This document shows, in pieces, positions 1 to 64,000 of a DNA stretch of 64,000 bases (position 1 is its first letter; each line of letters opens with the position of its first letter). The notes under the pieces are model-generated. The model did not search any database, had not been told where the DNA came from, and saw only the letters and a program-made list of their open reading frames with translations. Source of the stretch: a bacterium (GTDB lineage: Bacteria; UBA8248); assembly GCA_963692865.2 (NCBI GenBank), contig OY843592.1:3648001-3712000 (forward strand), read 5' to 3'. The translations under genes and the position numbers were made by a program.

Positions 1-57
1 TCCGAGCCAAGCAGAAAGATTCGCCGCCTTCACTATCGCCATGTCACTGAATCCCAT
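1..57 (-). CDS. 5' end of a gene running off the left edge (MGFSDMAIVKAANLSAWLG...), product unknown
   Basis: Minus-strand ATG at 57 preceded by a GGAGG RBS (64-68); frame open to the window edge. Confidence 0.55.
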   Translation of the reverse strand, partial: MGFSDMAIVKAANLSAWLG

Positions 58-253
58 GAAAAACCTCCGCTCCTTTCGGTTCCATTCCGAACCATGCGGG
101 AAACCGCTTTCCCGCGTCGCGCGCACGATACCGCAGGACGGGGTTTCGGGAGGAATAGGAATTGCGGGGAAATGCGTAGGTGAGGCTGTATGACGACGGG
201 AAACACTCCCCCCTTGAGGGAACTGTTGAAAAATCCTCCTGACAGGGTAAATG

Positions 254-400
254 CAACCCCCCCTACCCCCCCTTGTCAGGGGGGCAAGAAAGAGCAAAGT
301 CCCCCGACCCGGCGGGAGCGCATCGCTTTTTTTACCCCCCGACCCGGCGGGGGATATCGCCTTTTTTTACCCCCCTGACAAGGGGGGGTAGGGGGGGTTG
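254..400. repeat. REPIN-like inverted doublet, family 4 (CAACCCCCCCTACCCCCCCTTGTCAGGGGGG arms)
   Basis: ~30 bp inverted arms; near-identical copies at 515-828, 6072-6187, 9228-9357 and a partial copy near 32514. Confidence 0.85.
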
Positions 401-537
401 GTTTTCAGGCGGCGCGTGGGTGCGGTGCAGCAGCGGGAATTATATGTCAGACATATATGTCTGACCTACGGGTGAAAGCCCGATTGATGCGGGAGGATTC
501 CCTCATCGAAAGGCGACCCCCCTACCCCCCCCTTGAC

Positions 538-735
538 GGGGCTGTTGAAAAACCTATCCCTCTCGCATCAACCACGTTTTACCCGTAGGGGCCGCATAGT
601 ATGCGGCCCCTACGAAACCATCGCGCCTCCCGCAGACCAGACATATATGTCTGACCTGCCAACCTCTGGGAAACGAAACGTAGGGGCGGACCTGTGTGTC
701 CGCCCGACCCCGGAACAGGGTTTTTCAACAGCCCC
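538..735. mobile_element. MITE-like element with perfect 17-bp TIRs and 5-bp TSD, carrying GTAG-type REP hairpins
   Basis: GGGGCTGTTGAAAAACC (538-554) / GGTTTTTCAACAGCCCC (719-735); TTGAC on both sides (533-537, 736-740); splits a family-4 REP arm; interior palindromes at 584-614, 636-658 and 680-705. Confidence 0.85.
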
Positions 736-920
736 TTGACGGAGGGACAAGAAAAAACAAAACCCCACCACCCGGCGGGGTGACATCGCCTTTTTTTACC
801 CCCCTGACAAGGGGGGGTAGGGGGGTTGGTTCCGACGAGGGCCTTTTCACCAACCCCGATGAATGAGCGTTTGCGACCGAAGAGGGGGAGTTTGCCGGTT
901 TGCAAGGGCATGAAGCCTTC

Positions 921-990
921 GTAGGGGCGGCTCGCGAGCCGCCCGCGCTCTTTCGAAATTGTCGTCATTCCGGCGCATGCCGGAATCCAG
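921..990. repeat. GTAG-type REP (921-944) plus CGTCATTCCGGC...GCCGGAATCCAG-type REP (963-990)
   Basis: GTAGGGGCGGCTCGCGAGCCGCCC hairpin, similar to 51178-51201; the second motif recurs at 28969-29113. Confidence 0.8.
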
Positions 991-1130
991 AATCCCGACC
1001 GAAGTAGGATTACGTTTTCAGGATGCTCTTTCCTTTCGGAACGGAATGCGGAATAATCGGCGAAACTACCCGATGAGCCGGTTCCTCCGGGGAGGGTCCG
1101 GCGGCGCGCCCGGAGTGCCAAGACCTGCTC

Positions 1131-3971
1131 ATGTCCACACCTCGAAACCGCGAAGAGGCGATCAATACCCAACTCGCCATTCTGATCTCCGGCCTCGGCG
1201 TAACCGCCGACGGCGAGACCATTCACGTTCACGGGAAGCACCGCCCGGACGTCATCTTTCAACTGCGCGGACTGCGCGTCGTCATCGAGGCCAAATTCGC
1301 GGATCACCCCAACTCCGAATCCGTCGTGCTGGAGGACGCGCGCAAGAGAGTAAGGGCAGGCATCGCCCACATCGCCGCTTCCGTCGTATATCCCGATACG
1401 CTGCGAACCACCCCCACGGCGAAAATCATCGAAGTCCTAGAAGGCTCGCGCCTCAAGTACAAGATAATCGCCGAAACATACGAAACCCCCGACTGGCACG
1501 AGGGCGATCCCGCTTCTTTGATGGACGCCCTGCGGCGCGCTCAGGCGACTCTCGCGGAGGACGACCTCGTCGAGAAGACCGCGAAATCCCTGTCCGAGAA
1601 GCTGGAAGTCATCGCCCACCAGTGGGTAGGGCAGCAAGGCGCGTGCGACAGGCTGTCGCGCATCCTCGGAATCATCCCGCCCAAGGGAGAGGAGCCGGAA
1701 CAGGCGCAGGCGCGCCGCGAAACCGCCGCCAAGGTCTCCGCGTTGGTTCTGGCCAACGCCTTCATTTTCCAGGAGCAGCTCGCAGCCGCCGACGAGCGGG
1801 TCGATCCGCTGCGCAAACTCGAAGGCGAAAAAGACATCCTCACCGAAACCGCGCGGCACTGGAAGTGGATATGGCAAAACATCAACTACGTGCCCATTTT
1901 CCAGATCGGGGAGAGCGTCCTTGACGAACTGCCGGCCAGCCGGCCCACGCTTCGGGCTGTTCGCTCCCTGCTCACCGAAGCCGGAGCGATATGCTCCCAA
2001 CAGGCCGCTTTGCGCCACGACCTCATGGGCCGCATCTACCACTGGCTACTTCATCACGGCAAATATCTTGGCACCTACTACACCTCGGTTTCATCCGCGA
2101 CGTTGCTTTTGAAGCTGACGCTCGCTGCCGATTGGAAACAGGATTTCGGCGACCCCCATGCGCTTGCCGGTTTCAAGGTGGGCGATCTGGCTTGTGGAAC
2201 CGGAACCCTGCTCATGGCTGCCGCGCAGTCCATTTCCGACGTGTACATCCGCGCGCGGGCCGAAACCGGGCGCTCTCTCGACCCGGTCGCGCTTCGCACG
2301 CTGCACGGCGCGCTCATGGAAAACGTCTTGTTCGGGTACGATGTTCTGCCCTCCGCCGTGCACCTGACCGCTTCGACCCTCGCCATGCTGGCTCCCGAGG
2401 TAGCCTTCCGAAACATGAACCTCTACGCCATGCCTTTGGGTTTCGATCATGGCGAGGCGAAACTCGGCAGTCTCGATTTCTTGATAACCAAGCGCGTCAA
2501 TACCCAGATGGCGCTCGACTATACGCACGTCGAAACGGTTCGAACCGGGGCCGCGCGGTCTCAGGTCGCCACCGCCGAAATCCCGGAGCTTCATCTTTGC
2601 GTCATGAACCCGCCGTTCGTTCGCAGCGTGGGCGGAAACCTGCTGTTCGGGTCGCTTCCCGGCGAACGTGGAAAACTTCAGGGCGAACTCAAGAAACGCG
2701 CGAAAAAGATCGACGCGAGTATCACCGCCGGTCTGGGAAGCGTATTCGTCGCCCTTGCGGACCGCTCGCTGGCCGAGGGCGGCAGGCTCGCTTTCGTCTT
2801 GCCCGCCGCGCTCGCTTCTGGGGAAGCATGGGCCGAAACCCGGAAACTCATCGCCGGGCGCTATCATCTGGAAACCGTCGTGGCGAGTCATGACGCGAAC
2901 CGTCCGAATTTCTCTGAAAACACGAGCCTCTCGGAGGTTCTTTTCATCGCCCGCAAACTTGGGGGAGAGGAAAAACCGGGATCAACGAAATACGTCAACC
3001 TCTGGCGCAACCCGCGTTCGATCCATGAGGCGCTCGACCTTGCCAACCGGATCGTCAACGCCTCCGACGCCGTTTCGGTCGAAGGAGAGGGAATGACCTC
3101 GTTCGGTTCTTCCGCCATGAAGTTCGGCGAAATAGTCCATGCCCCGCCCAGAAAAGAAACCGGGAACTGGACGGGCGCGCTCTTCGCCCAGACCGACCTG
3201 TTTCGCATCTTCAGGAAACTACAAAACGGCCAGCTCCATCTGCCGGGCGAAAAAACCACCGCTCTTCCTCTGTGTAGCTTGGATGAACTTGGCGATCTCG
3301 GTCCCGATCGTAAACGGATTCATGAAGGGTTCAAGGTTTCTAAGGACGATTGGTCTCCTTATCCCGGCTTTTGGGGACATCGATCCGATAGCGTGACCAC
3401 GATTGCGCAATCCCCGAATTGCCGTCTGCTGGTATGGACCGATTCTCCGCGAGGTCCCGAATATGGTCCGCATCTCTGGAAACGCGCTGGTTCCATCCTT
3501 CTCGCCGAACGCTTATGGTCAATCACGCACCGCGTACTCGCCGTCGGCTTTGAAAACGAAGTATTGGGGAACACTTGGTGGGCCTTTAAGACAAACGAAT
3601 TGACGCAAGAGCAGAGAAAGGCGATTCTCTTGTGGCTCAACGGCTCCTTGTCCTTGCTGTTCTTCTACGGTCGCCGTGTCGTTACGCGAAGCGCATGGAT
3701 GCAGATGAAACAGCCTGCATGGGCCTCGATGCCCGTTCTCAATGTCCGCTCCTTGAACGAAACCCCGTTGAACGCCTTGGCCGCTGCTTATGAGGAACTC
3801 GGAAAAGAGAAACTCGCGCCGCTGGCGCGACTGGACTCGGACGACGTTCGCATCCGGATTGACGCCGAAATCTCGAATGCGCTGGGGCTGGGGGACATCA
3901 AACCCGTCCGCGAACTCCTCGCGCGCGAACCCGGCTTGAGCGGAGAGGAGATAGGTGGCCAACCCGTCTAG
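1131..3971 (+). CDS. Type IIG/IIC fused restriction endonuclease-N6-adenine methyltransferase
   Basis: 946 aa; N-terminal PD...EAK nuclease motif (HRPDVI...VIEAKF), SAM-binding motif I (GDLACGTG), catalytic motif IV (MNPPF), motif VIII-like NFSENT, C-terminal putative target-recognition region. Confidence 0.85.
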   Translation: MSTPRNREEAINTQLAILISGLGVTADGETIHVHGKHRPDVIFQLRGLRVVIEAKFADHPNSESVVLEDARKRVRAGIAHIAASVVYPDTLRTTPTAKIIEVLEGSRLKYKIIAETYETPDWHEGDPASLMDALRRAQATLAEDDLVEKTAKSLSEKLEVIAHQWVGQQGACDRLSRILGIIPPKGEEPEQAQARRETAAKVSALVLANAFIFQEQLAAADERVDPLRKLEGEKDILTETARHWKWIWQNINYVPIFQIGESVLDELPASRPTLRAVRSLLTEAGAICSQQAALRHDLMGRIYHWLLHHGKYLGTYYTSVSSATLLLKLTLAADWKQDFGDPHALAGFKVGDLACGTGTLLMAAAQSISDVYIRARAETGRSLDPVALRTLHGALMENVLFGYDVLPSAVHLTASTLAMLAPEVAFRNMNLYAMPLGFDHGEAKLGSLDFLITKRVNTQMALDYTHVETVRTGAARSQVATAEIPELHLCVMNPPFVRSVGGNLLFGSLPGERGKLQGELKKRAKKIDASITAGLGSVFVALADRSLAEGGRLAFVLPAALASGEAWAETRKLIAGRYHLETVVASHDANRPNFSENTSLSEVLFIARKLGGEEKPGSTKYVNLWRNPRSIHEALDLANRIVNASDAVSVEGEGMTSFGSSAMKFGEIVHAPPRKETGNWTGALFAQTDLFRIFRKLQNGQLHLPGEKTTALPLCSLDELGDLGPDRKRIHEGFKVSKDDWSPYPGFWGHRSDSVTTIAQSPNCRLLVWTDSPRGPEYGPHLWKRAGSILLAERLWSITHRVLAVGFENEVLGNTWWAFKTNELTQEQRKAILLWLNGSLSLLFFYGRRVVTRSAWMQMKQPAWASMPVLNVRSLNETPLNALAAAYEELGKEKLAPLARLDSDDVRIRIDAEISNALGLGDIKPVRELLAREPGLSGEEIGGQPV

Positions 3972-4144
3972 TAAGACCGGGCTTGTAATAATACAGCAAT
4001 GAGAATCGTGGGGTGTTAATGAGGATGGCAGGAGTGTCTGCGTGGGGGCCGTCGTCCTTGGCGTTATGGATATGGCAAGGTGAGTTGTTCGGAGTTTGTC
4101 ATGCAGAGGAATAAAGAGTTGAACTTTTGCGAGGATAATCTGGC

Positions 4145-4600
4145 ATGAAAAGTATAGAGGCAATTGTGGCAACAGTGCTCATTGTCATAGCGATAATGAT
4201 AATGATTCTTGTTGGTTATACTTCAACTGAGCGTACCTTGACAGGAATCGAGGTAAGTATACTTCAAATTGTTGCGCTTCTGGCGAGTTTGGGAGGGTCA
4301 TATATTTTTGGCCAAAGAGCTTCAAAAGAGTCGATAAAAGAAAAAATAGGAACGCATGCGCGCTCCGCCTTCAGACGCCTAATTTCTTTATATGCTAGCA
4401 TATCTCGTCTGGCGATAATTATCGAATCAGATGAGCACGGTGATGATGGTTCCAAGTTAAAGGTAATTAAAGCTATTGTGGATGAACAAATTGGAACAGT
4501 AGATGATGCGCTGGAAGATTGGCGGGATCTTGTCCCAGAGTCTGTAGAAGAAATGAAAGAGAAACTGAGAAAATCAAAGCAAAGAGAGGCAATACAATGA
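4145..4600 (+). CDS. Hypothetical membrane protein (2 predicted TM helices, then a helical C-terminus)
   Basis: 151 aa, AT-rich, GAGG RBS; two hydrophobic N-terminal segments; ATGA overlap with the next gene. Confidence 0.7.
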   Translation: MKSIEAIVATVLIVIAIMIMILVGYTSTERTLTGIEVSILQIVALLASLGGSYIFGQRASKESIKEKIGTHARSAFRRLISLYASISRLAIIIESDEHGDDGSKLKVIKAIVDEQIGTVDDALEDWRDLVPESVEEMKEKLRKSKQREAIQ

Positions 4601-5046
4601 CCAATCTAATTCGTGGAAAGGTCGCACGGATTCTCAATGCGCGAGAGATCGCAATAAACGTCGGAAGCGATCACGGGGTATCGACAGGCATGTACTTTGA
4701 CGTAATGGATAAGAATTTTGAGGATATTAAAGATCCGGATACCCGCGAAATTTTAGGATCAATTTCGCGGTCAAAAGTTAGAGTGCGCATAACCAAAGTT
4801 AAGGAGAAACTATCTCTGGCCTCTACATATAAAACAAAGCAGAGAAATGTAGGTGGGTCTGGAATTTCTGCTGCTGCAATTGTAAGGGCATTTGCGTCGC
4901 CCAACTGGGTAACAAAACCGGAAACCCTGAAAAAAGACGAAAAGCCTTGGGAGGATCTAGAAGAAGAAGAAAGTTTCGTGAAAACCGGTGATCCTGTTGT
5001 TCAGGTCATCCCGGTTGAAGAAGAAGAACAAGAAGAGACCGTCTAA
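4597..5046 (+). CDS. Hypothetical protein, possibly a FlgT C-terminal-like beta-barrel
   Basis: Start ATG 4597 overlaps the upstream TGA; IAINVGSDHGVSTGMYFDV...IKDPDTREILGS...GDPV pattern resembles FlgT-C-like domains (from memory). Confidence 0.65.
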   Translation: MTNLIRGKVARILNAREIAINVGSDHGVSTGMYFDVMDKNFEDIKDPDTREILGSISRSKVRVRITKVKEKLSLASTYKTKQRNVGGSGISAAAIVRAFASPNWVTKPETLKKDEKPWEDLEEEESFVKTGDPVVQVIPVEEEEQEETV

Positions 5047-5087
5047 AAACTAGAACTACCCCCCAAAAGATGCTAGGTTCCAAGCTA

Positions 5088-5113
5088 GGGCGGACACACG
5101 GGTCCGCCCCTAC
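5088..5113 (-). repeat. GTAG-type REP in inverted orientation
   Basis: GGGCGGACACACGGGTCCGCCCCTAC is the reverse complement of the REP at 680-705 with one mismatch. Confidence 0.8.
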
Positions 5114-5151
5114 GACCCCTGCAATCCCTCCCTCCCCGATTGGGATTGACC

Positions 5152-5922
5152 TCACACAAACCTCCTCACCCCCGGAAACGCCTCCTTCCTTCTCAGGTCC
5201 GTCTCGTCGTGTCCGGCGAAGATGAGGTCGGGGGAGTCAGCGAGGTCCTTTACGGCTTCCAGGGCGCGCAGGGCGTCGTCCACGTGGACGTGGATGCCGG
5301 GCGGTATCATGGATTCGAGGCTCCGGTAGAGATAGGCCGCGTCCACGGCCAGCACCGCCCAGCCCCGCGCCGTGCGGAAGCGGACGATCTGGTGGCCCGG
5401 CGTGTGGCCGCCCGTCCAGTGGACATGCACGCCGTCCGCGACCTCCGCCTCCCCGTCCACCAGTTCCAGGCGGCCGGCCTCAAGGAGCTTCTCGGCTTCT
5501 TCCAGGTCGCCCAGGAAATGGTTGATGAAGTGGTATTCCGCCGCGTCGCTCCGCCAGAAATCGAGCTCGCGCCTCTGGAGATAAAAACGCGCGGAGGTGA
5601 ACAGCCTCGGCGAGGCGAAATGATCCCAGTGCAGGTGGCTCACGATCATCGTCTCGACCTGGGACGGCTTCAAGTCGAAATGCCGTAGCAATTCATGCTG
5701 CGGGCGGTAGTCGGCGTAGTCGGGGTTCCGCGCCTTCTGCGCATCCTCGCTGAAGCCGGTGTCGATAACGACCGGCGCGCCCCCGCCTTCGGGCGTCAGC
5801 GCCCAGAAGAAATAGGGCAGCGTGCGCGTCCTCCCCGATTCGCTGAGATACAAAAGCCAGGAGGCGTCGCACGCGCGCGAGCCCTGGCACAGGGCGTAGA
5901 GGTTGTAGGTCGTCTCGCTCAA
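5152..5922 (-). CDS. N-acyl-homoserine lactonase (AiiA/AttM-like) family metallo-hydrolase
   Basis: SHLHWDH metal motif, GGHTPGHQ, DAAY, GHD; TTG start at 5922 with an AAGGAGG RBS. Confidence 0.8.
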   Translation of the reverse strand: MSETTYNLYALCQGSRACDASWLLYLSESGRTRTLPYFFWALTPEGGGAPVVIDTGFSEDAQKARNPDYADYRPQHELLRHFDLKPSQVETMIVSHLHWDHFASPRLFTSARFYLQRRELDFWRSDAAEYHFINHFLGDLEEAEKLLEAGRLELVDGEAEVADGVHVHWTGGHTPGHQIVRFRTARGWAVLAVDAAYLYRSLESMIPPGIHVHVDDALRALEAVKDLADSPDLIFAGHDETDLRRKEAFPGVRRFV

Positions 5923-5955
5923 GGTGGATGCCTCCTTGTCGTCCCGCCCGGAAGG

Positions 5956-6247
5956 GGGATTGGTGAAAAACCTCACAGGTAGAGCGTGTTAAATTTCACT
6001 CATCCCTTGAGGGGGTTGTTGCCCCCCTGACAGGGTAAAGGCAACCCCCTTGAAAGGGAAACCCCGCAAAGGCAACCCCCCCTACCCCCCCTTAACAGGG
6101 GGGCAAGAAAAAGCAAAGCCTCCTCTATCCGGCAGGGGATGTCGCCTTTTTATACCCCCCTGACAAGGGGGGGTAGGGGGGGGTTGCTTTTCCATTCGAG
6201 AGAAGCGTCTCCTCTGCCCCTGAATATGTGTCATTTATAACAACCCC
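5956..6247. mobile_element. Degenerate TIR element containing a family-4 REPIN
   Basis: GGGATTGGTGAAAAACC left end, truncated second left end at 6012 after TTGAG, REPIN 6072-6187, right end TTTATAACAACCCC at 6247. Confidence 0.6.
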
Positions 6248-6382
6248 GAACCGCGGGCGCCCGGCGCATGCCGACCCGGCCCTTCGTTGTCCGATGGATG
6301 AGATTATGCCATTATCACCGAAGCGCAAAACGCAAGGCCCGGTATTCGATTCACGGAAAACCATTCCCGAAGGGCGCTCGTC

Positions 6383-8728
6383 TTGGACAACACCTTCATC
6401 ATCGTGTTCTGCCCGTTCGCAGCCGCCTTCGTCATCCCCTGGTTCGCAGAGCGCTTCCGCAAAAACGCCGCGTGGTTCGCCATGGCCGCGCCCCTCGTGA
6501 GCGCGTGGGCGCTCATCGGCCTCTACGGCGAATGGGCGGCGGGCGGGCGGCAGACCTTCACGCGCGCCGTCGCCTGGGTGCCCGCGGCGAACGTGGAAAT
6601 CTCCTTCATGGTGGACGGGCTGAGCCTCATGTGGGGCTTCCTCGTGGCGGGCATGGGCGCGCTCATCGTGCTGTATTCCCACTGGTATCTCCACGCGCAC
6701 GAGGCGCTGGGCCGCTACTACGGCTTCCTCATCGCGTTCATGGGCTCGATGCTGGGCGTCGTGTTCGCGGACCACCTGATATCGCTGTTCATCTTCTGGG
6801 AACTCACGAGCATTACCTCGTTCTTCCTCATCGGCTTCTGGTCGGACAGGGACGCCTCGAACTACGGCGCGACCAAGGCCATCCTCATCACGGGCAGCGG
6901 CGGTCTCGCCATGCTGGGGGGATTTTTGCTCCTGGGCGACGTGGCGGGCGAATGGCGGCTCTCCCAACTCGTGCTCATGCCGGACATCGCGAGCCGGTTG
7001 TCGCTCGGCGTATTCCTGCTCATCATCCTGGGCGCGGCCACCAAGAGCGCGCAGTGGCCCTTCCACATCTGGCTGCCGAACGCCATGGAAGCGCCCACGC
7101 CCATCAGCGCGTTCCTGCACTCGGCCACCATGGTGAAGGCGGGTATCTATCTCTTGTCGCGCTTCTACCCCATCCTGGGCGCGCACCCCGCCTGGGGCTA
7201 CGTCGTGACGGGCTTCGGCATGACGACGATGATAGCGGGGGGGATGCTCTCCCTGCGCGCCTATGACCTGAAAGCGATTCTGGCCTACGGCACCATCAGC
7301 CAGTTGGGCCTCATCGTCACCTTCCTGGGCTACGGCGGGAAGGGGGCGATCATCGGCGCGACGCTTCACCTCTACAACCACGCGGCGGCCAAGGCGGCGA
7401 TGTTCATGACGGTGGGCATCATCGACCACGAGGCGGGCACGCGCGACGTGCGGCTGCTGGGCAACCTGAAAAAACTCATGCCGAAGACGCACGTGCTGGC
7501 CGTCATCGCCGCGCTCAGCCTCATCGGCATACCGCCCATGGGCGGGTTCATCACCAAGGAGATGCTGTATGAGGTGAGTCTCCACCCCGGCGGCCCTGGA
7601 AACTGGAGCTGGTTCTGGCCGTATCTGACCGTATTCGCAGGGGTTTTCACGGCGCTCTATCACCTGAGGTTCCTGAGCGAGCCCTACTGGCAGGCGGCGG
7701 AAGGCGAAGCGCCCAAGCATCCCCACGACCCCCCTATAGGGATGCTGGCCGCGCCCGCGGTCCTGGTCGTCATGGCGCTCGCGTTCGGTCTCGCGCCGGG
7801 TCTGATAGAGAACGCCATCGTCGCGCCCGCCGCGGAGGCCACCCTGGGCGGCGGGGCGAAAGTGGAACTCCACCTCGCGCTCTGGCACGGGGTGAACCTG
7901 CCCTTGATCATGTCGGTCATCACGATGGCGCTGGGGCTGGCGCTCTACTTCGGCTTCGCGCACGTGAAGACGGTTCTCGACGCCTGCGCCCGCGCCTGGG
8001 GCAAGGCGCCCGCGCCCGACAGGGTATACAACGCATTCGTCGACTGGCTCAGGAACGGCACCTGGGAGATTCTGCTCCTCATCCAGGACGGGAATCTCAG
8101 GCGCTACATGCGCTACATGATGGTGCTGCCCGCCGCCGCCGCCCTCTACCTCGTCTGGCGGATGGACTGGGGGGCGAACGTCTTCCCCACGGGGTTCGCG
8201 GGCGCGTCGTTCCTGCTCGTCGTGATCGCGCTCATGATCATGGGCGCCGCTTTCGCCACCGCGCTGTTCAGGCGGAGAATCCCGGCGATTCTCGCCCTCG
8301 GCACGATGGGCTACGGCATCGCGGGGCTGTATCTGCTCCTGAAAGCCCCCGATCTGGCGCTCACCCAGATCATGGTCGAATCCGCCTCGGTCGTGCTCTT
8401 CCTGCTCGTGTTCTACTACCTGCCCGAACTCAAGCCCGTGCCTGTATCTGCGGCGAAGAAGATGCGCGACTGGGGGATCGCTATCGGTCTCGGCGTGTGC
8501 ACGACGCTCGTCATGGCCGCCGCCATGAACACGCACAAGTTCCGCACCATCGCGGACTACTTCATGCGCACGAGCAAGCCGGTGGCCGGCTTCAAGAACG
8601 TGGTGAACGCCATCATCGTCGATTACCGGGGCTACGACACGCTGGGCGAGATCACCGTGCTGGTCATCGCCGGCATCGCCGTCTACGCCCTCTTGCGGCT
8701 GGTGGGGGAGATGAAATGCGATCACTGA
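6383..8728 (+). CDS. mrpA: Mrp Na+/H+ antiporter subunit A
   Basis: 781 aa; [66 protein letters not shown] motifs. Confidence 0.95.
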
Positions 8729-9156
8729 TCCTGCGGACGATAGCGCCCGCCGTGCTGCACCTGACGCTGCTGTTCTCCATGTTCCTGCTCATCTACGGCC
8801 ACAACCAGCCGGGCGGCGGCTTCATCGCGGGGCTGATGACGTCGGTGGGCGTCGTGCTCCAGTGGGTGGCGGTGGACGCGGAGGAAGGCCGCAGGCGGTT
8901 CAACTGGCCGTATGAGGGGATATTCCTCGCGGGGCTTGCGCTCTCCACCCTCACGGGGGTGTGGGGCTACGTCAAGGGCGCGTATCTCAAGAGCTCGATA
9001 TACCGCTTCGAGGTGCCCTTCATCGGCGACGTGGAACTGTTCACCGCGTTCATCTTCGACGTGGGCGTATACGGCGTGGTGGTGGGCGTCGTGATGTGCA
9101 TCTTCACCAACCTCTGCGAGGAGGAGACGAAGGAGGTGGAGGCGGAGGGGGAATAG
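8716..9156 (+). CDS. mrpB: Mrp antiporter subunit B
   Basis: MRSLILRT... [19 protein letters not shown]; overlaps the mrpA stop. Confidence 0.92.
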
Positions 9157-9177
9157 TCTAAGGGGAGATAGAAAAAA

Positions 9178-9365
9178 CACTTCCCCCTTGAGGGGGTTGT
9201 TGGAAAAGCCTTCTGACAGGGTAAAGGCAACCCCCCCTACCCCCCCTTGTCAGGGGGGTATAAAAAGGCGACGGCCCCTCGCCGGGTAGACGGGTAGACG
9301 GGTAGAGAGGCTTTGGCTCTTTCTTGCCCCCCTGACAAGGGGGGGTTGGGGGGGTTGGTTTTCAG
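9178..9365. repeat. Left TIR plus family-4 REPIN inserted inside the mrp operon
   Basis: CCCCCTTGAG|GGGGTTGTTGGAAAAGCC (9193-9210) then inverted arms 9228-9357; same composite as 201-400. Confidence 0.8.
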
Positions 9366-9458
9366 GGCAGGAGAATGACGAGCAGGGCGGGTTTTCCATC
9401 GGGCATTCCCCTCGGGATGCCCGACCCCGCAAGAGCGGAGCAACAAGGAGACGTTAAC

Positions 9459-9809
9459 GTGGTCTGGACACTGGCGATAATCATCGGCGCCCTGGTGACG
9501 GCGGCTTCCTACCTCATCATGCAGCGCCGGATCATCCAGGTGGTGCTCGGCATGGCGGTGCTCAGCCACGCCGCGAACCTGATGATCGTCGCCTCGGGCT
9601 GGGTGGGGGACGGAAAGGCGCCCATCGTCCCCAAGACCGGCGGCCCGCTCGACCCGTTCGCCTACGTCGACCCCCTGCCCCAGGCCATGGTGCTGACCGC
9701 CATCGTCATCAGCCTGGCCGTGACGGCGTTCCTGCTCGTGCTCGCGTTCTTCACGTACAAGAAGTTCGGCACCGACGACATCGACGAGATCAGGAGGCTC
9801 AAGGGATGA
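9459..9809 (+). CDS. mrpC: Mrp antiporter subunit C
   Basis: GTG start after AAGGAG; LSHAANL, DPLPQAMVLTAIVIS. Confidence 0.93.
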   Translation: MVWTLAIIIGALVTAASYLIMQRRIIQVVLGMAVLSHAANLMIVASGWVGDGKAPIVPKTGGPLDPFAYVDPLPQAMVLTAIVISLAVTAFLLVLAFFTYKKFGTDDIDEIRRLKG

Positions 9810-11281
9810 ACGCCCTCTTCCCGCTCTTCGTCGTCTTGCCGCTGGCGGTGGGCACGTTCCTGTTCCTGGTGCGCAAGAACCGCGCGCTCCAGGAATCGGT
9901 GAGCATGCTGGCGCTTCTGGTGAACCTGATCCTGGCGGGGGTGCTCCTGAGCGCGACGGCGGACGGGACGATCTTCGTCCACCGGATGGGTCTGTGGCCC
10001 TTCCCCTACGCCATCGTCCTGGCGGCGGACAGGCTCGCCGCGACGCTATTGTGCCTCTCCTCCTCCATCGTGGGGGCGTGCGCCGTCTTCGCGAGGAGCT
10101 ATCTCACGGATGCGCAGCGCAAAGAGGCCTTTCACCCCCTGCTGCACTTCCTCCTCATGGGGATGCAGGGGTGCTTCATCACGGGCGACCTGTTCAACCT
10201 CTTCGTCTTCTTCGAGGTCATGCTCATGGCCACCTACGCATTGTTGGGCTTCTACTACAACCTCGACCAGCTCGAGATGGCCTTCAAGTACACCTGCATG
10301 AACCTGATCGCCTCGGCGCTCTTCCTGCTCGGCGTCTCGCTCCTCTACGCGCAGGTGGGCACGGTGAACATGGCCGATCTGGCCGTGAAGATAAAGCTCT
10401 TGGGCCCGACGCCGCTGATGGTGGTGACGGCCCTGGTGTTCGTATTCGTATTCAGCGTCAAGGCGGCGATATTCCCGATGCACCTGTGGCTGCCCTCCGC
10501 GCACTCGATATCGCCCACCCCCATCAGCGCGATCCTCGCGGGCGTGCTCGTCAAGGTGGGCATCTACTCCATCATCCGCTGCGCGACGCTCATCTTCCCG
10601 GCGGCGTTTTTGATACTGCAACCGGGGCTCATCGCCCTGTGCCTCCTGACCATCGCCATGGGCGCGCTCGGCACCCTGCCCCAGACGAGCATCAAGCGCG
10701 TCCTCGCCTACAGCACCATCAACCAGCTGGGCTACATCGCCTTCGGCGTCGCCCTGCTCTCCCAAGCCGGCCTCGCGGCGGCGGTCTTCTACATCGTCGG
10801 CCACGCGTATCTGAAGAGCGCGATGCTGCTCGGCGCGGGTCTCAACCAGAAGCTCACCGGCACGGTCGATCTCGAAGAGATGGGCGGCATGATGGGCAAG
10901 GCGCCCTTCGCGAGCCTGCTGATGCTGGTGGGGTTCCTGTCGCTGGCGGGCTTTCCGCCGTTCACGGGCTTTTTCGCCAAGCTCTTCGTGCTCCAGGCGG
11001 GCTTCGCACAGGGCGCGATACTCGCCACGGGGATCGCCCTGGGATTCGGCATCATATCGCTTTATTATAATTTCACGACGTACCAGCGCTACGCCTGGGG
11101 GACGGGCGGCGGCGAGGTCGGGACGGCGGGCGCAGGGATATACGGCTCGGTCGCCTTCCTCTCGGCCTTCGCGGTCGTCTTCGGGCTGGGCGCCTACTGG
11201 CTCTTCGAGTGGGCGCAGCTCGTGGCCGCCCAGATCACGAACCCCGAACTCTACATCGCCGCCATGCGGGATTTGGGATAG
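9806..11281 (+). CDS. mrpD: Mrp antiporter subunit D
   Basis: TGDLFNLFVFFEVML, KAAIFPMHLWLP, LAGFPPFTGFFAK. Confidence 0.95.
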   Translation: MNALFPLFVVLPLAVGTFLFLVRKNRALQESVSMLALLVNLILAGVLLSATADGTIFVHRMGLWPFPYAIVLAADRLAATLLCLSSSIVGACAVFARSYLTDAQRKEAFHPLLHFLLMGMQGCFITGDLFNLFVFFEVMLMATYALLGFYYNLDQLEMAFKYTCMNLIASALFLLGVSLLYAQVGTVNMADLAVKIKLLGPTPLMVVTALVFVFVFSVKAAIFPMHLWLPSAHSISPTPISAILAGVLVKVGIYSIIRCATLIFPAAFLILQPGLIALCLLTIAMGALGTLPQTSIKRVLAYSTINQLGYIAFGVALLSQAGLAAAVFYIVGHAYLKSAMLLGAGLNQKLTGTVDLEEMGGMMGKAPFASLLMLVGFLSLAGFPPFTGFFAKLFVLQAGFAQGAILATGIALGFGIISLYYNFTTYQRYAWGTGGGEVGTAGAGIYGSVAFLSAFAVVFGLGAYWLFEWAQLVAAQITNPELYIAAMRDLG

Positions 11282-11293
11282 GAGAGACGACCG

Positions 11294-11767
11294 ATGCCGC
11301 TCGCCACGCTCGCGTTCACCATCGCCACCATCTGGATATTCCTGCACGGGAGCGCGACGCCGGGGCATTTCTTCGTAGGCCTCGTCATGGCGCTCTTCAT
11401 CATCCGCTTCCTCAAGAAATCCTACTACCAGGACAGGACGTTCTTCCGCATCGGCAGCTATTTCAGATACTTGCGCAGCTTCACCTGGGAGTTGTTCATC
11501 GCCAACGTCCAGGTGCTGAAAATCGTGCTCGCCCCCCGGCTTTCGATACGCCCGGGCATCATCCCCTACAAGACGGTCTGCAAGACGCCCCTGGGCGTGA
11601 CGATGCTGGCGAATTCCATCACGCTCACGCCCGGCACGTTGAGCATCGACGTGTCGGACGACGACGAGACGATTTTCGTCCACACGCTCGACATCGACCA
11701 CCCCGACGAGGTGGCCGAGAGCATCCGGGAGGGGCTGGAAGAACCCATCGTGGGAGCCGTGGAATGA
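11294..11767 (+). CDS. mrpE: Mrp antiporter subunit E
   Basis: LANSITLTPGTLSIDV, FVHTLD. Confidence 0.93.
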   Translation: MPLATLAFTIATIWIFLHGSATPGHFFVGLVMALFIIRFLKKSYYQDRTFFRIGSYFRYLRSFTWELFIANVQVLKIVLAPRLSIRPGIIPYKTVCKTPLGVTMLANSITLTPGTLSIDVSDDDETIFVHTLDIDHPDEVAESIREGLEEPIVGAVE

Positions 11768-12033
11768 TAGAGACGGCCGTACAGATAAGCCTGCTCATGC
11801 TGGGCGCATCGGTGCTCCTCGCTTTCATCCGCCTCGCGAAGGGACCCACGACCTCGGACCGCGTGGTGGCGGCGGACACCCTCGCCACGAACGTGCTCGG
11901 CGTCATCGCGCTGTTCGCCGTCCAGACGCACAACAAGCTGTTCATCATCGCCGTGCTCGCCCTGGCCATCCTGAGCTTCGTGGGCACGACGGTCTACGCG
12001 AAGTTCCTGGAGAGGGGGAAGATCATTGAGTGA
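11764..12033 (+). CDS. mrpF: Mrp antiporter subunit F
   Basis: MIETAVQ...RLAKGPTTSDRVVAADT...AKFLERG; ATGA overlap. Confidence 0.92.
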   Translation: MIETAVQISLLMLGASVLLAFIRLAKGPTTSDRVVAADTLATNVLGVIALFAVQTHNKLFIIAVLALAILSFVGTTVYAKFLERGKIIE

Positions 12034-12397
12034 TGCGCTCGCCGCCTTCCTGCTGCTGGGGGGCTCGTTCTTCATGCTGGTCGCGAGCATCGGCCTCGTG
12101 CGCCTGCCCGACGTCTACTGCCGCATGCACGCCGCCACCAAGGCGACGACCTTCGGCATGGGCGGCATCCTCCTGGGTGCGAGCCTCATCTTCCAGAGCG
12201 CCGCCGTCACGACGCAGGCGCTTCTGGCCATTTTCTTCCTGTTCCTGACCGCGCCCGTCGCCGCGCACCTGATATCGAGGGCGGCCTACAAGCGCGGGCC
12301 CGACCTCTGCGCCGAGACGGCGCACGATGCATACGGAAAGTATCTGGAGGGCCAAAAGTCGGAGGAGAAGTCCCCCGACCAGTACGGGGACGCGTAG
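12026..12397 (+). CDS. mrpG: Mrp antiporter subunit G
   Basis: GLVRLPDVYCRMHAATKATT, LTAPVAAHLISRAAY. Confidence 0.93.
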   Translation: MSDALAAFLLLGGSFFMLVASIGLVRLPDVYCRMHAATKATTFGMGGILLGASLIFQSAAVTTQALLAIFFLFLTAPVAAHLISRAAYKRGPDLCAETAHDAYGKYLEGQKSEEKSPDQYGDA

Positions 12398-12413
12398 CAG
12401 ATCATCGCGAATC

Positions 12414-12520
12414 AGGGTTGTTGAAAAAGCCACCTGACAAAGGGGTTTGTAGGGGTCGCATACATGCGACCCGGCCTTTTTTCGCCGCCCAGCCATGGGC
12501 CGCATATATGCGGCCCCTAC
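12414..12520. repeat. Left TIR followed by a GTAG-type REPIN doublet
   Basis: AGGGTTGTTGAAAAAGCC (12414-12431); doublet 12449-12520 is the reverse-complement copy, including much of the spacer, of 25978-26048. Confidence 0.8.
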
Positions 12521-12671
12521 ACGAGCATTGACATCCCGACCAAGGGGGGATGGTTTCACAATCGTATGTCGATTGAAAAATCCATACCCCGTGATTGCGC
12601 ATTTGTTCCATCACGCCTAAAATCGGGCGCGTTTCTGCCGCCAATACCCATTCATACGGAGAAACGAACTC

Positions 12672-13271
12672 ATGAAACGATTTGCGAAATATGTCGTGAT
12701 GCTGATCGCGGCGGCATGGCTGACGGCGCCCGCCCTCTCGCACGCCGCCGAGTGGAGAATCGACGCCACCCACACGACAGTAAGCTTCAAGGTGCGCCAC
12801 CTGGGCGTCACCTGGGTGCGGGGGGAATTCCAAAAAGTGTCGGGCACGGTCCGCTACGACCGGAAGAACCCCGGCGCCTCGGCTGCGAACATCGTCATCG
12901 ACGCCGACTCGATCAACACGCGCAACGCGCGGCGCGACAACCACCTCCGGAACGACGACTTCCTGCTCGTCGAGAAGCATCCCTCCATCACGTTCAAGTC
13001 GAAATCCGTGAAGAATGCGGGCGCGGAGGGCCTCGACCTCGTCGGGGATCTGACCATCCGCGGCGTCACGCGAGAAGTGGTCCTCAAGGTGGCCGACATC
13101 AGCGGGGAGGTCGAAACGCGGCGGGGGACCTTGAAGATGGGCGCCAGCGCCGCCACGCGGATCAACCGCAAGGATTTCGGGGTGAAGTACAACCGCCTGC
13201 TCGAAGCGGGCGGGCTCGTCGTGGGCGACGAGGTGCGCATCACCATCGACGTGGAGTTGAACAAGCGATAG
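12672..13271 (+). CDS. yceI: YceI family periplasmic lipid/polyisoprenoid-binding protein
   Basis: Signal peptide; WRIDATHTTVSFKVRHLG, RDNHLRNDDF, GDLTIRGVTREV, INRKDFG. Confidence 0.92.
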   Translation: MKRFAKYVVMLIAAAWLTAPALSHAAEWRIDATHTTVSFKVRHLGVTWVRGEFQKVSGTVRYDRKNPGASAANIVIDADSINTRNARRDNHLRNDDFLLVEKHPSITFKSKSVKNAGAEGLDLVGDLTIRGVTREVVLKVADISGEVETRRGTLKMGASAATRINRKDFGVKYNRLLEAGGLVVGDEVRITIDVELNKR

Positions 13272-13419
13272 CGCGAGGGCGCTCCGCACGGATAGCTTCC
13301 GCCGCTTTTTTTGGCGTTTTGTGGTATACTCGCGCCATCCGAAATAGGTCTCACTTAATAGAATTTCACAGACAACCCCGCACAAGACCCCCTTTGGGGA
13401 AAATGAGGAGGATAATCCT

Positions 13420-14769
13420 ATGACAATCAAGAGAACGACTCTCTGGACCATCGCGTTCGGCTTGGCGCTGGCCGTCCTGGCGGCGCCCCTCGGCGCGGGC
13501 GCGCTCGAGAAGAAGCTCGTCATCGTCACGTCCTACCCGCCGGACACGACGACCACCGTCAAGAAGGCTTTCGAGAAGAAACACCCCGGCGTCAAGGTCG
13601 AGATGCTCAAGAAAAAGACCACCGCCGGCATCAAGTACTTACAAGAAACCGCCTCCAACAACCGCTCCGACATGTTCTGGGCATCCGCGCCCGACGCCTT
13701 CGAGGTGCTGAAGGGCGACAACCTGCTCCAGAAATACAAGGTCAAGATCAAGGGCATTCCCAAGAAGGTGGGCGCTTTCCCGATCAACGACCCCGAGGGC
13801 TACTACAAGGGGTTCGCGGCCTCGGGCTACGGCATCATGTGGAACACCCGCTACCTCAAGGCCAAGAAGCTGCCCGCGCCCGGGACCTGGGCCGATCTGG
13901 CCAAGCCCGTCTACCACGGCCACGTCGGCATGAGCGCGCCCTCGCGCTCGGGCACCACCCACCTCACCGTCGAGACCCTCCTGCAGGGCAAGGGCTGGGA
14001 GAAGGGCTGGGCCGAGTGGAAGGCCATCGCAGGGAACTTCAAGACAGTCACCGAGCGCAGCTTCGGCGTGCCCGACGGCGTGAACTCCGGCCAGTTCGGC
14101 CTGGGCATCGTGATCGACTTCTTCGGCCTCTCGTCGGAGGCTTCGGGCTTCCCCGTAAAGTTCATCTACCCGCCGGTGACGACGCTGGTGCCCGCGAACA
14201 TCGCCATCGTCAAGAACGCGCCGCATCCCAAGGCCGCGGCGGCGTTCATCGAGTTCCTGCTCTCGCCCCCGGGCCAGGAAGTGCTGCTCAACCCGAAAAT
14301 CAGGCGCCTGCCCGTCAACCCGGCGACCTACGCCAAGGCGCCCGCCGACTTCCCGAACCCGTTCAAGGACAAGTCCATCGGCGCGGCGGTCAAGTTCGAC
14401 TTGCAACTTTCGAAGGGCCGCTACAACGTCATCAACTCGCTGTTCGACGTGATGGTCACCTACCGCCTGAGCGATCTGCGCGCGGCGACCAAGGCCATCC
14501 AGACCGCCGAGGCGCAAATGGGCGGCAAGAAGAACGCCGCGGCCAGGAAGCTGATCGACGAGGCGAAGGCGCTCGTCGCCAAGGTGCCCATCACCGCCGC
14601 CCAGGCGAGCAAGAAGGAATTCAACGCGATCTTCAAGAAAAAGCGCAAGAAGGCGACCACGAAGGTGACGGGCCGCCAGGCCGAGATCGAACGTGAATGG
14701 GACGCGCAGGTCAAGGCCAACTACGCCAGGGCGAAGGCGCTGGCCGTGAAGGCGGCGTCCATGCTCTAG
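13420..14769 (+). CDS. ABC transporter substrate-binding protein (Fe3+/PgtC-like family)
   Basis: Signal peptide; DMFWASAPDAF, MSAPSRSGTTH, IVKNAPHPKAAAAFIEFLLS; first gene of an ABC operon. Confidence 0.85.
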   Translation: MTIKRTTLWTIAFGLALAVLAAPLGAGALEKKLVIVTSYPPDTTTTVKKAFEKKHPGVKVEMLKKKTTAGIKYLQETASNNRSDMFWASAPDAFEVLKGDNLLQKYKVKIKGIPKKVGAFPINDPEGYYKGFAASGYGIMWNTRYLKAKKLPAPGTWADLAKPVYHGHVGMSAPSRSGTTHLTVETLLQGKGWEKGWAEWKAIAGNFKTVTERSFGVPDGVNSGQFGLGIVIDFFGLSSEASGFPVKFIYPPVTTLVPANIAIVKNAPHPKAAAAFIEFLLSPPGQEVLLNPKIRRLPVNPATYAKAPADFPNPFKDKSIGAAVKFDLQLSKGRYNVINSLFDVMVTYRLSDLRAATKAIQTAEAQMGGKKNAAARKLIDEAKALVAKVPITAAQASKKEFNAIFKKKRKKATTKVTGRQAEIEREWDAQVKANYARAKALAVKAASML

Positions 14770-14799
14770 CCTTCGGGCCGGCGCGGAGAAGGGGGAAGA

Positions 14800-16515
14800 A
14801 TGTCTCTGGAAGCGATGGCGCGCGGCCAGTGGGGGCCGGCGGCGGTGGGCCTCATCGTCGGTCTGTTCCTGCTCGCCTTCCTGGTCGTGCCCGTCGTGAA
14901 CGTGATATACGTCGCCTTCCAGGACCCGAACACGGGCGCGCTGACGCTCATCAACTTCGTCGACTTCTTCCGCAACAACCTGTTTCAGGAATCCGCCCTC
15001 AACTCGATCTACGTCGCCTTGATGTCGGTGGTGCTGGCGTCGTGCTTCGCGCTGCCGCTCTCCTATTTCACGACCCGCTTCAATTTCGGCGGCGCCATCC
15101 TCATCCAGACCCTCGGCGTGCTCCCGCTCATCATGCCGCCCTTCGTAGGCGCCGTGGCGATGCTCCTCCTGCTCGGCGAGAACGGATCGGTCAACCTGCT
15201 GCTGGATGAGTGGTTCGGCTTCACCATCCCCTTCATGGAAGGGCTGAACGGCGTCATCCTGGTCGAGAGCATCCACTATTTCCCGTTCATCCTCATGAAT
15301 CTTTCGGCCTCGCTCAACAACATCGACCGGGCAATGGAGGAATCCGCACAGAACCTGGGCGCCAGCGGGGTGCGCCTGTTCCGGCGCATCGTGTTCCCGC
15401 TGGCCATGCCCGGCTACGTCGCGGGCGCGTCCCTCGTGTTCCTCAAGGTGTTCGACGACATCGGCACGCCGCTATTGCTCAACATCAACAACATGCTGGC
15501 GCCCCAGGCGTATCTCCGCATCGCTTCCATCGGCATATCGGACCCGATGGGCTACGTGATCTCGGTCATCCTCGTCATATTCTCCCTGCTGGCGCTCTGG
15601 ATCTCGTTCCTGGCGCTTCGGGGCAAGGACTACGCCACCGTCCAGAAGGGCGGCGGCGGGCTGATGAAGCGCGACCTGCGGCCCTGGGAGAAGGCCGTCT
15701 GCTACGGCGTCGTCATCTTCATCCTGCTTTTGGTGCTCTCGCCGCACTTCGGCCTCGCCATTCTTTCTCTCGGCACGGTCTGGTCGTTCAGCGTGCTGCC
15801 CGACGCCTATACTTACGCGCACTATATGCGGGTGGTCTCGGAATCATCGGAGTTCATCACGAACACGCTGCTATACGCCGGCCTCGCCGCGGGGATCGAC
15901 GTCCTCTTCGGCACGGCCATCGCCTATATCGTCCTGCGCACGAATCTGGCCGCCCGGCAGTGGCTGGACTACGCCGCGATGGGGGCGGTGGCGATTCCCG
16001 GCGTGGTGCTCGGCATCGGCTATCTGCGCACGTTCTACGCGTTCAACGTGCCGATCATCGACAAGCCCCTGGCGTCGTGGTGGGTCATCATCGTCGTCGC
16101 CCTCGCCATCCGGCGCCTGCCCTACGCGCTGCGCGCCTGCGTCGCGGCGTTGCAGCAGCTCAGCGTCATGCTCGAAGAGGCCGCCGAGAACCTGGGAGCG
16201 ACCAAGGGCCGCACCATCCGCCGGATCGTCGTGCCGCTCATGTCGGGCGGCATCGTGGCGGGCTTCGTCACCAGCTTCGCCACCGCGTCGGTCGAGTTGT
16301 CCACGACCATCATGCTGGTGTCGCAGGAATCGGACGCCCCGCTCGCATTCGGCATCTACGAGTTCATGCAGTCAGCGGCGGGACGCGGCCCGGGCGCGGC
16401 GCTGGGCATCATCGCCGTGGTCATCGTCGGGGTCGCGACCTACGTCTCGCACCGCTTCATCCAGCGCAAAGAGACGCGCCAGACGCCGGATATGGCCATC
16501 GCCGCAGGAGTCTGA
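14800..16515 (+). CDS. ABC transporter permease (FbpB-type, two EAA modules)
   Basis: 571 aa hydrophobic; EESAQNLGA and EEAAENLGA motifs. Confidence 0.9.
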   Translation: MSLEAMARGQWGPAAVGLIVGLFLLAFLVVPVVNVIYVAFQDPNTGALTLINFVDFFRNNLFQESALNSIYVALMSVVLASCFALPLSYFTTRFNFGGAILIQTLGVLPLIMPPFVGAVAMLLLLGENGSVNLLLDEWFGFTIPFMEGLNGVILVESIHYFPFILMNLSASLNNIDRAMEESAQNLGASGVRLFRRIVFPLAMPGYVAGASLVFLKVFDDIGTPLLLNINNMLAPQAYLRIASIGISDPMGYVISVILVIFSLLALWISFLALRGKDYATVQKGGGGLMKRDLRPWEKAVCYGVVIFILLLVLSPHFGLAILSLGTVWSFSVLPDAYTYAHYMRVVSESSEFITNTLLYAGLAAGIDVLFGTAIAYIVLRTNLAARQWLDYAAMGAVAIPGVVLGIGYLRTFYAFNVPIIDKPLASWWVIIVVALAIRRLPYALRACVAALQQLSVMLEEAAENLGATKGRTIRRIVVPLMSGGIVAGFVTSFATASVELSTTIMLVSQESDAPLAFGIYEFMQSAAGRGPGAALGIIAVVIVGVATYVSHRFIQRKETRQTPDMAIAAGV

Positions 16516-16517
16516 GA

Positions 16518-17600
16518 ATGACATCATTACACGCCGCAAGCGTCGTCATCGAACGGTTGAGCCTCGCCTACGATGCGACCGACGTGCTCAAGGACGTGAA
16601 CCTGCGCATCGAACCGGGCGAGTTGTTCACCTTCCTGGGACCGTCGGGCTCCGGCAAATCGACCCTGCTGCGCGCGGTCGCCGGCTTCGGCCCCACGCCC
16701 AGGGGGCGCATCCTGATCGGAGAAGACGACGTGACGCGCCTCCCGCCGTGGCGGCGCAACGTCGGCATGGTGTTCCAGTCCTACGCGCTCTGGCCGCACA
16801 TGACGGTGCGCAGAAACGTCGCCTTCGGCCTGGAGGAGCGCAAGACGCCCGCCGCCGAGATACCGAAGCGCGTCGACGCCGCACTCGATATGGTCGGGCT
16901 TCTGGAGTTCGGCGAGCGGCGCCCCTCGCAGCTGTCCGGCGGACAGCAGCAACGGGTCGCGCTGGCCCGCACCATCGTCGTCGAACCCCGCGTGCTCCTG
17001 CTGGATGAGCCGCTCTCGAACCTGGACGCCAACCTGCGCGTGCAGATGCGCCGCGAGATTCTGGACTTACAGCGCGAACTGGAACTCACCACCATCTTCG
17101 TCACCCACGACCAGGAGGAAGCCAACACCATCTCGGATCGCATCGCCGTGCTCGACGGCGGCGTCCTCCAGCAGGTGGGACAGCCCATGGAACTCTACGA
17201 CGAGCCGGTCAACCGCTTCGTCGCCCACTTCCTGGGCACGGCGAACCTCATGGACGGGCGGGTCGAGACGGGGACGGAGGGGGCGCGCTTCGCCACGGCC
17301 GGCGGCATCGTCTTCCCGCTCGCGGGAGAAGCCCTTGCGGCAGGCGAAAACCGGACCGCCGTGTTCCGGCCGCAGGACGTGGCGGTCGCAGCGCCGGGCG
17401 AGACGCTTCCCGGAATCGTCCTGACGGGCCGGGTGCGGCACCGCGAGTTCCTCGGCAACCTCCTGCGCTACAGCGTCGCGGTCGGCGAGGACACCCTGCT
17501 GGTGGACGACACCCACCACCCGGGCCGCCGAGCCTTCGCCGTGGGCGATGAGGTCGCCCTGGGCCTGGGCGGAGAGCAGATACGCATTCTCGAACCTTGA
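16518..17600 (+). CDS. ABC transporter ATP-binding protein (PotA/FbpC-type, TOBE domain)
   Basis: GPSGSGKS, LSGGQQQR, LLLDEP, VTHDQ. Confidence 0.92.
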   Translation: MTSLHAASVVIERLSLAYDATDVLKDVNLRIEPGELFTFLGPSGSGKSTLLRAVAGFGPTPRGRILIGEDDVTRLPPWRRNVGMVFQSYALWPHMTVRRNVAFGLEERKTPAAEIPKRVDAALDMVGLLEFGERRPSQLSGGQQQRVALARTIVVEPRVLLLDEPLSNLDANLRVQMRREILDLQRELELTTIFVTHDQEEANTISDRIAVLDGGVLQQVGQPMELYDEPVNRFVAHFLGTANLMDGRVETGTEGARFATAGGIVFPLAGEALAAGENRTAVFRPQDVAVAAPGETLPGIVLTGRVRHREFLGNLLRYSVAVGEDTLLVDDTHHPGRRAFAVGDEVALGLGGEQIRILEP

Positions 17601-17660
17601 AAAGCGGCGCACCGCAAATTCCCGTAAATCCGAGAACGCATACCCGGACAATACAATTCA

Positions 17661-17763
17661 AACCCCCGCGCAGGGGGTTGTTGAAAAAGTCCTGATTTCG
17701 CGGTTTGGCGGGTGCGTAGCGGACAGGCCCTTTGGCCTGTCCGAGGCCGCGACCCGTCCCTAC
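17661..17763. repeat. Solo left TIR plus degenerate GTAGGGAC-type REP
   Basis: AACCCCC-GCGCA-GGGGGTTGTTGAAAAAGTCCTGATTTC, with the same post-TIR sequence as 34845 and 39302; GGACAGGCC...GGCCTGTCC hairpin. Confidence 0.7.
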
Positions 17764-18662
17764 GCCAACGCCTCATCCACGAAGCGCATGTCCACGGCCT
17801 CATCATACGAGACGCCCGTGGAGATCAGACCCCCGCTCAGGCACGCGGCCCGGAGCCACTCGAAGCTCTCCCGCGCAAGGTACGGCTCTTCGTTCCACAG
17901 GCCGAGGCTCTTGTAGCGCGCGACCGCCGCCGTCAGAAGATCGAAATCCATATCCCCGAACCAGGGCGCAACGAGCCGGGCGACGGCTTCGGCGTCGTTC
18001 TCCGCGAGCCAGCGTTCGGTCTTACGCATGGCGCGCGTCATGCCGAGGGCGGCTTCGGGCTGCTCCCGCAGGAACGAGTCCGACGCGTAGAACGCCGTGT
18101 AGGTCGTGAGGCCGCGCTCCGCCGCCTGATACCAGGCGTGGCCCGCGCCCTCCCGGATCAATTCCTCCGCGAATGGCTGGAACACCTGAATGACGTCCAC
18201 CTCGCCCGCGCGCAGGGCGTCGGCGTTATCGCCCATCGTCCGGTCCGGGATTCTGTTCAGCGCATCCGGCTCCAGCCCCGCCAGGCGCAGGTCGTGCTGG
18301 AGGCACATCCAGGGGGTGGGCACCTCGCTCACCGTGGCGATTTTGGGGCCCGCCAGATCGCTCATCCGGAAAGCCGGGTTCGGCTCGCGCCCGATGAGAA
18401 AAAACGGGTCGCGGCGAACGACCTCGCAGAACACCTTGAGGCCGCAGTCCGGGTCCCTGTCATAAGCCACCAGGACGCGCATGGGGCCGCCCCAGCTCAC
18501 CTGCGCCTCGCCGGAGGCGAGCAGACTCGCGTTCCGGGCGGGGTCGGGCGAGGTCTCCATGCGAACGTCGGCGCCCTCCTCCTCGTAGGCCCCCAGACCG
18601 GATGCGGCGTAGAACGGCGTGTAGAAAACGGCCCTGAAATTCTCGAGCAGCGTGATGCTCAC
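17760..18662 (-). CDS. NMT1/THI5/SsuA-like substrate-binding protein without an evident signal peptide
   Basis: ENFRAVFYTPFYAA, SWGGPMR, DVIQVFQPFA. Confidence 0.8.
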   Translation of the reverse strand: MSITLLENFRAVFYTPFYAASGLGAYEEEGADVRMETSPDPARNASLLASGEAQVSWGGPMRVLVAYDRDPDCGLKVFCEVVRRDPFFLIGREPNPAFRMSDLAGPKIATVSEVPTPWMCLQHDLRLAGLEPDALNRIPDRTMGDNADALRAGEVDVIQVFQPFAEELIREGAGHAWYQAAERGLTTYTAFYASDSFLREQPEAALGMTRAMRKTERWLAENDAEAVARLVAPWFGDMDFDLLTAAVARYKSLGLWNEEPYLARESFEWLRAACLSGGLISTGVSYDEAVDMRFVDEALA

Positions 18663-18710
18663 ATGAACCTCCTTACAGGTGTGAATAACGAATCTATCTA
18701 ACGACTCTAC

Positions 18711-19934
18711 TCAGAGAATCGGCGTTATGGTCTTCGACATCAACTCGCGCTCGTCTATTTCGAATATCTCCGCCAGCCAGTCGGCGAGAATCTCCTGGCC
18801 GATGGTGGGGTTGTCGTGCTGGCAGTGGTCGGCGCCGGTCTCTTCTTGATCGACGAGCCTGAGCGTCACGTCCACGCCGGCGTCTTTGGCGGCATCATAG
18901 ACCCTGCGCGCCTGGGCCACGCCGAGCACGTCGTAGCCCCCGTGGACGATGAGGTAGGGACACTTCATGCGCCCGATGTGGCCTTCCAGCGTATAGGGGG
19001 CGAGCTTCTCGACGGCTTCCTTGACGCTTTTCGCGCCGAATACCCACTTGATGGAATCGGCCAGGCGGTGCTCCTCGCCCGCGTCGCGCCATGTGTCATG
19101 CAGGCTCCACCCGGCGGTGTGGGAGAGCGCGGCGGCGAGCCTGTGCTCGTAACACGCCGCCCGGGCGGCGAAATGGCCTCCGATGCCTCCGCCGCAGACG
19201 GCGACCCGAGAGGCGTCCACATCCCCCCTGCCCTCCAGATAGTCGATGCAGCGGCCCACGGGAACCTCGTAGTCGTGGCGGCTGGTGACGCCCCCCCGCC
19301 TCAGCGTGCCGCCCTGGCCGGGGCCGTCGATCATCAGGACCGATACGCCGCGCTGCAGGAAACCCCGGCCCGCCATAAACCACATCTCGTCCTTGTAGGC
19401 GTCCAGGCCGCCGAAGCTGATGACGGCGGGTTGTTTCTCCACCCCGAAGGGCGCGGGCGCGAAATAGGCGTCCAGGTGCGCGCCGTTCTCGTAAGGGACG
19501 CGCACCACCTCGCCGGGCGGCGTGAGATGGGCGAGAAACGCCTTCGAGCACGCCTCCACCTTCTCGAAGGTCTCGAGCCTGCGCGGGTCGTCGGACGCGA
19601 GCCAGAACTCGGCGCTCCTGTAGTAATCCGCCGCGCGCAGCCAGCAGTTGCGCGCCGTCTGGATGCGCCCCGCGGCGGCGGCCGCATCCCCTCTCTCGCG
19701 GTTCCGGTCTCCTACCCGCGTCCACTCGGCGTGCCAGCTCTCGTTGTCGCCGGGCGTCATGCGGCTCGCCGCCTGGAAGCACTCGCTCACCGAGCCGCCG
19801 CCTTCCTGCGTCTCGCCCAGGGCGCGCCTGAACTGATAGGACATCCAGGGATGCTCGGGCCAGTGGTGCCAGCCGTAGGGTTCGTAGTGCGGCCCCCGGG
19901 ATTCGTCGATCCGGTCGATCGCTTTTTCTTCCAT
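18711..19934 (-). CDS. Alpha/beta hydrolase (FrsA / 2,6-dihydroxypseudooxynicotine hydrolase-like) lacking the nucleophile Ser
   Basis: FGGLDAYKDE, IDGPGQG, GGYD, GADHCQ; nucleophile elbow reads CGGGIGG. Confidence 0.8.
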   Translation of the reverse strand: MEEKAIDRIDESRGPHYEPYGWHHWPEHPWMSYQFRRALGETQEGGGSVSECFQAASRMTPGDNESWHAEWTRVGDRNRERGDAAAAAGRIQTARNCWLRAADYYRSAEFWLASDDPRRLETFEKVEACSKAFLAHLTPPGEVVRVPYENGAHLDAYFAPAPFGVEKQPAVISFGGLDAYKDEMWFMAGRGFLQRGVSVLMIDGPGQGGTLRRGGVTSRHDYEVPVGRCIDYLEGRGDVDASRVAVCGGGIGGHFAARAACYEHRLAAALSHTAGWSLHDTWRDAGEEHRLADSIKWVFGAKSVKEAVEKLAPYTLEGHIGRMKCPYLIVHGGYDVLGVAQARRVYDAAKDAGVDVTLRLVDQEETGADHCQHDNPTIGQEILADWLAEIFEIDERELMSKTITPIL

Positions 19935-20318
19935 GAGGAACCCTCCCTGTGGTCTGCCGGGAATGGCGGCGCGTCCGCCCGGTCGGCGGATGGAAGAGAC
20001 TGCCCCCGCGCGAGCGGAAGTGAAATCAGATGGTGAACGATATCCGCCTTGTACTCAAGCGAAACGCACCGCCGACCAAGCGGCCCCCGAACCGTCCCGC
20101 CGCCCTATGCGCAAGCGTCGGATCCAGCCACGGGGGCTCTCCTTAACACATTGCCCCTTAGCACAACAGTGTCAGAGTTTTCGTCATCAATTCCCGATCG
20201 TCGATCCATAGAGCGTTAAAAAAAGAGAACCGACCTGCAATGTGATCCGCCCATTGGGGCACTTCCCAGAAATCCCGATGTTCAGTACCCAGAGAGAGCA
20301 ACTGCACCCAGACAAACC

Positions 20319-21671
20319 CTAGTTTTCAGAATCAGTGCCTTCCGTCTGCACGTCTTCCTGTAATGTTTCTATTCTTTCCCGTGATTCTTTCGCTGACTGA
20401 ATTGTGAGATCGAACGACCAGGTCCCATCCTCATCCCTTTGACTCCCCACCAATTTATTTTCCACTAGCTCCGGATAGATGATGCGAACCTTACCCCATT
20501 GCGATTTACAGCTTATGCTTATCTTTCCTCCCGATATTTTCCATGTCCCCGAACAAGTGGAGTTTGTCCAGGCGGAAGCAAGAAAACCCGTCACCTTACC
20601 GGACGAGAAAAAGGTGAACGATTGACGATGTCCACGAGAATTCACGCCACCGAAGATTTTCCCGGAGATCCGCGATTTCATCGATACATCCAGAAGCACA
20701 CGTACATCTTTGCAGAACTTTCCATCCAAACCCCGGCACCATGCGCCTAGGTACTTTTTGTATCCCTTCGGTGTATTCGACGATTTCGCCTGTCTAAACG
20801 CCTCGGTATCCAGCCTCGCACGCTCCGTTTCTTCTAGCATATTGAGGATACTCGTATATTTTCTCAATTTAGCGAGTTCTATCGCTTTTACCCCTTTGGG
20901 TCCCCGAATCGAGAGATCGGCCCCCGCCTCCAACAATAATCCGACGATCTCGAGATGCCTCTCCTGTGTTGCGATGAACAAGGCTGTCGCCCCATTCAGG
21001 GCGCGTATATTAGGATCCGCGCCTGCTTCGAGCAGAATTGGGACCATCACCACATAGCCCCTTTGCGCCGCATGCATGAGTCCCGTCCAACCGCGACCGT
21101 CACGGTCGCGCATATTGACGTTCACCTCTCTCCCACCCAACATCCTACTCAAACCATCGATGTCTCCCCTCGTCACGGCCTCCGATATTTTCGACAGTTT
21201 CTTGGGAATGACACGTTTTGTTCCGAGCCTAGGCGCTCTAACTTGCGCACCCCTTTTTGTTTTTGGCGGGCGAGCCGATTTCCGGGGAACAGCCAAACGC
21301 TTTCTCGGGGACCCCCACTCGCGAGCGCGTTTTTGCGCCAACGCGAGTTGTTCAGATGTCATCTTCTTCCTCAGCGCATCGCGCTCTTTCAGTGCATGGG
21401 TATCACCCCGGCTCGCCGCCAGATTGAACCACATGTGCGCTTCCACGTAATCCTGCACCACCCCCAATCCTTTGCGGAACATTAGACCCAACTGCCGCAT
21501 CGAGAGGCTGTCCCCTTGCGCGGCGGCCCTCCGCCATTGCTCGATCGCCTCCGCATAACGTCCAGCATCCCAGGCAGTCTTTCCCAGCCAGTAATCCGCA
21601 CGGGCATCCGCGACGCAAACCACCGTCAGCGCAACACAAAGAACCATTGGCAATGTTAATTTGCGATACAT
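20319..21671 (-). CDS. Secreted Sel1-repeat + ankyrin-repeat protein
   Basis: Signal peptide; Sel1 motifs (LGLMFRKGLGVVQDYVEAHMWFNLAASRG); ankyrin motifs (GWTGLMHAAQRG...LLEAGADPN, GATALFIATQERH...LLEAGAD); lower GC than flanks. Confidence 0.85.
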   Translation of the reverse strand: MYRKLTLPMVLCVALTVVCVADARADYWLGKTAWDAGRYAEAIEQWRRAAAQGDSLSMRQLGLMFRKGLGVVQDYVEAHMWFNLAASRGDTHALKERDALRKKMTSEQLALAQKRAREWGSPRKRLAVPRKSARPPKTKRGAQVRAPRLGTKRVIPKKLSKISEAVTRGDIDGLSRMLGGREVNVNMRDRDGRGWTGLMHAAQRGYVVMVPILLEAGADPNIRALNGATALFIATQERHLEIVGLLLEAGADLSIRGPKGVKAIELAKLRKYTSILNMLEETERARLDTEAFRQAKSSNTPKGYKKYLGAWCRGLDGKFCKDVRVLLDVSMKSRISGKIFGGVNSRGHRQSFTFFSSGKVTGFLASAWTNSTCSGTWKISGGKISISCKSQWGKVRIIYPELVENKLVGSQRDEDGTWSFDLTIQSAKESRERIETLQEDVQTEGTDSEN

Positions 21672-21880
21672 CTGGTTCTCTCCCCTTCTGCGATATCACT
21701 CCAAGTAAGAATGTCATTCAATGTTAGACACAATCATCATTCTTACAACATTTCTATCCTCTTCTTGCTTCATCTCGCCTTCTGGCTGTCTCCGCTCTTT
21801 TGTTGTTTCACGAAAAACCTAGTGCAGGTTTCGTACTCCTTGTCGTTTTTTCGTCTTGTCTTAAGATTGACATCGCTCCC

Positions 21881-23854
21881 CTAGGCGGAGGCGGCGCCTC
21901 CGGCCACCGGGGCGGGCGCGGGTTCTCCCTCCTCGGCGAGGCGCCTTCTCTGCAGGATGAATACCGCGCCCAGCATGATCGCGCCGGCCAGGTGGTTCCA
22001 GTAGCCCGGCCAGAACAACAGCCCCGCCGCCAGGAACAAAAGCCCGCGCATCGGGGTCGAGAAGCGGAAATACATGAACCCGACCATGGCGGCGGCCAGC
22101 GCCTGGAAGCCGAGAAGCCCCGCCGCGAAGGTCTCCAGCGAGAGCCAGGGCTGGCGGATGAGCAGAATCGGCGTGAAGGCGAACATGAGCGGCAGGATGT
22201 ACATGCCCTTCGCCGTGCGGAAAGACGCCCAGGCGGCCTTCGCCGGGTTGGCGTCCGCTATCCCCGCCGCCGTATAGGCGGGGACGCATACAGGGGGCGT
22301 GAAGCAACTGTCCAGGCTGTACCAGAACACGATGAGGTGGGCCGAGAGCAGCGAGAGCTTGAACGGCTCTCCGAGCTCCAAAAGCGCGGGCACGGCCATG
22401 ACGGACAAGACGATGTAGGCCGCGCTCGTCGGCAGGCCCATGCCGAGCACGAACGAGGCGATGCCCACAAGGAGGATGCCGAGAAACAGGCTGTCGTTCG
22501 CCAGATTCGTTACCAGCGAGGAGAACTTGAGGCCCAGGCCCGTCTGGAACAGCGCCCCCATGATGATGCCCACCGCGCCCACCGCCGCGCAGATGGAAAG
22601 CGATTGAATCGCGCCCTTCTCGAGCGCCAGGACGATGTTCCAAAGGCCGCGGCCGATTTCGCTCGCCACTTCCAGGAGGCTCGTGCCCTCCCTCCTGGCT
22701 TTTTCCAGCAAGACGAGCGCGCCCTTGAGCCCCGCCAGGATCACGACGGAGAGAATGCCCGCGAGTCCCGCGTAGGGCACGGGTCTGCCCGTCATGAGAA
22801 TCCCCAGGATCACGATGGGCGGCAGGAGATAGAACCACCCGTCTTTCATGATGGGGCCCAGAGGGGGAATCAATTCTCTGGGCATACCGACCAGGCCCTC
22901 TTTTCTCGCCTCCAGATGCACGGTCGCGTAGACGGAGAAGAAATACAAAACGGCGGGCAGAATCGATACCTTCACGATCTCCCAATACGATATGCCGGTG
23001 AACTCCACGATCAGGAACGCGGACGCCCCCATGATGGGCGGCATGATCTGCCCCCCTGTTGAAGCGGCCGTCTCGATGGCCGCCGCCATTTCCGGCTTGA
23101 AGCCGGTGCGCTTCATCATCGGGATGGTGAACGAACCCGTGGTGACCACGTTCGCGTTCGCGCTGCCCATGATGGTGCCCGTCATCGCGCTGGCGAAAAC
23201 GGCCGCCTTCGCCGGTCCGCCGCGCAGCCTGCCCGCGGCCGCCATGGAGAGTTTCACGTAGAAATCAGCGGCTCCCATGCGGTCGAGAAACGCGCCGAAG
23301 AGGATGAACAAGAAGATGTAGACCGAAAAGACGCTCAAGGGCGCCGTCCAGATGCCATCGTAGGTCATGTACTGATGATCCACGATGTGCATGTAAGTCG
23401 CCCCCTTGTGCGCAAGAAACCCGGGGAACCAGGGGCCGAAATACGAATAGACGATGAAGAAGAGCGATATCAGAGGAAGCGCGAGGTTGATGGTCCTTCG
23501 CGCCGCCTCGAAGGCGAGCACAAGAACCACCGTGCCCAGTATCAAATCCATGGTTTCGAGCGGTTCTACGAAATGCAGGCGATCCAGGTAATAGTCGATA
23601 CGCAGTATCGGGTAGGAGATGGAGGCGACCGCGAGGAGGCAGACGGCGGCCGACACGACGGCGCGCCACCCGCCTCCCGCGGGTTTTCGGTAGATGATGA
23701 ATATCAGGGTCATCCCGAACAGGTAGGAGAGCGCCCTCTGGGAAAGCGGTTCATACCCTCCCGTGTAGGCCACCTGGATGTGAAACCAGGACATGCCGAC
23801 GGCTATCGCCAGGACGAGCCAGTCCAGAGGGGTTCTTTCCTTGATATCGCTCAC
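21881..23854 (-). CDS. TRAP transporter fused 4TM/12TM permease (TAXI type)
   Basis: GGPAKAAV, NVVTTGSFTIPMMKR, ASTGGQIMPPIMG, LGMGLPTSAAY, TPPVC. Confidence 0.92.
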   Translation of the reverse strand: MSDIKERTPLDWLVLAIAVGMSWFHIQVAYTGGYEPLSQRALSYLFGMTLIFIIYRKPAGGGWRAVVSAAVCLLAVASISYPILRIDYYLDRLHFVEPLETMDLILGTVVLVLAFEAARRTINLALPLISLFFIVYSYFGPWFPGFLAHKGATYMHIVDHQYMTYDGIWTAPLSVFSVYIFLFILFGAFLDRMGAADFYVKLSMAAAGRLRGGPAKAAVFASAMTGTIMGSANANVVTTGSFTIPMMKRTGFKPEMAAAIETAASTGGQIMPPIMGASAFLIVEFTGISYWEIVKVSILPAVLYFFSVYATVHLEARKEGLVGMPRELIPPLGPIMKDGWFYLLPPIVILGILMTGRPVPYAGLAGILSVVILAGLKGALVLLEKARREGTSLLEVASEIGRGLWNIVLALEKGAIQSLSICAAVGAVGIIMGALFQTGLGLKFSSLVTNLANDSLFLGILLVGIASFVLGMGLPTSAAYIVLSVMAVPALLELGEPFKLSLLSAHLIVFWYSLDSCFTPPVCVPAYTAAGIADANPAKAAWASFRTAKGMYILPLMFAFTPILLIRQPWLSLETFAAGLLGFQALAAAMVGFMYFRFSTPMRGLLFLAAGLLFWPGYWNHLAGAIMLGAVFILQRRRLAEEGEPAPAPVAGGAASA

Positions 23855-23878
23855 GCTCTCGCCTCTTTCCCTGTACGG

Positions 23879-24862
23879 TTACATCGAGCCCCCGATCTCC
23901 TTGTAGAAGCGCTTGGCGCCTTCATGCAGCGGCACGCCGAGATGCATGCCCGCCTTCTTGGGGTCCCACCTTTTGTAGATCTTGTGGACGCCCGAGAGGA
24001 ACTTTTTCTCGTCTTTCGCGATTTTGAGAATCGAGTAGACGACGTCGGCGCTCATCTTGGTCGTGGTGAGCATTACGCCGAAGAGCCCCATCGAGTCTTT
24101 GGGCTTGGGGTTGCCCCTGTACATGCCGCCCGGAATCTGGCAGGGCGTGAAGCCGTTACCCGCCAGCATCTTCTTCACGTCATCGGACATGTCGAGGAAC
24201 ACGAGGTCACGGCCCAGGGCCGCCTGGATGCCCGCGCCGTTGGGGTCGCCCGAATTGTGGAAATAGTAATCGATCTGACGCGCTTTTATCGCGCGCGACA
24301 TGCCGTTCACACCCGCAAAGTTGAGCTTGTAGCCGCGCTCCCTGAGTTGCTTGTAGCTTGTCTTGTAGTGTTTGACGATCAGGCTCCCCACGTACTCCGT
24401 GCTGGTTCCCTTCTTGGCCACACCCACCTTCTGCGCCGTTTTCGACTTGATGATGTCGCCCCAGGTCTTGATGCCCCCGTCGTAAAGTTCCTTGGCGGCG
24501 TATTGGTGGTAGCAGGAAGGCCAGAAGCTGGCGATGCCGCGGAGGTTCTTGTACGATTTCTTGAAGGGAGTCCTGCCGGCCATCGCGGCGCCTGCGAAGT
24601 TCGAGAAGGTATAACCGAAATCCGCGCCTCCGCCGCCCACGCGCGCCGGGTTCGCCCGGCCGCCGCCGGGAACCACGCTGAGGATGACCTTTTTCTGCTT
24701 CCGGTTGACGATCTCCGTGAGACCGGCGCCCAGCCTGCCCATCGTGCCGCCCAGGCTGCCGACCGCGACGTCGTGTTTCGCGGGCGCGGCGTAGGCGTCG
24801 CCCACCGTCAGAAACGGCAGGCTCAGGGCCAGAATTGCAAACATCATGACGATTCTCTTCAT
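23879..24862 (-). CDS. TAXI family TRAP solute-binding protein
   Basis: Signal peptide, GSLGGT, VPGGGRAN, VPLHEGAKRFYKEIG; AAGGAG RBS before ATG 24862. Confidence 0.88.
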   Translation of the reverse strand: MKRIVMMFAILALSLPFLTVGDAYAAPAKHDVAVGSLGGTMGRLGAGLTEIVNRKQKKVILSVVPGGGRANPARVGGGGADFGYTFSNFAGAAMAGRTPFKKSYKNLRGIASFWPSCYHQYAAKELYDGGIKTWGDIIKSKTAQKVGVAKKGTSTEYVGSLIVKHYKTSYKQLRERGYKLNFAGVNGMSRAIKARQIDYYFHNSGDPNGAGIQAALGRDLVFLDMSDDVKKMLAGNGFTPCQIPGGMYRGNPKPKDSMGLFGVMLTTTKMSADVVYSILKIAKDEKKFLSGVHKIYKRWDPKKAGMHLGVPLHEGAKRFYKEIGGSM

Positions 24863-25180
24863 TTTTACTCTCCTTGATGAAGTGAGGTAAGACTGCGGCA
24901 ACGTGAAACCAAAAAACCCCGCTCGCCGAGACGCATTCGAGTGATAACCAACCGCCTCGCCGCGTTCTCAACGAGCGCTCTTTTCTGTATGCTTGGGCGT
25001 GAATCTTACAGACGGAAGCGTTTCGCTGTCAACGAATCTCGGGAGTCCGGCGAGCGTTCTCGCGGCTCTGGAGTGAGGTTACGGGTTCTTCGCCGGAAAA
25101 GCGCTTGCGGTAGCTGTCTTGGGTGGCTGTCTTATTGATTGCGACGGCGATTGGATATCCGGCTCTGAGGAGGTTTTCGC

Positions 25181-25209
25181 TTGCGTGTGCGCCGCTCCGG
25201 TGTTAGCAT
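25181..25209 (+). promoter_or_regulatory. Putative sigma70 promoter for the cupin leader
   Basis: TTGCGT (25181-25186), 17-nt spacer, TG-n-TAGCAT (25201-25209). Confidence 0.55.
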
Positions 25210-25246
25210 TGGAATAATATATCCGCTGACAGCGTGCTGTCGGCTC

Positions 25247-25282
25247 AAGGGCCACTCTTCGGAGCGGCCTTTGCTTTTTTTT
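25247..25282 (+). terminator. Intrinsic terminator inside the 5' leader of the cupin gene
   Basis: AAGGGCCACTC-TTCG-GAGCGGCCTTT hairpin then a T8 run, ending ~20 nt before ATG 25302. Confidence 0.7.
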
Positions 25283-25301
25283 ACCTGAAAGGAGCCGCAA
25301 C

Positions 25302-25652
25302 ATGCCGTTTTACCGTTGGGACGAGATGAAGCGAAAGAACCTGGCGAAGCCGTCCGATTCCGAAGGCAGCATCATCATCGGCGAACACGTAACCCTCAAC
25401 CGCTCGGTGAGCCCGCCGGGCAAGCTGGCCCGCCCGCACACGCACGACTGCGAACAGCTCATCAACGTCGTCGAGGGCGCCGCCTGGTTCCGCGTGGGCG
25501 ATGAGGAGAAAACCGTCACGGCGGGCGACATCATCCACATCCCCGAGGGTACCGAGCACGAGTTCAAGAACGATGGCGATTCCGAGTTCATCTACCTCTC
25601 GTTCAAGAACAAATCGGAGGGCTGGCCCCCGCCGACCGCGACGATGGATTAG
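25302..25652 (+). CDS. Cupin domain protein
   Basis: PHTHDCEQ and GDIIHIPEGTEH cupin motifs; AAGGAG RBS. Confidence 0.88.
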   Translation: MPFYRWDEMKRKNLAKPSDSEGSIIIGEHVTLNRSVSPPGKLARPHTHDCEQLINVVEGAAWFRVGDEEKTVTAGDIIHIPEGTEHEFKNDGDSEFIYLSFKNKSEGWPPPTATMD

Positions 25653-25705
25653 TTTCTCGCTTTTAACCCCGCGTGAAGTTCTTCGGGGCCAAACCCGGCC
25701 GGGGA

Positions 25706-26174
25706 GGGGTTGTTGAAAAAACCTCGTCTGCAACCCCCGCAAACCGCCAACGCCTCTTTCCTCACCCTGAGTAGCCGCCGAAGGTCAAACGCGACTGAGA
25801 AGGGAGCGTTTGTATCGAAGGGCTTGCCCGAGTCTGTCGAGGGGAGCGCTCCCCTTTTTGGCCGGCAATCGCTCCCGCATTGGTCGCGATTGACCTTCGA
25901 TACGCGGCTTCGCCGCTACTCAGGATGAGGTGGTATGGCGCCCGGTTGTGCACAGGCAACCCCGTCTGCGGGCAAGTGTAGGGGCCGCATATATGCGGCC
26001 CACGCCGGGCGGCGAAAAAAGGCCGGGTCGCATGTATGCGACCCCTACACCCAACACCCCTTCGTCCCGCAGATCGCCAGAATGACGGTGGTTTTCTCGC
26101 ATTGAGGGATTTTTTTTACAGCCCCTTGAGGGGGAGTGGTTCAACCCCACCTCAAGAGCTTTTTCAACAACCCC
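25706..26174. mobile_element. TIR element with mosaic interior (family-3 REPIN + GTAG REPIN) and two stacked right ends
   Basis: GGGGTTGTTGAAAAAACC at 25706; TCACCCTGAGTAGC...GCTACTCAGGATGA 25762-25928; GTAG doublet 25978-26048; right ends at 26125 (followed by TTGAGGGGGAGTGG) and 26174. Confidence 0.75.
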
Positions 26175-27297
26175 CCTTGAGGCCCGCTTCCAACTCCTCG
26201 GGGTCGATGGGCAGCTTCACGGCCTGCTTCCGCTTGGCGGACAGGTCGCACGCCATGCAGAGCATGAGGTTCCGGTGCCCCTCCGCCCCCGTGGCGTGGG
26301 GCATGTCGACGCCCGTGTAGAGGTGCGAGAGCCAGGCGATGGACTCATCGCGCATCGGCCCCCAGAACTGGCCCCTGGACATGTCCCCCGCCGGGTAGCT
26401 TTCGAGCAGGTGCACGTGGCGCTCCTCCCCCCGGTGGGAGGCCAGCGGGTTCTCCGACGCCATGATGAAATCCGCATGGGTGTCGTCGATGGTGAGCGCG
26501 CCCTCGGTCCCCACCACGCTGATGGTGACGCCGTAGGTCGAGGCGGGCCAGATGGTGGGCATCCCCCAGTTGCACTCCATGCTCCAGATGGCGCCGTCCT
26601 CGAAGGTGAAGATGCTGAAGGTGGCGTCTTGTGTGCCGATGCCCGTCATCACGCGCGATATCGAGCGCGATACCACCTCGGCGGGCTTCTTCTCCGGCCC
26701 CATCACGAACAGCATCACGTCGAGCGCATGGGTGCCGGATATCACCATCGGCGTCAGCATCGAGCGGTCCTCGTTTTTCGACAGCCGCGTGATGCCGACC
26801 TGGCGGTTCAGCAGCGCGCGCGTCGTGGCCGAGGTGACCTCGCCCAGAACGCCCGATTGCACGTGCTCGCGCGCCGTGAGCCAGCGCCTCCTGAACCGCT
26901 GGGTGTAGCCCACGAGCAGCTCGGCGTCCGCCGCCTCCGCCGCCTCCACGATTTTCGCCGACTCCGCCACGCTCGTCGCCAGCGGTTTTTCGACCAGAAT
27001 CCGGTGGCCCCGCCCTATCGCCTCCCAAAGCGGCTCCGCGTGCCATTCCTCGTCTGTGGCGATGACGACGGCGTTGACCTCGGGGCGCCGGATGAGTTCG
27101 GCGAAATCGGTCGTGAAGAAATCGGCCCCGAACTCCCCGGCCATCGCCCTGCCCTTCTTCTCGTCGATGTCGCAACAGCCTAGCCACTCCGTTCCCGGGT
27201 ACTCCCTGGCGCAGCGCGCACGAATGCGGCCCACGCGACCGCAGCCGACCACGGCCAGGCCAATCGGATTCCTCTCGCCTCCCGAAACCGCCATCAT
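26164..27297 (-). CDS. Gfo/Idh/MocA family oxidoreductase
   Basis: VVGCGRVG Rossmann motif, LVEKPLA, GYTQRF, SGTHALD; stop codon lies inside a TIR. Confidence 0.9.
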   Translation of the reverse strand: MMAVSGGERNPIGLAVVGCGRVGRIRARCAREYPGTEWLGCCDIDEKKGRAMAGEFGADFFTTDFAELIRRPEVNAVVIATDEEWHAEPLWEAIGRGHRILVEKPLATSVAESAKIVEAAEAADAELLVGYTQRFRRRWLTAREHVQSGVLGEVTSATTRALLNRQVGITRLSKNEDRSMLTPMVISGTHALDVMLFVMGPEKKPAEVVSRSISRVMTGIGTQDATFSIFTFEDGAIWSMECNWGMPTIWPASTYGVTISVVGTEGALTIDDTHADFIMASENPLASHRGEERHVHLLESYPAGDMSRGQFWGPMRDESIAWLSHLYTGVDMPHATGAEGHRNLMLCMACDLSAKRKQAVKLPIDPEELEAGLKGGC

Positions 27298-27475
27298 CCT
27301 CTCCCGTGAAATCATCGAGACGCATAAGAAAGCGCCGTCGCCTCAAGCGACGCTGTCTGGATTCCCCTTCATAGCAGCTTCGGGGAATGGGCGCATCATT
27401 GGCCGCGTCTTTGCGCAGAGAGATTTTCGAACGATGGGAGGGACTACGCCTTCGCAAGAAACAGGAAATTACGCT

Positions 27476-27719
27476 GTAGGGACAGGCCCCCGTGCCTGTC
27501 CGGGAAGGGACAACCACAGGGGGTTGTCCCTACGAACAGCAAACCCTTTCGTCCCTACGAAGCTCTCCGAACCGAAGGTTGTCGTCACTCCGGCATCAGA
27601 ACCAACCTAATCGAGAGGGTTTGACGGAATCAAGGATTTCCGAAATGCCCTGTGTAGGGGTCGCATACATGCGACCCGCATGCCACGAACCGGTCGGGCC
27701 GCATGTATGCGGCCCCTAC
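27476..27719. repeat. Two GTAG-type REPIN doublets
   Basis: GTAGGGACAGGC...GTTGTCCCTAC 27476-27533 (cf. 39743-39823); GTAGGGGTCGCAT...GCGGCCCCTAC 27654-27719. Confidence 0.85.
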
Positions 27720-28837
27720 AAATCAAAATCCTCAGGCTTGACCGGCAGCGGAACCGCCCGCCCGGTTTTTGCCGAATGGTCCATCGCCAGGCACAGCATG
27801 AGGTTCTCGTGCGCCTCGCGCGCCGTGGTGTGCGGCGTGGGGACGCCCAGGTAAATTCTGTCGAACCACGAGCGCGTCTCCTCGCGCATGGGGCCCCAGA
27901 GCTGTTCGAACACAAGATCGCCCGGCGGGTAGCTGGTCAGGAAACTCACGTTGCGCTCCTGCTTCAGGCGCGCGGATTCGTGCGGCTCCGCCGTGGCGAA
28001 GACGATGTCGCGGTGCGTGTCGTCTATCGTGAGCACGCCCCCCGTGCCCACGATACCCAGTTCGAGCGAATAGACCTCCGCCGGCCAGACGCTCGGCAGC
28101 GCCCAGCTCACGTTCATGCTCCATATCGTCCCGTCCTCGTAGGTGACGATGGCGAAGGTGGAATCCTTCGTGAGGTAGGGCGCCATCGCCTTGTCCACCG
28201 AGCGCGCGTACACCTCGACGGGCCTGCGCCCCTCCAGGAGCCAGGAGCACAGATCGACGCTGTGCGTGCCGGAGATGACCATGGGGGTGAATTTCGTCGG
28301 GAATTCCGTCTTGGTGGAGTTCGCCACCGGGTTCATACGGTTCAGGAAGGCGCGGCCCGTGACGGATGAGACGTCGCCCAACTCGCCCGAGCGAATCTTC
28401 TCCTTCGCCACCAGAAAGCGGCGTCGGAACCGCTGCGTATAGCCCAGGACGGCGTCCGCGCCCGCCTCATCGACCGCGTGCGCGAGCCTCTCGGATACGC
28501 CTGCGTCCACCGCCAGGGGCTTTTCGATCAGCATCCGGTGGCCGCGCTCCACGCCGATGAGGATGGGTTCCAGCCGCTCGTTCGCATACGTGGCCAAAAC
28601 CGCGGCGTTCACCTCGTCTCGCTTCAGGAGTTCGCGGTAGTCGGTCGTGAAAAAATCGGCCTGAACGTCATCGGCGAGCTTTCGGCCCACTTTCTCGTCG
28701 ATGTCGCACAGCCCCAGCCACTCGACAGCCGCGTTTTGCCGCGCGAATTCCGCTCGGATGCGCCCGATCTTCCCGCATCCCACCACCGCGAGGCCTATAG
28801 GCTTTCTCGTCTCGTTCAATATGTTCATGAGTTTCAC
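27716..28837 (-). CDS. Gfo/Idh/MocA family oxidoreductase (tandem paralog; start may be ATG 28828)
   Basis: VVGCGKIGRIRA, LIEKPLA, GYTQRFRRR, TPMVISGTH shared with 26164-27297. Confidence 0.9.
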   Translation of the reverse strand: MKLMNILNETRKPIGLAVVGCGKIGRIRAEFARQNAAVEWLGLCDIDEKVGRKLADDVQADFFTTDYRELLKRDEVNAAVLATYANERLEPILIGVERGHRMLIEKPLAVDAGVSERLAHAVDEAGADAVLGYTQRFRRRFLVAKEKIRSGELGDVSSVTGRAFLNRMNPVANSTKTEFPTKFTPMVISGTHSVDLCSWLLEGRRPVEVYARSVDKAMAPYLTKDSTFAIVTYEDGTIWSMNVSWALPSVWPAEVYSLELGIVGTGGVLTIDDTHRDIVFATAEPHESARLKQERNVSFLTSYPPGDLVFEQLWGPMREETRSWFDRIYLGVPTPHTTAREAHENLMLCLAMDHSAKTGRAVPLPVKPEDFDL

Positions 28838-28968
28838 CTTGAGCAGAGCGTCAATTCAAAACCGGCGCATCTTCCCACCCGGCCATTAGCGGCGCAAGCC
28901 GGGGTCCGGTTCAAGCCGGGACGTGATAGATAGTGACGCCGATGCCTCCGCCCGGTATCCGGTTTTTG

Positions 28969-29113
28969 GCCGTCATTCCGGCGAATGCCGGAATCCAGAG
29001 CGGATGAGACGGCCACGTTACGGCGTTCCATTCCCCACTCGTCGTCAGGAAACTGGAAGAAAAGCAAGAAAAAGACGAAAACCCTGGATTCCGGCATTCG
29101 CCGGAATGACGGC
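28969..29113. repeat. Family-2 REPIN with perfect 30-bp inverted arms
   Basis: GCCGTCATTCCGGCGAATGCCGGAATCCAG (28969-28998) / CTGGATTCCGGCATTCGCCGGAATGACGGC (29084-29113). Confidence 0.88.
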
Positions 29114-29135
29114 GGTGATCGATTCCGATCGACGA

Positions 29136-29331
29136 GGACCTGTTGAAAAACCCCCGCATGCGACCCCCGCAAACCGCCAACGCCTCTCCCCTCACCCTGA
29201 GTAGCCGCCAAAGGCGGCGTATCGAAGGGCGAGGGAGAGTCGAACGCTCGCGTCGGGGTGAGAGGAAATCCTTCGATACGCGGCTTCGCCGCTACTCAGG
29301 ATGAAGCAGAGAGGACTTTTTCAGCAACCCG
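29136..29331. mobile_element. TIR element carrying a family-3 REPIN
   Basis: GGACCTGTTGAAAAACC / GGACTTTTTCAGCAACCCG; left ~80 bp shared with the 25706 element; REPIN 29192-29304. Confidence 0.72.
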
Positions 29332-29455
29332 GTACGAGAGGCCGTAACTCCTGCAGCCGGTTCCGGCGAGCAACCATGATGATGACGGGAAGCGCCGACC
29401 TGGCGAGGTTCTGCTGGTATTCGAGGCCCTGATCGACAGTGAGGAAGGCGTCGGA
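29321..29455 (-). pseudogene. Fragment of a DUF5615/PIN-like toxin
   Basis: In frame after the DUF433 stop: SDAFLTVDQGLEYQQNLARSALPVIIMVARRNRLQELRPLVPGC*; no start codon or N-terminal half; ends in a TIR. Confidence 0.7.
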
Positions 29456-29638
29456 TTAGCGTTTGAGCGCTTCGAGCGCCTGCTCACGCGACACCGTCGG
29501 GAAGTCTTCCAGAAAATCGTCGAGCCTGTCGCCCGCTTCGAGATGCTCCATCAGGGTGCGCACGGGAACCCTGGCGCCTGCGAATACGGGCGTCCCTCCG
29601 AGGATTTCCGGGTTTCTCTCGATAAGCATATCGGACAT
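29456..29638 (-). CDS. DUF433 family antitoxin (probably C-terminally shortened)
   Basis: IERNPEILGGTPVFAGARVPVRTLMEHLEAGDRLDDFLEDFPTV; AAGGAG RBS. Confidence 0.85.
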   Translation of the reverse strand: MSDMLIERNPEILGGTPVFAGARVPVRTLMEHLEAGDRLDDFLEDFPTVSREQALEALKR

Positions 29639-29850
29639 CTCTCACTCCTTGAGCGCGGCGCATCAGAGAGAATCAAATGGCGCTTGCGGATTCTATTGCT
29701 TACCAAACCTCCTCCCGGCACAACTGGCGCCAAAGAACGGCATCGCGGTGCAAGCCGGGGCTTCGAAGCCCGCCGCGGTTCCAAAATTCCGCGTTTCATC
29801 GGAGAATGGGCCGTTCCCCCGAAACCCGTAACCCCGAAAGGAGTGACCCC

Positions 29851-30495
29851 GTGTCCCGCGTACCCATGCTCGAATCAGGCGCCGACGACCCGGTCGTGAA
29901 CCACCTCTTCGACCACGCGAGCGTTCTGTTGAACCGGATCCCCAACGCCTGGCGCGTGATGGCGAACCAGCCCTACATCACGAAATTCATGCTGCCACTC
30001 ACCTCCTCGCTCCTGCGCCAGGGCCTTGGTTCGGCCCTCGACACCAGGACGAAAGAACTCGCCATCATCAACACCAGCCGTCTCAACGACTGCGCCTACT
30101 GACTGGCGCACAACACGCCGGTTGGTCAATCGGTCGGAATCTCGGAAGAAGATATCACCGCCATCGGCAAGGGCGACTACGGCCCCTTCACCGAAAAGGA
30201 GCGCGTCGTCCTGCTCTGGGCGGAGCACGTGACGCTCAACACGGCCAGGGAGCGGGACGACATATTCCAAGAGGTCAAGCGGCATTTCACCGACGCGGAG
30301 ATCGTGGAGCTCACCATGGTGATCACCTATTTCAACATGAGGAACAAGTTCAACGACGCGCTGGCGATTCCCATCGAGGCGCAAGAGGAGATCGACAGGA
30401 ACAAGATACGCCGGAAGAATCCAGATGACCTCAAGGCCTATCTCGAAGCCCTGCTCGCCGACTGGCCGGACGAATACCCCGAGGCGGGAAACTGA
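29851..30495 (+). CDS. AhpD/carboxymuconolactone decarboxylase family protein with in-frame UGA, probable selenoprotein (CxxU)
   Basis: GTG start after AAGGAG; LDTRTKELAIINTSRLNDCAY-TGA(30100-30102)-LAHN...FTEKERVVLLWAEHVT...HFTDAEIVELTMVITYFNMRNKFNDAL is continuous in one frame; SECIS-like hairpin follows. Confidence 0.85.
30117..30134 (+). promoter_or_regulatory. Putative bacterial SECIS element
   Basis: GCCGGTT-GGTC-AATCGGT stem-loop with a G-initiated apical loop 21 nt after the UGA. Confidence 0.65.
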
Positions 30496-30575
30496 GCCAA
30501 ACATCGCTTATAGCGATAGAAACCTTTATCTGCTACAAAATGGAGAATTACACGGGCCAGTTCGAAGGACGGACC

Positions 30576-30791
30576 ATGAAACTTCATTATTATCCCGAAA
30601 CCGACAGCCTTTATATTGAGTTCAGAACCGAACCGGGAGCGGAGGCGCGTGAGGTTTCAGACGGGCTCAATGTGGATATCGCCGCCGATGGCGGGGTGGT
30701 CGGCTTCGACATCGACCATGCGTCGCGGCGTATCGACCTCTCTACGCTGGAGACCGAGGCGCTGCCCCTGCGCTCCTTAAAGGCCGTTTGA
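30576..30791 (+). CDS. DUF2283 family protein (orphan antitoxin-like)
   Basis: MKLHYYPETDSLYIEF...GLNVDIAADGGVVGFDIDHAS. Confidence 0.85.
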   Translation: MKLHYYPETDSLYIEFRTEPGAEAREVSDGLNVDIAADGGVVGFDIDHASRRIDLSTLETEALPLRSLKAV

Positions 30792-30880
30792 TCCATAACA
30801 CGCAAGTCGTAGACTCCGGAAACATTGATTCATGAAAAAACCCTCCTTGCCAGATGAGTTCCTCTAAGCGGGAAGCTGAT

Positions 30881-32227
30881 ATGGCGAAAACCCTCATCAA
30901 AAACGCAAGCATCGTCTCGATGGACCCCGAGGTCGGGGAGATCGAGGGTGGCGGCGTCCTGATCGAGGACGGGCTGATCGCCGAGGTGGGAGAAAACCTC
31001 TCTGCGCCGGACGCCGAAACCATCGACGCCGGCGGCATGATCCTCCTGCCCGGCCTCATCAACGCCCACATGCACACCTGGCAGACCGCGCTTCGGGGCC
31101 TGGGCGGCGACTGGGGCGGGCGCAGCTATTTCGAGATCGCGCACGAGACGCTCGCCCCGCGCTACCGGCCCGAGGACATATATATCGCGACCCTCGTGGG
31201 CGCGTGGGCGCAGATGGACGCAGGAACCACGACGCTGTTCGACTGGTGCCACAACAACCCCACGCCCGAGCACACCGACGCAGGGATAGACGCCCTGGAG
31301 GAATCCGGCATCCGCGCCCTTTTCGGGCACGGAACGCCCAAGCCGAAGCCCAGGGAGGGCGAGCCGCACTATTCGCAAATCCCGCATCCCGAAGGCGAGA
31401 TCAGGCGGCTGCGGACGGGCCGCCTGGCTTCCGATGAGGCCCGCGTCACCCTGGCGATGGCCATTCTGGGGGCCGACTACTCCCCTCTCGAAGTGGCGCT
31501 CCACGACATGCGCCTGGCGCGCGAATACGGGCTGTTGTCGAGCGCGCACATCTGGGGCGACGCGGGCAGGAAGGTGCAGGGCGGCTACCACACTCTGGCC
31601 AGAGAGGGCGTTCTCGGCCCCGACCACAACCTGGTGCACTGCAACTACGTGGACGATGAGGAGCTTAAAGTCATCATCGACTCGGGCGCATCCATCACGG
31701 CCACCCCATCGGCCGAGATGCAGACGAACCGGGGCGAGGCCGTCTGCGGGCGCGTGAGCGCGCTCGGCGGCAGGCCGTCCATCGGCGTGGACCTCGAAAC
31801 CTACGTAAGCGGGAACATGCTCCACGCGGTGCGGCACGCTTTGCAGGTCCAGCGCATTTTCGACAACCGCCGCCTGGACGAGAACACCTGCCGCGCGCCC
31901 GCTCTCTCCTTCTCGGCGCGCGACGCCCTCGCGTGGGCCACCATCAACAACGCGCACGCGCTGGACATGGCGGACAGAATCGGCTCGGTCACGCCCGGCA
32001 AGCAGGCCGACTTCATCCTGATCCGAAAAGACGGCCTCGCCGTGACGCCCGCAGGCGACGCCGCCCGCGCCGTCGTCTTCTACGCGGAGCGCTCGGACGT
32101 GGACACCGTATTCATCGGCGGCGAGAAGGTGAAGGCGGGCGGTGAGCTGCTCATAGATTCAGAAAAGATTAACCGGGCGAAGGAGCGGCTCGCTGCGTCC
32201 GCGCGGTGGATTCGGGGCTCCGCCTGA
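30881..32227 (+). CDS. Amidohydrolase family protein (SsnA/AtzA-like)
   Basis: PGLINAHMH, GTTTLFD, LVHCN, IGVD, ATINNAHAL, GSVTPGKQAD. Confidence 0.9.
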   Translation: MAKTLIKNASIVSMDPEVGEIEGGGVLIEDGLIAEVGENLSAPDAETIDAGGMILLPGLINAHMHTWQTALRGLGGDWGGRSYFEIAHETLAPRYRPEDIYIATLVGAWAQMDAGTTTLFDWCHNNPTPEHTDAGIDALEESGIRALFGHGTPKPKPREGEPHYSQIPHPEGEIRRLRTGRLASDEARVTLAMAILGADYSPLEVALHDMRLAREYGLLSSAHIWGDAGRKVQGGYHTLAREGVLGPDHNLVHCNYVDDEELKVIIDSGASITATPSAEMQTNRGEAVCGRVSALGGRPSIGVDLETYVSGNMLHAVRHALQVQRIFDNRRLDENTCRAPALSFSARDALAWATINNAHALDMADRIGSVTPGKQADFILIRKDGLAVTPAGDAARAVVFYAERSDVDTVFIGGEKVKAGGELLIDSEKINRAKERLAASARWIRGSA

Positions 32228-32301
32228 GGCGGAGAGTAGCGTCATTCTGGCGTCATAACCGATAGATGAGGAATTGCGCCTCCGGCGCAGGGGTCGCATA
32301 G

Positions 32302-32752
32302 GGGGTCGTTGAAAAAATCCTCATTTCATGGTTCGGAGAATGGAGCCGACTGGGGAGGGAGGAAAAACACTCACCCGTGCAGAACGCCAATCAACCACTC
32401 CCCCCTTGAGGGGGAGTCAGCAAGACGAGGGCCAAGCCCGAAGTCGCGCTGGTGGGGGGAGCTTTTTTTGTGGCACGTCCCCCTGCCGGGTAGAAGGGGC
32501 TTTGCTTTTTCTTGCCCCCCTGACAAAGGGGGGTTGTCTTTACCCTGTCAGGGGTGCTTTTCCAATTCTGGAATTACCCCCCCCACCGGTTCACTTGCGG
32601 ACTTCGTCCTTAGTTCACCGACTCCCCCTCAAGGGGGGAGTGGTTCTTGCTCTTTCATCGGTTGCCGATGACCCTCAGGGGGATTCATTTCATGAGCGTA
32701 TGTCGATTGAGAAATTTATTTTCCTGTTTCGGGGGACTCTTTCAACAACCCT
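32302..32752. mobile_element. TIR element inserted into a GTAG-type REP, containing a family-5 REPIN with a nested family-4 fragment
   Basis: GGGGTCGTTGAAAAAATCC / GGACTCTTTCAACAACCCT; flanks GGGGTCGCATA and GTATGCGGCCCC rejoin into a REP; REPIN 32393-32645. Confidence 0.75.
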
Positions 32753-32794
32753 GTATGCGGCCCCGATGGAGCAACGGGGCGCTCGAAATCCCCC

Positions 32795-33052
32795 TCACCG
32801 CCGATACGCCTCCCGTCGATGGGCGACGTGGATGACCAGCACAACGAGGGCGTCGTCCTGCACTTCGTAGACCACGCGATGGTCGCCGATGCGAAGGCGC
32901 CGCAAACCTCGCAAATCTCCCTTGAGCGCGCTGCCCAGAAAAGGATTTTCCGCCAGCCGATCGATGGCCTCGACGACCCGCACGCGATCCGCCTTTGCAA
33001 GGCGTCTCAGTTCCCTGACTGCGCTGCGTTTAATCCGTATCGAGAAGTTCAC
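32795..33052 (-). CDS. relE: RelE/ParE family toxin
   Basis: IKRSAVRELRRL...LAENPF...LKGDLRGLRRLRIGDHRVVYEV...VAHRREAYR. Confidence 0.88.
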   Translation of the reverse strand: MNFSIRIKRSAVRELRRLAKADRVRVVEAIDRLAENPFLGSALKGDLRGLRRLRIGDHRVVYEVQDDALVVLVIHVAHRREAYRR

Positions 33053-33251
33053 GCCTCACCCGATCCCAGTCCAGGACCGGATCGCTCGGGTCGCGCAGCC
33101 GCTCCACGGCCACCGAGAGATCGTCGAAGTCCTCCAGGTAAGCTTCAATCGCCTGGCGGACAATCTCCGCCCGGCTGCGTCTGAGGCGGCTCGCCGCCGC
33201 GTCCAGCGCATCGACGACTTCATCCGGCAAACGTGCTGTAATCTGGCTCAT
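33030..33251 (-). CDS. Ribbon-helix-helix (RelB/CopG-like) antitoxin
   Basis: ITARLPDEVVDALDAAASRLRRSRAEIVRQAIEAYLEDFDD; overlaps the toxin start. Confidence 0.87.
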   Translation of the reverse strand: MSQITARLPDEVVDALDAAASRLRRSRAEIVRQAIEAYLEDFDDLSVAVERLRDPSDPVLDWDRVRRELLDTD

Positions 33252-33360
33252 AGCGCCTCCCTGAAATCATGTAATGTCAAAAGCATTATATCACATTGAC
33301 GCAATGCTCAAGTCAATAGATCATGAAAGGACGATCACCGAATCCGCACGTTGGATAAGG

Positions 33361-34824
33361 TCAATACCCATCTTCGCCATATTCCCCAGGCGTGGGCGTC
33401 GCGCCGGTTTTGGCCGTTTCGATGACGTGGTCGCGTCCGCCGAGCCGCTCGATGAGCGCCGCCTGATCGCGCTTGGCGCGCGCGTCCGCCTCTTCGGGGT
33501 CGAGAACCCCGCGCAGGGCGCCTTCGAGTTCGGCGATAACGGACGCGCTCTCCGGCTTTCCGGCGAGATCGTCCTGCTCCTCGGGGTCTGTTTCCAGGTC
33601 GTAGAGTTCAGGCGGGTAGTCCACGTAGTGGATGTATTTCTTCCGGCCCTTGCGGATGAGGTAGGCCGCCGTCTCGGCGCCCGAGGCGTGGTATTCGCTG
33701 AAGACGACTCGCTCGGGATCGTAGGGCGCGCGCGCGATCTCATAAAGCGAACGGCCCGCGCGGCTCTTGTCCTCATCATTGGGCGCAACGCCCATCGATT
33801 CGAGGATGGTGGGGTAAAAGTCGATCAGCGAGGCGGGCGTCTCGACCACCGCGCCCGCCTCGACGTCCGGCCCGGCCATCATGAGCGGTACGGCGGCCGA
33901 TTCCTCGTACATCGTGCCCTTGCCCCAGGTTCCCCGCGCGCCCAGGTTCTCGCCGTGATCGCTCGCGAAGATAACGCGGGTGGAATCCGCGAGACCCGCG
34001 CGCCCGAGGCTTTCCAGCACGCGGCCCACCAGATCGTCCAGGAACGTGCAAAGCCCGAAATAAGACGCGATGGCGACGCGCCTTTTTTCATCGTCGAAAA
34101 AGCTGTCCGACGGCACGTATTTCCTGTACGCCTCTATCCAGGGGTGCCGGGGACGGCCGTCGAGCGCGTGGGCCTTGGGCATGGGCACGGCGTCCGCCGG
34201 ATACATGTCGAAATACTCCTTCGGCGCCATCAGGGGAAAATGAGGCGATACGAAGGAGACGAAGGTCATCCAGGGTTTTTGGGGGTCTGCGTATTTTTCC
34301 GCCTCGTTCTCGAGCCAGGCGCAGGCTTTCTCCGCAATGTCCAGGTCGTAGTTCGTATAGCTCGTCTCGCCCGGACCTATCTCGCGCGCGAGCTTGTCCG
34401 CCTTCTGGACGATCAACTCATCTCGGATGGAGCCCAGCACGCTGCCCACGCCGCCGTCGCGCGCGTGCATGGGCACGATTTGCTCGTCGAAGCCGGTGGG
34501 GTCCGTAATGTTCCTGTAGTGGAGTTTACCGATAGAGGTAACGCGCCGACCCTCGGCCTGGAGGCGATGCCCCCAGCCCGCCGGCTCGCCCGTGTATGGA
34601 CTCGCGTTGTCCCAGCAGCCGATCTCGTGCACGTAGCGGCCCGTGGCGAAGCTTGCCCGCGCGGCCGTGCAGATCGGGGAATTCGTATAGGCGCTCGTAA
34701 AGCGGACGCCCGAGGCCGCCAGACGGTCGATGTTCGGCGTTTTCACCACCTGATGGCCGCAGCAGCCGAGCGTCTTGACGCTCAACTCATCCGCCATGAT
34801 GACGAGCAAATTCATCGGTTTCAT
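33361..34824 (-). CDS. Sulfatase (choline-sulfatase-like)
   Basis: NLLVIMADE, TPNIDRLA, CTAARASFATG, GKLH, SPHFP, SDHGE, ELYDLETDP. Confidence 0.9.
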   Translation of the reverse strand: MKPMNLLVIMADELSVKTLGCCGHQVVKTPNIDRLAASGVRFTSAYTNSPICTAARASFATGRYVHEIGCWDNASPYTGEPAGWGHRLQAEGRRVTSIGKLHYRNITDPTGFDEQIVPMHARDGGVGSVLGSIRDELIVQKADKLAREIGPGETSYTNYDLDIAEKACAWLENEAEKYADPQKPWMTFVSFVSPHFPLMAPKEYFDMYPADAVPMPKAHALDGRPRHPWIEAYRKYVPSDSFFDDEKRRVAIASYFGLCTFLDDLVGRVLESLGRAGLADSTRVIFASDHGENLGARGTWGKGTMYEESAAVPLMMAGPDVEAGAVVETPASLIDFYPTILESMGVAPNDEDKSRAGRSLYEIARAPYDPERVVFSEYHASGAETAAYLIRKGRKKYIHYVDYPPELYDLETDPEEQDDLAGKPESASVIAELEGALRGVLDPEEADARAKRDQAALIERLGGRDHVIETAKTGATPTPGEYGEDGY

Positions 34825-34844
34825 GCGTAGAGCCCTCTGTTTGC

Positions 34845-35117
34845 GGGGTGGTTGAAAAAGCCCTGATTTCTAGATTTGTCGTATGTAACCGACCGACGAG
34901 AGAGAAAAACCACTCCGCCCTTGGGGCTCGGGCCGATCCACTCTCCCTTTGGTCGGGATGTAAATACTCATGTAGGGGTCGCATAGTATGCGACCCGCTT
35001 TGTAAAGACGAAAAGGCGGGGCCGCATGATATGTCAGACATATATGTCTGACCTACAAAAACCGCCCCTTTCTGATTATGCCAAACCCTCGTTCATCAGG
35101 TCTTTTTCAACAACCCC
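34845..35117. mobile_element. TIR element with near-perfect 5-bp TSD carrying a hybrid GTAG REPIN
   Basis: GGGGTGGTTGAAAAAGCC / GGTCTTTTTCAACAACCCC; flanks TTTGC (34840-34844) and TTTGT (35118-35122); REPIN 34972-35056. Confidence 0.8.
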
Positions 35118-35157
35118 TTTGTTCTGTGAATTGGGCGTTCGGGCGCGGCGCTTCGCC

Positions 35158-36033
35158 TCACATGTGCGGCCATACCGGGTCCGTCCGGTTGCCGAGCGGA
35201 CCCGAGGGATGTTCTTCGAGATAATCGTAGATGTTGCCGAGCCCTCCCCTTCTCAGCATGGTGAGCCGCTCTCCCAGGTGATCCATGCTGTTCAGATCGG
35301 TCTCATACACTTCGAATACCTTGTCCTGCACCTCCTCGCGGCTGAGTCCACCGTTCTTGAGAATCCTGACCTTGTCGATCAACTCATGGAGCTTCTCGCG
35401 CTGGCGGGGTATCTCGTCCTTCCGGCAGGGCCTGCCGTGCCCGGGCACGTACCAGTCCACGTCCAGGGCTTCGAGCACGCCCAGCGACTGGAACCAGCCC
35501 CACACGTCGGCGGAATGGCACGCCACGTTGAAGGCGGGCGTGAGGTTATCCGCCGTGAAGGCGACGCGGTCCTCCACCGCGTGGACGACCGTCTGCCCGC
35601 GCGTATGGCCGGGGGATTCGATGAGGATGAACGTCTTGCCGCCCAGACGAATCGTCATCCGCCCCTTGTAGGTGAACTCGGGGGGCCTGAGCTCGAAACC
35701 TTCCAGCAGCGCCTCGTTCTCGGGGTCGTACTTGAGCATGCGCTCCTTGCCCTCTTCCGGCGTGGCGATGGAGGTGTAGAAATCCGCATAGGTGATCTCG
35801 CTCGAAACGATCCGCTCAGGCTCAAGGAACCAGTTCGCCGCGATGTGATCCTGGTGATGCTCGGTGTTGACGAGGTAGCGAAGCGGGCCCTTCTCTGCGA
35901 TGAAATCGCGCCAGGCGATGGCTTCGGAGGGCCGCATGGGGCCGTCGACCGCGATGACGCCGTCATCCGTCGCCACCATGCCCACCGTCGGGTAGCAATC
36001 ATAAAAAAAGACGTTCTCGGTCAACTGCTCCAA
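35158..36033 (-). CDS. MBL-fold metallo-hydrolase (cyclase-like)
   Basis: NTEHHQDH, PGHTRG, FTADN, VPGHG. Confidence 0.85.
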   Translation of the reverse strand: MEQLTENVFFYDCYPTVGMVATDDGVIAVDGPMRPSEAIAWRDFIAEKGPLRYLVNTEHHQDHIAANWFLEPERIVSSEITYADFYTSIATPEEGKERMLKYDPENEALLEGFELRPPEFTYKGRMTIRLGGKTFILIESPGHTRGQTVVHAVEDRVAFTADNLTPAFNVACHSADVWGWFQSLGVLEALDVDWYVPGHGRPCRKDEIPRQREKLHELIDKVRILKNGGLSREEVQDKVFEVYETDLNSMDHLGERLTMLRRGGLGNIYDYLEEHPSGPLGNRTDPVWPHM

Positions 36034-36075
36034 TGGTTCATCCTCCTGAACGGCGTCCGGGAAGAAAGCCTATCC

Positions 36076-36960
36076 CTATTCGCTCAAACCCGCCTCGCGC
36101 TCGAACCACTCTCGTATGACGCCTTGGTCCAGATCGCCCAATCCCATATCCATCGCTCCCTGATACACCTCTTGAACCGCGTCGATCACCGGCGCGGAAG
36201 CGCCGTTCGCGCGGGCGAACTCCTTGATGAGACCCAGGTCCTTGTGCATGAGGGAGAGCGCGAACTTCACGGGTTCATATTCTTTTTTTCTCAAGCCCCG
36301 GCCGCGCGTGTTCATCACGCGGAACACGGTGCTCGAATAGAGGTATTCCATCATCTGGTCCGGGTCCAGGCCCGACTTCACGCCCAGGGTGAAGCCCTCC
36401 GCCAGTGCGCATAGCTGGGAGGAAACGAGATGGTTCGTGATGAGCTTCATCCTGAGTCCCGATCCGTTGGGGCCGAAATAATCGAGCAACTCGCACGCGC
36501 AATCGAGCACGGCGCGGTGCGCGTCCAGAACCTCTTTCTCACCTCCCACCATGAAGCCAATCTTCGCATCGCGCGCGATGATGGCGTTTCCGCTGATGGG
36601 GGCGTCCAGAAAATGAAATCCTCGGCTCGCGGCTTCTTCGGCGACGGCGATACTCTCCTCGGGCAGGATGGTGGAAAAATCAAAGCACACCGCGCCTTCT
36701 TTCGCTGTGAGCAGCGCGCCCTTCTCCCCGAGAAAAGCGCCGCGCACGTGCTCGCCCTTAGGCACCGAACTGCACACGTAGTCCGCCCCCCGGGCCGCCT
36801 CGGCGGGAGAACCGAAAACGGCTATCCCCGCCTCGCGCGCCGCCTGCTGCGCCGCCGGACTCGGGTCGTAGCCCACGACATCGAAGCCGGCCTTCTTCAT
36901 GTTACCGGCGACGGCCCCGCCCATGTTGCCGAGTCCCAAAAATGCGATTCTCTTCGCCAA
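36076..36960 (-). CDS. NAD(P)-dependent beta-hydroxyacid dehydrogenase (3-hydroxyisobutyrate dehydrogenase family)
   Basis: FLGLGNMG, FLDAPISG, MKLITN, LMHKDL. Confidence 0.9.
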   Translation of the reverse strand: MAKRIAFLGLGNMGGAVAGNMKKAGFDVVGYDPSPAAQQAAREAGIAVFGSPAEAARGADYVCSSVPKGEHVRGAFLGEKGALLTAKEGAVCFDFSTILPEESIAVAEEAASRGFHFLDAPISGNAIIARDAKIGFMVGGEKEVLDAHRAVLDCACELLDYFGPNGSGLRMKLITNHLVSSQLCALAEGFTLGVKSGLDPDQMMEYLYSSTVFRVMNTRGRGLRKKEYEPVKFALSLMHKDLGLIKEFARANGASAPVIDAVQEVYQGAMDMGLGDLDQGVIREWFEREAGLSE

Positions 36961-36972
36961 TTTCCCTCCTCC

Positions 36973-38058
36973 TCAAGCGCCATACCGTCGTATGGCCTCC
37001 TCAGAAAATTCCATCCCGTGGCCGGGGACGTCGGGAACCGCCATGCAGCCGTTTGCTACTGCGAATTCCCGCGTAAGCGTCTCTGCAGGCAGCATCTCCA
37101 CATACTCCACCATATAGCCGCTCGGCGTCGCGGCGAGGAGGCTCACGGAAACCTCCTGGAGGAGATGCGCGCACAGCGAGAGATTGTAGGCCTCCGCCAG
37201 ATGAGCCGCTTTTCGAAACTCCGTCACGCCCCCGCAGCGGCCCACGTCCGGCTGGAGATACGCCGCCGCCCTCCTCTCGCATATCTCCCGAAAGCCCCAG
37301 CGCATGTAGGCGTTTTCACCCGCGGCGATGGGCACGGGACTCCTCTCGGCCACTTCCGCCAGATCATCCACCGAATCGGCGAGCACGGGCTCCTCGAACC
37401 AGCGCACGTCGTAATCGGCGAGCATGGCGGCCACCTCGAGCGCCTCTCGGGGGCTGTACTTCTGGTTGGCGTCGGCGAACAGGACGACCGACTCGCCCAC
37501 CTCGTCTCTCAAGAGGCGGACCCGCTCCTCATCCCGGTCCGTCCCCAGCTTGAGCTTGTACGCGCCGATTCCCTTCTCCATGAAGCCCATACACTCATCC
37601 ACCATCTCTGCGTCGGTGAAGGTGAGCCAGCCCCCGCTGCCGTAGACGGGAATCTCGTTCCTGAATCCGCCCAGTATCCGGGCAAGCGGCAAACCCGCCG
37701 CCCTGGCGAGCGCGTCCCAGCAGGCGGTGTCTATTGCGGAAAGCGCCTGCACGCCCAGCCCGCCGCGCATCCTCGGTTTGTTCGGTCCCCACAGACGCAT
37801 CCAGAGCGCCTCGGGCGCCAGGGCGTCCTGCCCCACCGCCAGGGGAGCCAACTCTTTTTCGATGTAGGGAACGAGCGTCGTTGAAGTCTCCCCGCCCAGT
37901 CCCATCACGAAGCCGCAGCCCGTCGGTCCGTTTTCGGTGTGGAGAAAGACCACGAGGTAATCGAGCTCCGATTTCGTGCTGTTCGCGCTTCCTATCGCGC
38001 GGGCGAGGGGAACCTTGAGCGATTTCGCCTCTACGCCGATGATCTTCAGTTCAGACAC
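36973..38058 (-). CDS. Mandelate racemase/muconate lactonizing enzyme family protein
   Basis: SAIDTACWD, YKLKLG, DANQ, WFEEP, GEN, QPDV, PGHG. Confidence 0.9.
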   Translation of the reverse strand: MSELKIIGVEAKSLKVPLARAIGSANSTKSELDYLVVFLHTENGPTGCGFVMGLGGETSTTLVPYIEKELAPLAVGQDALAPEALWMRLWGPNKPRMRGGLGVQALSAIDTACWDALARAAGLPLARILGGFRNEIPVYGSGGWLTFTDAEMVDECMGFMEKGIGAYKLKLGTDRDEERVRLLRDEVGESVVLFADANQKYSPREALEVAAMLADYDVRWFEEPVLADSVDDLAEVAERSPVPIAAGENAYMRWGFREICERRAAAYLQPDVGRCGGVTEFRKAAHLAEAYNLSLCAHLLQEVSVSLLAATPSGYMVEYVEMLPAETLTREFAVANGCMAVPDVPGHGMEFSEEAIRRYGA

Positions 38059-38094
38059 GCTTCACACTCCGCTAAATCTCACGCTTTCATACGG

Positions 38095-38140
38095 CAAAAC
38101 AAAGGCTGCGGAGGCTCGACATACGCCCCCGCAGCCTTTT
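38095..38140 (-). terminator. Intrinsic terminator after the substrate-binding protein gene
   Basis: AAAGGCTGCGG...CCGCAGCCTTT hairpin followed on the minus strand by GTTTTG. Confidence 0.6.
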
Positions 38141-38159
38141 AGGCAACGAATCGAAAAAC

Positions 38160-39170
38160 CTAGTTCATCTTCATGCTGGCCAGCGCCTTCTCGAGCGGGC
38201 CTCTCTCGATGCCCTCGCCACCGGCGAAATTCGGCAGGCGGCGAATCTTGCCGCGGCCCTTCTGCACCTTGGCCGTCGCGTTGAGCGCGTTGATGATGCG
38301 CGGCGTGATTTTATACAAAGGCCGCACCACGTCGATGGAGCGCCTGGCGATGGAGTAGTCTACCTTGCGGCCCTTCGAGATCAGCCATTTGTGATAGACC
38401 TTGGCGAACTTGTCGGGGTCTTTCTTCCACAGGTTCGCGGATTTGAGATAGGCGCGCAGATATTTCGTCACGCCTTCGGGGTTGCTCTTGAGCGTCCTGG
38501 GATTCGCGAGCTCGATGAAGATCATGGCCGGCGGATTGTCGTACTTGCAGTAATCCACGATGGGACGGGCCCATTTCTTGTCCGTCAGGCGGAACGACGT
38601 GGGCGCGCCGATGACCATCGCCTGAACCACCTTGGCCCGGAAGGCGGAGAGGCGCTCCGCCGTCGTGGTGTTCATGATCTTGATGTCCTTGGGCTTCATG
38701 CCGAATGCGGGCAGGATGCCGTTGTCCAGCACGAAGTGGGTGGACGTGCCCTTCTTCTCGGCCATGGTCTTACCCTTCAAATCGGCCACCGTCTTGATCG
38801 GAGAATCGGGACGCACCCATATCGAGATGGATTTACACCAGGAGGAGCTCGCGGAGATCATCACGAGCCCCGCCTTCTTGGCCACGCCGTCCACGTAGGG
38901 CCGCGTAGCGCCGTGGCCCACGTCGAGACTGCGCGAGAGCAGCGCCTCGATGACGAGCTTGCCCTGCGGGAAGACCTTCACGCTCCAATTGCCTTTTCCG
39001 AATTCCTCGTCGAAATAACCCATCCCCATGGCGACCGCCGTGAAGGAGCCGAACGTCTGGCGGTGCATGCCGATGCGGAACTTGGCCGCCTCGGCGTCCG
39101 TCGCCTGGAAGCCGACCGGCGCGAGGCTCAACGCGAGGACCAGACACAAAAATCCGAACCACTTTCTCAT
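38160..39170 (-). CDS. SsuA/TauA-like ABC substrate-binding protein
   Basis: Signal peptide after a GGAGAGG RBS; SPIKTVADLKGKT...KGTSTH. Confidence 0.82.
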   Translation of the reverse strand: MRKWFGFLCLVLALSLAPVGFQATDAEAAKFRIGMHRQTFGSFTAVAMGMGYFDEEFGKGNWSVKVFPQGKLVIEALLSRSLDVGHGATRPYVDGVAKKAGLVMISASSSWCKSISIWVRPDSPIKTVADLKGKTMAEKKGTSTHFVLDNGILPAFGMKPKDIKIMNTTTAERLSAFRAKVVQAMVIGAPTSFRLTDKKWARPIVDYCKYDNPPAMIFIELANPRTLKSNPEGVTKYLRAYLKSANLWKKDPDKFAKVYHKWLISKGRKVDYSIARRSIDVVRPLYKITPRIINALNATAKVQKGRGKIRRLPNFAGGEGIERGPLEKALASMKMN

Positions 39171-39301
39171 CTTGTTTCTCCTCTCCAAAGATAAAGATGG
39201 ACAGCTTGCCTCACGAAAGCGTGAACGACTTTTCTGAACCGGATAGGCGAAGTATGACACAAGCGGGGTTTCATTGCATCCGGCAAAATGCGCCCCTGCC
39301 C

Positions 39302-39905
39302 GGGGTTGTTGGAAAAGCCCTGATTTCGTGATTTTGGGTGTTGCCGACCCAGGAGAGAGGTGACTTCATTCCACCTTTGCAAAGCGCCAACCAACCACTC
39401 CCCCCTTGAGGGGGAGTCGACGAGGTAAGGGCGTAAGCCCGCAAGCGAGTCGGTGGGGGGAGCTTTTATTTTAGAATCGTCTCCCCACCGAATCGGCCTA
39501 CGCCCAAGGGCTTGGCCTCTTCGTCTGGCTTTCCCCTCGAGAAGCCAGACCCTCAAGGGGGGAGTGGACCCAAAACTCCTGAAAGGTTTTGCGGTATTGT
39601 AGGGGTCGCATATATGCGACCCGTGTTTTGCAGACGAAAAGGCAGGGCCGCATGTATGCGGCCCCTACAATTGAAACGACAATGCCGCCGGAATGACGGC
39701 GGTGGTCGGTTCCGACCGAAGAGGGAGGAACCACCACCTACCGTAGGGACAGGCCTCCGTGCCTGTCCTTACGAAATGACAACCACGGAGGGCAGGACAA
39801 CCCCGAGGAGGGGTTGTCCCTACGAAACACGAAACCATCGCGCCTACGCGCACCACGTGAACCTCCATGCCGACCAACGCGCAAACCGGCTTTTCCAACA
39901 ACCCC
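39302..39905. mobile_element. 604-bp TIR element with perfect 18-bp TIRs and a multi-family REP mosaic
   Basis: GGGGTTGTTGGAAAAGCC / GGCTTTTCCAACAACCCC; flanks TGCCC / TACCC; interior has family-5 REPIN 39395-39567, GTAG doublets 39599-39668 and 39743-39823, and half of a family-2 motif near 39686. Confidence 0.85.
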
Positions 39906-39933
39906 TACCCCCCAAGCGTTCGAACCGCCCGCA

Positions 39934-40749
39934 TCAAAGCCGCATCAAATCCTCGCCTGCGACGATTTCGCCCTCGAAATAGGGGGCAATCGCCGCGCGC
40001 ACCTTGTCATTCGGCGCCAGGGGCGGAACGACGTGCGAGAACACCAGCTTGCCCACGCCGGCCTCGGCGGCCGTTCTGCCGACCTCCGCCGCCGTGGCGT
40101 GATGGGCCGCTACAATCTTCGCCGTGGCCCTGAAACTCCCGAACCTCTCGTCTATCAACTCCGGGATACAGGGGTGCATCACCAGCACGTCCGCCCCCCG
40201 CGCGAGAGGAACCAGCTTATCCGTCGGACTGCCGTCGCTCGCGATGACGATCTTTCTCCCATCCGCCTCGAAGGCGTAGGAGAGGATGTCGTCCACGTTG
40301 CCGTGATTCGTGCCCTTATCGACGCGGATCCCGATATCGTCTACCTCAAACGCATCGCCGGGTTTGAGAACCGACACCTCGATATCCGTTCCCGCCCTGG
40401 GCTTTCCCTCGTTCGCCCTGAGATCGATGTCGTACTCGTAATAGCGCAGCATCCGCTCCACTATCTCCTCGACGTGCGACGGCCCGTAGACCTTGAGCGG
40501 CGTCGCCGCGCCCATGATCCAGCGCGAGATGAAGAACTCGCCGAATCCCGTGTAGTGATCCGAGTGAAAATGCGTGAAGAACAGGTGGTCCACCTTGCTG
40601 ACGTGATAGCCCGACTTCATGATCTGGGTCGCGGCGCCGCGGGCGGCGTCCACCAGATAGAGCTTCCCGCCCTTGACGATCGCGTTGCACGGGCCGCTTT
40701 TCTGCGGGGTCGGCGGCGGCGCGCCCACGCCCAGGAGTATGAGTTCCAA
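39934..40749 (-). CDS. RNase Z/arylsulfatase-like MBL-fold hydrolase
   Basis: LILLGVG, THFHSDH, NHG, SDG, AHHAT, FSHVVP; TTG start after GGAGG. Confidence 0.85.
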   Translation of the reverse strand: MELILLGVGAPPPTPQKSGPCNAIVKGGKLYLVDAARGAATQIMKSGYHVSKVDHLFFTHFHSDHYTGFGEFFISRWIMGAATPLKVYGPSHVEEIVERMLRYYEYDIDLRANEGKPRAGTDIEVSVLKPGDAFEVDDIGIRVDKGTNHGNVDDILSYAFEADGRKIVIASDGSPTDKLVPLARGADVLVMHPCIPELIDERFGSFRATAKIVAAHHATAAEVGRTAAEAGVGKLVFSHVVPPLAPNDKVRAAIAPYFEGEIVAGEDLMRL

Positions 40750-40862
40750 AACGGGTTTCCTCCCCTTCGCCAAAGTGTGCGAGCGTGTTGCCGGAATGGA
40801 TGCCTGGGAGGTATTCTTGCGCGAACATCCTCGTTCACGTCAACCGGAAGAGAGAGACCGCC

Positions 40863-41723
40863 ATGAAGCGCCTTTCCGAGCACCTGTACGCAGAGACCGA
40901 CTACGACTGGGCGAACGTGGGCGCCGCCGTCACGGAGCGCGGCGTCGTCCTCCTCGACTGCCCGGTGCGGCCGAGCGATTCGCGCAAGTGGCAGGAAGAG
41001 GTCTCGCGTTTAAGCCCGCTGGGGGTGCGCTACCTCATCGCCACCGATTACCACGGCGACCACACCACGGGCTCCTCGTTCATCGAAGGAGACGTGGCGC
41101 TCATCGCCCCCCAGTACGTCTATGACGAGATATCGAAGGGCGACAACGCATTTTCCAAGGAAATCTTCGTGAAGACGCTCCGGGACCTGGGCTTCACCGA
41201 GGAGGCGGATGAGATCACGAGCGCCGCCGTGCCGCTTCCCCAGTTCTGCTTCGAGGACACCCTCACGCTGCACCTTGCGCCGCTCACGTTCGAGATTCAC
41301 CGCAAGGGCGGCCACTCCCCCGCATGCACGTCCGTCCTCGTGCCCGAGGAGGGCGTGCTCTTCGCAGGCGACGTCGTGATCAACGGCCCCTCGGCCGGCA
41401 TGCGCGACGCCTTCGTGCAGGAGTGGATAGACGCGCTCGCCTGGGTGGAGGATCTCGATATCGAGACCATCGTGCCCGGCCACGGCGAGATATGCGGCAA
41501 GGAAGCGGCGACGGAGTTGAAAGGCCGTTTGAGCGGGATGATGGAGATCATGGTCGAGGTCGTCGCCGCGGGCAAGGAGAAGCGGGAAGCCACGGAGGAC
41601 CAGAAATTCATGAAATATTTCCACGCCGACGAAACGCGCGGCGAATACTGGCTCCAGCAGAGAAAAGAAACCTTCCGAGACGGCCTGGAGCGCCTGTATG
41701 ACGAGGTCGTCGCGCAACGCTAG
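40863..41723 (+). CDS. MBL-fold metallo-hydrolase (cyclase-like)
   Basis: ATDYHGDH, GGHSP, FAGDV, VPGHG. Confidence 0.85.
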   Translation: MKRLSEHLYAETDYDWANVGAAVTERGVVLLDCPVRPSDSRKWQEEVSRLSPLGVRYLIATDYHGDHTTGSSFIEGDVALIAPQYVYDEISKGDNAFSKEIFVKTLRDLGFTEEADEITSAAVPLPQFCFEDTLTLHLAPLTFEIHRKGGHSPACTSVLVPEEGVLFAGDVVINGPSAGMRDAFVQEWIDALAWVEDLDIETIVPGHGEICGKEAATELKGRLSGMMEIMVEVVAAGKEKREATEDQKFMKYFHADETRGEYWLQQRKETFRDGLERLYDEVVAQR

Positions 41724-41758
41724 AGCCTGCTCCATCACCAACCGACAAGGAGGCGCAA

Positions 41759-42187
41759 ATGAGAGTAGAAGAGAAGAGAATCGGCCGCATCTTCCGCGTC
41801 ACGCTGGAGGCCGGAGACAATTTCTATACGAACCTGTGCGATCTCGTGAAGGAGAAGAACATCCGCGCGGGTTCGGTTTTCCTCATCGGCGCCCTCGCCG
41901 AGACGGACATGATTTCGGGCTTCAAGAGCATGGACGGCTACGACGTCGACCGCCTGCACTTCGAGGGCTGGCGCGAACTCGTGGCGCTCGGCAACATCAC
42001 CTGGCCGGACGAGCCGCCCCTCGCGCTCGGCGACGTGACCTGGGACGAACCCCAGCCCTACGTCCACGTGCACATGGCCATCAGCGGCGGTCCGGGCGAG
42101 CCGGAAAAGGTTCTGGCGGGCCACCTGAGCGACGGCATCATCAAAGGCGGGATGGTCGTCGAAATCTACGAGCACCTGGACGCCTAG
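41759..42187 (+). CDS. PPC/DUF296 domain protein
   Basis: IGAL, ELVALGNIT, PYVHVHMAIS, AGHL; AAGGAGG RBS. Confidence 0.87.
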   Translation: MRVEEKRIGRIFRVTLEAGDNFYTNLCDLVKEKNIRAGSVFLIGALAETDMISGFKSMDGYDVDRLHFEGWRELVALGNITWPDEPPLALGDVTWDEPQPYVHVHMAISGGPGEPEKVLAGHLSDGIIKGGMVVEIYEHLDA

Positions 42188-42231
42188 AGGGGTTCACAAC
42201 CCTTTTCGGGTGTTGTTGACAGAAAGAAACG

Positions 42232-43383
42232 ATGACCGACTCCTCCCTCGAACATCTCCCCTTCGCGCCCAGCGAAGACCCCTTCGTCGTGGAGCACGGC
42301 GGCTTCTACCGCCGGTGGTTCTCCATGATCGAGGACTTGGAGGAACTGAAAAGCGCCGTCGCGTCCCTCGAAGGCACGACGGACGATTTGTGGGTTCCCC
42401 TCTGGCGCGAAATCGGCGCGCGCTACGAAGAGCAGGCGGAAGAACTCGCAGGCCAAGGAGAGACGATCACCGCACGGGAGAAATTCCTCCTCGCCAAGAC
42501 CTACTACAGCATCGCGCGATTCCCCAGACTCCTCACACCGCTCAAGGAGCAAGCCAACCAGGACTGCATACGCGCGTATCTGAAATCGTGCGAATTCCTC
42601 GACCCGCCGCTCGAAGTCGTCGGCGTGGAATCCGAAGGCGAGCGCATCACCTCCCATTTCCGCGCGCCAAAAGAAGCGAGCGCCGCGAATCCCGGCCCCG
42701 CCGTCCTCGTCATGTGCGGCGGGGACATGTTCAAGGAAGACCGCGGCTGGGCGGGCGAGATGGCTCTCGAACACGGCCTCGCCACGCTCGTGATGGACGG
42801 CCCCGGCACGGGGGAGAACCCCTTTCCCTACGAGCCCGAATCCGTCATCGCCTGGAAGGCGGCTGTCGACTATCTCGCCGCCCGTCCCGAAGTGGACTCA
42901 GGAAGCATCGGCGCGTTCGGCATCAGCCGGGGCGGCCATTCGGTGATGCTGCTCGCGGGTTCCTATCCCGAGAAGGTCAAGGCCGCCGTGGCGAGCGCGG
43001 GCCATCACTTCGGCTACCGCATGACGGAGGCGGAGATGGAGAACTACGTCGCCAACAGGAACAGGCGCGCTTCTTACATATTCGGCGCTCCGGGCGACGG
43101 CCCCTCGTTTCCCCCCACCTCGGTCGAGCAGGAAGAGGCGCTGTTCAAGCGCTGGTCGCTGAGCGAACTGGGCCTCGTGGATAAAATCGTCTGCCCCGTC
43201 TTGATGATCAACGGAAAACAGGATCACCTGGCTCCGGTCGGGAACATCTACTACATGCTCGAGCACGGCCCCGTCACCGGCAAGGAGGCGCGCGTCTACC
43301 CGGATGACGGCCACTGCGCCTTCAAGCGCTTCGCCGAGTGGGCGCCCGAGTCGTTTCGGTGGTTGAGGGAGAGGTTGGGGTAA
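42232..43383 (+). CDS. Alpha/beta hydrolase (FrsA/DHPON hydrolase-like)
   Basis: GGDMFKED, MDGPGTGE, GISRGG nucleophile elbow, NGKQD, DGHC. Confidence 0.85.
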   Translation: MTDSSLEHLPFAPSEDPFVVEHGGFYRRWFSMIEDLEELKSAVASLEGTTDDLWVPLWREIGARYEEQAEELAGQGETITAREKFLLAKTYYSIARFPRLLTPLKEQANQDCIRAYLKSCEFLDPPLEVVGVESEGERITSHFRAPKEASAANPGPAVLVMCGGDMFKEDRGWAGEMALEHGLATLVMDGPGTGENPFPYEPESVIAWKAAVDYLAARPEVDSGSIGAFGISRGGHSVMLLAGSYPEKVKAAVASAGHHFGYRMTEAEMENYVANRNRRASYIFGAPGDGPSFPPTSVEQEEALFKRWSLSELGLVDKIVCPVLMINGKQDHLAPVGNIYYMLEHGPVTGKEARVYPDDGHCAFKRFAEWAPESFRWLRERLG

Positions 43384-43667
43384 TACGCATAAAAACAATA
43401 TCTTAACACTTCATAAGTTTATCGAAAACCATCGTGAATTTAGCTAATTTTTTCGAATTGTTTCAGCCTTCTTATTGATTTTTCTTCGTCAATTCCGGCG
43501 GATGTGCTCCAGGGAACGGTCGTCGAGATGTTTGTGTCCGATCTCGAAGTCGTGTATATTACCCTAATCCTGATTTGTTCATACGATTTTTGGGGTCTTT
43601 CGGTTCCTGACGGGGGCCGACAATTCAAGCCAGCGGGAATGCCCAATCTACAGAGGAGATTGGAGCA

Positions 43668-45437
43668 ATGTCCTCACGCCGAGCCCTGATCGATGTCGCC
43701 CTTGGCAATGAACCGGCAGACCTCGTCATCACGAATGGCCGCGTCGTCAACGTACATACCTGTGAAATCTACAGCGCCGGAGTCGCTATAAAGGGCGACC
43801 GGATAGCGGCGGTCGGTGACATCGATTATGCGATCGGTGCGGACACGGAAGTGATCGACGCGGAGAATCGCTATGTGACGCCCGGCCTGGTCGACGGCCA
43901 CCTCCATATGTATCACTCCTACCTGGGCGTGAACGAGTTCGTCGAAGGGATGCTGCGGCATGGCGTCACCGCCTACGCAGACGGCTTCTATGGCCAGGGG
44001 ATCGTCGGCGGCCGGGAAGCGATCCGGTTTTTCAAGGATGCGCTCGAGGCCACCCCCCTCAGGCTGATATTCCTGGTCCCCACCCTCGCGCACCTGCAGA
44101 ACCGCGAACTCGGCCTCGAGCCCACGCCGGGCATCAGCGTCGAGGAGATGAACGAGATGCTCGACTGGGAAAACTGCGTGGGTCTTGAGGAGCCGCCGTT
44201 CCTGCCGGTCTGCGAGAAGTGGGACGATTACCTGGACCTCTTCGACCGGTGCCTGGAGCAGCGTAAAACGATTACGGGACATGCCGCCGGCGCAAACTGG
44301 CGCCAGATGCAGGCATACGCCGCGGTCGGAACCAGTACCGACCACGAGTCCATTGCGACCGACGAGGCGGTCGACAAGACCCGGGCCGGCTTTCGCCTGC
44401 TCATGCGCCTCGGGTCAGGCGCGATTGACGTGCCGGAGCTCGTCAAGGCGTATCTTGAGCACAAGATCGACCCGAGAGCGCTTGCCATGTGCGCCGATCT
44501 TGCATCGCCGGAGAAACTGCTGCGAGAGGGCGGGGTCGACGATAATATCCGCGTGGCCATTAGAAACGGGGTGCCGCCCGTTGTCGCGGTTCAGATGGCG
44601 ACCATCAATGTCGCCGAGGCCTTCTATTTGCAGAGGGACATAGGGGCGGTTGCTCCTGGCCGCTACGCTGACATCCTGCTCGTCGACGACCTGGTCACGT
44701 TTGATATCTCCCGCGTGTTCGTCGGCGGGGAGACCGTAGTGCATGACGGCGAGTTCCTGGCGGACCTGGCACCCATCGAGTATCCCGGCAACTTCCGCGG
44801 GACGGTCAGGATCGAGCGTGAGATCACCGCCGGTGCTCTAGAACCTCGAACCGATGAGGAGGGCCCGGTGACCGTCCGGGTAATCGGCGTGACGGACGGC
44901 AGCCTTGTCACCGATGACGGAAGAGCGGTCCTCAACGTCGACGACGGCGTGATAAGGCCTGATCTCGACAACGACATCCTGCCGCTGACGATGGCCGATC
45001 GGTTCGGCAAGGGAGGCGGGCGCATCGGCAACGGCTTCGTGCGCGGCTTCGGACTCAAGCGCGGCGCGATTGCGTCGACTGTAAACGCCGTCTGCGAGAA
45101 TCTGGTTGCGGTCGGCGCGAGCACGTCCGATATGGCATTCGCCATGAACAAGCTCGCCGAGATCGGCGGCGGGAAGATCGTCGTTGCCGATGGCGAGATC
45201 CTCGCGCTGGTGGAGTTGCCCCTTCTCGGGCTTTTGTCCGAAGAACCGACGGAGACGGTCACGGCGAAGTTCGACAAGGCGTTCGACGCCATACGCGAAC
45301 TCGGGTGCGATCTGGCGAGCCCGTTCTCACAGCTTGAGTTCAGCTTCGCCTGCGGCGAAATCGGCGACCTGCGGCTTTCCGACGAAGGGTTGTTGCGGGT
45401 TGACCCGCCGGAGATGGTGCCGTTGGTCGTAGCATGA
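43668..45437 (+). CDS. Adenine deaminase family protein with divergent motifs
   Basis: ADLVITNGRVVNV, PGLVDGHLH, GHA, TDHES, MATINVAE, GAVAPGRYAD, GFGLKRGAIAST. Confidence 0.85.
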   Translation: MSSRRALIDVALGNEPADLVITNGRVVNVHTCEIYSAGVAIKGDRIAAVGDIDYAIGADTEVIDAENRYVTPGLVDGHLHMYHSYLGVNEFVEGMLRHGVTAYADGFYGQGIVGGREAIRFFKDALEATPLRLIFLVPTLAHLQNRELGLEPTPGISVEEMNEMLDWENCVGLEEPPFLPVCEKWDDYLDLFDRCLEQRKTITGHAAGANWRQMQAYAAVGTSTDHESIATDEAVDKTRAGFRLLMRLGSGAIDVPELVKAYLEHKIDPRALAMCADLASPEKLLREGGVDDNIRVAIRNGVPPVVAVQMATINVAEAFYLQRDIGAVAPGRYADILLVDDLVTFDISRVFVGGETVVHDGEFLADLAPIEYPGNFRGTVRIEREITAGALEPRTDEEGPVTVRVIGVTDGSLVTDDGRAVLNVDDGVIRPDLDNDILPLTMADRFGKGGGRIGNGFVRGFGLKRGAIASTVNAVCENLVAVGASTSDMAFAMNKLAEIGGGKIVVADGEILALVELPLLGLLSEEPTETVTAKFDKAFDAIRELGCDLASPFSQLEFSFACGEIGDLRLSDEGLLRVDPPEMVPLVVA

Positions 45438-45465
45438 CGAAAACCGGAAACACGAAGGAGAGATC

Positions 45466-46227
45466 ATGAGTGAGGGAAAGCTGGCAGGCCGGGTCGCAAT
45501 CGTGACCGGCGGATCGCGGGGGCTTGGACAGGCGATTGCGTGGGAATTCGCGAGTGAGGGCGCAGACGTGGCCGTGGTCGGCCGAGACGAAGACGCCCTC
45601 GCCGAGACGATTGACGGGGTCGAGCAACGTGGCCGAAAGGCCGTCGGTATCGCGGCGGAGCTCCGTGAAGTCGCCTCGATCCCGGGGGTTTTCGACAAAG
45701 CCGAGAGCGAACTCGGCGAATCGACGATTCTTGTCAACAGTGCGGGCGTACAGGGGGATCGTCCGGCACTCGAAGTCACCGAGGCGCAGTATGACGAGGT
45801 CGCCGATACCAACATGAAGGCGCTGTTCTTCTGCTGCCAGGAGGCCGGCAAGCGGTGGATCGAGCGCAAGAGCGGCGGGCGCATCATCAACCTCGGTTCC
45901 ATTTTCGCCGTCGTCGGGATGCCCAATTTCTCGGTCTATTGCTCAACGAAAGGCGGCGTGCTGCTGCTCTCCAAAGCGCTCGCGATCGAGTGGGGGCCAC
46001 ACGGAATCAACGTCAATCTGATCGGCCCCTGCGCCACGATGACGGACATGGTCAGGCCGCTGTTCGACGACCCCGATTTCAAGGCGGCGTACATGCCGAG
46101 GGTGCCCGCCGGCGCCCTGCCTGATCCCCTGGACATCGGCAGAGCAGCCGTCTTCCTGGCCTCGGACGATGCGCGGATGATTCATGGACACCATCTACTC
46201 GTCGATTCCGGCTATACGACCAATTAA
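45466..46227 (+). CDS. SDR family oxidoreductase
   Basis: TGGSRGLG, VNSAG, YCSTK. Confidence 0.92.
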   Translation: MSEGKLAGRVAIVTGGSRGLGQAIAWEFASEGADVAVVGRDEDALAETIDGVEQRGRKAVGIAAELREVASIPGVFDKAESELGESTILVNSAGVQGDRPALEVTEAQYDEVADTNMKALFFCCQEAGKRWIERKSGGRIINLGSIFAVVGMPNFSVYCSTKGGVLLLSKALAIEWGPHGINVNLIGPCATMTDMVRPLFDDPDFKAAYMPRVPAGALPDPLDIGRAAVFLASDDARMIHGHHLLVDSGYTTN

Positions 46228-46244
46228 TCGAAGTTCGGGGGGCT

Positions 46245-47348
46245 GTGACCCTGGTGACTGATCAGAGCGAAACACCAGGCGGGCCTGTCGCAGGCGACCA
46301 TATCGGGAACGGTCCCAACCAGGAAACGGCCCGGGCCGTCGGCGCCTTGGAACGAACGCGGGGAATGATGCGCCTTGAGGTGCAGTTGCTGTTTGTCCTC
46401 GTCTTCCTCTACCTCGTGTTTTCGGCCATAGAACCCGACATCTTTCTTTCCGTCAGAACCATCGAGAATCTCGCCAGACAGGCGGGGGTGCTGCTGGTCG
46501 CCAGCGTCGGGCAAATGCTGGTGCTCGTCGTGGGTGGTTTCGACATTTCGGTCGGCGCGACTGCGGGATTCGCCTCCACGGCGCTGGCGCTGCTCGTCGA
46601 CGATTTCGGGCTGTACGGGGCCGTCACGGCGGCTTTGGCGCTTGGAGCCCTTGTCGGATCCGTCAACGGTCTTGTTATCGCGTATCTGGGGGTCAACCCC
46701 TTCGTGGCTACCTTGGCGATGCTGACATTCCTGACCGGGTTGTCAAACGAACTGAGCAGCGGTGCGTCGGTTCCGATTACCGACCGGGGTGTGAGCGCGT
46801 TCGGGGCGGACGAGTGGGGGCCGTTGCCGGGGACAATGGGAGTCGGACTGGTTGTCGTATTCATTGCGTACCTGCTCCTCAACCGCGTCAGGGCGGGTCT
46901 TTACATCTATGCGATAGGGGGTGCTCGTGAGACGTCGCGGCTGTCGGGGATTTCGGTCGCCCGTTACGAGGTTCTCGCCTATGCGATGTGCGGTCTTTTT
47001 GCCGCAACCGCCGGGGTCATGCTCGCATCCAGGGTCACGCTTGGACAGGCAAGCCTCGGGGCCGGGCTGGAGCTTGAATCCATCGCCGCGGCGGTGATCG
47101 GGGGCGCCGCGATCGGCGGCGGAGTCGGTCGGCTGCTTGGCGCTGCGATGGGAGTGGGGATACTGACGGTACTCACCAGCGGTCTCGAGATCGTCGGTGT
47201 TTCGGAGTTCGCGCGCCAGATGGTTACCGGCGTCGTGCTGGTTGTAGCGGTCGCCTTCAACCAGCGGCGACGAATAGGTGAATGGGAGATCCTAAAGCGG
47301 GCAAAATCCCTGCTTCGCGGCAGCGGCGCCCGGTTAAGCGGTCCTTGA
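46245..47348 (+). CDS. Sugar/nucleoside ABC permease (RbsC-like)
   Basis: GGFDISVG, NPFVATLA, YAIGG...RLSGI, ELESIAAAVIGG; start uncertain. Confidence 0.88.
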   Translation: MTLVTDQSETPGGPVAGDHIGNGPNQETARAVGALERTRGMMRLEVQLLFVLVFLYLVFSAIEPDIFLSVRTIENLARQAGVLLVASVGQMLVLVVGGFDISVGATAGFASTALALLVDDFGLYGAVTAALALGALVGSVNGLVIAYLGVNPFVATLAMLTFLTGLSNELSSGASVPITDRGVSAFGADEWGPLPGTMGVGLVVVFIAYLLLNRVRAGLYIYAIGGARETSRLSGISVARYEVLAYAMCGLFAATAGVMLASRVTLGQASLGAGLELESIAAAVIGGAAIGGGVGRLLGAAMGVGILTVLTSGLEIVGVSEFARQMVTGVVLVVAVAFNQRRRIGEWEILKRAKSLLRGSGARLSGP

Positions 47349-47384
47349 CGCAACATGTCGTTTTCACTGCCAAAGGAGAACACC

Positions 47385-48509
47385 ATGCGTATCAAATCCA
47401 TGATTGCCATGCTGAGTCTCGTCACGTTTATGCTTATGTTCTGGGGAGGGAGCGAGGTTCGCGCCCAGAAAATCAAAATCAGTCCCAAAGATGAAGCCTA
47501 TGCGAAGTATCAGGCGCTTTCGACGGCGAAGAAGCTGCATTCGAATCTTCCCTGCACGGTTTCTCCTACCCCGGATGAAGCCGCGGCGTACCGCGCGCCA
47601 AAAGCGAAGCGCAGATACACAATCGGCTTCATGGAGCCCACGCTGGCGGGACACTACTACCAGGCTGGTTCGAGCGGCGCGTTCAAGGCCGCCAAAGAAG
47701 CGGGCGTGAAGCTGGAGTTCGTTTCGGCGGGCACCGGATACGCGTCGCCCGAGCAGCAGCTCAAACAGGCCGAACGTCTCCTGCTGAAAGGCGTGGATGC
47801 AGTCGCCGTCATCCCGACCGATATTCAGGGCGGCGTCGCCATCACCAATCTTTTCCTCCGCGAGAAAATCCCGGTCGTGATCGTGGCCACCGAGTCCAGT
47901 TCGCCGGATGCATACATGGTGATGCAGGACGACTACCAGATGGGTCGTGATTCGGCTGACCTCCTGGTGAAGGAGACCGGCCCGAATGCCGGGAAGGGCA
48001 TCGTGATCGCCGGGCCAGCCAACGCCACCTGGTCGGCCAAGCGGGCAGCCGGTTTCGCGGATCGGGTGAAAGAAAAGTACCCGGGCGTCAAGATCGCCGT
48101 CTCGGCGACGCAGAACGTCGATCCGGCCCAAGGGCTGAAATCATTCGAGAACGCGGTTCAGGCCCATCCCGATATCAAATGGGTGTATTCGGTCTTCAAC
48201 CTGCTGCTCGATCCCGACTCGCTGCCGGCGCGGTACAAGAAAGTGGCTTTCGTCACGAACGGTCTGGACCCTGCCTCCATTCAGGATTTGAAAGAGGGTC
48301 AATACTCGACGATCATCGGCATCACGCCGACGCCGATGGGGTATCAGGGGGTGGGTCACGCCGTGGCGATACTGAACGGCGATCAAAACGTGCCCGCCCT
48401 GGTGTGCATTCCGCTGACGCGGTACACGGCAAAAGACATGCCGCCCAACAAAACGGCGGTGACTCTGGAGCTTATCCAGAAAGGGTTTGAGGTCTCGGCT
48501 CAAAAATGA
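47385..48509 (+). CDS. Sugar ABC substrate-binding protein (RbsB-like)
   Basis: AAGGAG RBS, signal peptide, KGVDAVAVIP, QDDYQMG, KRAAGF. Confidence 0.85.
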   Translation: MRIKSMIAMLSLVTFMLMFWGGSEVRAQKIKISPKDEAYAKYQALSTAKKLHSNLPCTVSPTPDEAAAYRAPKAKRRYTIGFMEPTLAGHYYQAGSSGAFKAAKEAGVKLEFVSAGTGYASPEQQLKQAERLLLKGVDAVAVIPTDIQGGVAITNLFLREKIPVVIVATESSSPDAYMVMQDDYQMGRDSADLLVKETGPNAGKGIVIAGPANATWSAKRAAGFADRVKEKYPGVKIAVSATQNVDPAQGLKSFENAVQAHPDIKWVYSVFNLLLDPDSLPARYKKVAFVTNGLDPASIQDLKEGQYSTIIGITPTPMGYQGVGHAVAILNGDQNVPALVCIPLTRYTAKDMPPNKTAVTLELIQKGFEVSAQK

Positions 48510-48552
48510 TCGGCAAGCAGCGCTTCGCTCGCAAGCCTGGTGGCCACAGAGG

Positions 48553-50091
48553 ATGGAATTGCTGAATTCCCAAGCCGAAGAACGCCGCGTCCCCGCCATC
48601 AGGATGGAGAACGTCACCAAAACGTTCCCCGGCGTAACGGCCCTGGATCGCGTCAGTTTTGATGTCGACCACGGTGAGATACACGCGGTGGTCGGGGAGA
48701 ACGGGTCGGGAAAATCCACGCTTCTGAAGCTGATGGTGGGCGCTTTCCCGATGGATTCCGGGCTGATCCACATCAACGGGGATGAGGTTCGGCTGCGCTC
48801 GCCGCGTGAAGCCAGGAAGCGGTACGGCATCAAGATAATGCCGCAGGATGTCGAGTTGTGCGGACAACTGATTACCGGCCGGAACATCATGCTTGGCCTT
48901 GAGGGAGCGCTGGTCGACCGGAACAGGCTCTCTCGCCGCGAGCAAGCAATAACAAAAGATGTGCTCCGCCTGATCGGCGCTCACGTGGATCCCCTGGTCC
49001 TGGGGGAGGATTTAAGCACACCGGAGGCTCGGTTTATCCAGATCGCTCACGCGCTCCTGCCTCCCGTGAACGTGGTCCTTTGCGACGAGCCGACGGCGGT
49101 ACTCTCCACAGTGGATGCCGAGGCGCTTCTGGCCACCTTGACCCGGATTCGGAGCGAAGCGGGTACGGCCATTGTATATGTCAGCCACCGGATCGGTGAG
49201 GTACTACAGATAGCCGACCGCATCACGATCCTGCGCGACGGCCTCAGCGTCGGTACGTTTCGACGCGGCGAAATCGACCGAGGACAAATGATTGAGCTGA
49301 TGATCAAGTCCGCGCGCCCCGGGGAGCAAGGGGCGCCGGCTCAAGACGCCGCCCGGGGCGCGGCGAAAACAGGCAAGCTGGCAGTCAAGGCGCTCGGGCT
49401 GGGCCGGAGCTTCTCAGACGTCTCGTTCGAAGTAGCGGCGGGACAGATTGTGGGAATCGCCGGCGCGCAAGGTGCGGGATTTGGCCCGCTGCTCGCCTCG
49501 ATTGCGGGCCGTATCAAATACGACGCCGGCTCTATCGAGCTGGACGAGGCCGCCGTTCCGCCCGGCTCGACCACGAAAGCATACAGGTTCGGGATCGCGC
49601 TGGTCCCTGCCGATAGGCGGCAGGCGGGCATCATCCCGTCGCTCACGGTTCGGGAGAACATCGCCTTGCCCGTTACAGGATCGCTTGGGCGGTACGGTTT
49701 CCGGCTTCGACGGACCGAGCGGGAAACGAGCCGAAAGAGCGCCGAGATATTCGATATCAGGGGAGCCGGGCTTAACACGATGGCCGGAAACCTGAGCGGC
49801 GGCAACCAACAGAAACTGGCGATTGCCCGATGCCTTCAGGGGGACCCGAAGTTTCTTCTGCTCGAAGAACCCACGCAAGGCATTGATATCGGCGCCAAGT
49901 CCGAGGTCCGTCATTACATCAGCAGGCTCGTTCGTAATGAAGGAATGGGCGCGTTGGTTGCAAGCTCCGAGTTCGAAGATCTAATTGGCTTTTCGGATGT
50001 CCTCCATGTGATGCGTCTGGGCCGGATCGTCGCGACATTCGACGGGAAGACGGCGACCTACTCGGAGATCCTTCACGCGGCGCTCCCTTAG
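48553..50091 (+). CDS. Sugar ABC ATP-binding protein (RbsA-like, duplicated NBD)
   Basis: KTFPGVTALD, GENGSGKST, DEPT, VSHR, LSGGNQQK, EEPTQGID. Confidence 0.9.
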   Translation: MELLNSQAEERRVPAIRMENVTKTFPGVTALDRVSFDVDHGEIHAVVGENGSGKSTLLKLMVGAFPMDSGLIHINGDEVRLRSPREARKRYGIKIMPQDVELCGQLITGRNIMLGLEGALVDRNRLSRREQAITKDVLRLIGAHVDPLVLGEDLSTPEARFIQIAHALLPPVNVVLCDEPTAVLSTVDAEALLATLTRIRSEAGTAIVYVSHRIGEVLQIADRITILRDGLSVGTFRRGEIDRGQMIELMIKSARPGEQGAPAQDAARGAAKTGKLAVKALGLGRSFSDVSFEVAAGQIVGIAGAQGAGFGPLLASIAGRIKYDAGSIELDEAAVPPGSTTKAYRFGIALVPADRRQAGIIPSLTVRENIALPVTGSLGRYGFRLRRTERETSRKSAEIFDIRGAGLNTMAGNLSGGNQQKLAIARCLQGDPKFLLLEEPTQGIDIGAKSEVRHYISRLVRNEGMGALVASSEFEDLIGFSDVLHVMRLGRIVATFDGKTATYSEILHAALP

Positions 50092-50273
50092 GCGTCGGCG
50101 CCGAGGCTGCGGCGAACGGCGCAGCGTTGAACTCTTTTGATATTGCAGTTGCACGTCTTGTCGAAATACAGTAGCCCTCTTTCACCTGCGTTCAGATGGT
50201 AAGCCGACTGACATAGCTGAACGCTGGCGCCGATCATTTATCATCCCGTTTCTTAAAAAACCAGGAGACCGTC

Positions 50274-51161
50274 ATGGAGCGCAAAAAAGCGAGTGATTTC
50301 GACCAGGAACTGCTGGACCTGTTCGATGAGTACGTGCACGGCGTCATCGAGCGCAGGGAGTTTCTCGACAAGGCGGCCAAGTTCGCCGCGGGCGGCCTCA
50401 CCGCCGCCGCCCTGCTGGACATGCTCTCGCCCGACTACGCCCTTGCGAAACAGGTCGATGAGAACGACGCGCGCATCAAGGGCGAGACCATTGAATACGC
50501 CTCCCCAAAAGGACACGGGCGTATCAAAGGCTATCTCGTCCGGCCCGCGGGCGGGGGCAAGCGCGGCGGCGTGGTCGTCGTGCACGAGAACAGGGGCCTG
50601 AACCCCTACATCGCGGACGTCGCCCGGCGCGCCGCCGTGGCCGGCTTCACCGCGCTCGCGCCCGACGGCCTCACGCCGCTGGGCGGATACCCCGGCAACG
50701 ACCCCGACGGGAAGGTCATGCAGCGAAAGCTGGACAAGGGGAAACTGCTGCAGGATTTCTTCGCCGCTTTTGATCGCTTACAGGCCGACGCGAGCGCGAA
50801 CGGCAAGGTGGGCGTGGTGGGCTTTTGCTACGGGGGCGGCGTATCGAACGCCATGGCCGTGCACAAGCCGGACCTCGCAGCGTCGGTTCCCTTCTACGGC
50901 CGCCAGCCCAGGACCGAGGCCGAGGTCGCGAGGATCAAGGCGCCCCTGCTGCTCCACTTCGGCGAATTCGACCGCCGCATCAACAAGGGCTGGCCCGCCT
51001 ATGAGGCCGCGCTCAAGAAACACGGCAAGGAATACACGGCGCATTTCTATCCCAAGGCGAACCACGGCTTTCACAACGACACCACGCCGCGCTACGACAA
51101 AGCCGCCGCCGAACTCGCCTGGAAACGCACGATAGACTTCTTCCGGGCGAAGCTGGGGTAA
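50274..51161 (+). CDS. yghX: Dienelactone hydrolase family protein (YghX-like)
   Basis: [49 protein letters not shown]. Confidence 0.9.
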
Positions 51162-51177
51162 CGGTGTTCCTGCATTC

Positions 51178-51201
51178 GTAGGGGCGGTTCGCGAACCGCC
51201 C
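51178..51201 (+). repeat. GTAG-type REP
   Basis: GTAGGGGCGGTTCGCGAACCGCCC, a compensatory-change variant of 921-944. Confidence 0.8.
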
Positions 51202-51274
51202 CTCCAGTATTGTTGTACGCACGACGAAATGCCCGAGAAAACCCGGCGCCTAACCGACGAGATTCAAGATTGCC

Positions 51275-51586
51275 TCAGGCGACCCGTCCCTTATACGGAG
51301 CGAGATCGATTTCGCCTTCGCGCTTGCGGGTCTGGGCGATATCGTAGCTGTTCTGCATCCGCATCAGCGTGTCCATCGAGACGCCGAACGCTTTCTCGAC
51401 TCTGAGCGCCATGAGAGGCGAGAGGTCCGCGCGCTCGTTAATCAGTGCGGACAGCGCGGGGCGCGTGACTCCCAAAACCCGCGCCGCCTCGGTCACCGAC
51501 AACCCAAGCGGTTCGATGATCTCGATCTTCACGAACCCGCCCGGATGAGCCGGGTTCTTCATTCGTATGCCACCCGTCGCGCTCAT
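51275..51586 (-). CDS. higA: HigA family antitoxin
   Basis: MKNPAHPGG, HTH LSVTEAARVLGVTRPALS, MALRVEKAFG, MQNSYD. Confidence 0.92.
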   Translation of the reverse strand: MSATGGIRMKNPAHPGGFVKIEIIEPLGLSVTEAARVLGVTRPALSALINERADLSPLMALRVEKAFGVSMDTLMRMQNSYDIAQTRKREGEIDLAPYKGRVA

Positions 51587-51595
51587 GATCGCCTC

Positions 51596-51886
51596 CTAGT
51601 GATAATCCTCAAAATTCAACTCGACGATTTCCATCTCTGTTTGATCGATCCGGAAAATGAGCCGCCAGTTTTTTGTAACCGACAGACTCCAAACACCTTT
51701 ACGATTGCCGACAAGCTGATGCGCCCTCCAAGCCGGAACGGTTCGTAGTTCTTCCTCCCGCTCCATGTCTTGCAGGAAAGAAATGATACGCCGTAACTTC
51801 GGCACGACCGCAGGTTGGAGACCAGCCGTATTATCATCCTCTATGAATCGGCGAAGCCCTTTGTGAACCACGCTGCGAATCTTCAT
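51596..51886 (-). CDS. higB: HigB family toxin
   Basis: MKIRSVVHKGLRRF...HQLVGNRKGVWSLSVTKNWRLIF...EDYH; toxin-first gene order. Confidence 0.92.
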   Translation of the reverse strand: MKIRSVVHKGLRRFIEDDNTAGLQPAVVPKLRRIISFLQDMEREEELRTVPAWRAHQLVGNRKGVWSLSVTKNWRLIFRIDQTEMEIVELNFEDYH

Positions 51887-52065
51887 AGCGCAAAATACCC
51901 AAACCATTCGTTCAGTGTCAAGTGACACATTACGATACTCTGAAAACACCAGTTGTCTTGGCTGAAACCATTTTCTAAAACAATCATGAAGCCGCGAAGA
52001 GTCGATTCCCTTTTTTCGGAACTGCTCCTTCCCCCAACCCCGCTCATCTGACATAATGCACGGCC

Positions 52066-52890
52066 ATGAGGACCCTGTTCGGGCGGGAATCGTCTCCGCC
52101 CGCCGTTTTCAGCGAGACAGGGACTCCTCACCTCATGCGCGGCCTGCCGGGAAAATTCATCGACTTCAACAAGGCCCTTTCCAGGCGTTTCGACGAGCTC
52201 CTGCCCGAGGAATTCCGGGTGGACGGGCAGGCGCATTTCCAGGAAAAATTCGCGCCGCCCCACATCCCCGAGGGTGCGCTGGTCTACGAAGTGGGCGGAG
52301 GGAAACGCCCCCTTCATTCCAGGGAAGAGAAGGCGCGGCGGGGCCTCCGGGTCGTCGGTCTCGACATCGATCAGTCAGAGTTGATGCGCGCGCCCCTCGG
52401 AGCCTACGACGAAACCATCCGCGCCGACATCACCGAATACCGGGGACGTGAAGACGCCGACGCGCTGGTCTGCCAAGCACTGCTCGAGCACGTCGCCGAT
52501 ACCACGGCCGCCTTCGCCGGCCTGGCGAGCATCTTGAAGAAAGGCGGCGTCGCCCTCCTCTTCGCACCATCGCGAAAGGCCCTCTACGCGCGGATGAACC
52601 TCTTCATCCCGGAGAGACTCAAGCGCAAGCTGCTGAGGTTCCTCTACCCCGAGACCGCGGATAGGTCCGGTTTTCCGGGCCGCTACCACCGCTGCACGTT
52701 GCTTGATTTTGAAGATATGGCGCGCGGACAAGGTTTAACCGTGATTCAGAAACAAGCCTATTATTTCAGCGAGTATTTCACCTTCTTTGCGCCACTGCAC
52801 ATTCTCTGGCGGATTTGGCTTTGGGTTTTCTTTCTCCTGGCGCGCGAGCGGGCGGCGGAAACCTTCAGCATGGCGCTTCGCAAAAGATGA
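52066..52890 (+). CDS. Class I SAM-dependent methyltransferase (start may be 52135)
   Basis: VYEVGGG, VVGLDID, ALLEHV, LKKGG. Confidence 0.82.
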   Translation: MRTLFGRESSPPAVFSETGTPHLMRGLPGKFIDFNKALSRRFDELLPEEFRVDGQAHFQEKFAPPHIPEGALVYEVGGGKRPLHSREEKARRGLRVVGLDIDQSELMRAPLGAYDETIRADITEYRGREDADALVCQALLEHVADTTAAFAGLASILKKGGVALLFAPSRKALYARMNLFIPERLKRKLLRFLYPETADRSGFPGRYHRCTLLDFEDMARGQGLTVIQKQAYYFSEYFTFFAPLHILWRIWLWVFFLLARERAAETFSMALRKR

Positions 52891-52942
52891 ACATGGAAAC
52901 CGGGGCGCGCCCCGTTTCGCCCTCCTAAGCCGAGCGGACATC

Positions 52943-54889
52943 ATGTGCGGCGTCGCGGGTTTTCTCTTCACGCATCAGGAGGTGGACGATCCCCGGGGCG
53001 TCGTCATGAGAATGGCGGAGAGCCTCCTCCACCGGGGTCCCGACGATGGGGGAAGCTGGGTCGACGAGGCGGCGGGCGTCGCCCTGGGGCACAGGAGGCT
53101 CGCCGTCATCGACCCGAGCGCCGACGGCCGTCAGCCGATGATCTCGCTCGGGGGGCGATACGTCCTCTCCTGCAACGGGGAAATCTATAATTTCATCGAA
53201 CTGCGCGATGAATTGACGCGCGAGGGGGCGCGCTTCAAGGGGCGCTCGGACACCGAGGTACTCCTCGCAGCGGTGGAAAGGTGGGGGCCGGCGGCGGCCA
53301 TCCGGCGGTTCGTCGGCATGTTCGCCTTCGCTTTGTGGGACCGCTCTGAGAAAACGTTGCACCTCGCGCGCGACCGCATGGGCGAAAAGCCTCTCTATTA
53401 CGGTTGGCGCGGAAAATCTTTTCTCTTCGGCTCGGAGATCAAATCTCTCCGCGCGCATCCTGACTGGGAAGGCGATATCAACGCCGACGCTTTGGCCGAT
53501 TACATGAAACTGGGCTGCGTGCCCGCTCCATACTCCATCTATAGAGGAATCCACAAACTGCCGCCCGCCTCCATCTTGAGCCTCCGCGCTTCGGACCCGC
53601 CTGGGCGTCTGCCGGAGCCGAGCGCGTACTGGTTCGCCCAAGATGCCGTGACGCGCGCATCCACAGCTAGAGAAACTCTTACCGACGATGAGGCGCTTGA
53701 TCAACTAGAGGAGGTGCTGAAGCGCTCCGTACGCCAGATGATGCGCTCCGACGCGCCGCTGGGCGCGTTTCTCTCCGGTGGCGCCGATTCCTCGACCGTG
53801 GCGGCCCTGGTGCAGGCGGCGAGCGGCGCTCCCGTCCGGACGTTTTCCATCGGCTTCCACGAGAAAGGCTACGACGAGGCCCACCATGCGCGCGAGATGG
53901 CCCGCCATCTCGGAACCGAGCACACCGAACTCTACGCCGGCCCCGGAGAAGCGCTCGAAGTCATCCCGCGCCTGCCCCGGCTCTATGACGAGCCGTTCGC
54001 GGATCCCTCCCAGATCCCCACATTCCTTTTGTGCGCTCTCACGAGGGAACACGCGACGGTCGCCCTCTCCGGCGATGGGGGCGATGAGCTTTTCGGCGGC
54101 TACAACCGTCATTTCTGGGCGCCCAGGGTCTGGAAGTGGGCGAGTCGGCTGCCGGAGAGAGGGAAAGCGCGAATCGCGAAGGGACTGGTGACGCGACATC
54201 CTATGCTGGCGCGATATTATGAAAAAATATCCCACCTGCTGCCCAGGCGCTACCAAGTCGAGATGACCGGGGAAAAGCTCCTTAAACTGGTGGATATTCT
54301 TGACGCATCGAACCTCGATGACGCCTATGAGCGGCTGAGGACGCACGGGGACGCTTCGGTTTGCTCACCAGGGACCCGAGACGTGGAAAACACCCTCGCC
54401 CCGGAACCCCTCCCGCGCGGCCTTCACCCCGCCGAGAGGATGATGTACCGCGACATGGTGGAATATCTGCCCGATGATATTCTCGTGAAGGTGGACAGGG
54501 CGGCCATGGGGGCGAGCCTTGAGGTGAGAGCGCCCTACCTGGACCACCGGGTGGTGGAGTTCGTCTGGAGTCTACCCTTAAGGATGAAGCTGCGGAGAGG
54601 AGAAGGAAAATGGATTTTAAGGCGACTATTGTCCCGCTACGCTCCCGCCTCCCTGATTCAAAGGCCTAAAATGGGGTTCGCCGTCCCTGTCGGCGAATGG
54701 CTGAGAGGCCCTCTCAGGGACTGGGCGGAAGACTTATTGAGAGAATCGCGACTCAGGGAAGAGGGATTTTTCCCTGCAAAACCCATCCGCCGAATGTGGG
54801 ATCAGCACGCATCCGGTGAAAGGGACCGGCGATACTGCCTCTGGAACGTGTTGATGTTTCAATCCTGGTTGAGTGAGCAGGGGCGATGA
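52943..54889 (+). CDS. asnB: Asparagine synthase (glutamine-hydrolysing) family amidotransferase
   Basis: MCGVAG, HRGPD, NGEIYN, RDRMGEKPL, FLSGGADS, SGDGGDE, KVDRAAM, KMGF. Confidence 0.92.
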   Translation: MCGVAGFLFTHQEVDDPRGVVMRMAESLLHRGPDDGGSWVDEAAGVALGHRRLAVIDPSADGRQPMISLGGRYVLSCNGEIYNFIELRDELTREGARFKGRSDTEVLLAAVERWGPAAAIRRFVGMFAFALWDRSEKTLHLARDRMGEKPLYYGWRGKSFLFGSEIKSLRAHPDWEGDINADALADYMKLGCVPAPYSIYRGIHKLPPASILSLRASDPPGRLPEPSAYWFAQDAVTRASTARETLTDDEALDQLEEVLKRSVRQMMRSDAPLGAFLSGGADSSTVAALVQAASGAPVRTFSIGFHEKGYDEAHHAREMARHLGTEHTELYAGPGEALEVIPRLPRLYDEPFADPSQIPTFLLCALTREHATVALSGDGGDELFGGYNRHFWAPRVWKWASRLPERGKARIAKGLVTRHPMLARYYEKISHLLPRRYQVEMTGEKLLKLVDILDASNLDDAYERLRTHGDASVCSPGTRDVENTLAPEPLPRGLHPAERMMYRDMVEYLPDDILVKVDRAAMGASLEVRAPYLDHRVVEFVWSLPLRMKLRRGEGKWILRRLLSRYAPASLIQRPKMGFAVPVGEWLRGPLRDWAEDLLRESRLREEGFFPAKPIRRMWDQHASGERDRRYCLWNVLMFQSWLSEQGR

Positions 54890-54890
54890 G

Positions 54891-56048
54891 ATGAACAAGA
54901 CGTTGTTTGTGCTGGACCTGGAGGACAGATACTTTTTGAGCCACAGGCGCGCGCTCGCCCTGGCTGCCAAGAATGCAGGATACCGCGTCGTCGTATGCGT
55001 GAGAATCGGCGGAAAATACATGGAGCGGATTCGCGCGGCGGGATTCGAGTGTTTCGCTCTGGGGAATGAAAACAAAGGAGGGATCAGCCTCCCTCGAGAA
55101 CTTCTCGCACTCATCAAGCTTGTTCGCTCCTACCGGAAATACCGGCCTTGCATCGCCCACCATTTCGGCGTTAGAAACCTGCTTCACGGCTCGCTTGCCG
55201 CGCGTCTCGCAAAAACACCCTTCGTCGTGAACTCGCTTCTGGGACTGGGTTCGCTGTTTTCAGGAAGCTCGCTGAAACGGAACATCCTGAAAAAAATCGT
55301 CTTGTTCTCATTGCGGCATTTCCATCTAAGGAAAAACACTCACGTTGTCGTACAAAACGACGATGACAAGGAAATGATTCTCCAAAACGTGCTTTCCGAT
55401 GAATCGCGTCTGAGCGTCGTTCGCGGTTCGGGCGTCGACGTTCGATCCTTTCATCCCGCCCCGGAACCCCCGGGCATACCCCTGGCGGTGCTCGCCTCCC
55501 GGATGATCGCGGAAAAAGGGGTGCATGAATTCGTCGAAGCGGCGGCCCTGCTGAAAAAAGAAGGCGCAGAAATTCAGATGGTGCTGGTGGGAAGCCCGGA
55601 TCCCAAGAACCCATCTTCCATCCCCGAATCCACGCTTCGCGGGTGGAGCCGCGAAGCCGGAGTCGAATGGTGGGGCTACCGGGAGGATATGGCCGACGTA
55701 TGGAGAGGCTGCCACATCGCCGTTTTGCCGACCTACTATAGAGAGGGGCTTCCGAAAAGCCTGCTGGAGGCGACGGCATGCGGCCGCCCGCTGGTGACCA
55801 CCCGGGTTCCCGGCTGCCGGGAGGTGCTCCAGGACGGGGTGAACGGACTAAGCGTCGCGCCTCGTGACGCCAGGAGCCTTGCCGACGCGGTCGGGAAACT
55901 GGCCGAAGACGCCGCGCTCAGGCGAAGAATGGGCGAGGCGGGACGAAGAATCGTGGAGAAGGAATTTTCCGACGAAATCGTGACGGGGAAATTTTTGAGA
56001 CTCTACGAGCGCATGAGCGCGGAGGAAAAAGAACCAAAGAGAAAATGA
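54891..56048 (+). CDS. GT4 family glycosyltransferase (CapM-like)
   Basis: FLSHR, VQNDDD, GSGVD, SRMIAEKG, REGLPKSLLEA, PGCRE. Confidence 0.9.
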   Translation: MNKTLFVLDLEDRYFLSHRRALALAAKNAGYRVVVCVRIGGKYMERIRAAGFECFALGNENKGGISLPRELLALIKLVRSYRKYRPCIAHHFGVRNLLHGSLAARLAKTPFVVNSLLGLGSLFSGSSLKRNILKKIVLFSLRHFHLRKNTHVVVQNDDDKEMILQNVLSDESRLSVVRGSGVDVRSFHPAPEPPGIPLAVLASRMIAEKGVHEFVEAAALLKKEGAEIQMVLVGSPDPKNPSSIPESTLRGWSREAGVEWWGYREDMADVWRGCHIAVLPTYYREGLPKSLLEATACGRPLVTTRVPGCREVLQDGVNGLSVAPRDARSLADAVGKLAEDAALRRRMGEAGRRIVEKEFSDEIVTGKFLRLYERMSAEEKEPKRK

Positions 56049-56109
56049 GGCGAGTTTCGGCTGGTCCGATGGATGGAGTATGAAACCTCTCGCCAGATGC
56101 GATTACGGC

Positions 56110-56781
56110 CTAGGCGCTTGGTCCCCGCAAGCGAAAAAAAGCGAGCGCCGTCAGGAAAACCACTTGCAGGTCCATCCAGAGCGAGTAATTCAGAATGTAA
56201 TATAAATCATGTTCCAGTTTGATTCTGTAATCTTCGATCTGGTCGACGTGGCCCTGCCGGATCTGCGCCCACCCCGTGATTCCCGCCGGAACGAGTTCTC
56301 GATATGCAAATTCGGGGTAGTGCTTCTTGGCTATCTCCAGCGTCTTGATGTACTCCGCCCTCGGACCGACGATGCTCATATCCCCCTTGATGACGTTCCA
56401 TAGTTGGGGAAATTCATCAAGATGATATCTGCGCAGGAAACGCCCGAACGGATAAATTCTCGGATCGTTTTCCTTCGTGGACATCGTTCCCTGCGGCTGA
56501 TGGGCATTCACGCGCATGGTCCGGAATTTATAGAGCGTGAACAATCTCCCATCCTGGGTGGCGCGAACCTGCGAATAAAATATCGGTCCCCCGCTCACGA
56601 GCCTGATCAGGATCGCAATGAGGAAACCAAAAGGGGCGAAAAAGGCCAGGACCGTGAGGCCGAACCCCAGATCCAGTGCGCGTTTGCACAGACGCTGACG
56701 CCGGTTCAAGACCTGCCCACTCTTCAGGGCGGATATTTCCCCGGCGCCGGAAATGGACTCCAAAGGAACACGGTTTTTCAT
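56110..56781 (-). CDS. Bacterial sugar transferase (priming undecaprenyl-phosphate phosphoglycosyltransferase)
   Basis: KRALD, YKFRTM, DPRI, LDEFPQLWNVIKGDMSIVGPR, GITGWAQ, DLYYI. Confidence 0.92.
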   Translation of the reverse strand: MKNRVPLESISGAGEISALKSGQVLNRRQRLCKRALDLGFGLTVLAFFAPFGFLIAILIRLVSGGPIFYSQVRATQDGRLFTLYKFRTMRVNAHQPQGTMSTKENDPRIYPFGRFLRRYHLDEFPQLWNVIKGDMSIVGPRAEYIKTLEIAKKHYPEFAYRELVPAGITGWAQIRQGHVDQIEDYRIKLEHDLYYILNYSLWMDLQVVFLTALAFFRLRGPSA

Positions 56782-57421
56782 GAGATGGCTCTTTTTCGCT
56801 TTACATTCAAAACGAATTCACATATATTCGAATGAATAACGAAAATAAAACGAAAATTATGGCGCGCGGCCGAAACATAATTCATAATCCACCGCACGGG
56901 CAGAAAATAAGACATGGCTTCACACAAGGCAAAACTGGTGAGAACGAGGAAAAAATCCCGGCGTAAAACGAATCGCCGGCTGTTTCCGACGGACTTTGGG
57001 AGAAGTTGATGAAATGTGGATTTTTCTTCCATCGCAGAGGGCGCCAGCCCACAGCCCTGGCTGCTGGATGAGGGGAGTGATAACGAAAGCACATGAGCGT
57101 CGAACCCTCGCGAATTTTGGCGCAAAAAGCGAGCCTGAGTCCTCGAGCCTTTGCGGGCTGAGCGTCGTACAAGCCACTATCCGTGGGAAGCGGCTTCACA
57201 CTTACTCCGACTTGAAGACAGTCGTCTTGAATTCAGTGACCAGTCCGTGAATCTACGCGTATGAACTGTATGCCAGCAGGCATAGTGTGATGAAAAATCA
57301 GAGTTGTCAACTTTAAGCGAAGCAAAAGAATTTTGAGGTATATACGTTTTTATCGATCATGAAGGTGTGAGATTTTCGGTCCTTTTCAAGAAAGTCTCCG
57401 TCTCCCGGAGGTCATTTTTCC

Positions 57422-58873
57422 TTGATGAATCCTTCGTTCCTGGCATATGGCGCGATGGCCATCGGCGCAGCTGCGATCATCGGGTCGAGCCTGTTCAACC
57501 TCGGAGCCGGGGGCGCGCTGCTTTTGTTCCTGAGCCCGCTCGTGAACATCGAGGTCGCCTTCGGCGATACGGGAAGAAGCATCTCATACGACAAAATGGC
57601 GCTCCTGGCCCTGGCCTCGGGCTTCGCGTGGCGCCTTCTGAGAAGCGGGAAACGCGTCCGTCTCAAGAGCAAACCGATCTTCTGCCGCATCTGGCTCGTT
57701 TACATCATCTGGAGCTTCGTCGCGGCATGGCTGAGCGGCGCTCCTGTGAAACAACAATTCTGGGGCCTGGCCGAGACGACCGCCTATTTCATCACCTTCC
57801 TCGCCTTTCTGGAAATTTGCGCGGACGAAACCTCCCGCAACCGGATACTGAAAGCCATCCTCTACGGCGGCGCCATCATGCTGGCGGCGGTCTTGCTCCA
57901 GAACCTGGCCTATCAAATCACCTGGAAAATCTGGGGGCCGCACCACGGCTTCCGCGCCGATTTGTTGTACTCCCCGTTTCCCCGGATGTTCTTTCACCCC
58001 CGGCCCGGCCCTATCGGGCATCCGAATTTTCTCGCAGCCTATCTGGTTCTGTGGGCCATGCTCTACCCACCGCTTTTCCGCGCGTTCTCCCGTCCGGCGG
58101 CGTTCGCCCTCCTCGCCGCACATCTCGTCGTATTGGGGTTGATGCGCAGCTATGGAGGAGTTTTGGGTTTCGCCGTCTGTTGTTCGATGGTTTTGTATTT
58201 CACAAAACCATCCCCCACGGACATGATTCCCGGCCGCGTTTCCCGCTCCAAAGCCCGTCTCCTCCGGCACGCTCTGGCCGCTTTCCTCATCCTGTCGATA
58301 GGGACCGTCGCCGCCAACGACGGAGACTTCATGGATTTATCGCTATTTCCCAGAATCTATATTCATCGCGTTGGTGGAAAAATGCTCGCAGAGCGCCCTT
58401 TGACGGGCTATGGAAACGGTCTCTTCCCCCAATCCCTTCAGAAAAAGGAGAGGGAATATATAAAAACCGAGGGGCTGAAAGCGCCGCCCTGGAGGACAAA
58501 AAGTCCCGGCGCAGGGAGAACCGACAAGGCCCGGGAGCGGGGAGAGGGGCACTTCAGTGGCAGGGATGAAAATCTCCCTCCGCTTTCGGCTCATTCCTCC
58601 TATCTGAAAGCCTTCGTCGAGTCAGGTTTTCCCGGTGGTGTTCTTTTTCTTTGTCTGATGGCTTGGGGACTCATGGAGGCATTTCTTCACTTGAGGAAAA
58701 CGCGACGGCTTTCGATACGCTCAGCGGAAGCCTGGGGGTGGGCCGCCTGCGTCGGTGTGTGTTTCCAAGCCGGAACCGAGAACATTTTTTCGTCTCCCAA
58801 AATTTCCGTTCTCTATTGGGCCGTCACGGCGTATTGCCTGACGGCGAAATCCAAGCCAGCGAAAAGCCGCTAG
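57422..58873 (+). CDS. O-antigen ligase (Wzy_C) family membrane protein
   Basis: Multi-TM; GPIGHPNFLA, ERPLTGYG, SAHSSYL...ESGFPG. Confidence 0.8.
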   Translation: MMNPSFLAYGAMAIGAAAIIGSSLFNLGAGGALLLFLSPLVNIEVAFGDTGRSISYDKMALLALASGFAWRLLRSGKRVRLKSKPIFCRIWLVYIIWSFVAAWLSGAPVKQQFWGLAETTAYFITFLAFLEICADETSRNRILKAILYGGAIMLAAVLLQNLAYQITWKIWGPHHGFRADLLYSPFPRMFFHPRPGPIGHPNFLAAYLVLWAMLYPPLFRAFSRPAAFALLAAHLVVLGLMRSYGGVLGFAVCCSMVLYFTKPSPTDMIPGRVSRSKARLLRHALAAFLILSIGTVAANDGDFMDLSLFPRIYIHRVGGKMLAERPLTGYGNGLFPQSLQKKEREYIKTEGLKAPPWRTKSPGAGRTDKARERGEGHFSGRDENLPPLSAHSSYLKAFVESGFPGGVLFLCLMAWGLMEAFLHLRKTRRLSIRSAEAWGWAACVGVCFQAGTENIFSSPKISVLYWAVTAYCLTAKSKPAKSR

Positions 58874-60300
58874 GCGGCCCTCGCCGCAACTTCACGATGA
58901 AGACGGCCGACGAAACGGAACAGGATGGCGAACAGCCAGTAGGGATAAAAATGGGCCGTGGTGGAAACGGCGACGAACAGGGCGGCGACGGTGGAGAAGA
59001 TGACGGCGAAAGGCATCACGATTCCGAGCGATTCTTCATGCGGCGGCAAGCGCATGATCCTGAAAAAATACATCGCGCCCGCGGCAAGCGCGGCCATCAC
59101 CAAAACGAGGCCCAGCAACCCCAAATCGACGATAAAATTCATCGGCAGGCTGTGCAGGGAAACCGGTGCGCTCTTTCTCGGATTTTCCTGAAACAAATCC
59201 GAAGTCGACCATCCCCGAATACCCGATTCATATCGGCTGACGTCGTCATAAAAATACGCTGAGACCGTGGCCGGCGTATCCTTGGAATATCCATACAAAA
59301 ATCCCTGCCGAGGCCCGCCCCCCAAGAAAGGCCGCTCGAAAAACACGTCCGCCGCCCGCGCGTGCTGAAACAGCCTCTCTCTAACGCTCATCGACAAGTT
59401 CGACGCTTCGACGAACTCTCCCCGCACTGCCGTCCCCACCATCGCGGAAACGCAAATACACGCGAGGAAAACCGAGGCCGTGAAACAATAAACCCAAACA
59501 GGCTTCAACCTCTTGTTTGCGCGTGACCGGCCCCTGAACCTCATGAAAAAGACGACGATGAGGAACGCGCCCAGGAACAACGCGAAAATCGGAACCCGGC
59601 GCCATGTGGAAAATACCATGAGTATTCCGGCAAGCGACGCGAACAAGTAAAAATAACCGCCTCTACTCCAGAAGAAATAAAAGGCGACGCCTGTCAGGAC
59701 GAGTCCGAGCCTGCTGGCGACGATATGGTGCCGCGCGAACATGCCGAGAAAAAACCGTCCCTCGTGATTGAGCGAATACGGGTTGGGGATGCCCAGATAA
59801 TAGAACAAGATACTCTCGACGCCCATCGCCAGGGCGACCCAGAAGACACTTTTGAGCGCGCCTTCGAACTCCTTTCTCCCCCACCGGTTGTTATGAACCA
59901 GATACCATACGAGCATGCCGTCGGCGCAGGGTACGGCATCGGCCAGAATCCGGTAGAGGGGCGCGGACGTCTTGATGGGGTCGTCGTGCACGTACCCATG
60001 GATGATCCCCGTCCAGAATATCGCCCAGAACCAAAGGGCGGCAACCGTAAAGCCCGGCGCCGGTTTTCTCGCCCCGTAGCGGATGACCTCTATCGCCCAT
60101 GCGGAACACAACAGAACGAAAAGGAGTATGTAGACCTTATACGGACCCACGGATTGAACAGGGAAATAGGGAACGCGCTCCCATGGAACGAGAAAATAAA
60201 CCGCATGCAGACGAATGACCGTATTCGTTAGCGGAAAAGGAGAGGTTTCCTCTTTCCTCAAGGTAAAGCGAGCGTCCGACCCCGCGCGCCCCGCGTCCAC
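58870..60300 (-). CDS. O-antigen ligase/polymerase family membrane protein
   Basis: Multi-TM; SVRER, ERPFLGGG, LHSLPMNFIVDLGLLG. Confidence 0.75.
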   Translation of the reverse strand: MDAGRAGSDARFTLRKEETSPFPLTNTVIRLHAVYFLVPWERVPYFPVQSVGPYKVYILLFVLLCSAWAIEVIRYGARKPAPGFTVAALWFWAIFWTGIIHGYVHDDPIKTSAPLYRILADAVPCADGMLVWYLVHNNRWGRKEFEGALKSVFWVALAMGVESILFYYLGIPNPYSLNHEGRFFLGMFARHHIVASRLGLVLTGVAFYFFWSRGGYFYLFASLAGILMVFSTWRRVPIFALFLGAFLIVVFFMRFRGRSRANKRLKPVWVYCFTASVFLACICVSAMVGTAVRGEFVEASNLSMSVRERLFQHARAADVFFERPFLGGGPRQGFLYGYSKDTPATVSAYFYDDVSRYESGIRGWSTSDLFQENPRKSAPVSLHSLPMNFIVDLGLLGLVLVMAALAAGAMYFFRIMRLPPHEESLGIVMPFAVIFSTVAALFVAVSTTAHFYPYWLFAILFRFVGRLHREVAARAA

Positions 60301-60307
60301 GGAAAAA

Positions 60308-61129
60308 CTACCCCCGGGCGCCCGGGCGCCTGGAAAAATAACCCCTCTTCAACCACATGCGCACCTTGTGCGGCAACATGCGATATGAAAACCAAAACGG
60401 CAGTAGTGCACGATACGCGAATCCGCCTCCCAAGGCGCGAATCGCCCTGTTTTGCAACACGACCCCATCGAGCACATAGCGAAGCCTGGCGCCCCGCTCG
60501 AAGAACTGTCTCGCATGAATTCTTTTCGCCGCCACGGGAACCTTCGAGCACCCGAGCTTCATTCCGTTTTCATACAACCGCACATAGAGGTCCCAATCGA
60601 GCTGGCCGGCGCGGCTCTCGTCGTAGCCTCGAATCTTCTTCATCGCCTCACCCCTTACGAACAGCGACGTGTGAACCACGGGATTAAAGAGCATGAGTTT
60701 CCTGCGAACGTCGCTCAACGAAGTCTTCGCCTCTTCCAATCCGAATGCGGGCCAATGCGGAGCGTCGTCGGCATGAAAGGCGAACAGGGGAGAGACGACG
60801 GCGGCATACTGGGGAAAACGCTTCATCGCCGCCATTTGAATCTCGAATCTTTTGGGGTGAGACAAATCGTCGGCGTCATGCCGGGCGATGAATTCACCCC
60901 TGCTCTCGCGCACCCCAAGGTTGAGCGCTCTCGAGAGTCCGATTCTTCCCGCTTCTATCAGGCGAATTCTGGGGTCGCGAAATCGCTCGAGTATGCGAAC
61001 CGTATCGTCCGTGGAGCCATCATCCACGATGAGGCATTCAAAATCAGGCTCCGTTTGCGCGAGTATGCTCTTCACGGCGTCCGCGATGTATTCCTCCGCG
61101 TTGTAGGACGTCATCAAAACGCTGAACAC
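60308..61129 (-). CDS. GT2 family glycosyltransferase
   Basis: SVLMTSYN, IVDDGSTD, ALNLG, RHDADD. Confidence 0.92.
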   Translation of the reverse strand: MFSVLMTSYNAEEYIADAVKSILAQTEPDFECLIVDDGSTDDTVRILERFRDPRIRLIEAGRIGLSRALNLGVRESRGEFIARHDADDLSHPKRFEIQMAAMKRFPQYAAVVSPLFAFHADDAPHWPAFGLEEAKTSLSDVRRKLMLFNPVVHTSLFVRGEAMKKIRGYDESRAGQLDWDLYVRLYENGMKLGCSKVPVAAKRIHARQFFERGARLRYVLDGVVLQNRAIRALGGGFAYRALLPFWFSYRMLPHKVRMWLKRGYFSRRPGARG

Positions 61130-61150
61130 TTCGGATTCCTCCTGCCCAGG

Positions 61151-63076
61151 TCAAGCAATCGCCGGACGATGGGCGTCCAGCATTTCCCGCAACCAAAGCT
61201 CCGAAACCGTTAGAAACCAAATAAGAGGGTATGCGGATTTCCCTTCCTTGAAACGGGTATACAGCCTGCGCACCTCTTTGGGCGAGAAAATCCCTCTTCT
61301 GCGAAGCGATTCTTCGCTCAGCGCGTCCTCCATGATTTCGCGTAAATCCTCTTTCATCCACATCGCCATCGGAAGGACGAAACCCTGTTTTCTCCTGGCG
61401 GAAATCTCGGGAGGAATGACGTCACGAAGCGACGCCTTGAGCAACCTCTTCGGATGTCCCCATTTCTTCTCCCACCCGGGCGGCAGGCCGCAGACGAATT
61501 CCACGACGTGATGGTCGACGAACGGCACCCGCACCTCCAGAGAATGGGCCATGCTCATCACGTCGGTATCCCGCAAGGTTCTCCATTCCATGTACACTTG
61601 CATTTCGAGTTCGCTCAGGATGCGCCAAGGTCTCTCGCCGGAACGGACCAGCGAGACAAGGAGCGCGAAAATATCCTCATCCGCCTTGCGCTCGCGAAAA
61701 TGGGCCTGCAGTTGCGGGGAATACAAAGTTTTCTTCTCCTCGGGCCACGTCAAAAGACGCGCCAGGGCATACAACCCCATCGGCGATTCCACCCATTGCA
61801 GCCGGCGGAGTTTTTCGATGCGCTCCGAAGACATATTCGGGCCGAAGCGGAGCATTTGCGAGACGAACGCCACGAGAGTTTTTCTCGCCGCCAAAGGCAA
61901 CTTTCCCCACATGGCCGACAATCGCCACAAAGGGGGTATGAGGCGAAACGAGTCGTACCCGCCGAAAAGCTCATCCGCCCCGAGACCGGACAAGGCGACG
62001 GTGACGCCGTCTTGTTTCGCCGCTTGAGACACGAGATAGGCGTTGACCCCATCGAAGCCGGGCTGATCCAGATGCCGCACGATGCGGGGAAGCTCCTCCG
62101 CCACTTTTGAGCCTTTGATCACGAACTCCAAGTGGCGCGTCGAGAATGACTGGGCCGCCGCTCTCGCATATCGCCTCTCATCACAGCCTTGCGGGACGTC
62201 ATCGAAACCGACCGAATATGTCCTCACGGGTTCATCCGCCCGACGCGACATCAGCCCCACAATCGCCGAAGAATCCATGCCGCCGCTCAAAAAAGCTCCT
62301 GAGGGAACATCGCTTATCTGGTGCAGTTCGACGCTTTCCTCCAGCAAGCCGCGCAGCCGGGGAAGGATTTCCTCATCGGCGCATCGCGTCGTTCCGGCGG
62401 GCGGGGGCTCCCACCACCGTTCTATGAATACCCCTTTTTCCGTAATGCGCATCCGGTGCCCCGGAGGCAAGGCCTTCACGCCTCTCATCAACGTGCGTGG
62501 GCCGGGAACAAAGCCCAGGGAAAGGCTGAGGTCGAGAGAATTCAGGTCGAGTTCGGGGCGGATTAGACCGCTTCTCACCAGCGCCCCCACCTCCGAGGCG
62601 AACGCCCATCCACCCGCGGTCGGCGCGTAGTACAGGGGTTTGACCCCGAGCCGGTCGCGCGTCAAAAGCAAGACTCGCCGCCCGGCGTCCACGACCGCGA
62701 ATGCGAACATGCCCCTTAAAAAACGGCAGCACTCATCCCCTTTCTCCTCGTAGAGGCGCAGAAGAACTTCCGTATCGGAACGCGATCTGAAGGCGTGGCC
62801 GCGACCCGCCAAATACTCTCTCAACCGCCTGAAATTGTAGATTTCCCCGTTCAATGCAATGCAGATTCTCTCATCTTCCGTGGTCATCGGTTGTTTCGCC
62901 GCCGAACCCGGCTCGATAACGCTCAGACGCCTCACACCGACGCAGGTTGCGCCGAAACGCCAAAACCCCACGTCGTCGGGGCCGCGATGCGTCATTGCGT
63001 CACACATCCGCGCTACGCCCTCCTCCAGCGAAGACGGCGAGAGTTCGGTCGAGGTAATTCCGCAAATTCCGCACAT
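61151..63076 (-). CDS. asnB: Second asparagine synthase family amidotransferase
   Basis: MCGICG, HRGPD, NGEIYN, RDRLGVKPL, FLSGGMDS, SGLGADE, SLEVRVPF, KQGF. Confidence 0.92.
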   Translation of the reverse strand: MCGICGITSTELSPSSLEEGVARMCDAMTHRGPDDVGFWRFGATCVGVRRLSVIEPGSAAKQPMTTEDERICIALNGEIYNFRRLREYLAGRGHAFRSRSDTEVLLRLYEEKGDECCRFLRGMFAFAVVDAGRRVLLLTRDRLGVKPLYYAPTAGGWAFASEVGALVRSGLIRPELDLNSLDLSLSLGFVPGPRTLMRGVKALPPGHRMRITEKGVFIERWWEPPPAGTTRCADEEILPRLRGLLEESVELHQISDVPSGAFLSGGMDSSAIVGLMSRRADEPVRTYSVGFDDVPQGCDERRYARAAAQSFSTRHLEFVIKGSKVAEELPRIVRHLDQPGFDGVNAYLVSQAAKQDGVTVALSGLGADELFGGYDSFRLIPPLWRLSAMWGKLPLAARKTLVAFVSQMLRFGPNMSSERIEKLRRLQWVESPMGLYALARLLTWPEEKKTLYSPQLQAHFRERKADEDIFALLVSLVRSGERPWRILSELEMQVYMEWRTLRDTDVMSMAHSLEVRVPFVDHHVVEFVCGLPPGWEKKWGHPKRLLKASLRDVIPPEISARRKQGFVLPMAMWMKEDLREIMEDALSEESLRRRGIFSPKEVRRLYTRFKEGKSAYPLIWFLTVSELWLREMLDAHRPAIA

Positions 63077-63187
63077 ATGGTCATCGGCCTTCTTTTTACC
63101 GGCAAAGAAATCCATATCGCCCTATGATGGCGACGAATCCCGAGCCCGATGAGAATCGAAGCGCCAAGGGAATTTCACCAAGTCGCC

Positions 63188-64000
63188 TTACGACTGTAAT
63201 TCCACGAATTTTCTGTATCGGCCTTCCATCCGCATGAGAGCGGGGTGGTCTCCTTCCTCTACGATTCTTCCGCCTTCAAGAACCAGAATCTTGTCCGCAT
63301 CTCTTATCGTGGAAAGACGATGCGCGACGATGAGTATGGTCATTCGCCCGCCGAGATTCCGCACGGCCTTCCGGATGAGGCGCTCGAACCCGCTATCGAG
63401 CGAACTCGTCGCTTCGTCCAACACCAGTATCCGGGGAGAACGCACCAGGGCTCTCGCGAGGGCCAGACGCTGTTTCTGGCCCCCGGACAACTTGAATCCC
63501 CGGTTTCCGATGATCGTCCGGTACCCCTCGGGCAACCGGATGATGAATTCATGCGCATAAGCGATTTCCGCAGCTTTTTGCACCTGCCCTTCATCCGCGC
63601 TCAAGTTTCCATAGCGGATGTTGTTGTAAACCGTGTCGTTGAAGAGATAGGGGTCCTGTTCCACCACCCCGGTCCGGCTTCGCCATTCACTCGCGGACAC
63701 GTCCCTCAAATCCACGTCATCGACGTAAATGACGCCTTGCGCCGGATCGTGAAGACGCAAGAACAAATCGACGAAAGTCGTCTTCCCGCTCCCCGAGGAA
63801 CCCACGAGCGCCGTCGTCGTATCCTTTTCGATCGATGCGTTTACTCCGCTCAGCGCATCACTTTGCGCACCCGGATAAGCGAAAGACACGTTTTCGAACC
63901 GGACACCACTTTTCAGAGAACCGAACGAGGCGACTCCCTCCGGCAAGCACTCCCGGTTTTCGCCTTCTGCGTATTCGCGAACTCTCGCCAGGTGGGGGGC
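63188..64000 (-). CDS. ABC transporter ATP-binding/permease (MsbA/PglK-like), C-terminal part; runs off the right edge
   Basis: GSSGSGKT, LSGGQKQR, LDEATS, AHRLSTI. Confidence 0.88.
   Translation of the reverse strand, partial: APHLARVREYAEGENRECLPEGVASFGSLKSGVRFENVSFAYPGAQSDALSGVNASIEKDTTTALVGSSGSGKTTFVDLFLRLHDPAQGVIYVDDVDLRDVSASEWRSRTGVVEQDPYLFNDTVYNNIRYGNLSADEGQVQKAAEIAYAHEFIIRLPEGYRTIIGNRGFKLSGGQKQRLALARALVRSPRILVLDEATSSLDSGFERLIRKAVRNLGGRMTILIVAHRLSTIRDADKILVLEGGRIVEEGDHPALMRMEGRYRKFVELQS

Follow-up and report, generated by a model that had tools for sequence, protein, structure and literature searches.

MITEs and REP/REPIN repeats are usually treated as separate classes served by separate enzymes. 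REPINs are regarded as relying on a tyrosine transposase of their own and as being maintained by vertical descent, and we know of no description of REPINs bounded by inverted repeats with target duplications. BIMEs of Escherichia coli are mosaics of REP-type palindromes and a few other conserved motifs; to our knowledge, neither transposase-type inverted repeats nor target duplications nor a matching insertion sequence (IS) have been described for them. IS1182-family elements have a single ORF, are about 1.3 to 2 kb long and carry terminal inverted repeats. TIMEs, the Tn3-derived miniatures, are said to have an inverted repeat that begins with GGGG and to duplicate 5 bp of target, the Tn3 inverted repeat itself being roughly 38 bp. 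MITEAba12 is reportedly one bacterial MITE derived from an IS. Others presented as IS-derived and mobilised in trans are Correia/NEMIS, Nezha and RUP (PMC3733652), and MITEPsy1 with ISPsy2 (PMC3189936).

The elements studied here were noticed in a 64,000-nucleotide stretch of a bacterial genome, referred to below as the window. They resemble IS-derived MITEs in being short, non-coding and present in many copies, in having terminal inverted repeats common with a resident IS, and in their fixed-length duplication, presence/absence polymorphism and strong folding (one intact copy, at 538–735, folds as single-stranded DNA at −57.9 kcal/mol, z = −11.1). They differ in that the partner here belongs to the IS1182 family and has only the 19-bp inverted repeat in common with them, in that about 10 alternative sub-terminal arms are used, and in that the core is a GTAG-headed REP doublet, normally a separate repeat class. 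GTAG-tagged REPs are themselves known (PMC3733652). The repeats of this genome share with REP/REPIN and RAYT systems the GTAG-headed palindromes, the inverted doublets, the many families per genome, the free extragenic copies and clusters, and a RAYT-like gene with an adjoining REP; in contrast to those systems, at least half of the main families lies between DDE-type inverted repeats and is amplified with them, and the RAYT-like protein scores under the family cut-off.

Two further comparisons concern target choice. IS1272 of Staphylococcus aureus, an IS1182-family member, is reported to make new insertions into differing inverted-repeat, potential stem-loop targets and to replace the target inverted repeat without duplication (PMC5678879); family and palindromic targets are alike here, but both palindrome arms are retained beside the insertion, which comes with a 5-bp duplication. 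IS1397/ISKpn1, ISPsy8, IS621 and ISPpu9/10 insert into REPs or palindromic units, and the five families listed in that source do not include IS1182 (PMC1525189). As with those ISs, extragenic palindromes are entered at their loop or symmetry axis, a short duplication is made, and repeats are hot spots; however, an IS described there sits within a broken REP, whereas here intact REP doublets sit within a transposon, and the palindromes hit are C-tract/G-tract pads of other repeats and not GTAG REPs. Our literature search found no description of IS1182 MITE families or of REPs inside MITEs.

A genome-wide family of elements and a resident IS with the same ends

In line with the genome-wide motif scan and end pairing that a preliminary description of the window had proposed, we searched for the conserved-end motif GGGGYTGTTGRAAAA, allowing ≤1 mismatch unless stated otherwise. 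The window contains 12 matches against 0.01 expected (none of 100 shuffles reached 12), and the 4.15-Mb genome contains 834, or 1105 at ≤2 mismatches, counts that are slightly inflated because contigs C2 to C8 repeat parts of C1 at 96 to 99% identity. Across 833 sites, the conserved end block is 19 nt long with an outer edge sharp at the first G, and the 19-bp terminal inverted repeat reads GGGGYTGTTGAAAAA(S)(Y)CC. Of 331 neighbouring motifs in +/− order, 300 are <1 kb apart, the median distance being 253 bp; for −/+ neighbours the median is 3175 bp, and only 61 of 328 are that close. Approximately 300 to 340 elements of 175 to 400 bp (length mode 175–350 bp) are bounded by inverted end motifs in this way, and parsing the ends like brackets yields 338 pairs and 429 unpaired ends. 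The short elements comprise 70 to 640 bp of repeats without coding capacity, and an Rfam search of window positions 1 to 41,000 returned no family at the gathering score.

The features of the window are collected in Table 1. The 12 matches in the window lie at the coordinates given in the preliminary description; in four of its eight elements (219–857, 5956–6247, 29136–29331 and 32302–32752) the ends are degenerate, with 1 to 2 mismatches or more, and no right end of 5956–6247 was found at ≤2 mismatches. The three solo left ends (9193, 12414 and 17674) and three flanking duplications (at 538–735, 34845–35117 and 39302–39905) listed there were all recovered. Its remark on the two best copies, that their ends match each other and differ between copies, does not carry over to the genome: at the variable position 5, the left/right combinations CC (36), CT (72), TC (70) and TT (84) reveal no positive association, and left–right covariation is rejected.

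Table 1. End-bounded elements, solo ends and an empty target site in the window.
Feature	Position	Strand	Ends and flanks	Interior and remarks
Outer degenerate MITE	219–857	+	GGAACTGTTGAAAAA / GGGGTTGGTGAAAAG, 2 mismatches each; flanks TTGAG/GATGA, no duplication	Poly-C/poly-G palindromic core; poly-C pads at 259, 395, 824; hosts nested 538–735
Intact MITE, 198 bp	538–735	+	Perfect inverted repeats; exact duplication TTGAC/TTGAC	Core of GTAG-headed REP hairpins, REP heads 585, 613, 680; nested in landing pad of 219–857
Decayed element	5956–6247	+	Left end GGGATTGGTGAAAAA, recognisable; right end degenerate	Poly-C core; pads 5997, 6078, 6180
Solo left end	9193–9370	+	Right end lost	Poly-C/poly-G palindromic core
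Solo left end, arm and REP doublet (REPIN-like)	12414–12530	+	Right end lost	REP heads 12449 (+), 12520 (−)
Solo left end, arm, GTAG hairpin	17674–17770	+		
Composite MITE, 469 bp	25706–26174	+	Outer ends perfect; no duplication	GTAGCSGCS palindrome, REPIN, degenerate internal right end 26111–26125
MITE, 196 bp, arm-1/arm-5 subfamily (C1:3677136–3677331)	29136–29331	+	2 mismatches per end	Core palindrome GTAGCSGCS...GTATCGAAGG
Composite MITE, 451 bp	32302–32752	+		Includes miniature of CACTCCCCCCTTGAGGG-ended family, poly-C modules
MITE, 273 bp	34845–35117	+	Duplication TTTGC/TTTGT	REPIN core; REP heads 34972, 35056
Empty target site	36972–36976	+	Single CTCAA between C-rich left flank and GCGCC	
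Composite MITE, 604 bp	39302–39905	+	Both ends GGGGTTGTTGGAAAA; duplication TGCCC/TACCC	Miniature of CACTCC-ended family, REPIN, three further REP types

The preliminary description had likened the ends to IS1182/IS5-like inverted repeats and advised looking for a full IS with these ends and a transposase; two copies of such an IS are present in the genome. Each is 1514 bp long with a single 480-aa DDE transposase ORF and perfect 19-bp inverted repeats that are identical to the 19-bp end of the short elements. The IS is flanked by 5-bp duplications, TTGAG and CTCAA, and IS and short elements have the same target preference of C-tract, 5 bp and G-tract. Aligned over 1613 bp, a length that takes in part of their shared flanks, the two copies show 99.6% DNA identity, and their open frames are intact. 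The transposase matches NCBIfam model NF033551 with 345.5 bits (cut-off 270), the runner-up being an IS5 family model with 91.6 bits, under its cut-off of 140; its Pfam matches are DUF772, DDE_Tnp_1_6 and DDE_Tnp_1. By these profile matches, we assign the putative autonomous partner to the IS1182 family.

In related genomes, the IS copies have the same ends and are 1510 to 1529 bp long, with one exception of 1365 bp, and an exact 5-bp duplication flanks 17 of 38; an alphaproteobacterial IS copy, 59% identical, likewise has the same ends. A transposase match is present in none of five motif-free genomes of the genus, and the motif is present in all five near-closed, transposase-bearing genomes included in the motif scan. 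Near-closed genomes (1–4 contigs) with a transposase match number seven, each with 5 to 33 matches. Seventeen related genomes carry the ends. Compared by eye, none of the ten common arms of the short elements resembles what lies inside the inverted repeats of the IS, either here or in the 38 related copies, and on this basis we reject the idea that the arms are IS sequence left over after deletion; an IS-like arm occurs only in L052 and L054.

The GGGG start and the 5-bp duplication, both reminiscent of TIMEs, suggested Tn3-derived elements, which are ruled out, as the genome (97.4% complete) has no match to the Tn3-family transposase (PF01526), the inverted repeat is 19 bp long and the IS with these ends belongs to the IS1182 family. 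The mosaic in which REP-type palindromes are combined with a few conserved motifs recalls BIMEs, yet a BIME-type mosaic does not describe elements that are bounded by inverted repeats, flanked by duplications and matched by a resident IS.

Target duplication, target preference and orthologous sites

An exact 5-bp duplication surrounds 57 of the 300 end pairs, compared with a mean of 4.9 and a maximum of 14 in 1000 shuffled pairings; 4-bp and 6-bp duplications flank 14 and three of these pairs, respectively, and moving the boundary by 1 to 3 bp leaves a 5-bp duplication in 0 to 1 pairs. This is a genome-wide excess over chance (57 observed, about five expected), one of the outcomes on which the preliminary description had staked its reading. 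The duplication is kept exactly in 19% of pairs and in 29% if one mismatch is allowed. That so few are exact and that 429 ends are unpaired indicate that much of the family is old or rearranged.

The target consensus is a C-tract, 5 bp and a G-tract: across the 57 reconstructed sites, C occupies each of the six left positions in 33 to 50 sites and G each of the seven right positions in 30 to 48. The most frequent target 5-mers are TTGAG/CTCAA (13 sites), GACAA/TTGTC (13) and TTCTC/GAGAA (7). The flanks are complementary at 4.65 of 8 positions, compared with 2.15 at random sites; shuffling partner flanks still yields 4.12, so the signal is mostly the generic C-tract/G-tract, and target palindromy beyond composition is rejected. 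Elements also lie within one another: 38 end pairs enclose other pairs, and same-orientation neighbouring ends ≤120 bp apart number 67 and 73, with the inner end placed on a pad.

Comparison with related genomes, which the preliminary description had called for, showed that unoccupied orthologous sites exist in which the 5-mer is present once. The site of the 273-bp MITE at 34845–35117 is empty in all six aligned relatives, where the matching 5-mer occurs once; it reads ATTGT in four of them, consistent with the duplication in G000; by this alignment, the insertion appears confined to this lineage. The site at 36972–36976, empty here, is occupied in G013 by an element of 175 bp that has a REPIN core and the duplication CTCAA/CTCAA; in G002, G012 and G016, that position holds elements of 257 to 259 bp whose core is poly-C. 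At the 39302–39905 site, L049, L050, L052 and L054 have ends of the same GG variant, while the left end in L051 is more degenerate; the site is empty in L055 and L058. Its orthologues have unlike interiors (318, 334 and about 211–232 bp), and it is an old insertion site common to relatives. At the strain level, comparison of C1 with C2 to C8 revealed indels in repeat regions and no clean single-MITE event. The contigs listed from four public sequencing runs contain no clean excision or empty-allele joint; in these runs the stretch lies in short contigs broken at repeats, and summed depth, which is not a copy number, is far higher in repeat bins than in unique bins. Another 20 public runs contain no more than small shares of the stretch and carry no information on habitat.

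Inverted pairing, duplications, empty sites and a matching IS together reject the motif as a binding site or an uptake sequence. Identical ends, the 5-bp duplication, the target preference and the co-occurrence across genomes lead us to infer that the 480-aa transposase mobilises the short elements in trans, which is the natural reading of elements that are non-coding and have only the inverted repeat in common with the IS.

Arms, REP cores and the origin of interior diversity

Whereas the interiors had been described at the outset as non-homologous, a mean of 95% of interior bases matches another element, and local matches link 295 of 297 interiors. A full-length relative exists for only 139 of the 297, and clustering at 80% reciprocal coverage yields 158 clusters, 129 of them singletons. 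Each end consists of the inverted repeat and one of about 10 fixed sub-terminal arm modules, which are nearly always joined to the inverted repeat (47/48, 27/28, 17/17, etc.). Canonical arm pairs are 2+3 (15 elements), 0+6 (9) and 1+5 (9), and chimeric pairs include 0+4 (4) and 2+7 (4). The typical core is a REPIN-like doublet of GTAG-headed REP hairpins and otherwise another palindromic module; core variants within a constant arm frame are each found at several loci, some recurring four to five times. In a recent burst, a 193-bp form gave rise to seven independent copies of ≥99% identity, six with an exact duplication and one with a one-mismatch duplication; the distal flanks of those examined are unlike between copies. 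REP-bearing composites have been amplified as units, in keeping with the earlier view that these elements spread REPs.

Our own scan found 2041 GTAG-headed hairpins in the genome, some chance matches included. The REPs are palindromes of 20 to 30 bp, often arranged as inverted doublets with a spacer of ~22 bp, and form at least nine GTAG-headed sequence families of 19 to 308 heads each. In the main family, 151 of 308 heads (49%) lie inside end pairs, which make up 2.6% of the genome, and 247 (80%) lie ≤200 bp from an end; across the families this latter share is 36 to 74%, so many heads are free. Free REPINs are ~70-bp doublets that are found between unique flanks and also clustered. The genome encodes one RAYT-like protein, a 174-aa ORF that matches NF047646 with E = 5.8e-18 and 65.2 bits, below the cut-off of 80, and Pfam Y1_Tnp weakly (E = 0.016; 26.7 bits with its neighbours in frame). 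This gene is closely preceded by a GGGACAGGTCGCGACCTGTCC REP and has a second REP within its frame, both of a family different from the commonest MITE-core REP family.

These data bear on whether the GTAG hairpins could be intrinsic to the MITE, with free REPINs as stripped remnants and no second enzyme layer. The concentration of the main family near ends favours this alternative, as does the single RAYT-like gene with its sub-cut-off score and REP interruption. So does the distribution of the commonest REPIN core, for which we found no copy in six genus genomes without the transposase (five of them motif-scanned and also motif-free), so that the core could belong to the MITE and not to a separate system; as those genomes are related, this pattern is not independent evidence. 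However, the main family has 25 free plus-strand heads on C1, and in the 22 that were inspected the doublets adjoin unique DNA at GTAG and CTAC without an arm or end remnant, and at least nine families have many free members. Head swaps are precise at one junction in otherwise constant MITEs, resembling site-specific single-strand events and not decay, and a REP just 5′ of the RAYT-like gene is the arrangement typical for such genes. On balance, we regard intrinsic hairpins as unlikely; the REPs may depend on another enzyme.

The mechanism put forward initially, in which the transposase moves any short segment that sits between two ends and the interiors are arbitrary segments, REPs included, fares worse and is in our judgement quite improbable. 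The many singleton interiors are what it predicts, many nested and solo end configurations would permit re-pairing, and composites of up to ~600 bp, such as that at 39302–39905, retain near-matching duplications. The interiors are nevertheless a closed pool of repeat modules: nearly all their bases are common to other elements, the arms are fixed beside the inverted repeat, and certain arm pairs are preferred. Furthermore, no convincing gene or unique-DNA cargo was found in 17 longer end pairs (700–12,000 bp) with matching 5-mers, of which two are the IS itself and most others carry common target 5-mers expected by chance; four with uncommon 5-mers that were inspected proved to be an IS110-bearing MITE, two repeat stacks, and two MITEs with intervening genes. 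The least probable account, that old end-bounded insertions passively gather REPs in place and have no role in their spread, would fit the two orthologous sites at which conserved ends enclose completely unlike interiors between species and the roughly 2000 GTAG hairpins of the genome, but it is hard to square with identical arm–REPIN–arm composites at seven independent loci with their own duplications, with other core variants that recur four to five times per arm frame, and with half of the main REP family falling within so small a fraction of the genome.

A combination of MITE and REP repeats

An IS1182-derived MITE family that carries REPINs and is mobilised in trans by the IS transposase is the explanation we hold to be likely. 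The 480-aa DDE transposase would move the short elements through their 19-bp inverted repeats and insert them into the 5 bp between C-tract and G-tract, which would form the loop of short palindromes. Other repeat families and other MITE subfamilies are rich in such palindromes, as are MITE junctions, and elements would therefore nest in one another. The interior diversity stems from arm re-pairing, nesting in landing pads of other repeats, REP swaps and turnover at orthologous sites; much of it is post-insertion, by REP swaps, spacer inversion and such turnover, and not the product of capture. Arms would be re-paired across a shared core, most simply via recombination, and nested insertions would add to the shuffling. 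Within a constant frame, heads would be swapped, spacers inverted and further REPs gained, probably through a REP-associated tyrosine transposase, and at fixed orthologous sites the whole interior may be replaced. Every new composite could in turn be copied by end-dependent transposition, so that a large share of the genome's REPs would travel inside MITEs.

A more far-reaching reading, which we offer tentatively as a possibility, takes REPINs to be the standard core of DDE-mobilised MITEs and the two non-autonomous classes to be a piggyback pair. REPINs would thereby gain a second means of spreading, faster than the first. An IS1182-type transposase that itself chooses hairpin-loop targets may even require a hairpin core, and the end-bounded frame would serve as a cassette site where one REP core can replace another in place.

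What is new here is a combination of two known kinds of repeat, a MITE with IS1182 ends and a REP core, which is unusual but explainable. One IS1182-type transposase appears to spread much of this genome's REP population, and its preference for C-tract/5-bp/G-tract palindromes would account for repeats piling into one another. The system provides a concrete setting for testing whether hairpins direct target choice in the IS1182 family, which has been little studied, and it sounds a caution for REPIN population studies that presume RAYT-only spread. Finally, it offers a practical reason why intergenic repeats weigh so heavily on the genomes of this uncultured genus and why their assemblies break.

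Element boundaries and target duplication

A search of the window for GGGGYTGTTGRAAAA returned 12 sites (≤1 mismatch; 0.01 expected, and 0 of 100 shuffles reaching 12), which fall at the positions that the preliminary description had given. Across the 4.15-Mb genome (61% G+C, eight contigs), there are 834 such sites with ≤1 mismatch and 1105 with ≤2, counts that are slightly inflated since the assembly mixes close strains, the seven small contigs C2 to C8 being 96 to 99% identical alternatives of segments of the main contig, C1, on which the window lies. In an alignment of 833 sites, the conserved end spans 19 nt (GGGGYTGTTGAAAAA, then S, Y, C, and C); conservation stops abruptly on the outer side of the first G, and the sequence immediately beyond is C-rich. 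Neighboring ends in +/− orientation lie close together (300 of 331 <1 kb apart; median spacing of 253 bp), whereas those in −/+ orientation are distant (median of 3175 bp), and thus the motif is an inverted repeat that bounds short elements, the lengths of which peak at 175 to 350 bp. The variable positions show no covariation between left and right ends.

Of 300 pairs of ends, 57 lie between exact 5-bp direct repeats, vs 4.9 on average and at most 14 when left and right flanks were shuffled (1000 trials); with one mismatch tolerated, the count is 87 of 300, vs 12 in one shuffle. With the repeat length set to 4 or 6 bp, or with boundaries shifted by 1 to 3 bp, just 0 to 14 pairs qualify. The three flanking duplications first described in the window were all recovered, and comparison with orthologous loci of related genomes is decisive for the transposition signature, since the anticipated empty sites with a single 5-mer are found among relatives, as are occupied ones. 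The 34845–35117 element, flanked here by TTTGC...TTTGT, is absent from all six aligned relatives, which carry a single copy of the 5-mer. A lone CTCAA at window 36972–36976 corresponds to a 175-bp element between CTCAA/CTCAA in the related genome G013 and to 257- to 259-bp elements in G002, G012, and G016.

The probable IS1182-family partner and the target sites

A search for end pairs 0.7 to 12 kb apart with matching 5-mers and a genome self-comparison alike picked up a 1514-bp IS, present in two copies of 99.6% identity, with GGGGCTGTTGAAAAACCCC at both ends. Its single 480-aa ORF, intact and identical in both copies, matches Pfam DUF772, DDE_Tnp_1_6, and DDE_Tnp_1 and scores 345.5 bits against the NCBIfam IS1182-family model (cut-off of 270); a full IS with the same ends thus exists, and the IS1182 link suggested in the preliminary description is confirmed. 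Both ends are recognizable in 38 of 44 related IS loci in public genomes, nearly all of 1510 to 1529 bp (one of 1365 bp), and 17 of the 38 have an exact 5-bp duplication, the 5-mers coming from one small recurrent set. An IS in an alphaproteobacterial MAG (CAWHHV010000001.1), flanked by the 5-bp pair CGGGT/CAGGT, encodes a transposase of 59% identity and has ends (GGGGCTGTTGAAAAAC / GGGGCTGTTGAAGAAT) that are nearly those of the resident IS; conservation of the ends thus extends far outside the genus.

Among the genomes sampled, 13 of 18 others of the genus carry the end motif, as against 0 of 12 from outside it. None of the five motif-free genus genomes has a transposase match; seven near-closed genomes (one to four contigs) have 5 to 33 such matches each, and the motif is found in all five near-closed transposase-bearing genomes scanned for it. 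Two fragmented, motif-bearing assemblies lack a transposase match. This co-occurrence is consistent with trans-mobilization, without being independent proof because the genomes are related to one another. We infer that the MITEs are mobilized by the IS1182-type transposase. Their arms, the sub-terminal modules inside the inverted repeat, do not match the sub-terminal sequence of the IS, with the exception of loci L052 and L054. A Tn3-family origin was rejected, as a Tn3-family transposase is absent from the genome.

The 57 reconstructed empty sites read as a C-tract, 5 bp, and a G-tract, with TTGAG/CTCAA (13), GACAA/TTGTC (13), and TTCTC/GAGAA (7) as the top 5-mers. Flank complementarity is 4.65 of 8 vs 2.15 at random sites and 4.12 after shuffling of partners, and most of it is generic C/G composition. 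The favored targets are the loops of particular palindromes in other repeats, including these MITEs themselves, which accounts for the nesting: other pairs lie within 38 of the pairs, and 140 same-orientation neighbors are ≤120 bp apart, with the inner end on a pad within the outer arm. Hairpin-type targets are also reported for IS1272, of the IS1182 family, but there the target is reported to be replaced, with no duplication (PMC5678879).

A 1.66-kb IS110-family element encoding a 346-aa DEDD transposase is present as five full copies and one partial copy. Four of the five have palindromic CACTCCCCCCTTGAGGGTCGGGCTTCCC... / ...CCCTCAAGGGGGGAGTGA at both ends, with a TTGAG/CTCAA loop into which the IS1182-type MITEs insert more often than anywhere else. 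The poly-C/poly-G palindromic module, CAACCCCCCCTACCCCCCCTTGTCAGGGGGG ... CCCCCCTGACAAGGGGGGGTAGGGGGGGTTG, is the core of one MITE subfamily and the source of the TTGTC/GACAA pad.

Coordinates of representative features (window, the 64,000-nt stretch; C1 and C6, contigs of the genome under study)
Feature	Position	Details
IS copy 1	C1:1499149-1500662	1514 bp; duplication TTGAG
IS copy 2	C1:1724374-1725887	1514 bp; duplication CTCAA
Landing pad 1		CACTCCCCCC-TTGAG-GGG...; end of family whose full-length members have IS110-type transposase
Landing pad 2		CCCTACCCCCCC-TTGTC-AGGGGGG; sub-terminal palindrome of poly-C subfamily of these MITEs
Nested element	window 538-735	within 219-857
IS110-family full copy	C1:11517-13174	locus L003
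Miniature IS110-family relatives	window 32396-32642, 39396-39566	
Poly-C/poly-G module	window 259-400, 6078-6180, 9233-9352	
CGTCATTCCGGCG(N3-4)GCCGGAATCC family	window 955-1000; C1:2840579-2841412	also within elements at loci L049, L051 of related genomes
Head swap	C1:381308-381489 vs 780720-780888 and 439562-439767	MITE subfamily cores
RAYT-like ORF	~C1:17496-18020	locus L069 1197-1721, minus strand
Alternative contig	C6:1-8339	window 24500-32834; 98% identity

Modular interiors and REPs

The earlier view that the interiors lack homology is not borne out in that form: local matches connect 295 of 297 interiors, and on average 95% of the bases of an interior have a match in another element. 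Full-length relatives are rarer, with 158 clusters and 129 singletons at 80% reciprocal coverage (largest clusters of 24, 21, 21, and 16 members). Approximately 10 arm types, each running from the inverted repeat to the first GTAG, emerge from a typing that left out 168 of 600 half-elements (without GTAG). The arm directly adjoins the inverted repeat in 47/48, 27/28, 17/17, 20/22, and 14/15 cases, with two types lower (20/35 and 18/22). Favored arm pairs, 2+3 (15 elements), 0+6 (9), and 1+5 (9), define subfamilies, and chimeric pairs, for example, 0+4, 2+7, 0+3, and 3+6, are also present.

The usual core is built like a REPIN, from two inverted GTAG-headed palindromes separated by a spacer of ≈22 nt. 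Inside one arm frame, cores vary by exact exchange of the REP head at one fixed junction, inversion of the spacer, and extra REPs, and every variant is found at several loci. At the head-swapping junction, GTAGG / ... / ATATCATGCG, the left REP half-stem is replaced by a complete different hairpin (TCAGACATATATGTCTGAC or TGACAACCCCTCCTCGGGGTTGTC...), and the inter-REP spacer is seen in both orientations. The longer end pairs with matching 5-mers revealed no convincing unique DNA or gene cargo, and Rfam gave no family match in window 1–41000.

A genome-wide scan detected 2041 GTAG-headed hairpins, some arising by chance. The main REP family (GTAGGGGYCGCAT) has 308 heads, with 151 within end pairs, which cover 2.6% of the genome, and 247 ≤200 bp from an end; for eight further families, 36 to 88% of heads are near an end. 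Free REP doublets, single or clustered, exist with unique flanks starting at GTAG and CTAC. A second, tyrosine-transposase layer working on REPs is plausible. A RAYT-like ORF of 174 aa matches the REP-associated tyrosine transposase model with E = 5.8e-18 and 65.2 bits, below the cut-off of 80, and Pfam Y1_Tnp weakly. A GGGACAGGTCGCGACCTGTCC REP is inserted in frame within this ORF, and a second REP lies immediately upstream of its start. A further palindromic family of ≈150 to 200 bp, bounded by CGTCATTCCGGCG(N3-4)GCCGGAATCC and its complement, occurs both free and within MITEs.

Turnover and spread of composites

A 193-bp composite is present in eight full-length copies of at least 99% identity, at seven independent loci and on one alternative contig. 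The seven loci have dissimilar distal flanks and their own duplications (six exact, one with a single mismatch), and no full-length copy is found among the matches listed from 22 other genus genomes searched; composites have thus been copied whole, and recently so, in this lineage. At the 39302–39905 site, elements of loci L049, L050, L052, and L054 share with the one here both its position and its unusual GG left-end variant, which is more degenerate in L051; the interiors are unrelated in content and measure 318, 334, and ≈211 to 232 bp in relatives vs 604 bp here, and the site is empty in L055 and L058. At the CTCAA site, flanks, duplication, and an unusual variant of the right end are common to G013 and G002, which differ in core, one being a REPIN and the other poly-C. 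This points either to replacement of interiors in situ or to reuse of hot targets after precise excision.

In four public runs, contigs break at repeats and provide no informative joints. Summed contig depth over the bin 28908–29458, which holds the 29136–29331 element, exceeds that of neighboring unique bins several hundredfold in these runs, which suggests that the GTAGCSGCS...GTATCGAAGG module of this element is extremely abundant in those samples and is possibly spread over several organisms.

Taken singly, the components all belong to known kinds: IS-derived MITEs, the IS1182 family, GTAG REPs and REPINs, insertion into palindromes, and nested repeats. In the papers surveyed, we found no description of an IS1182-based MITE family this large, of alternative arm modules on one common inverted repeat, or of REPIN doublets as a standard MITE core through which a DDE transposase spreads REPs.
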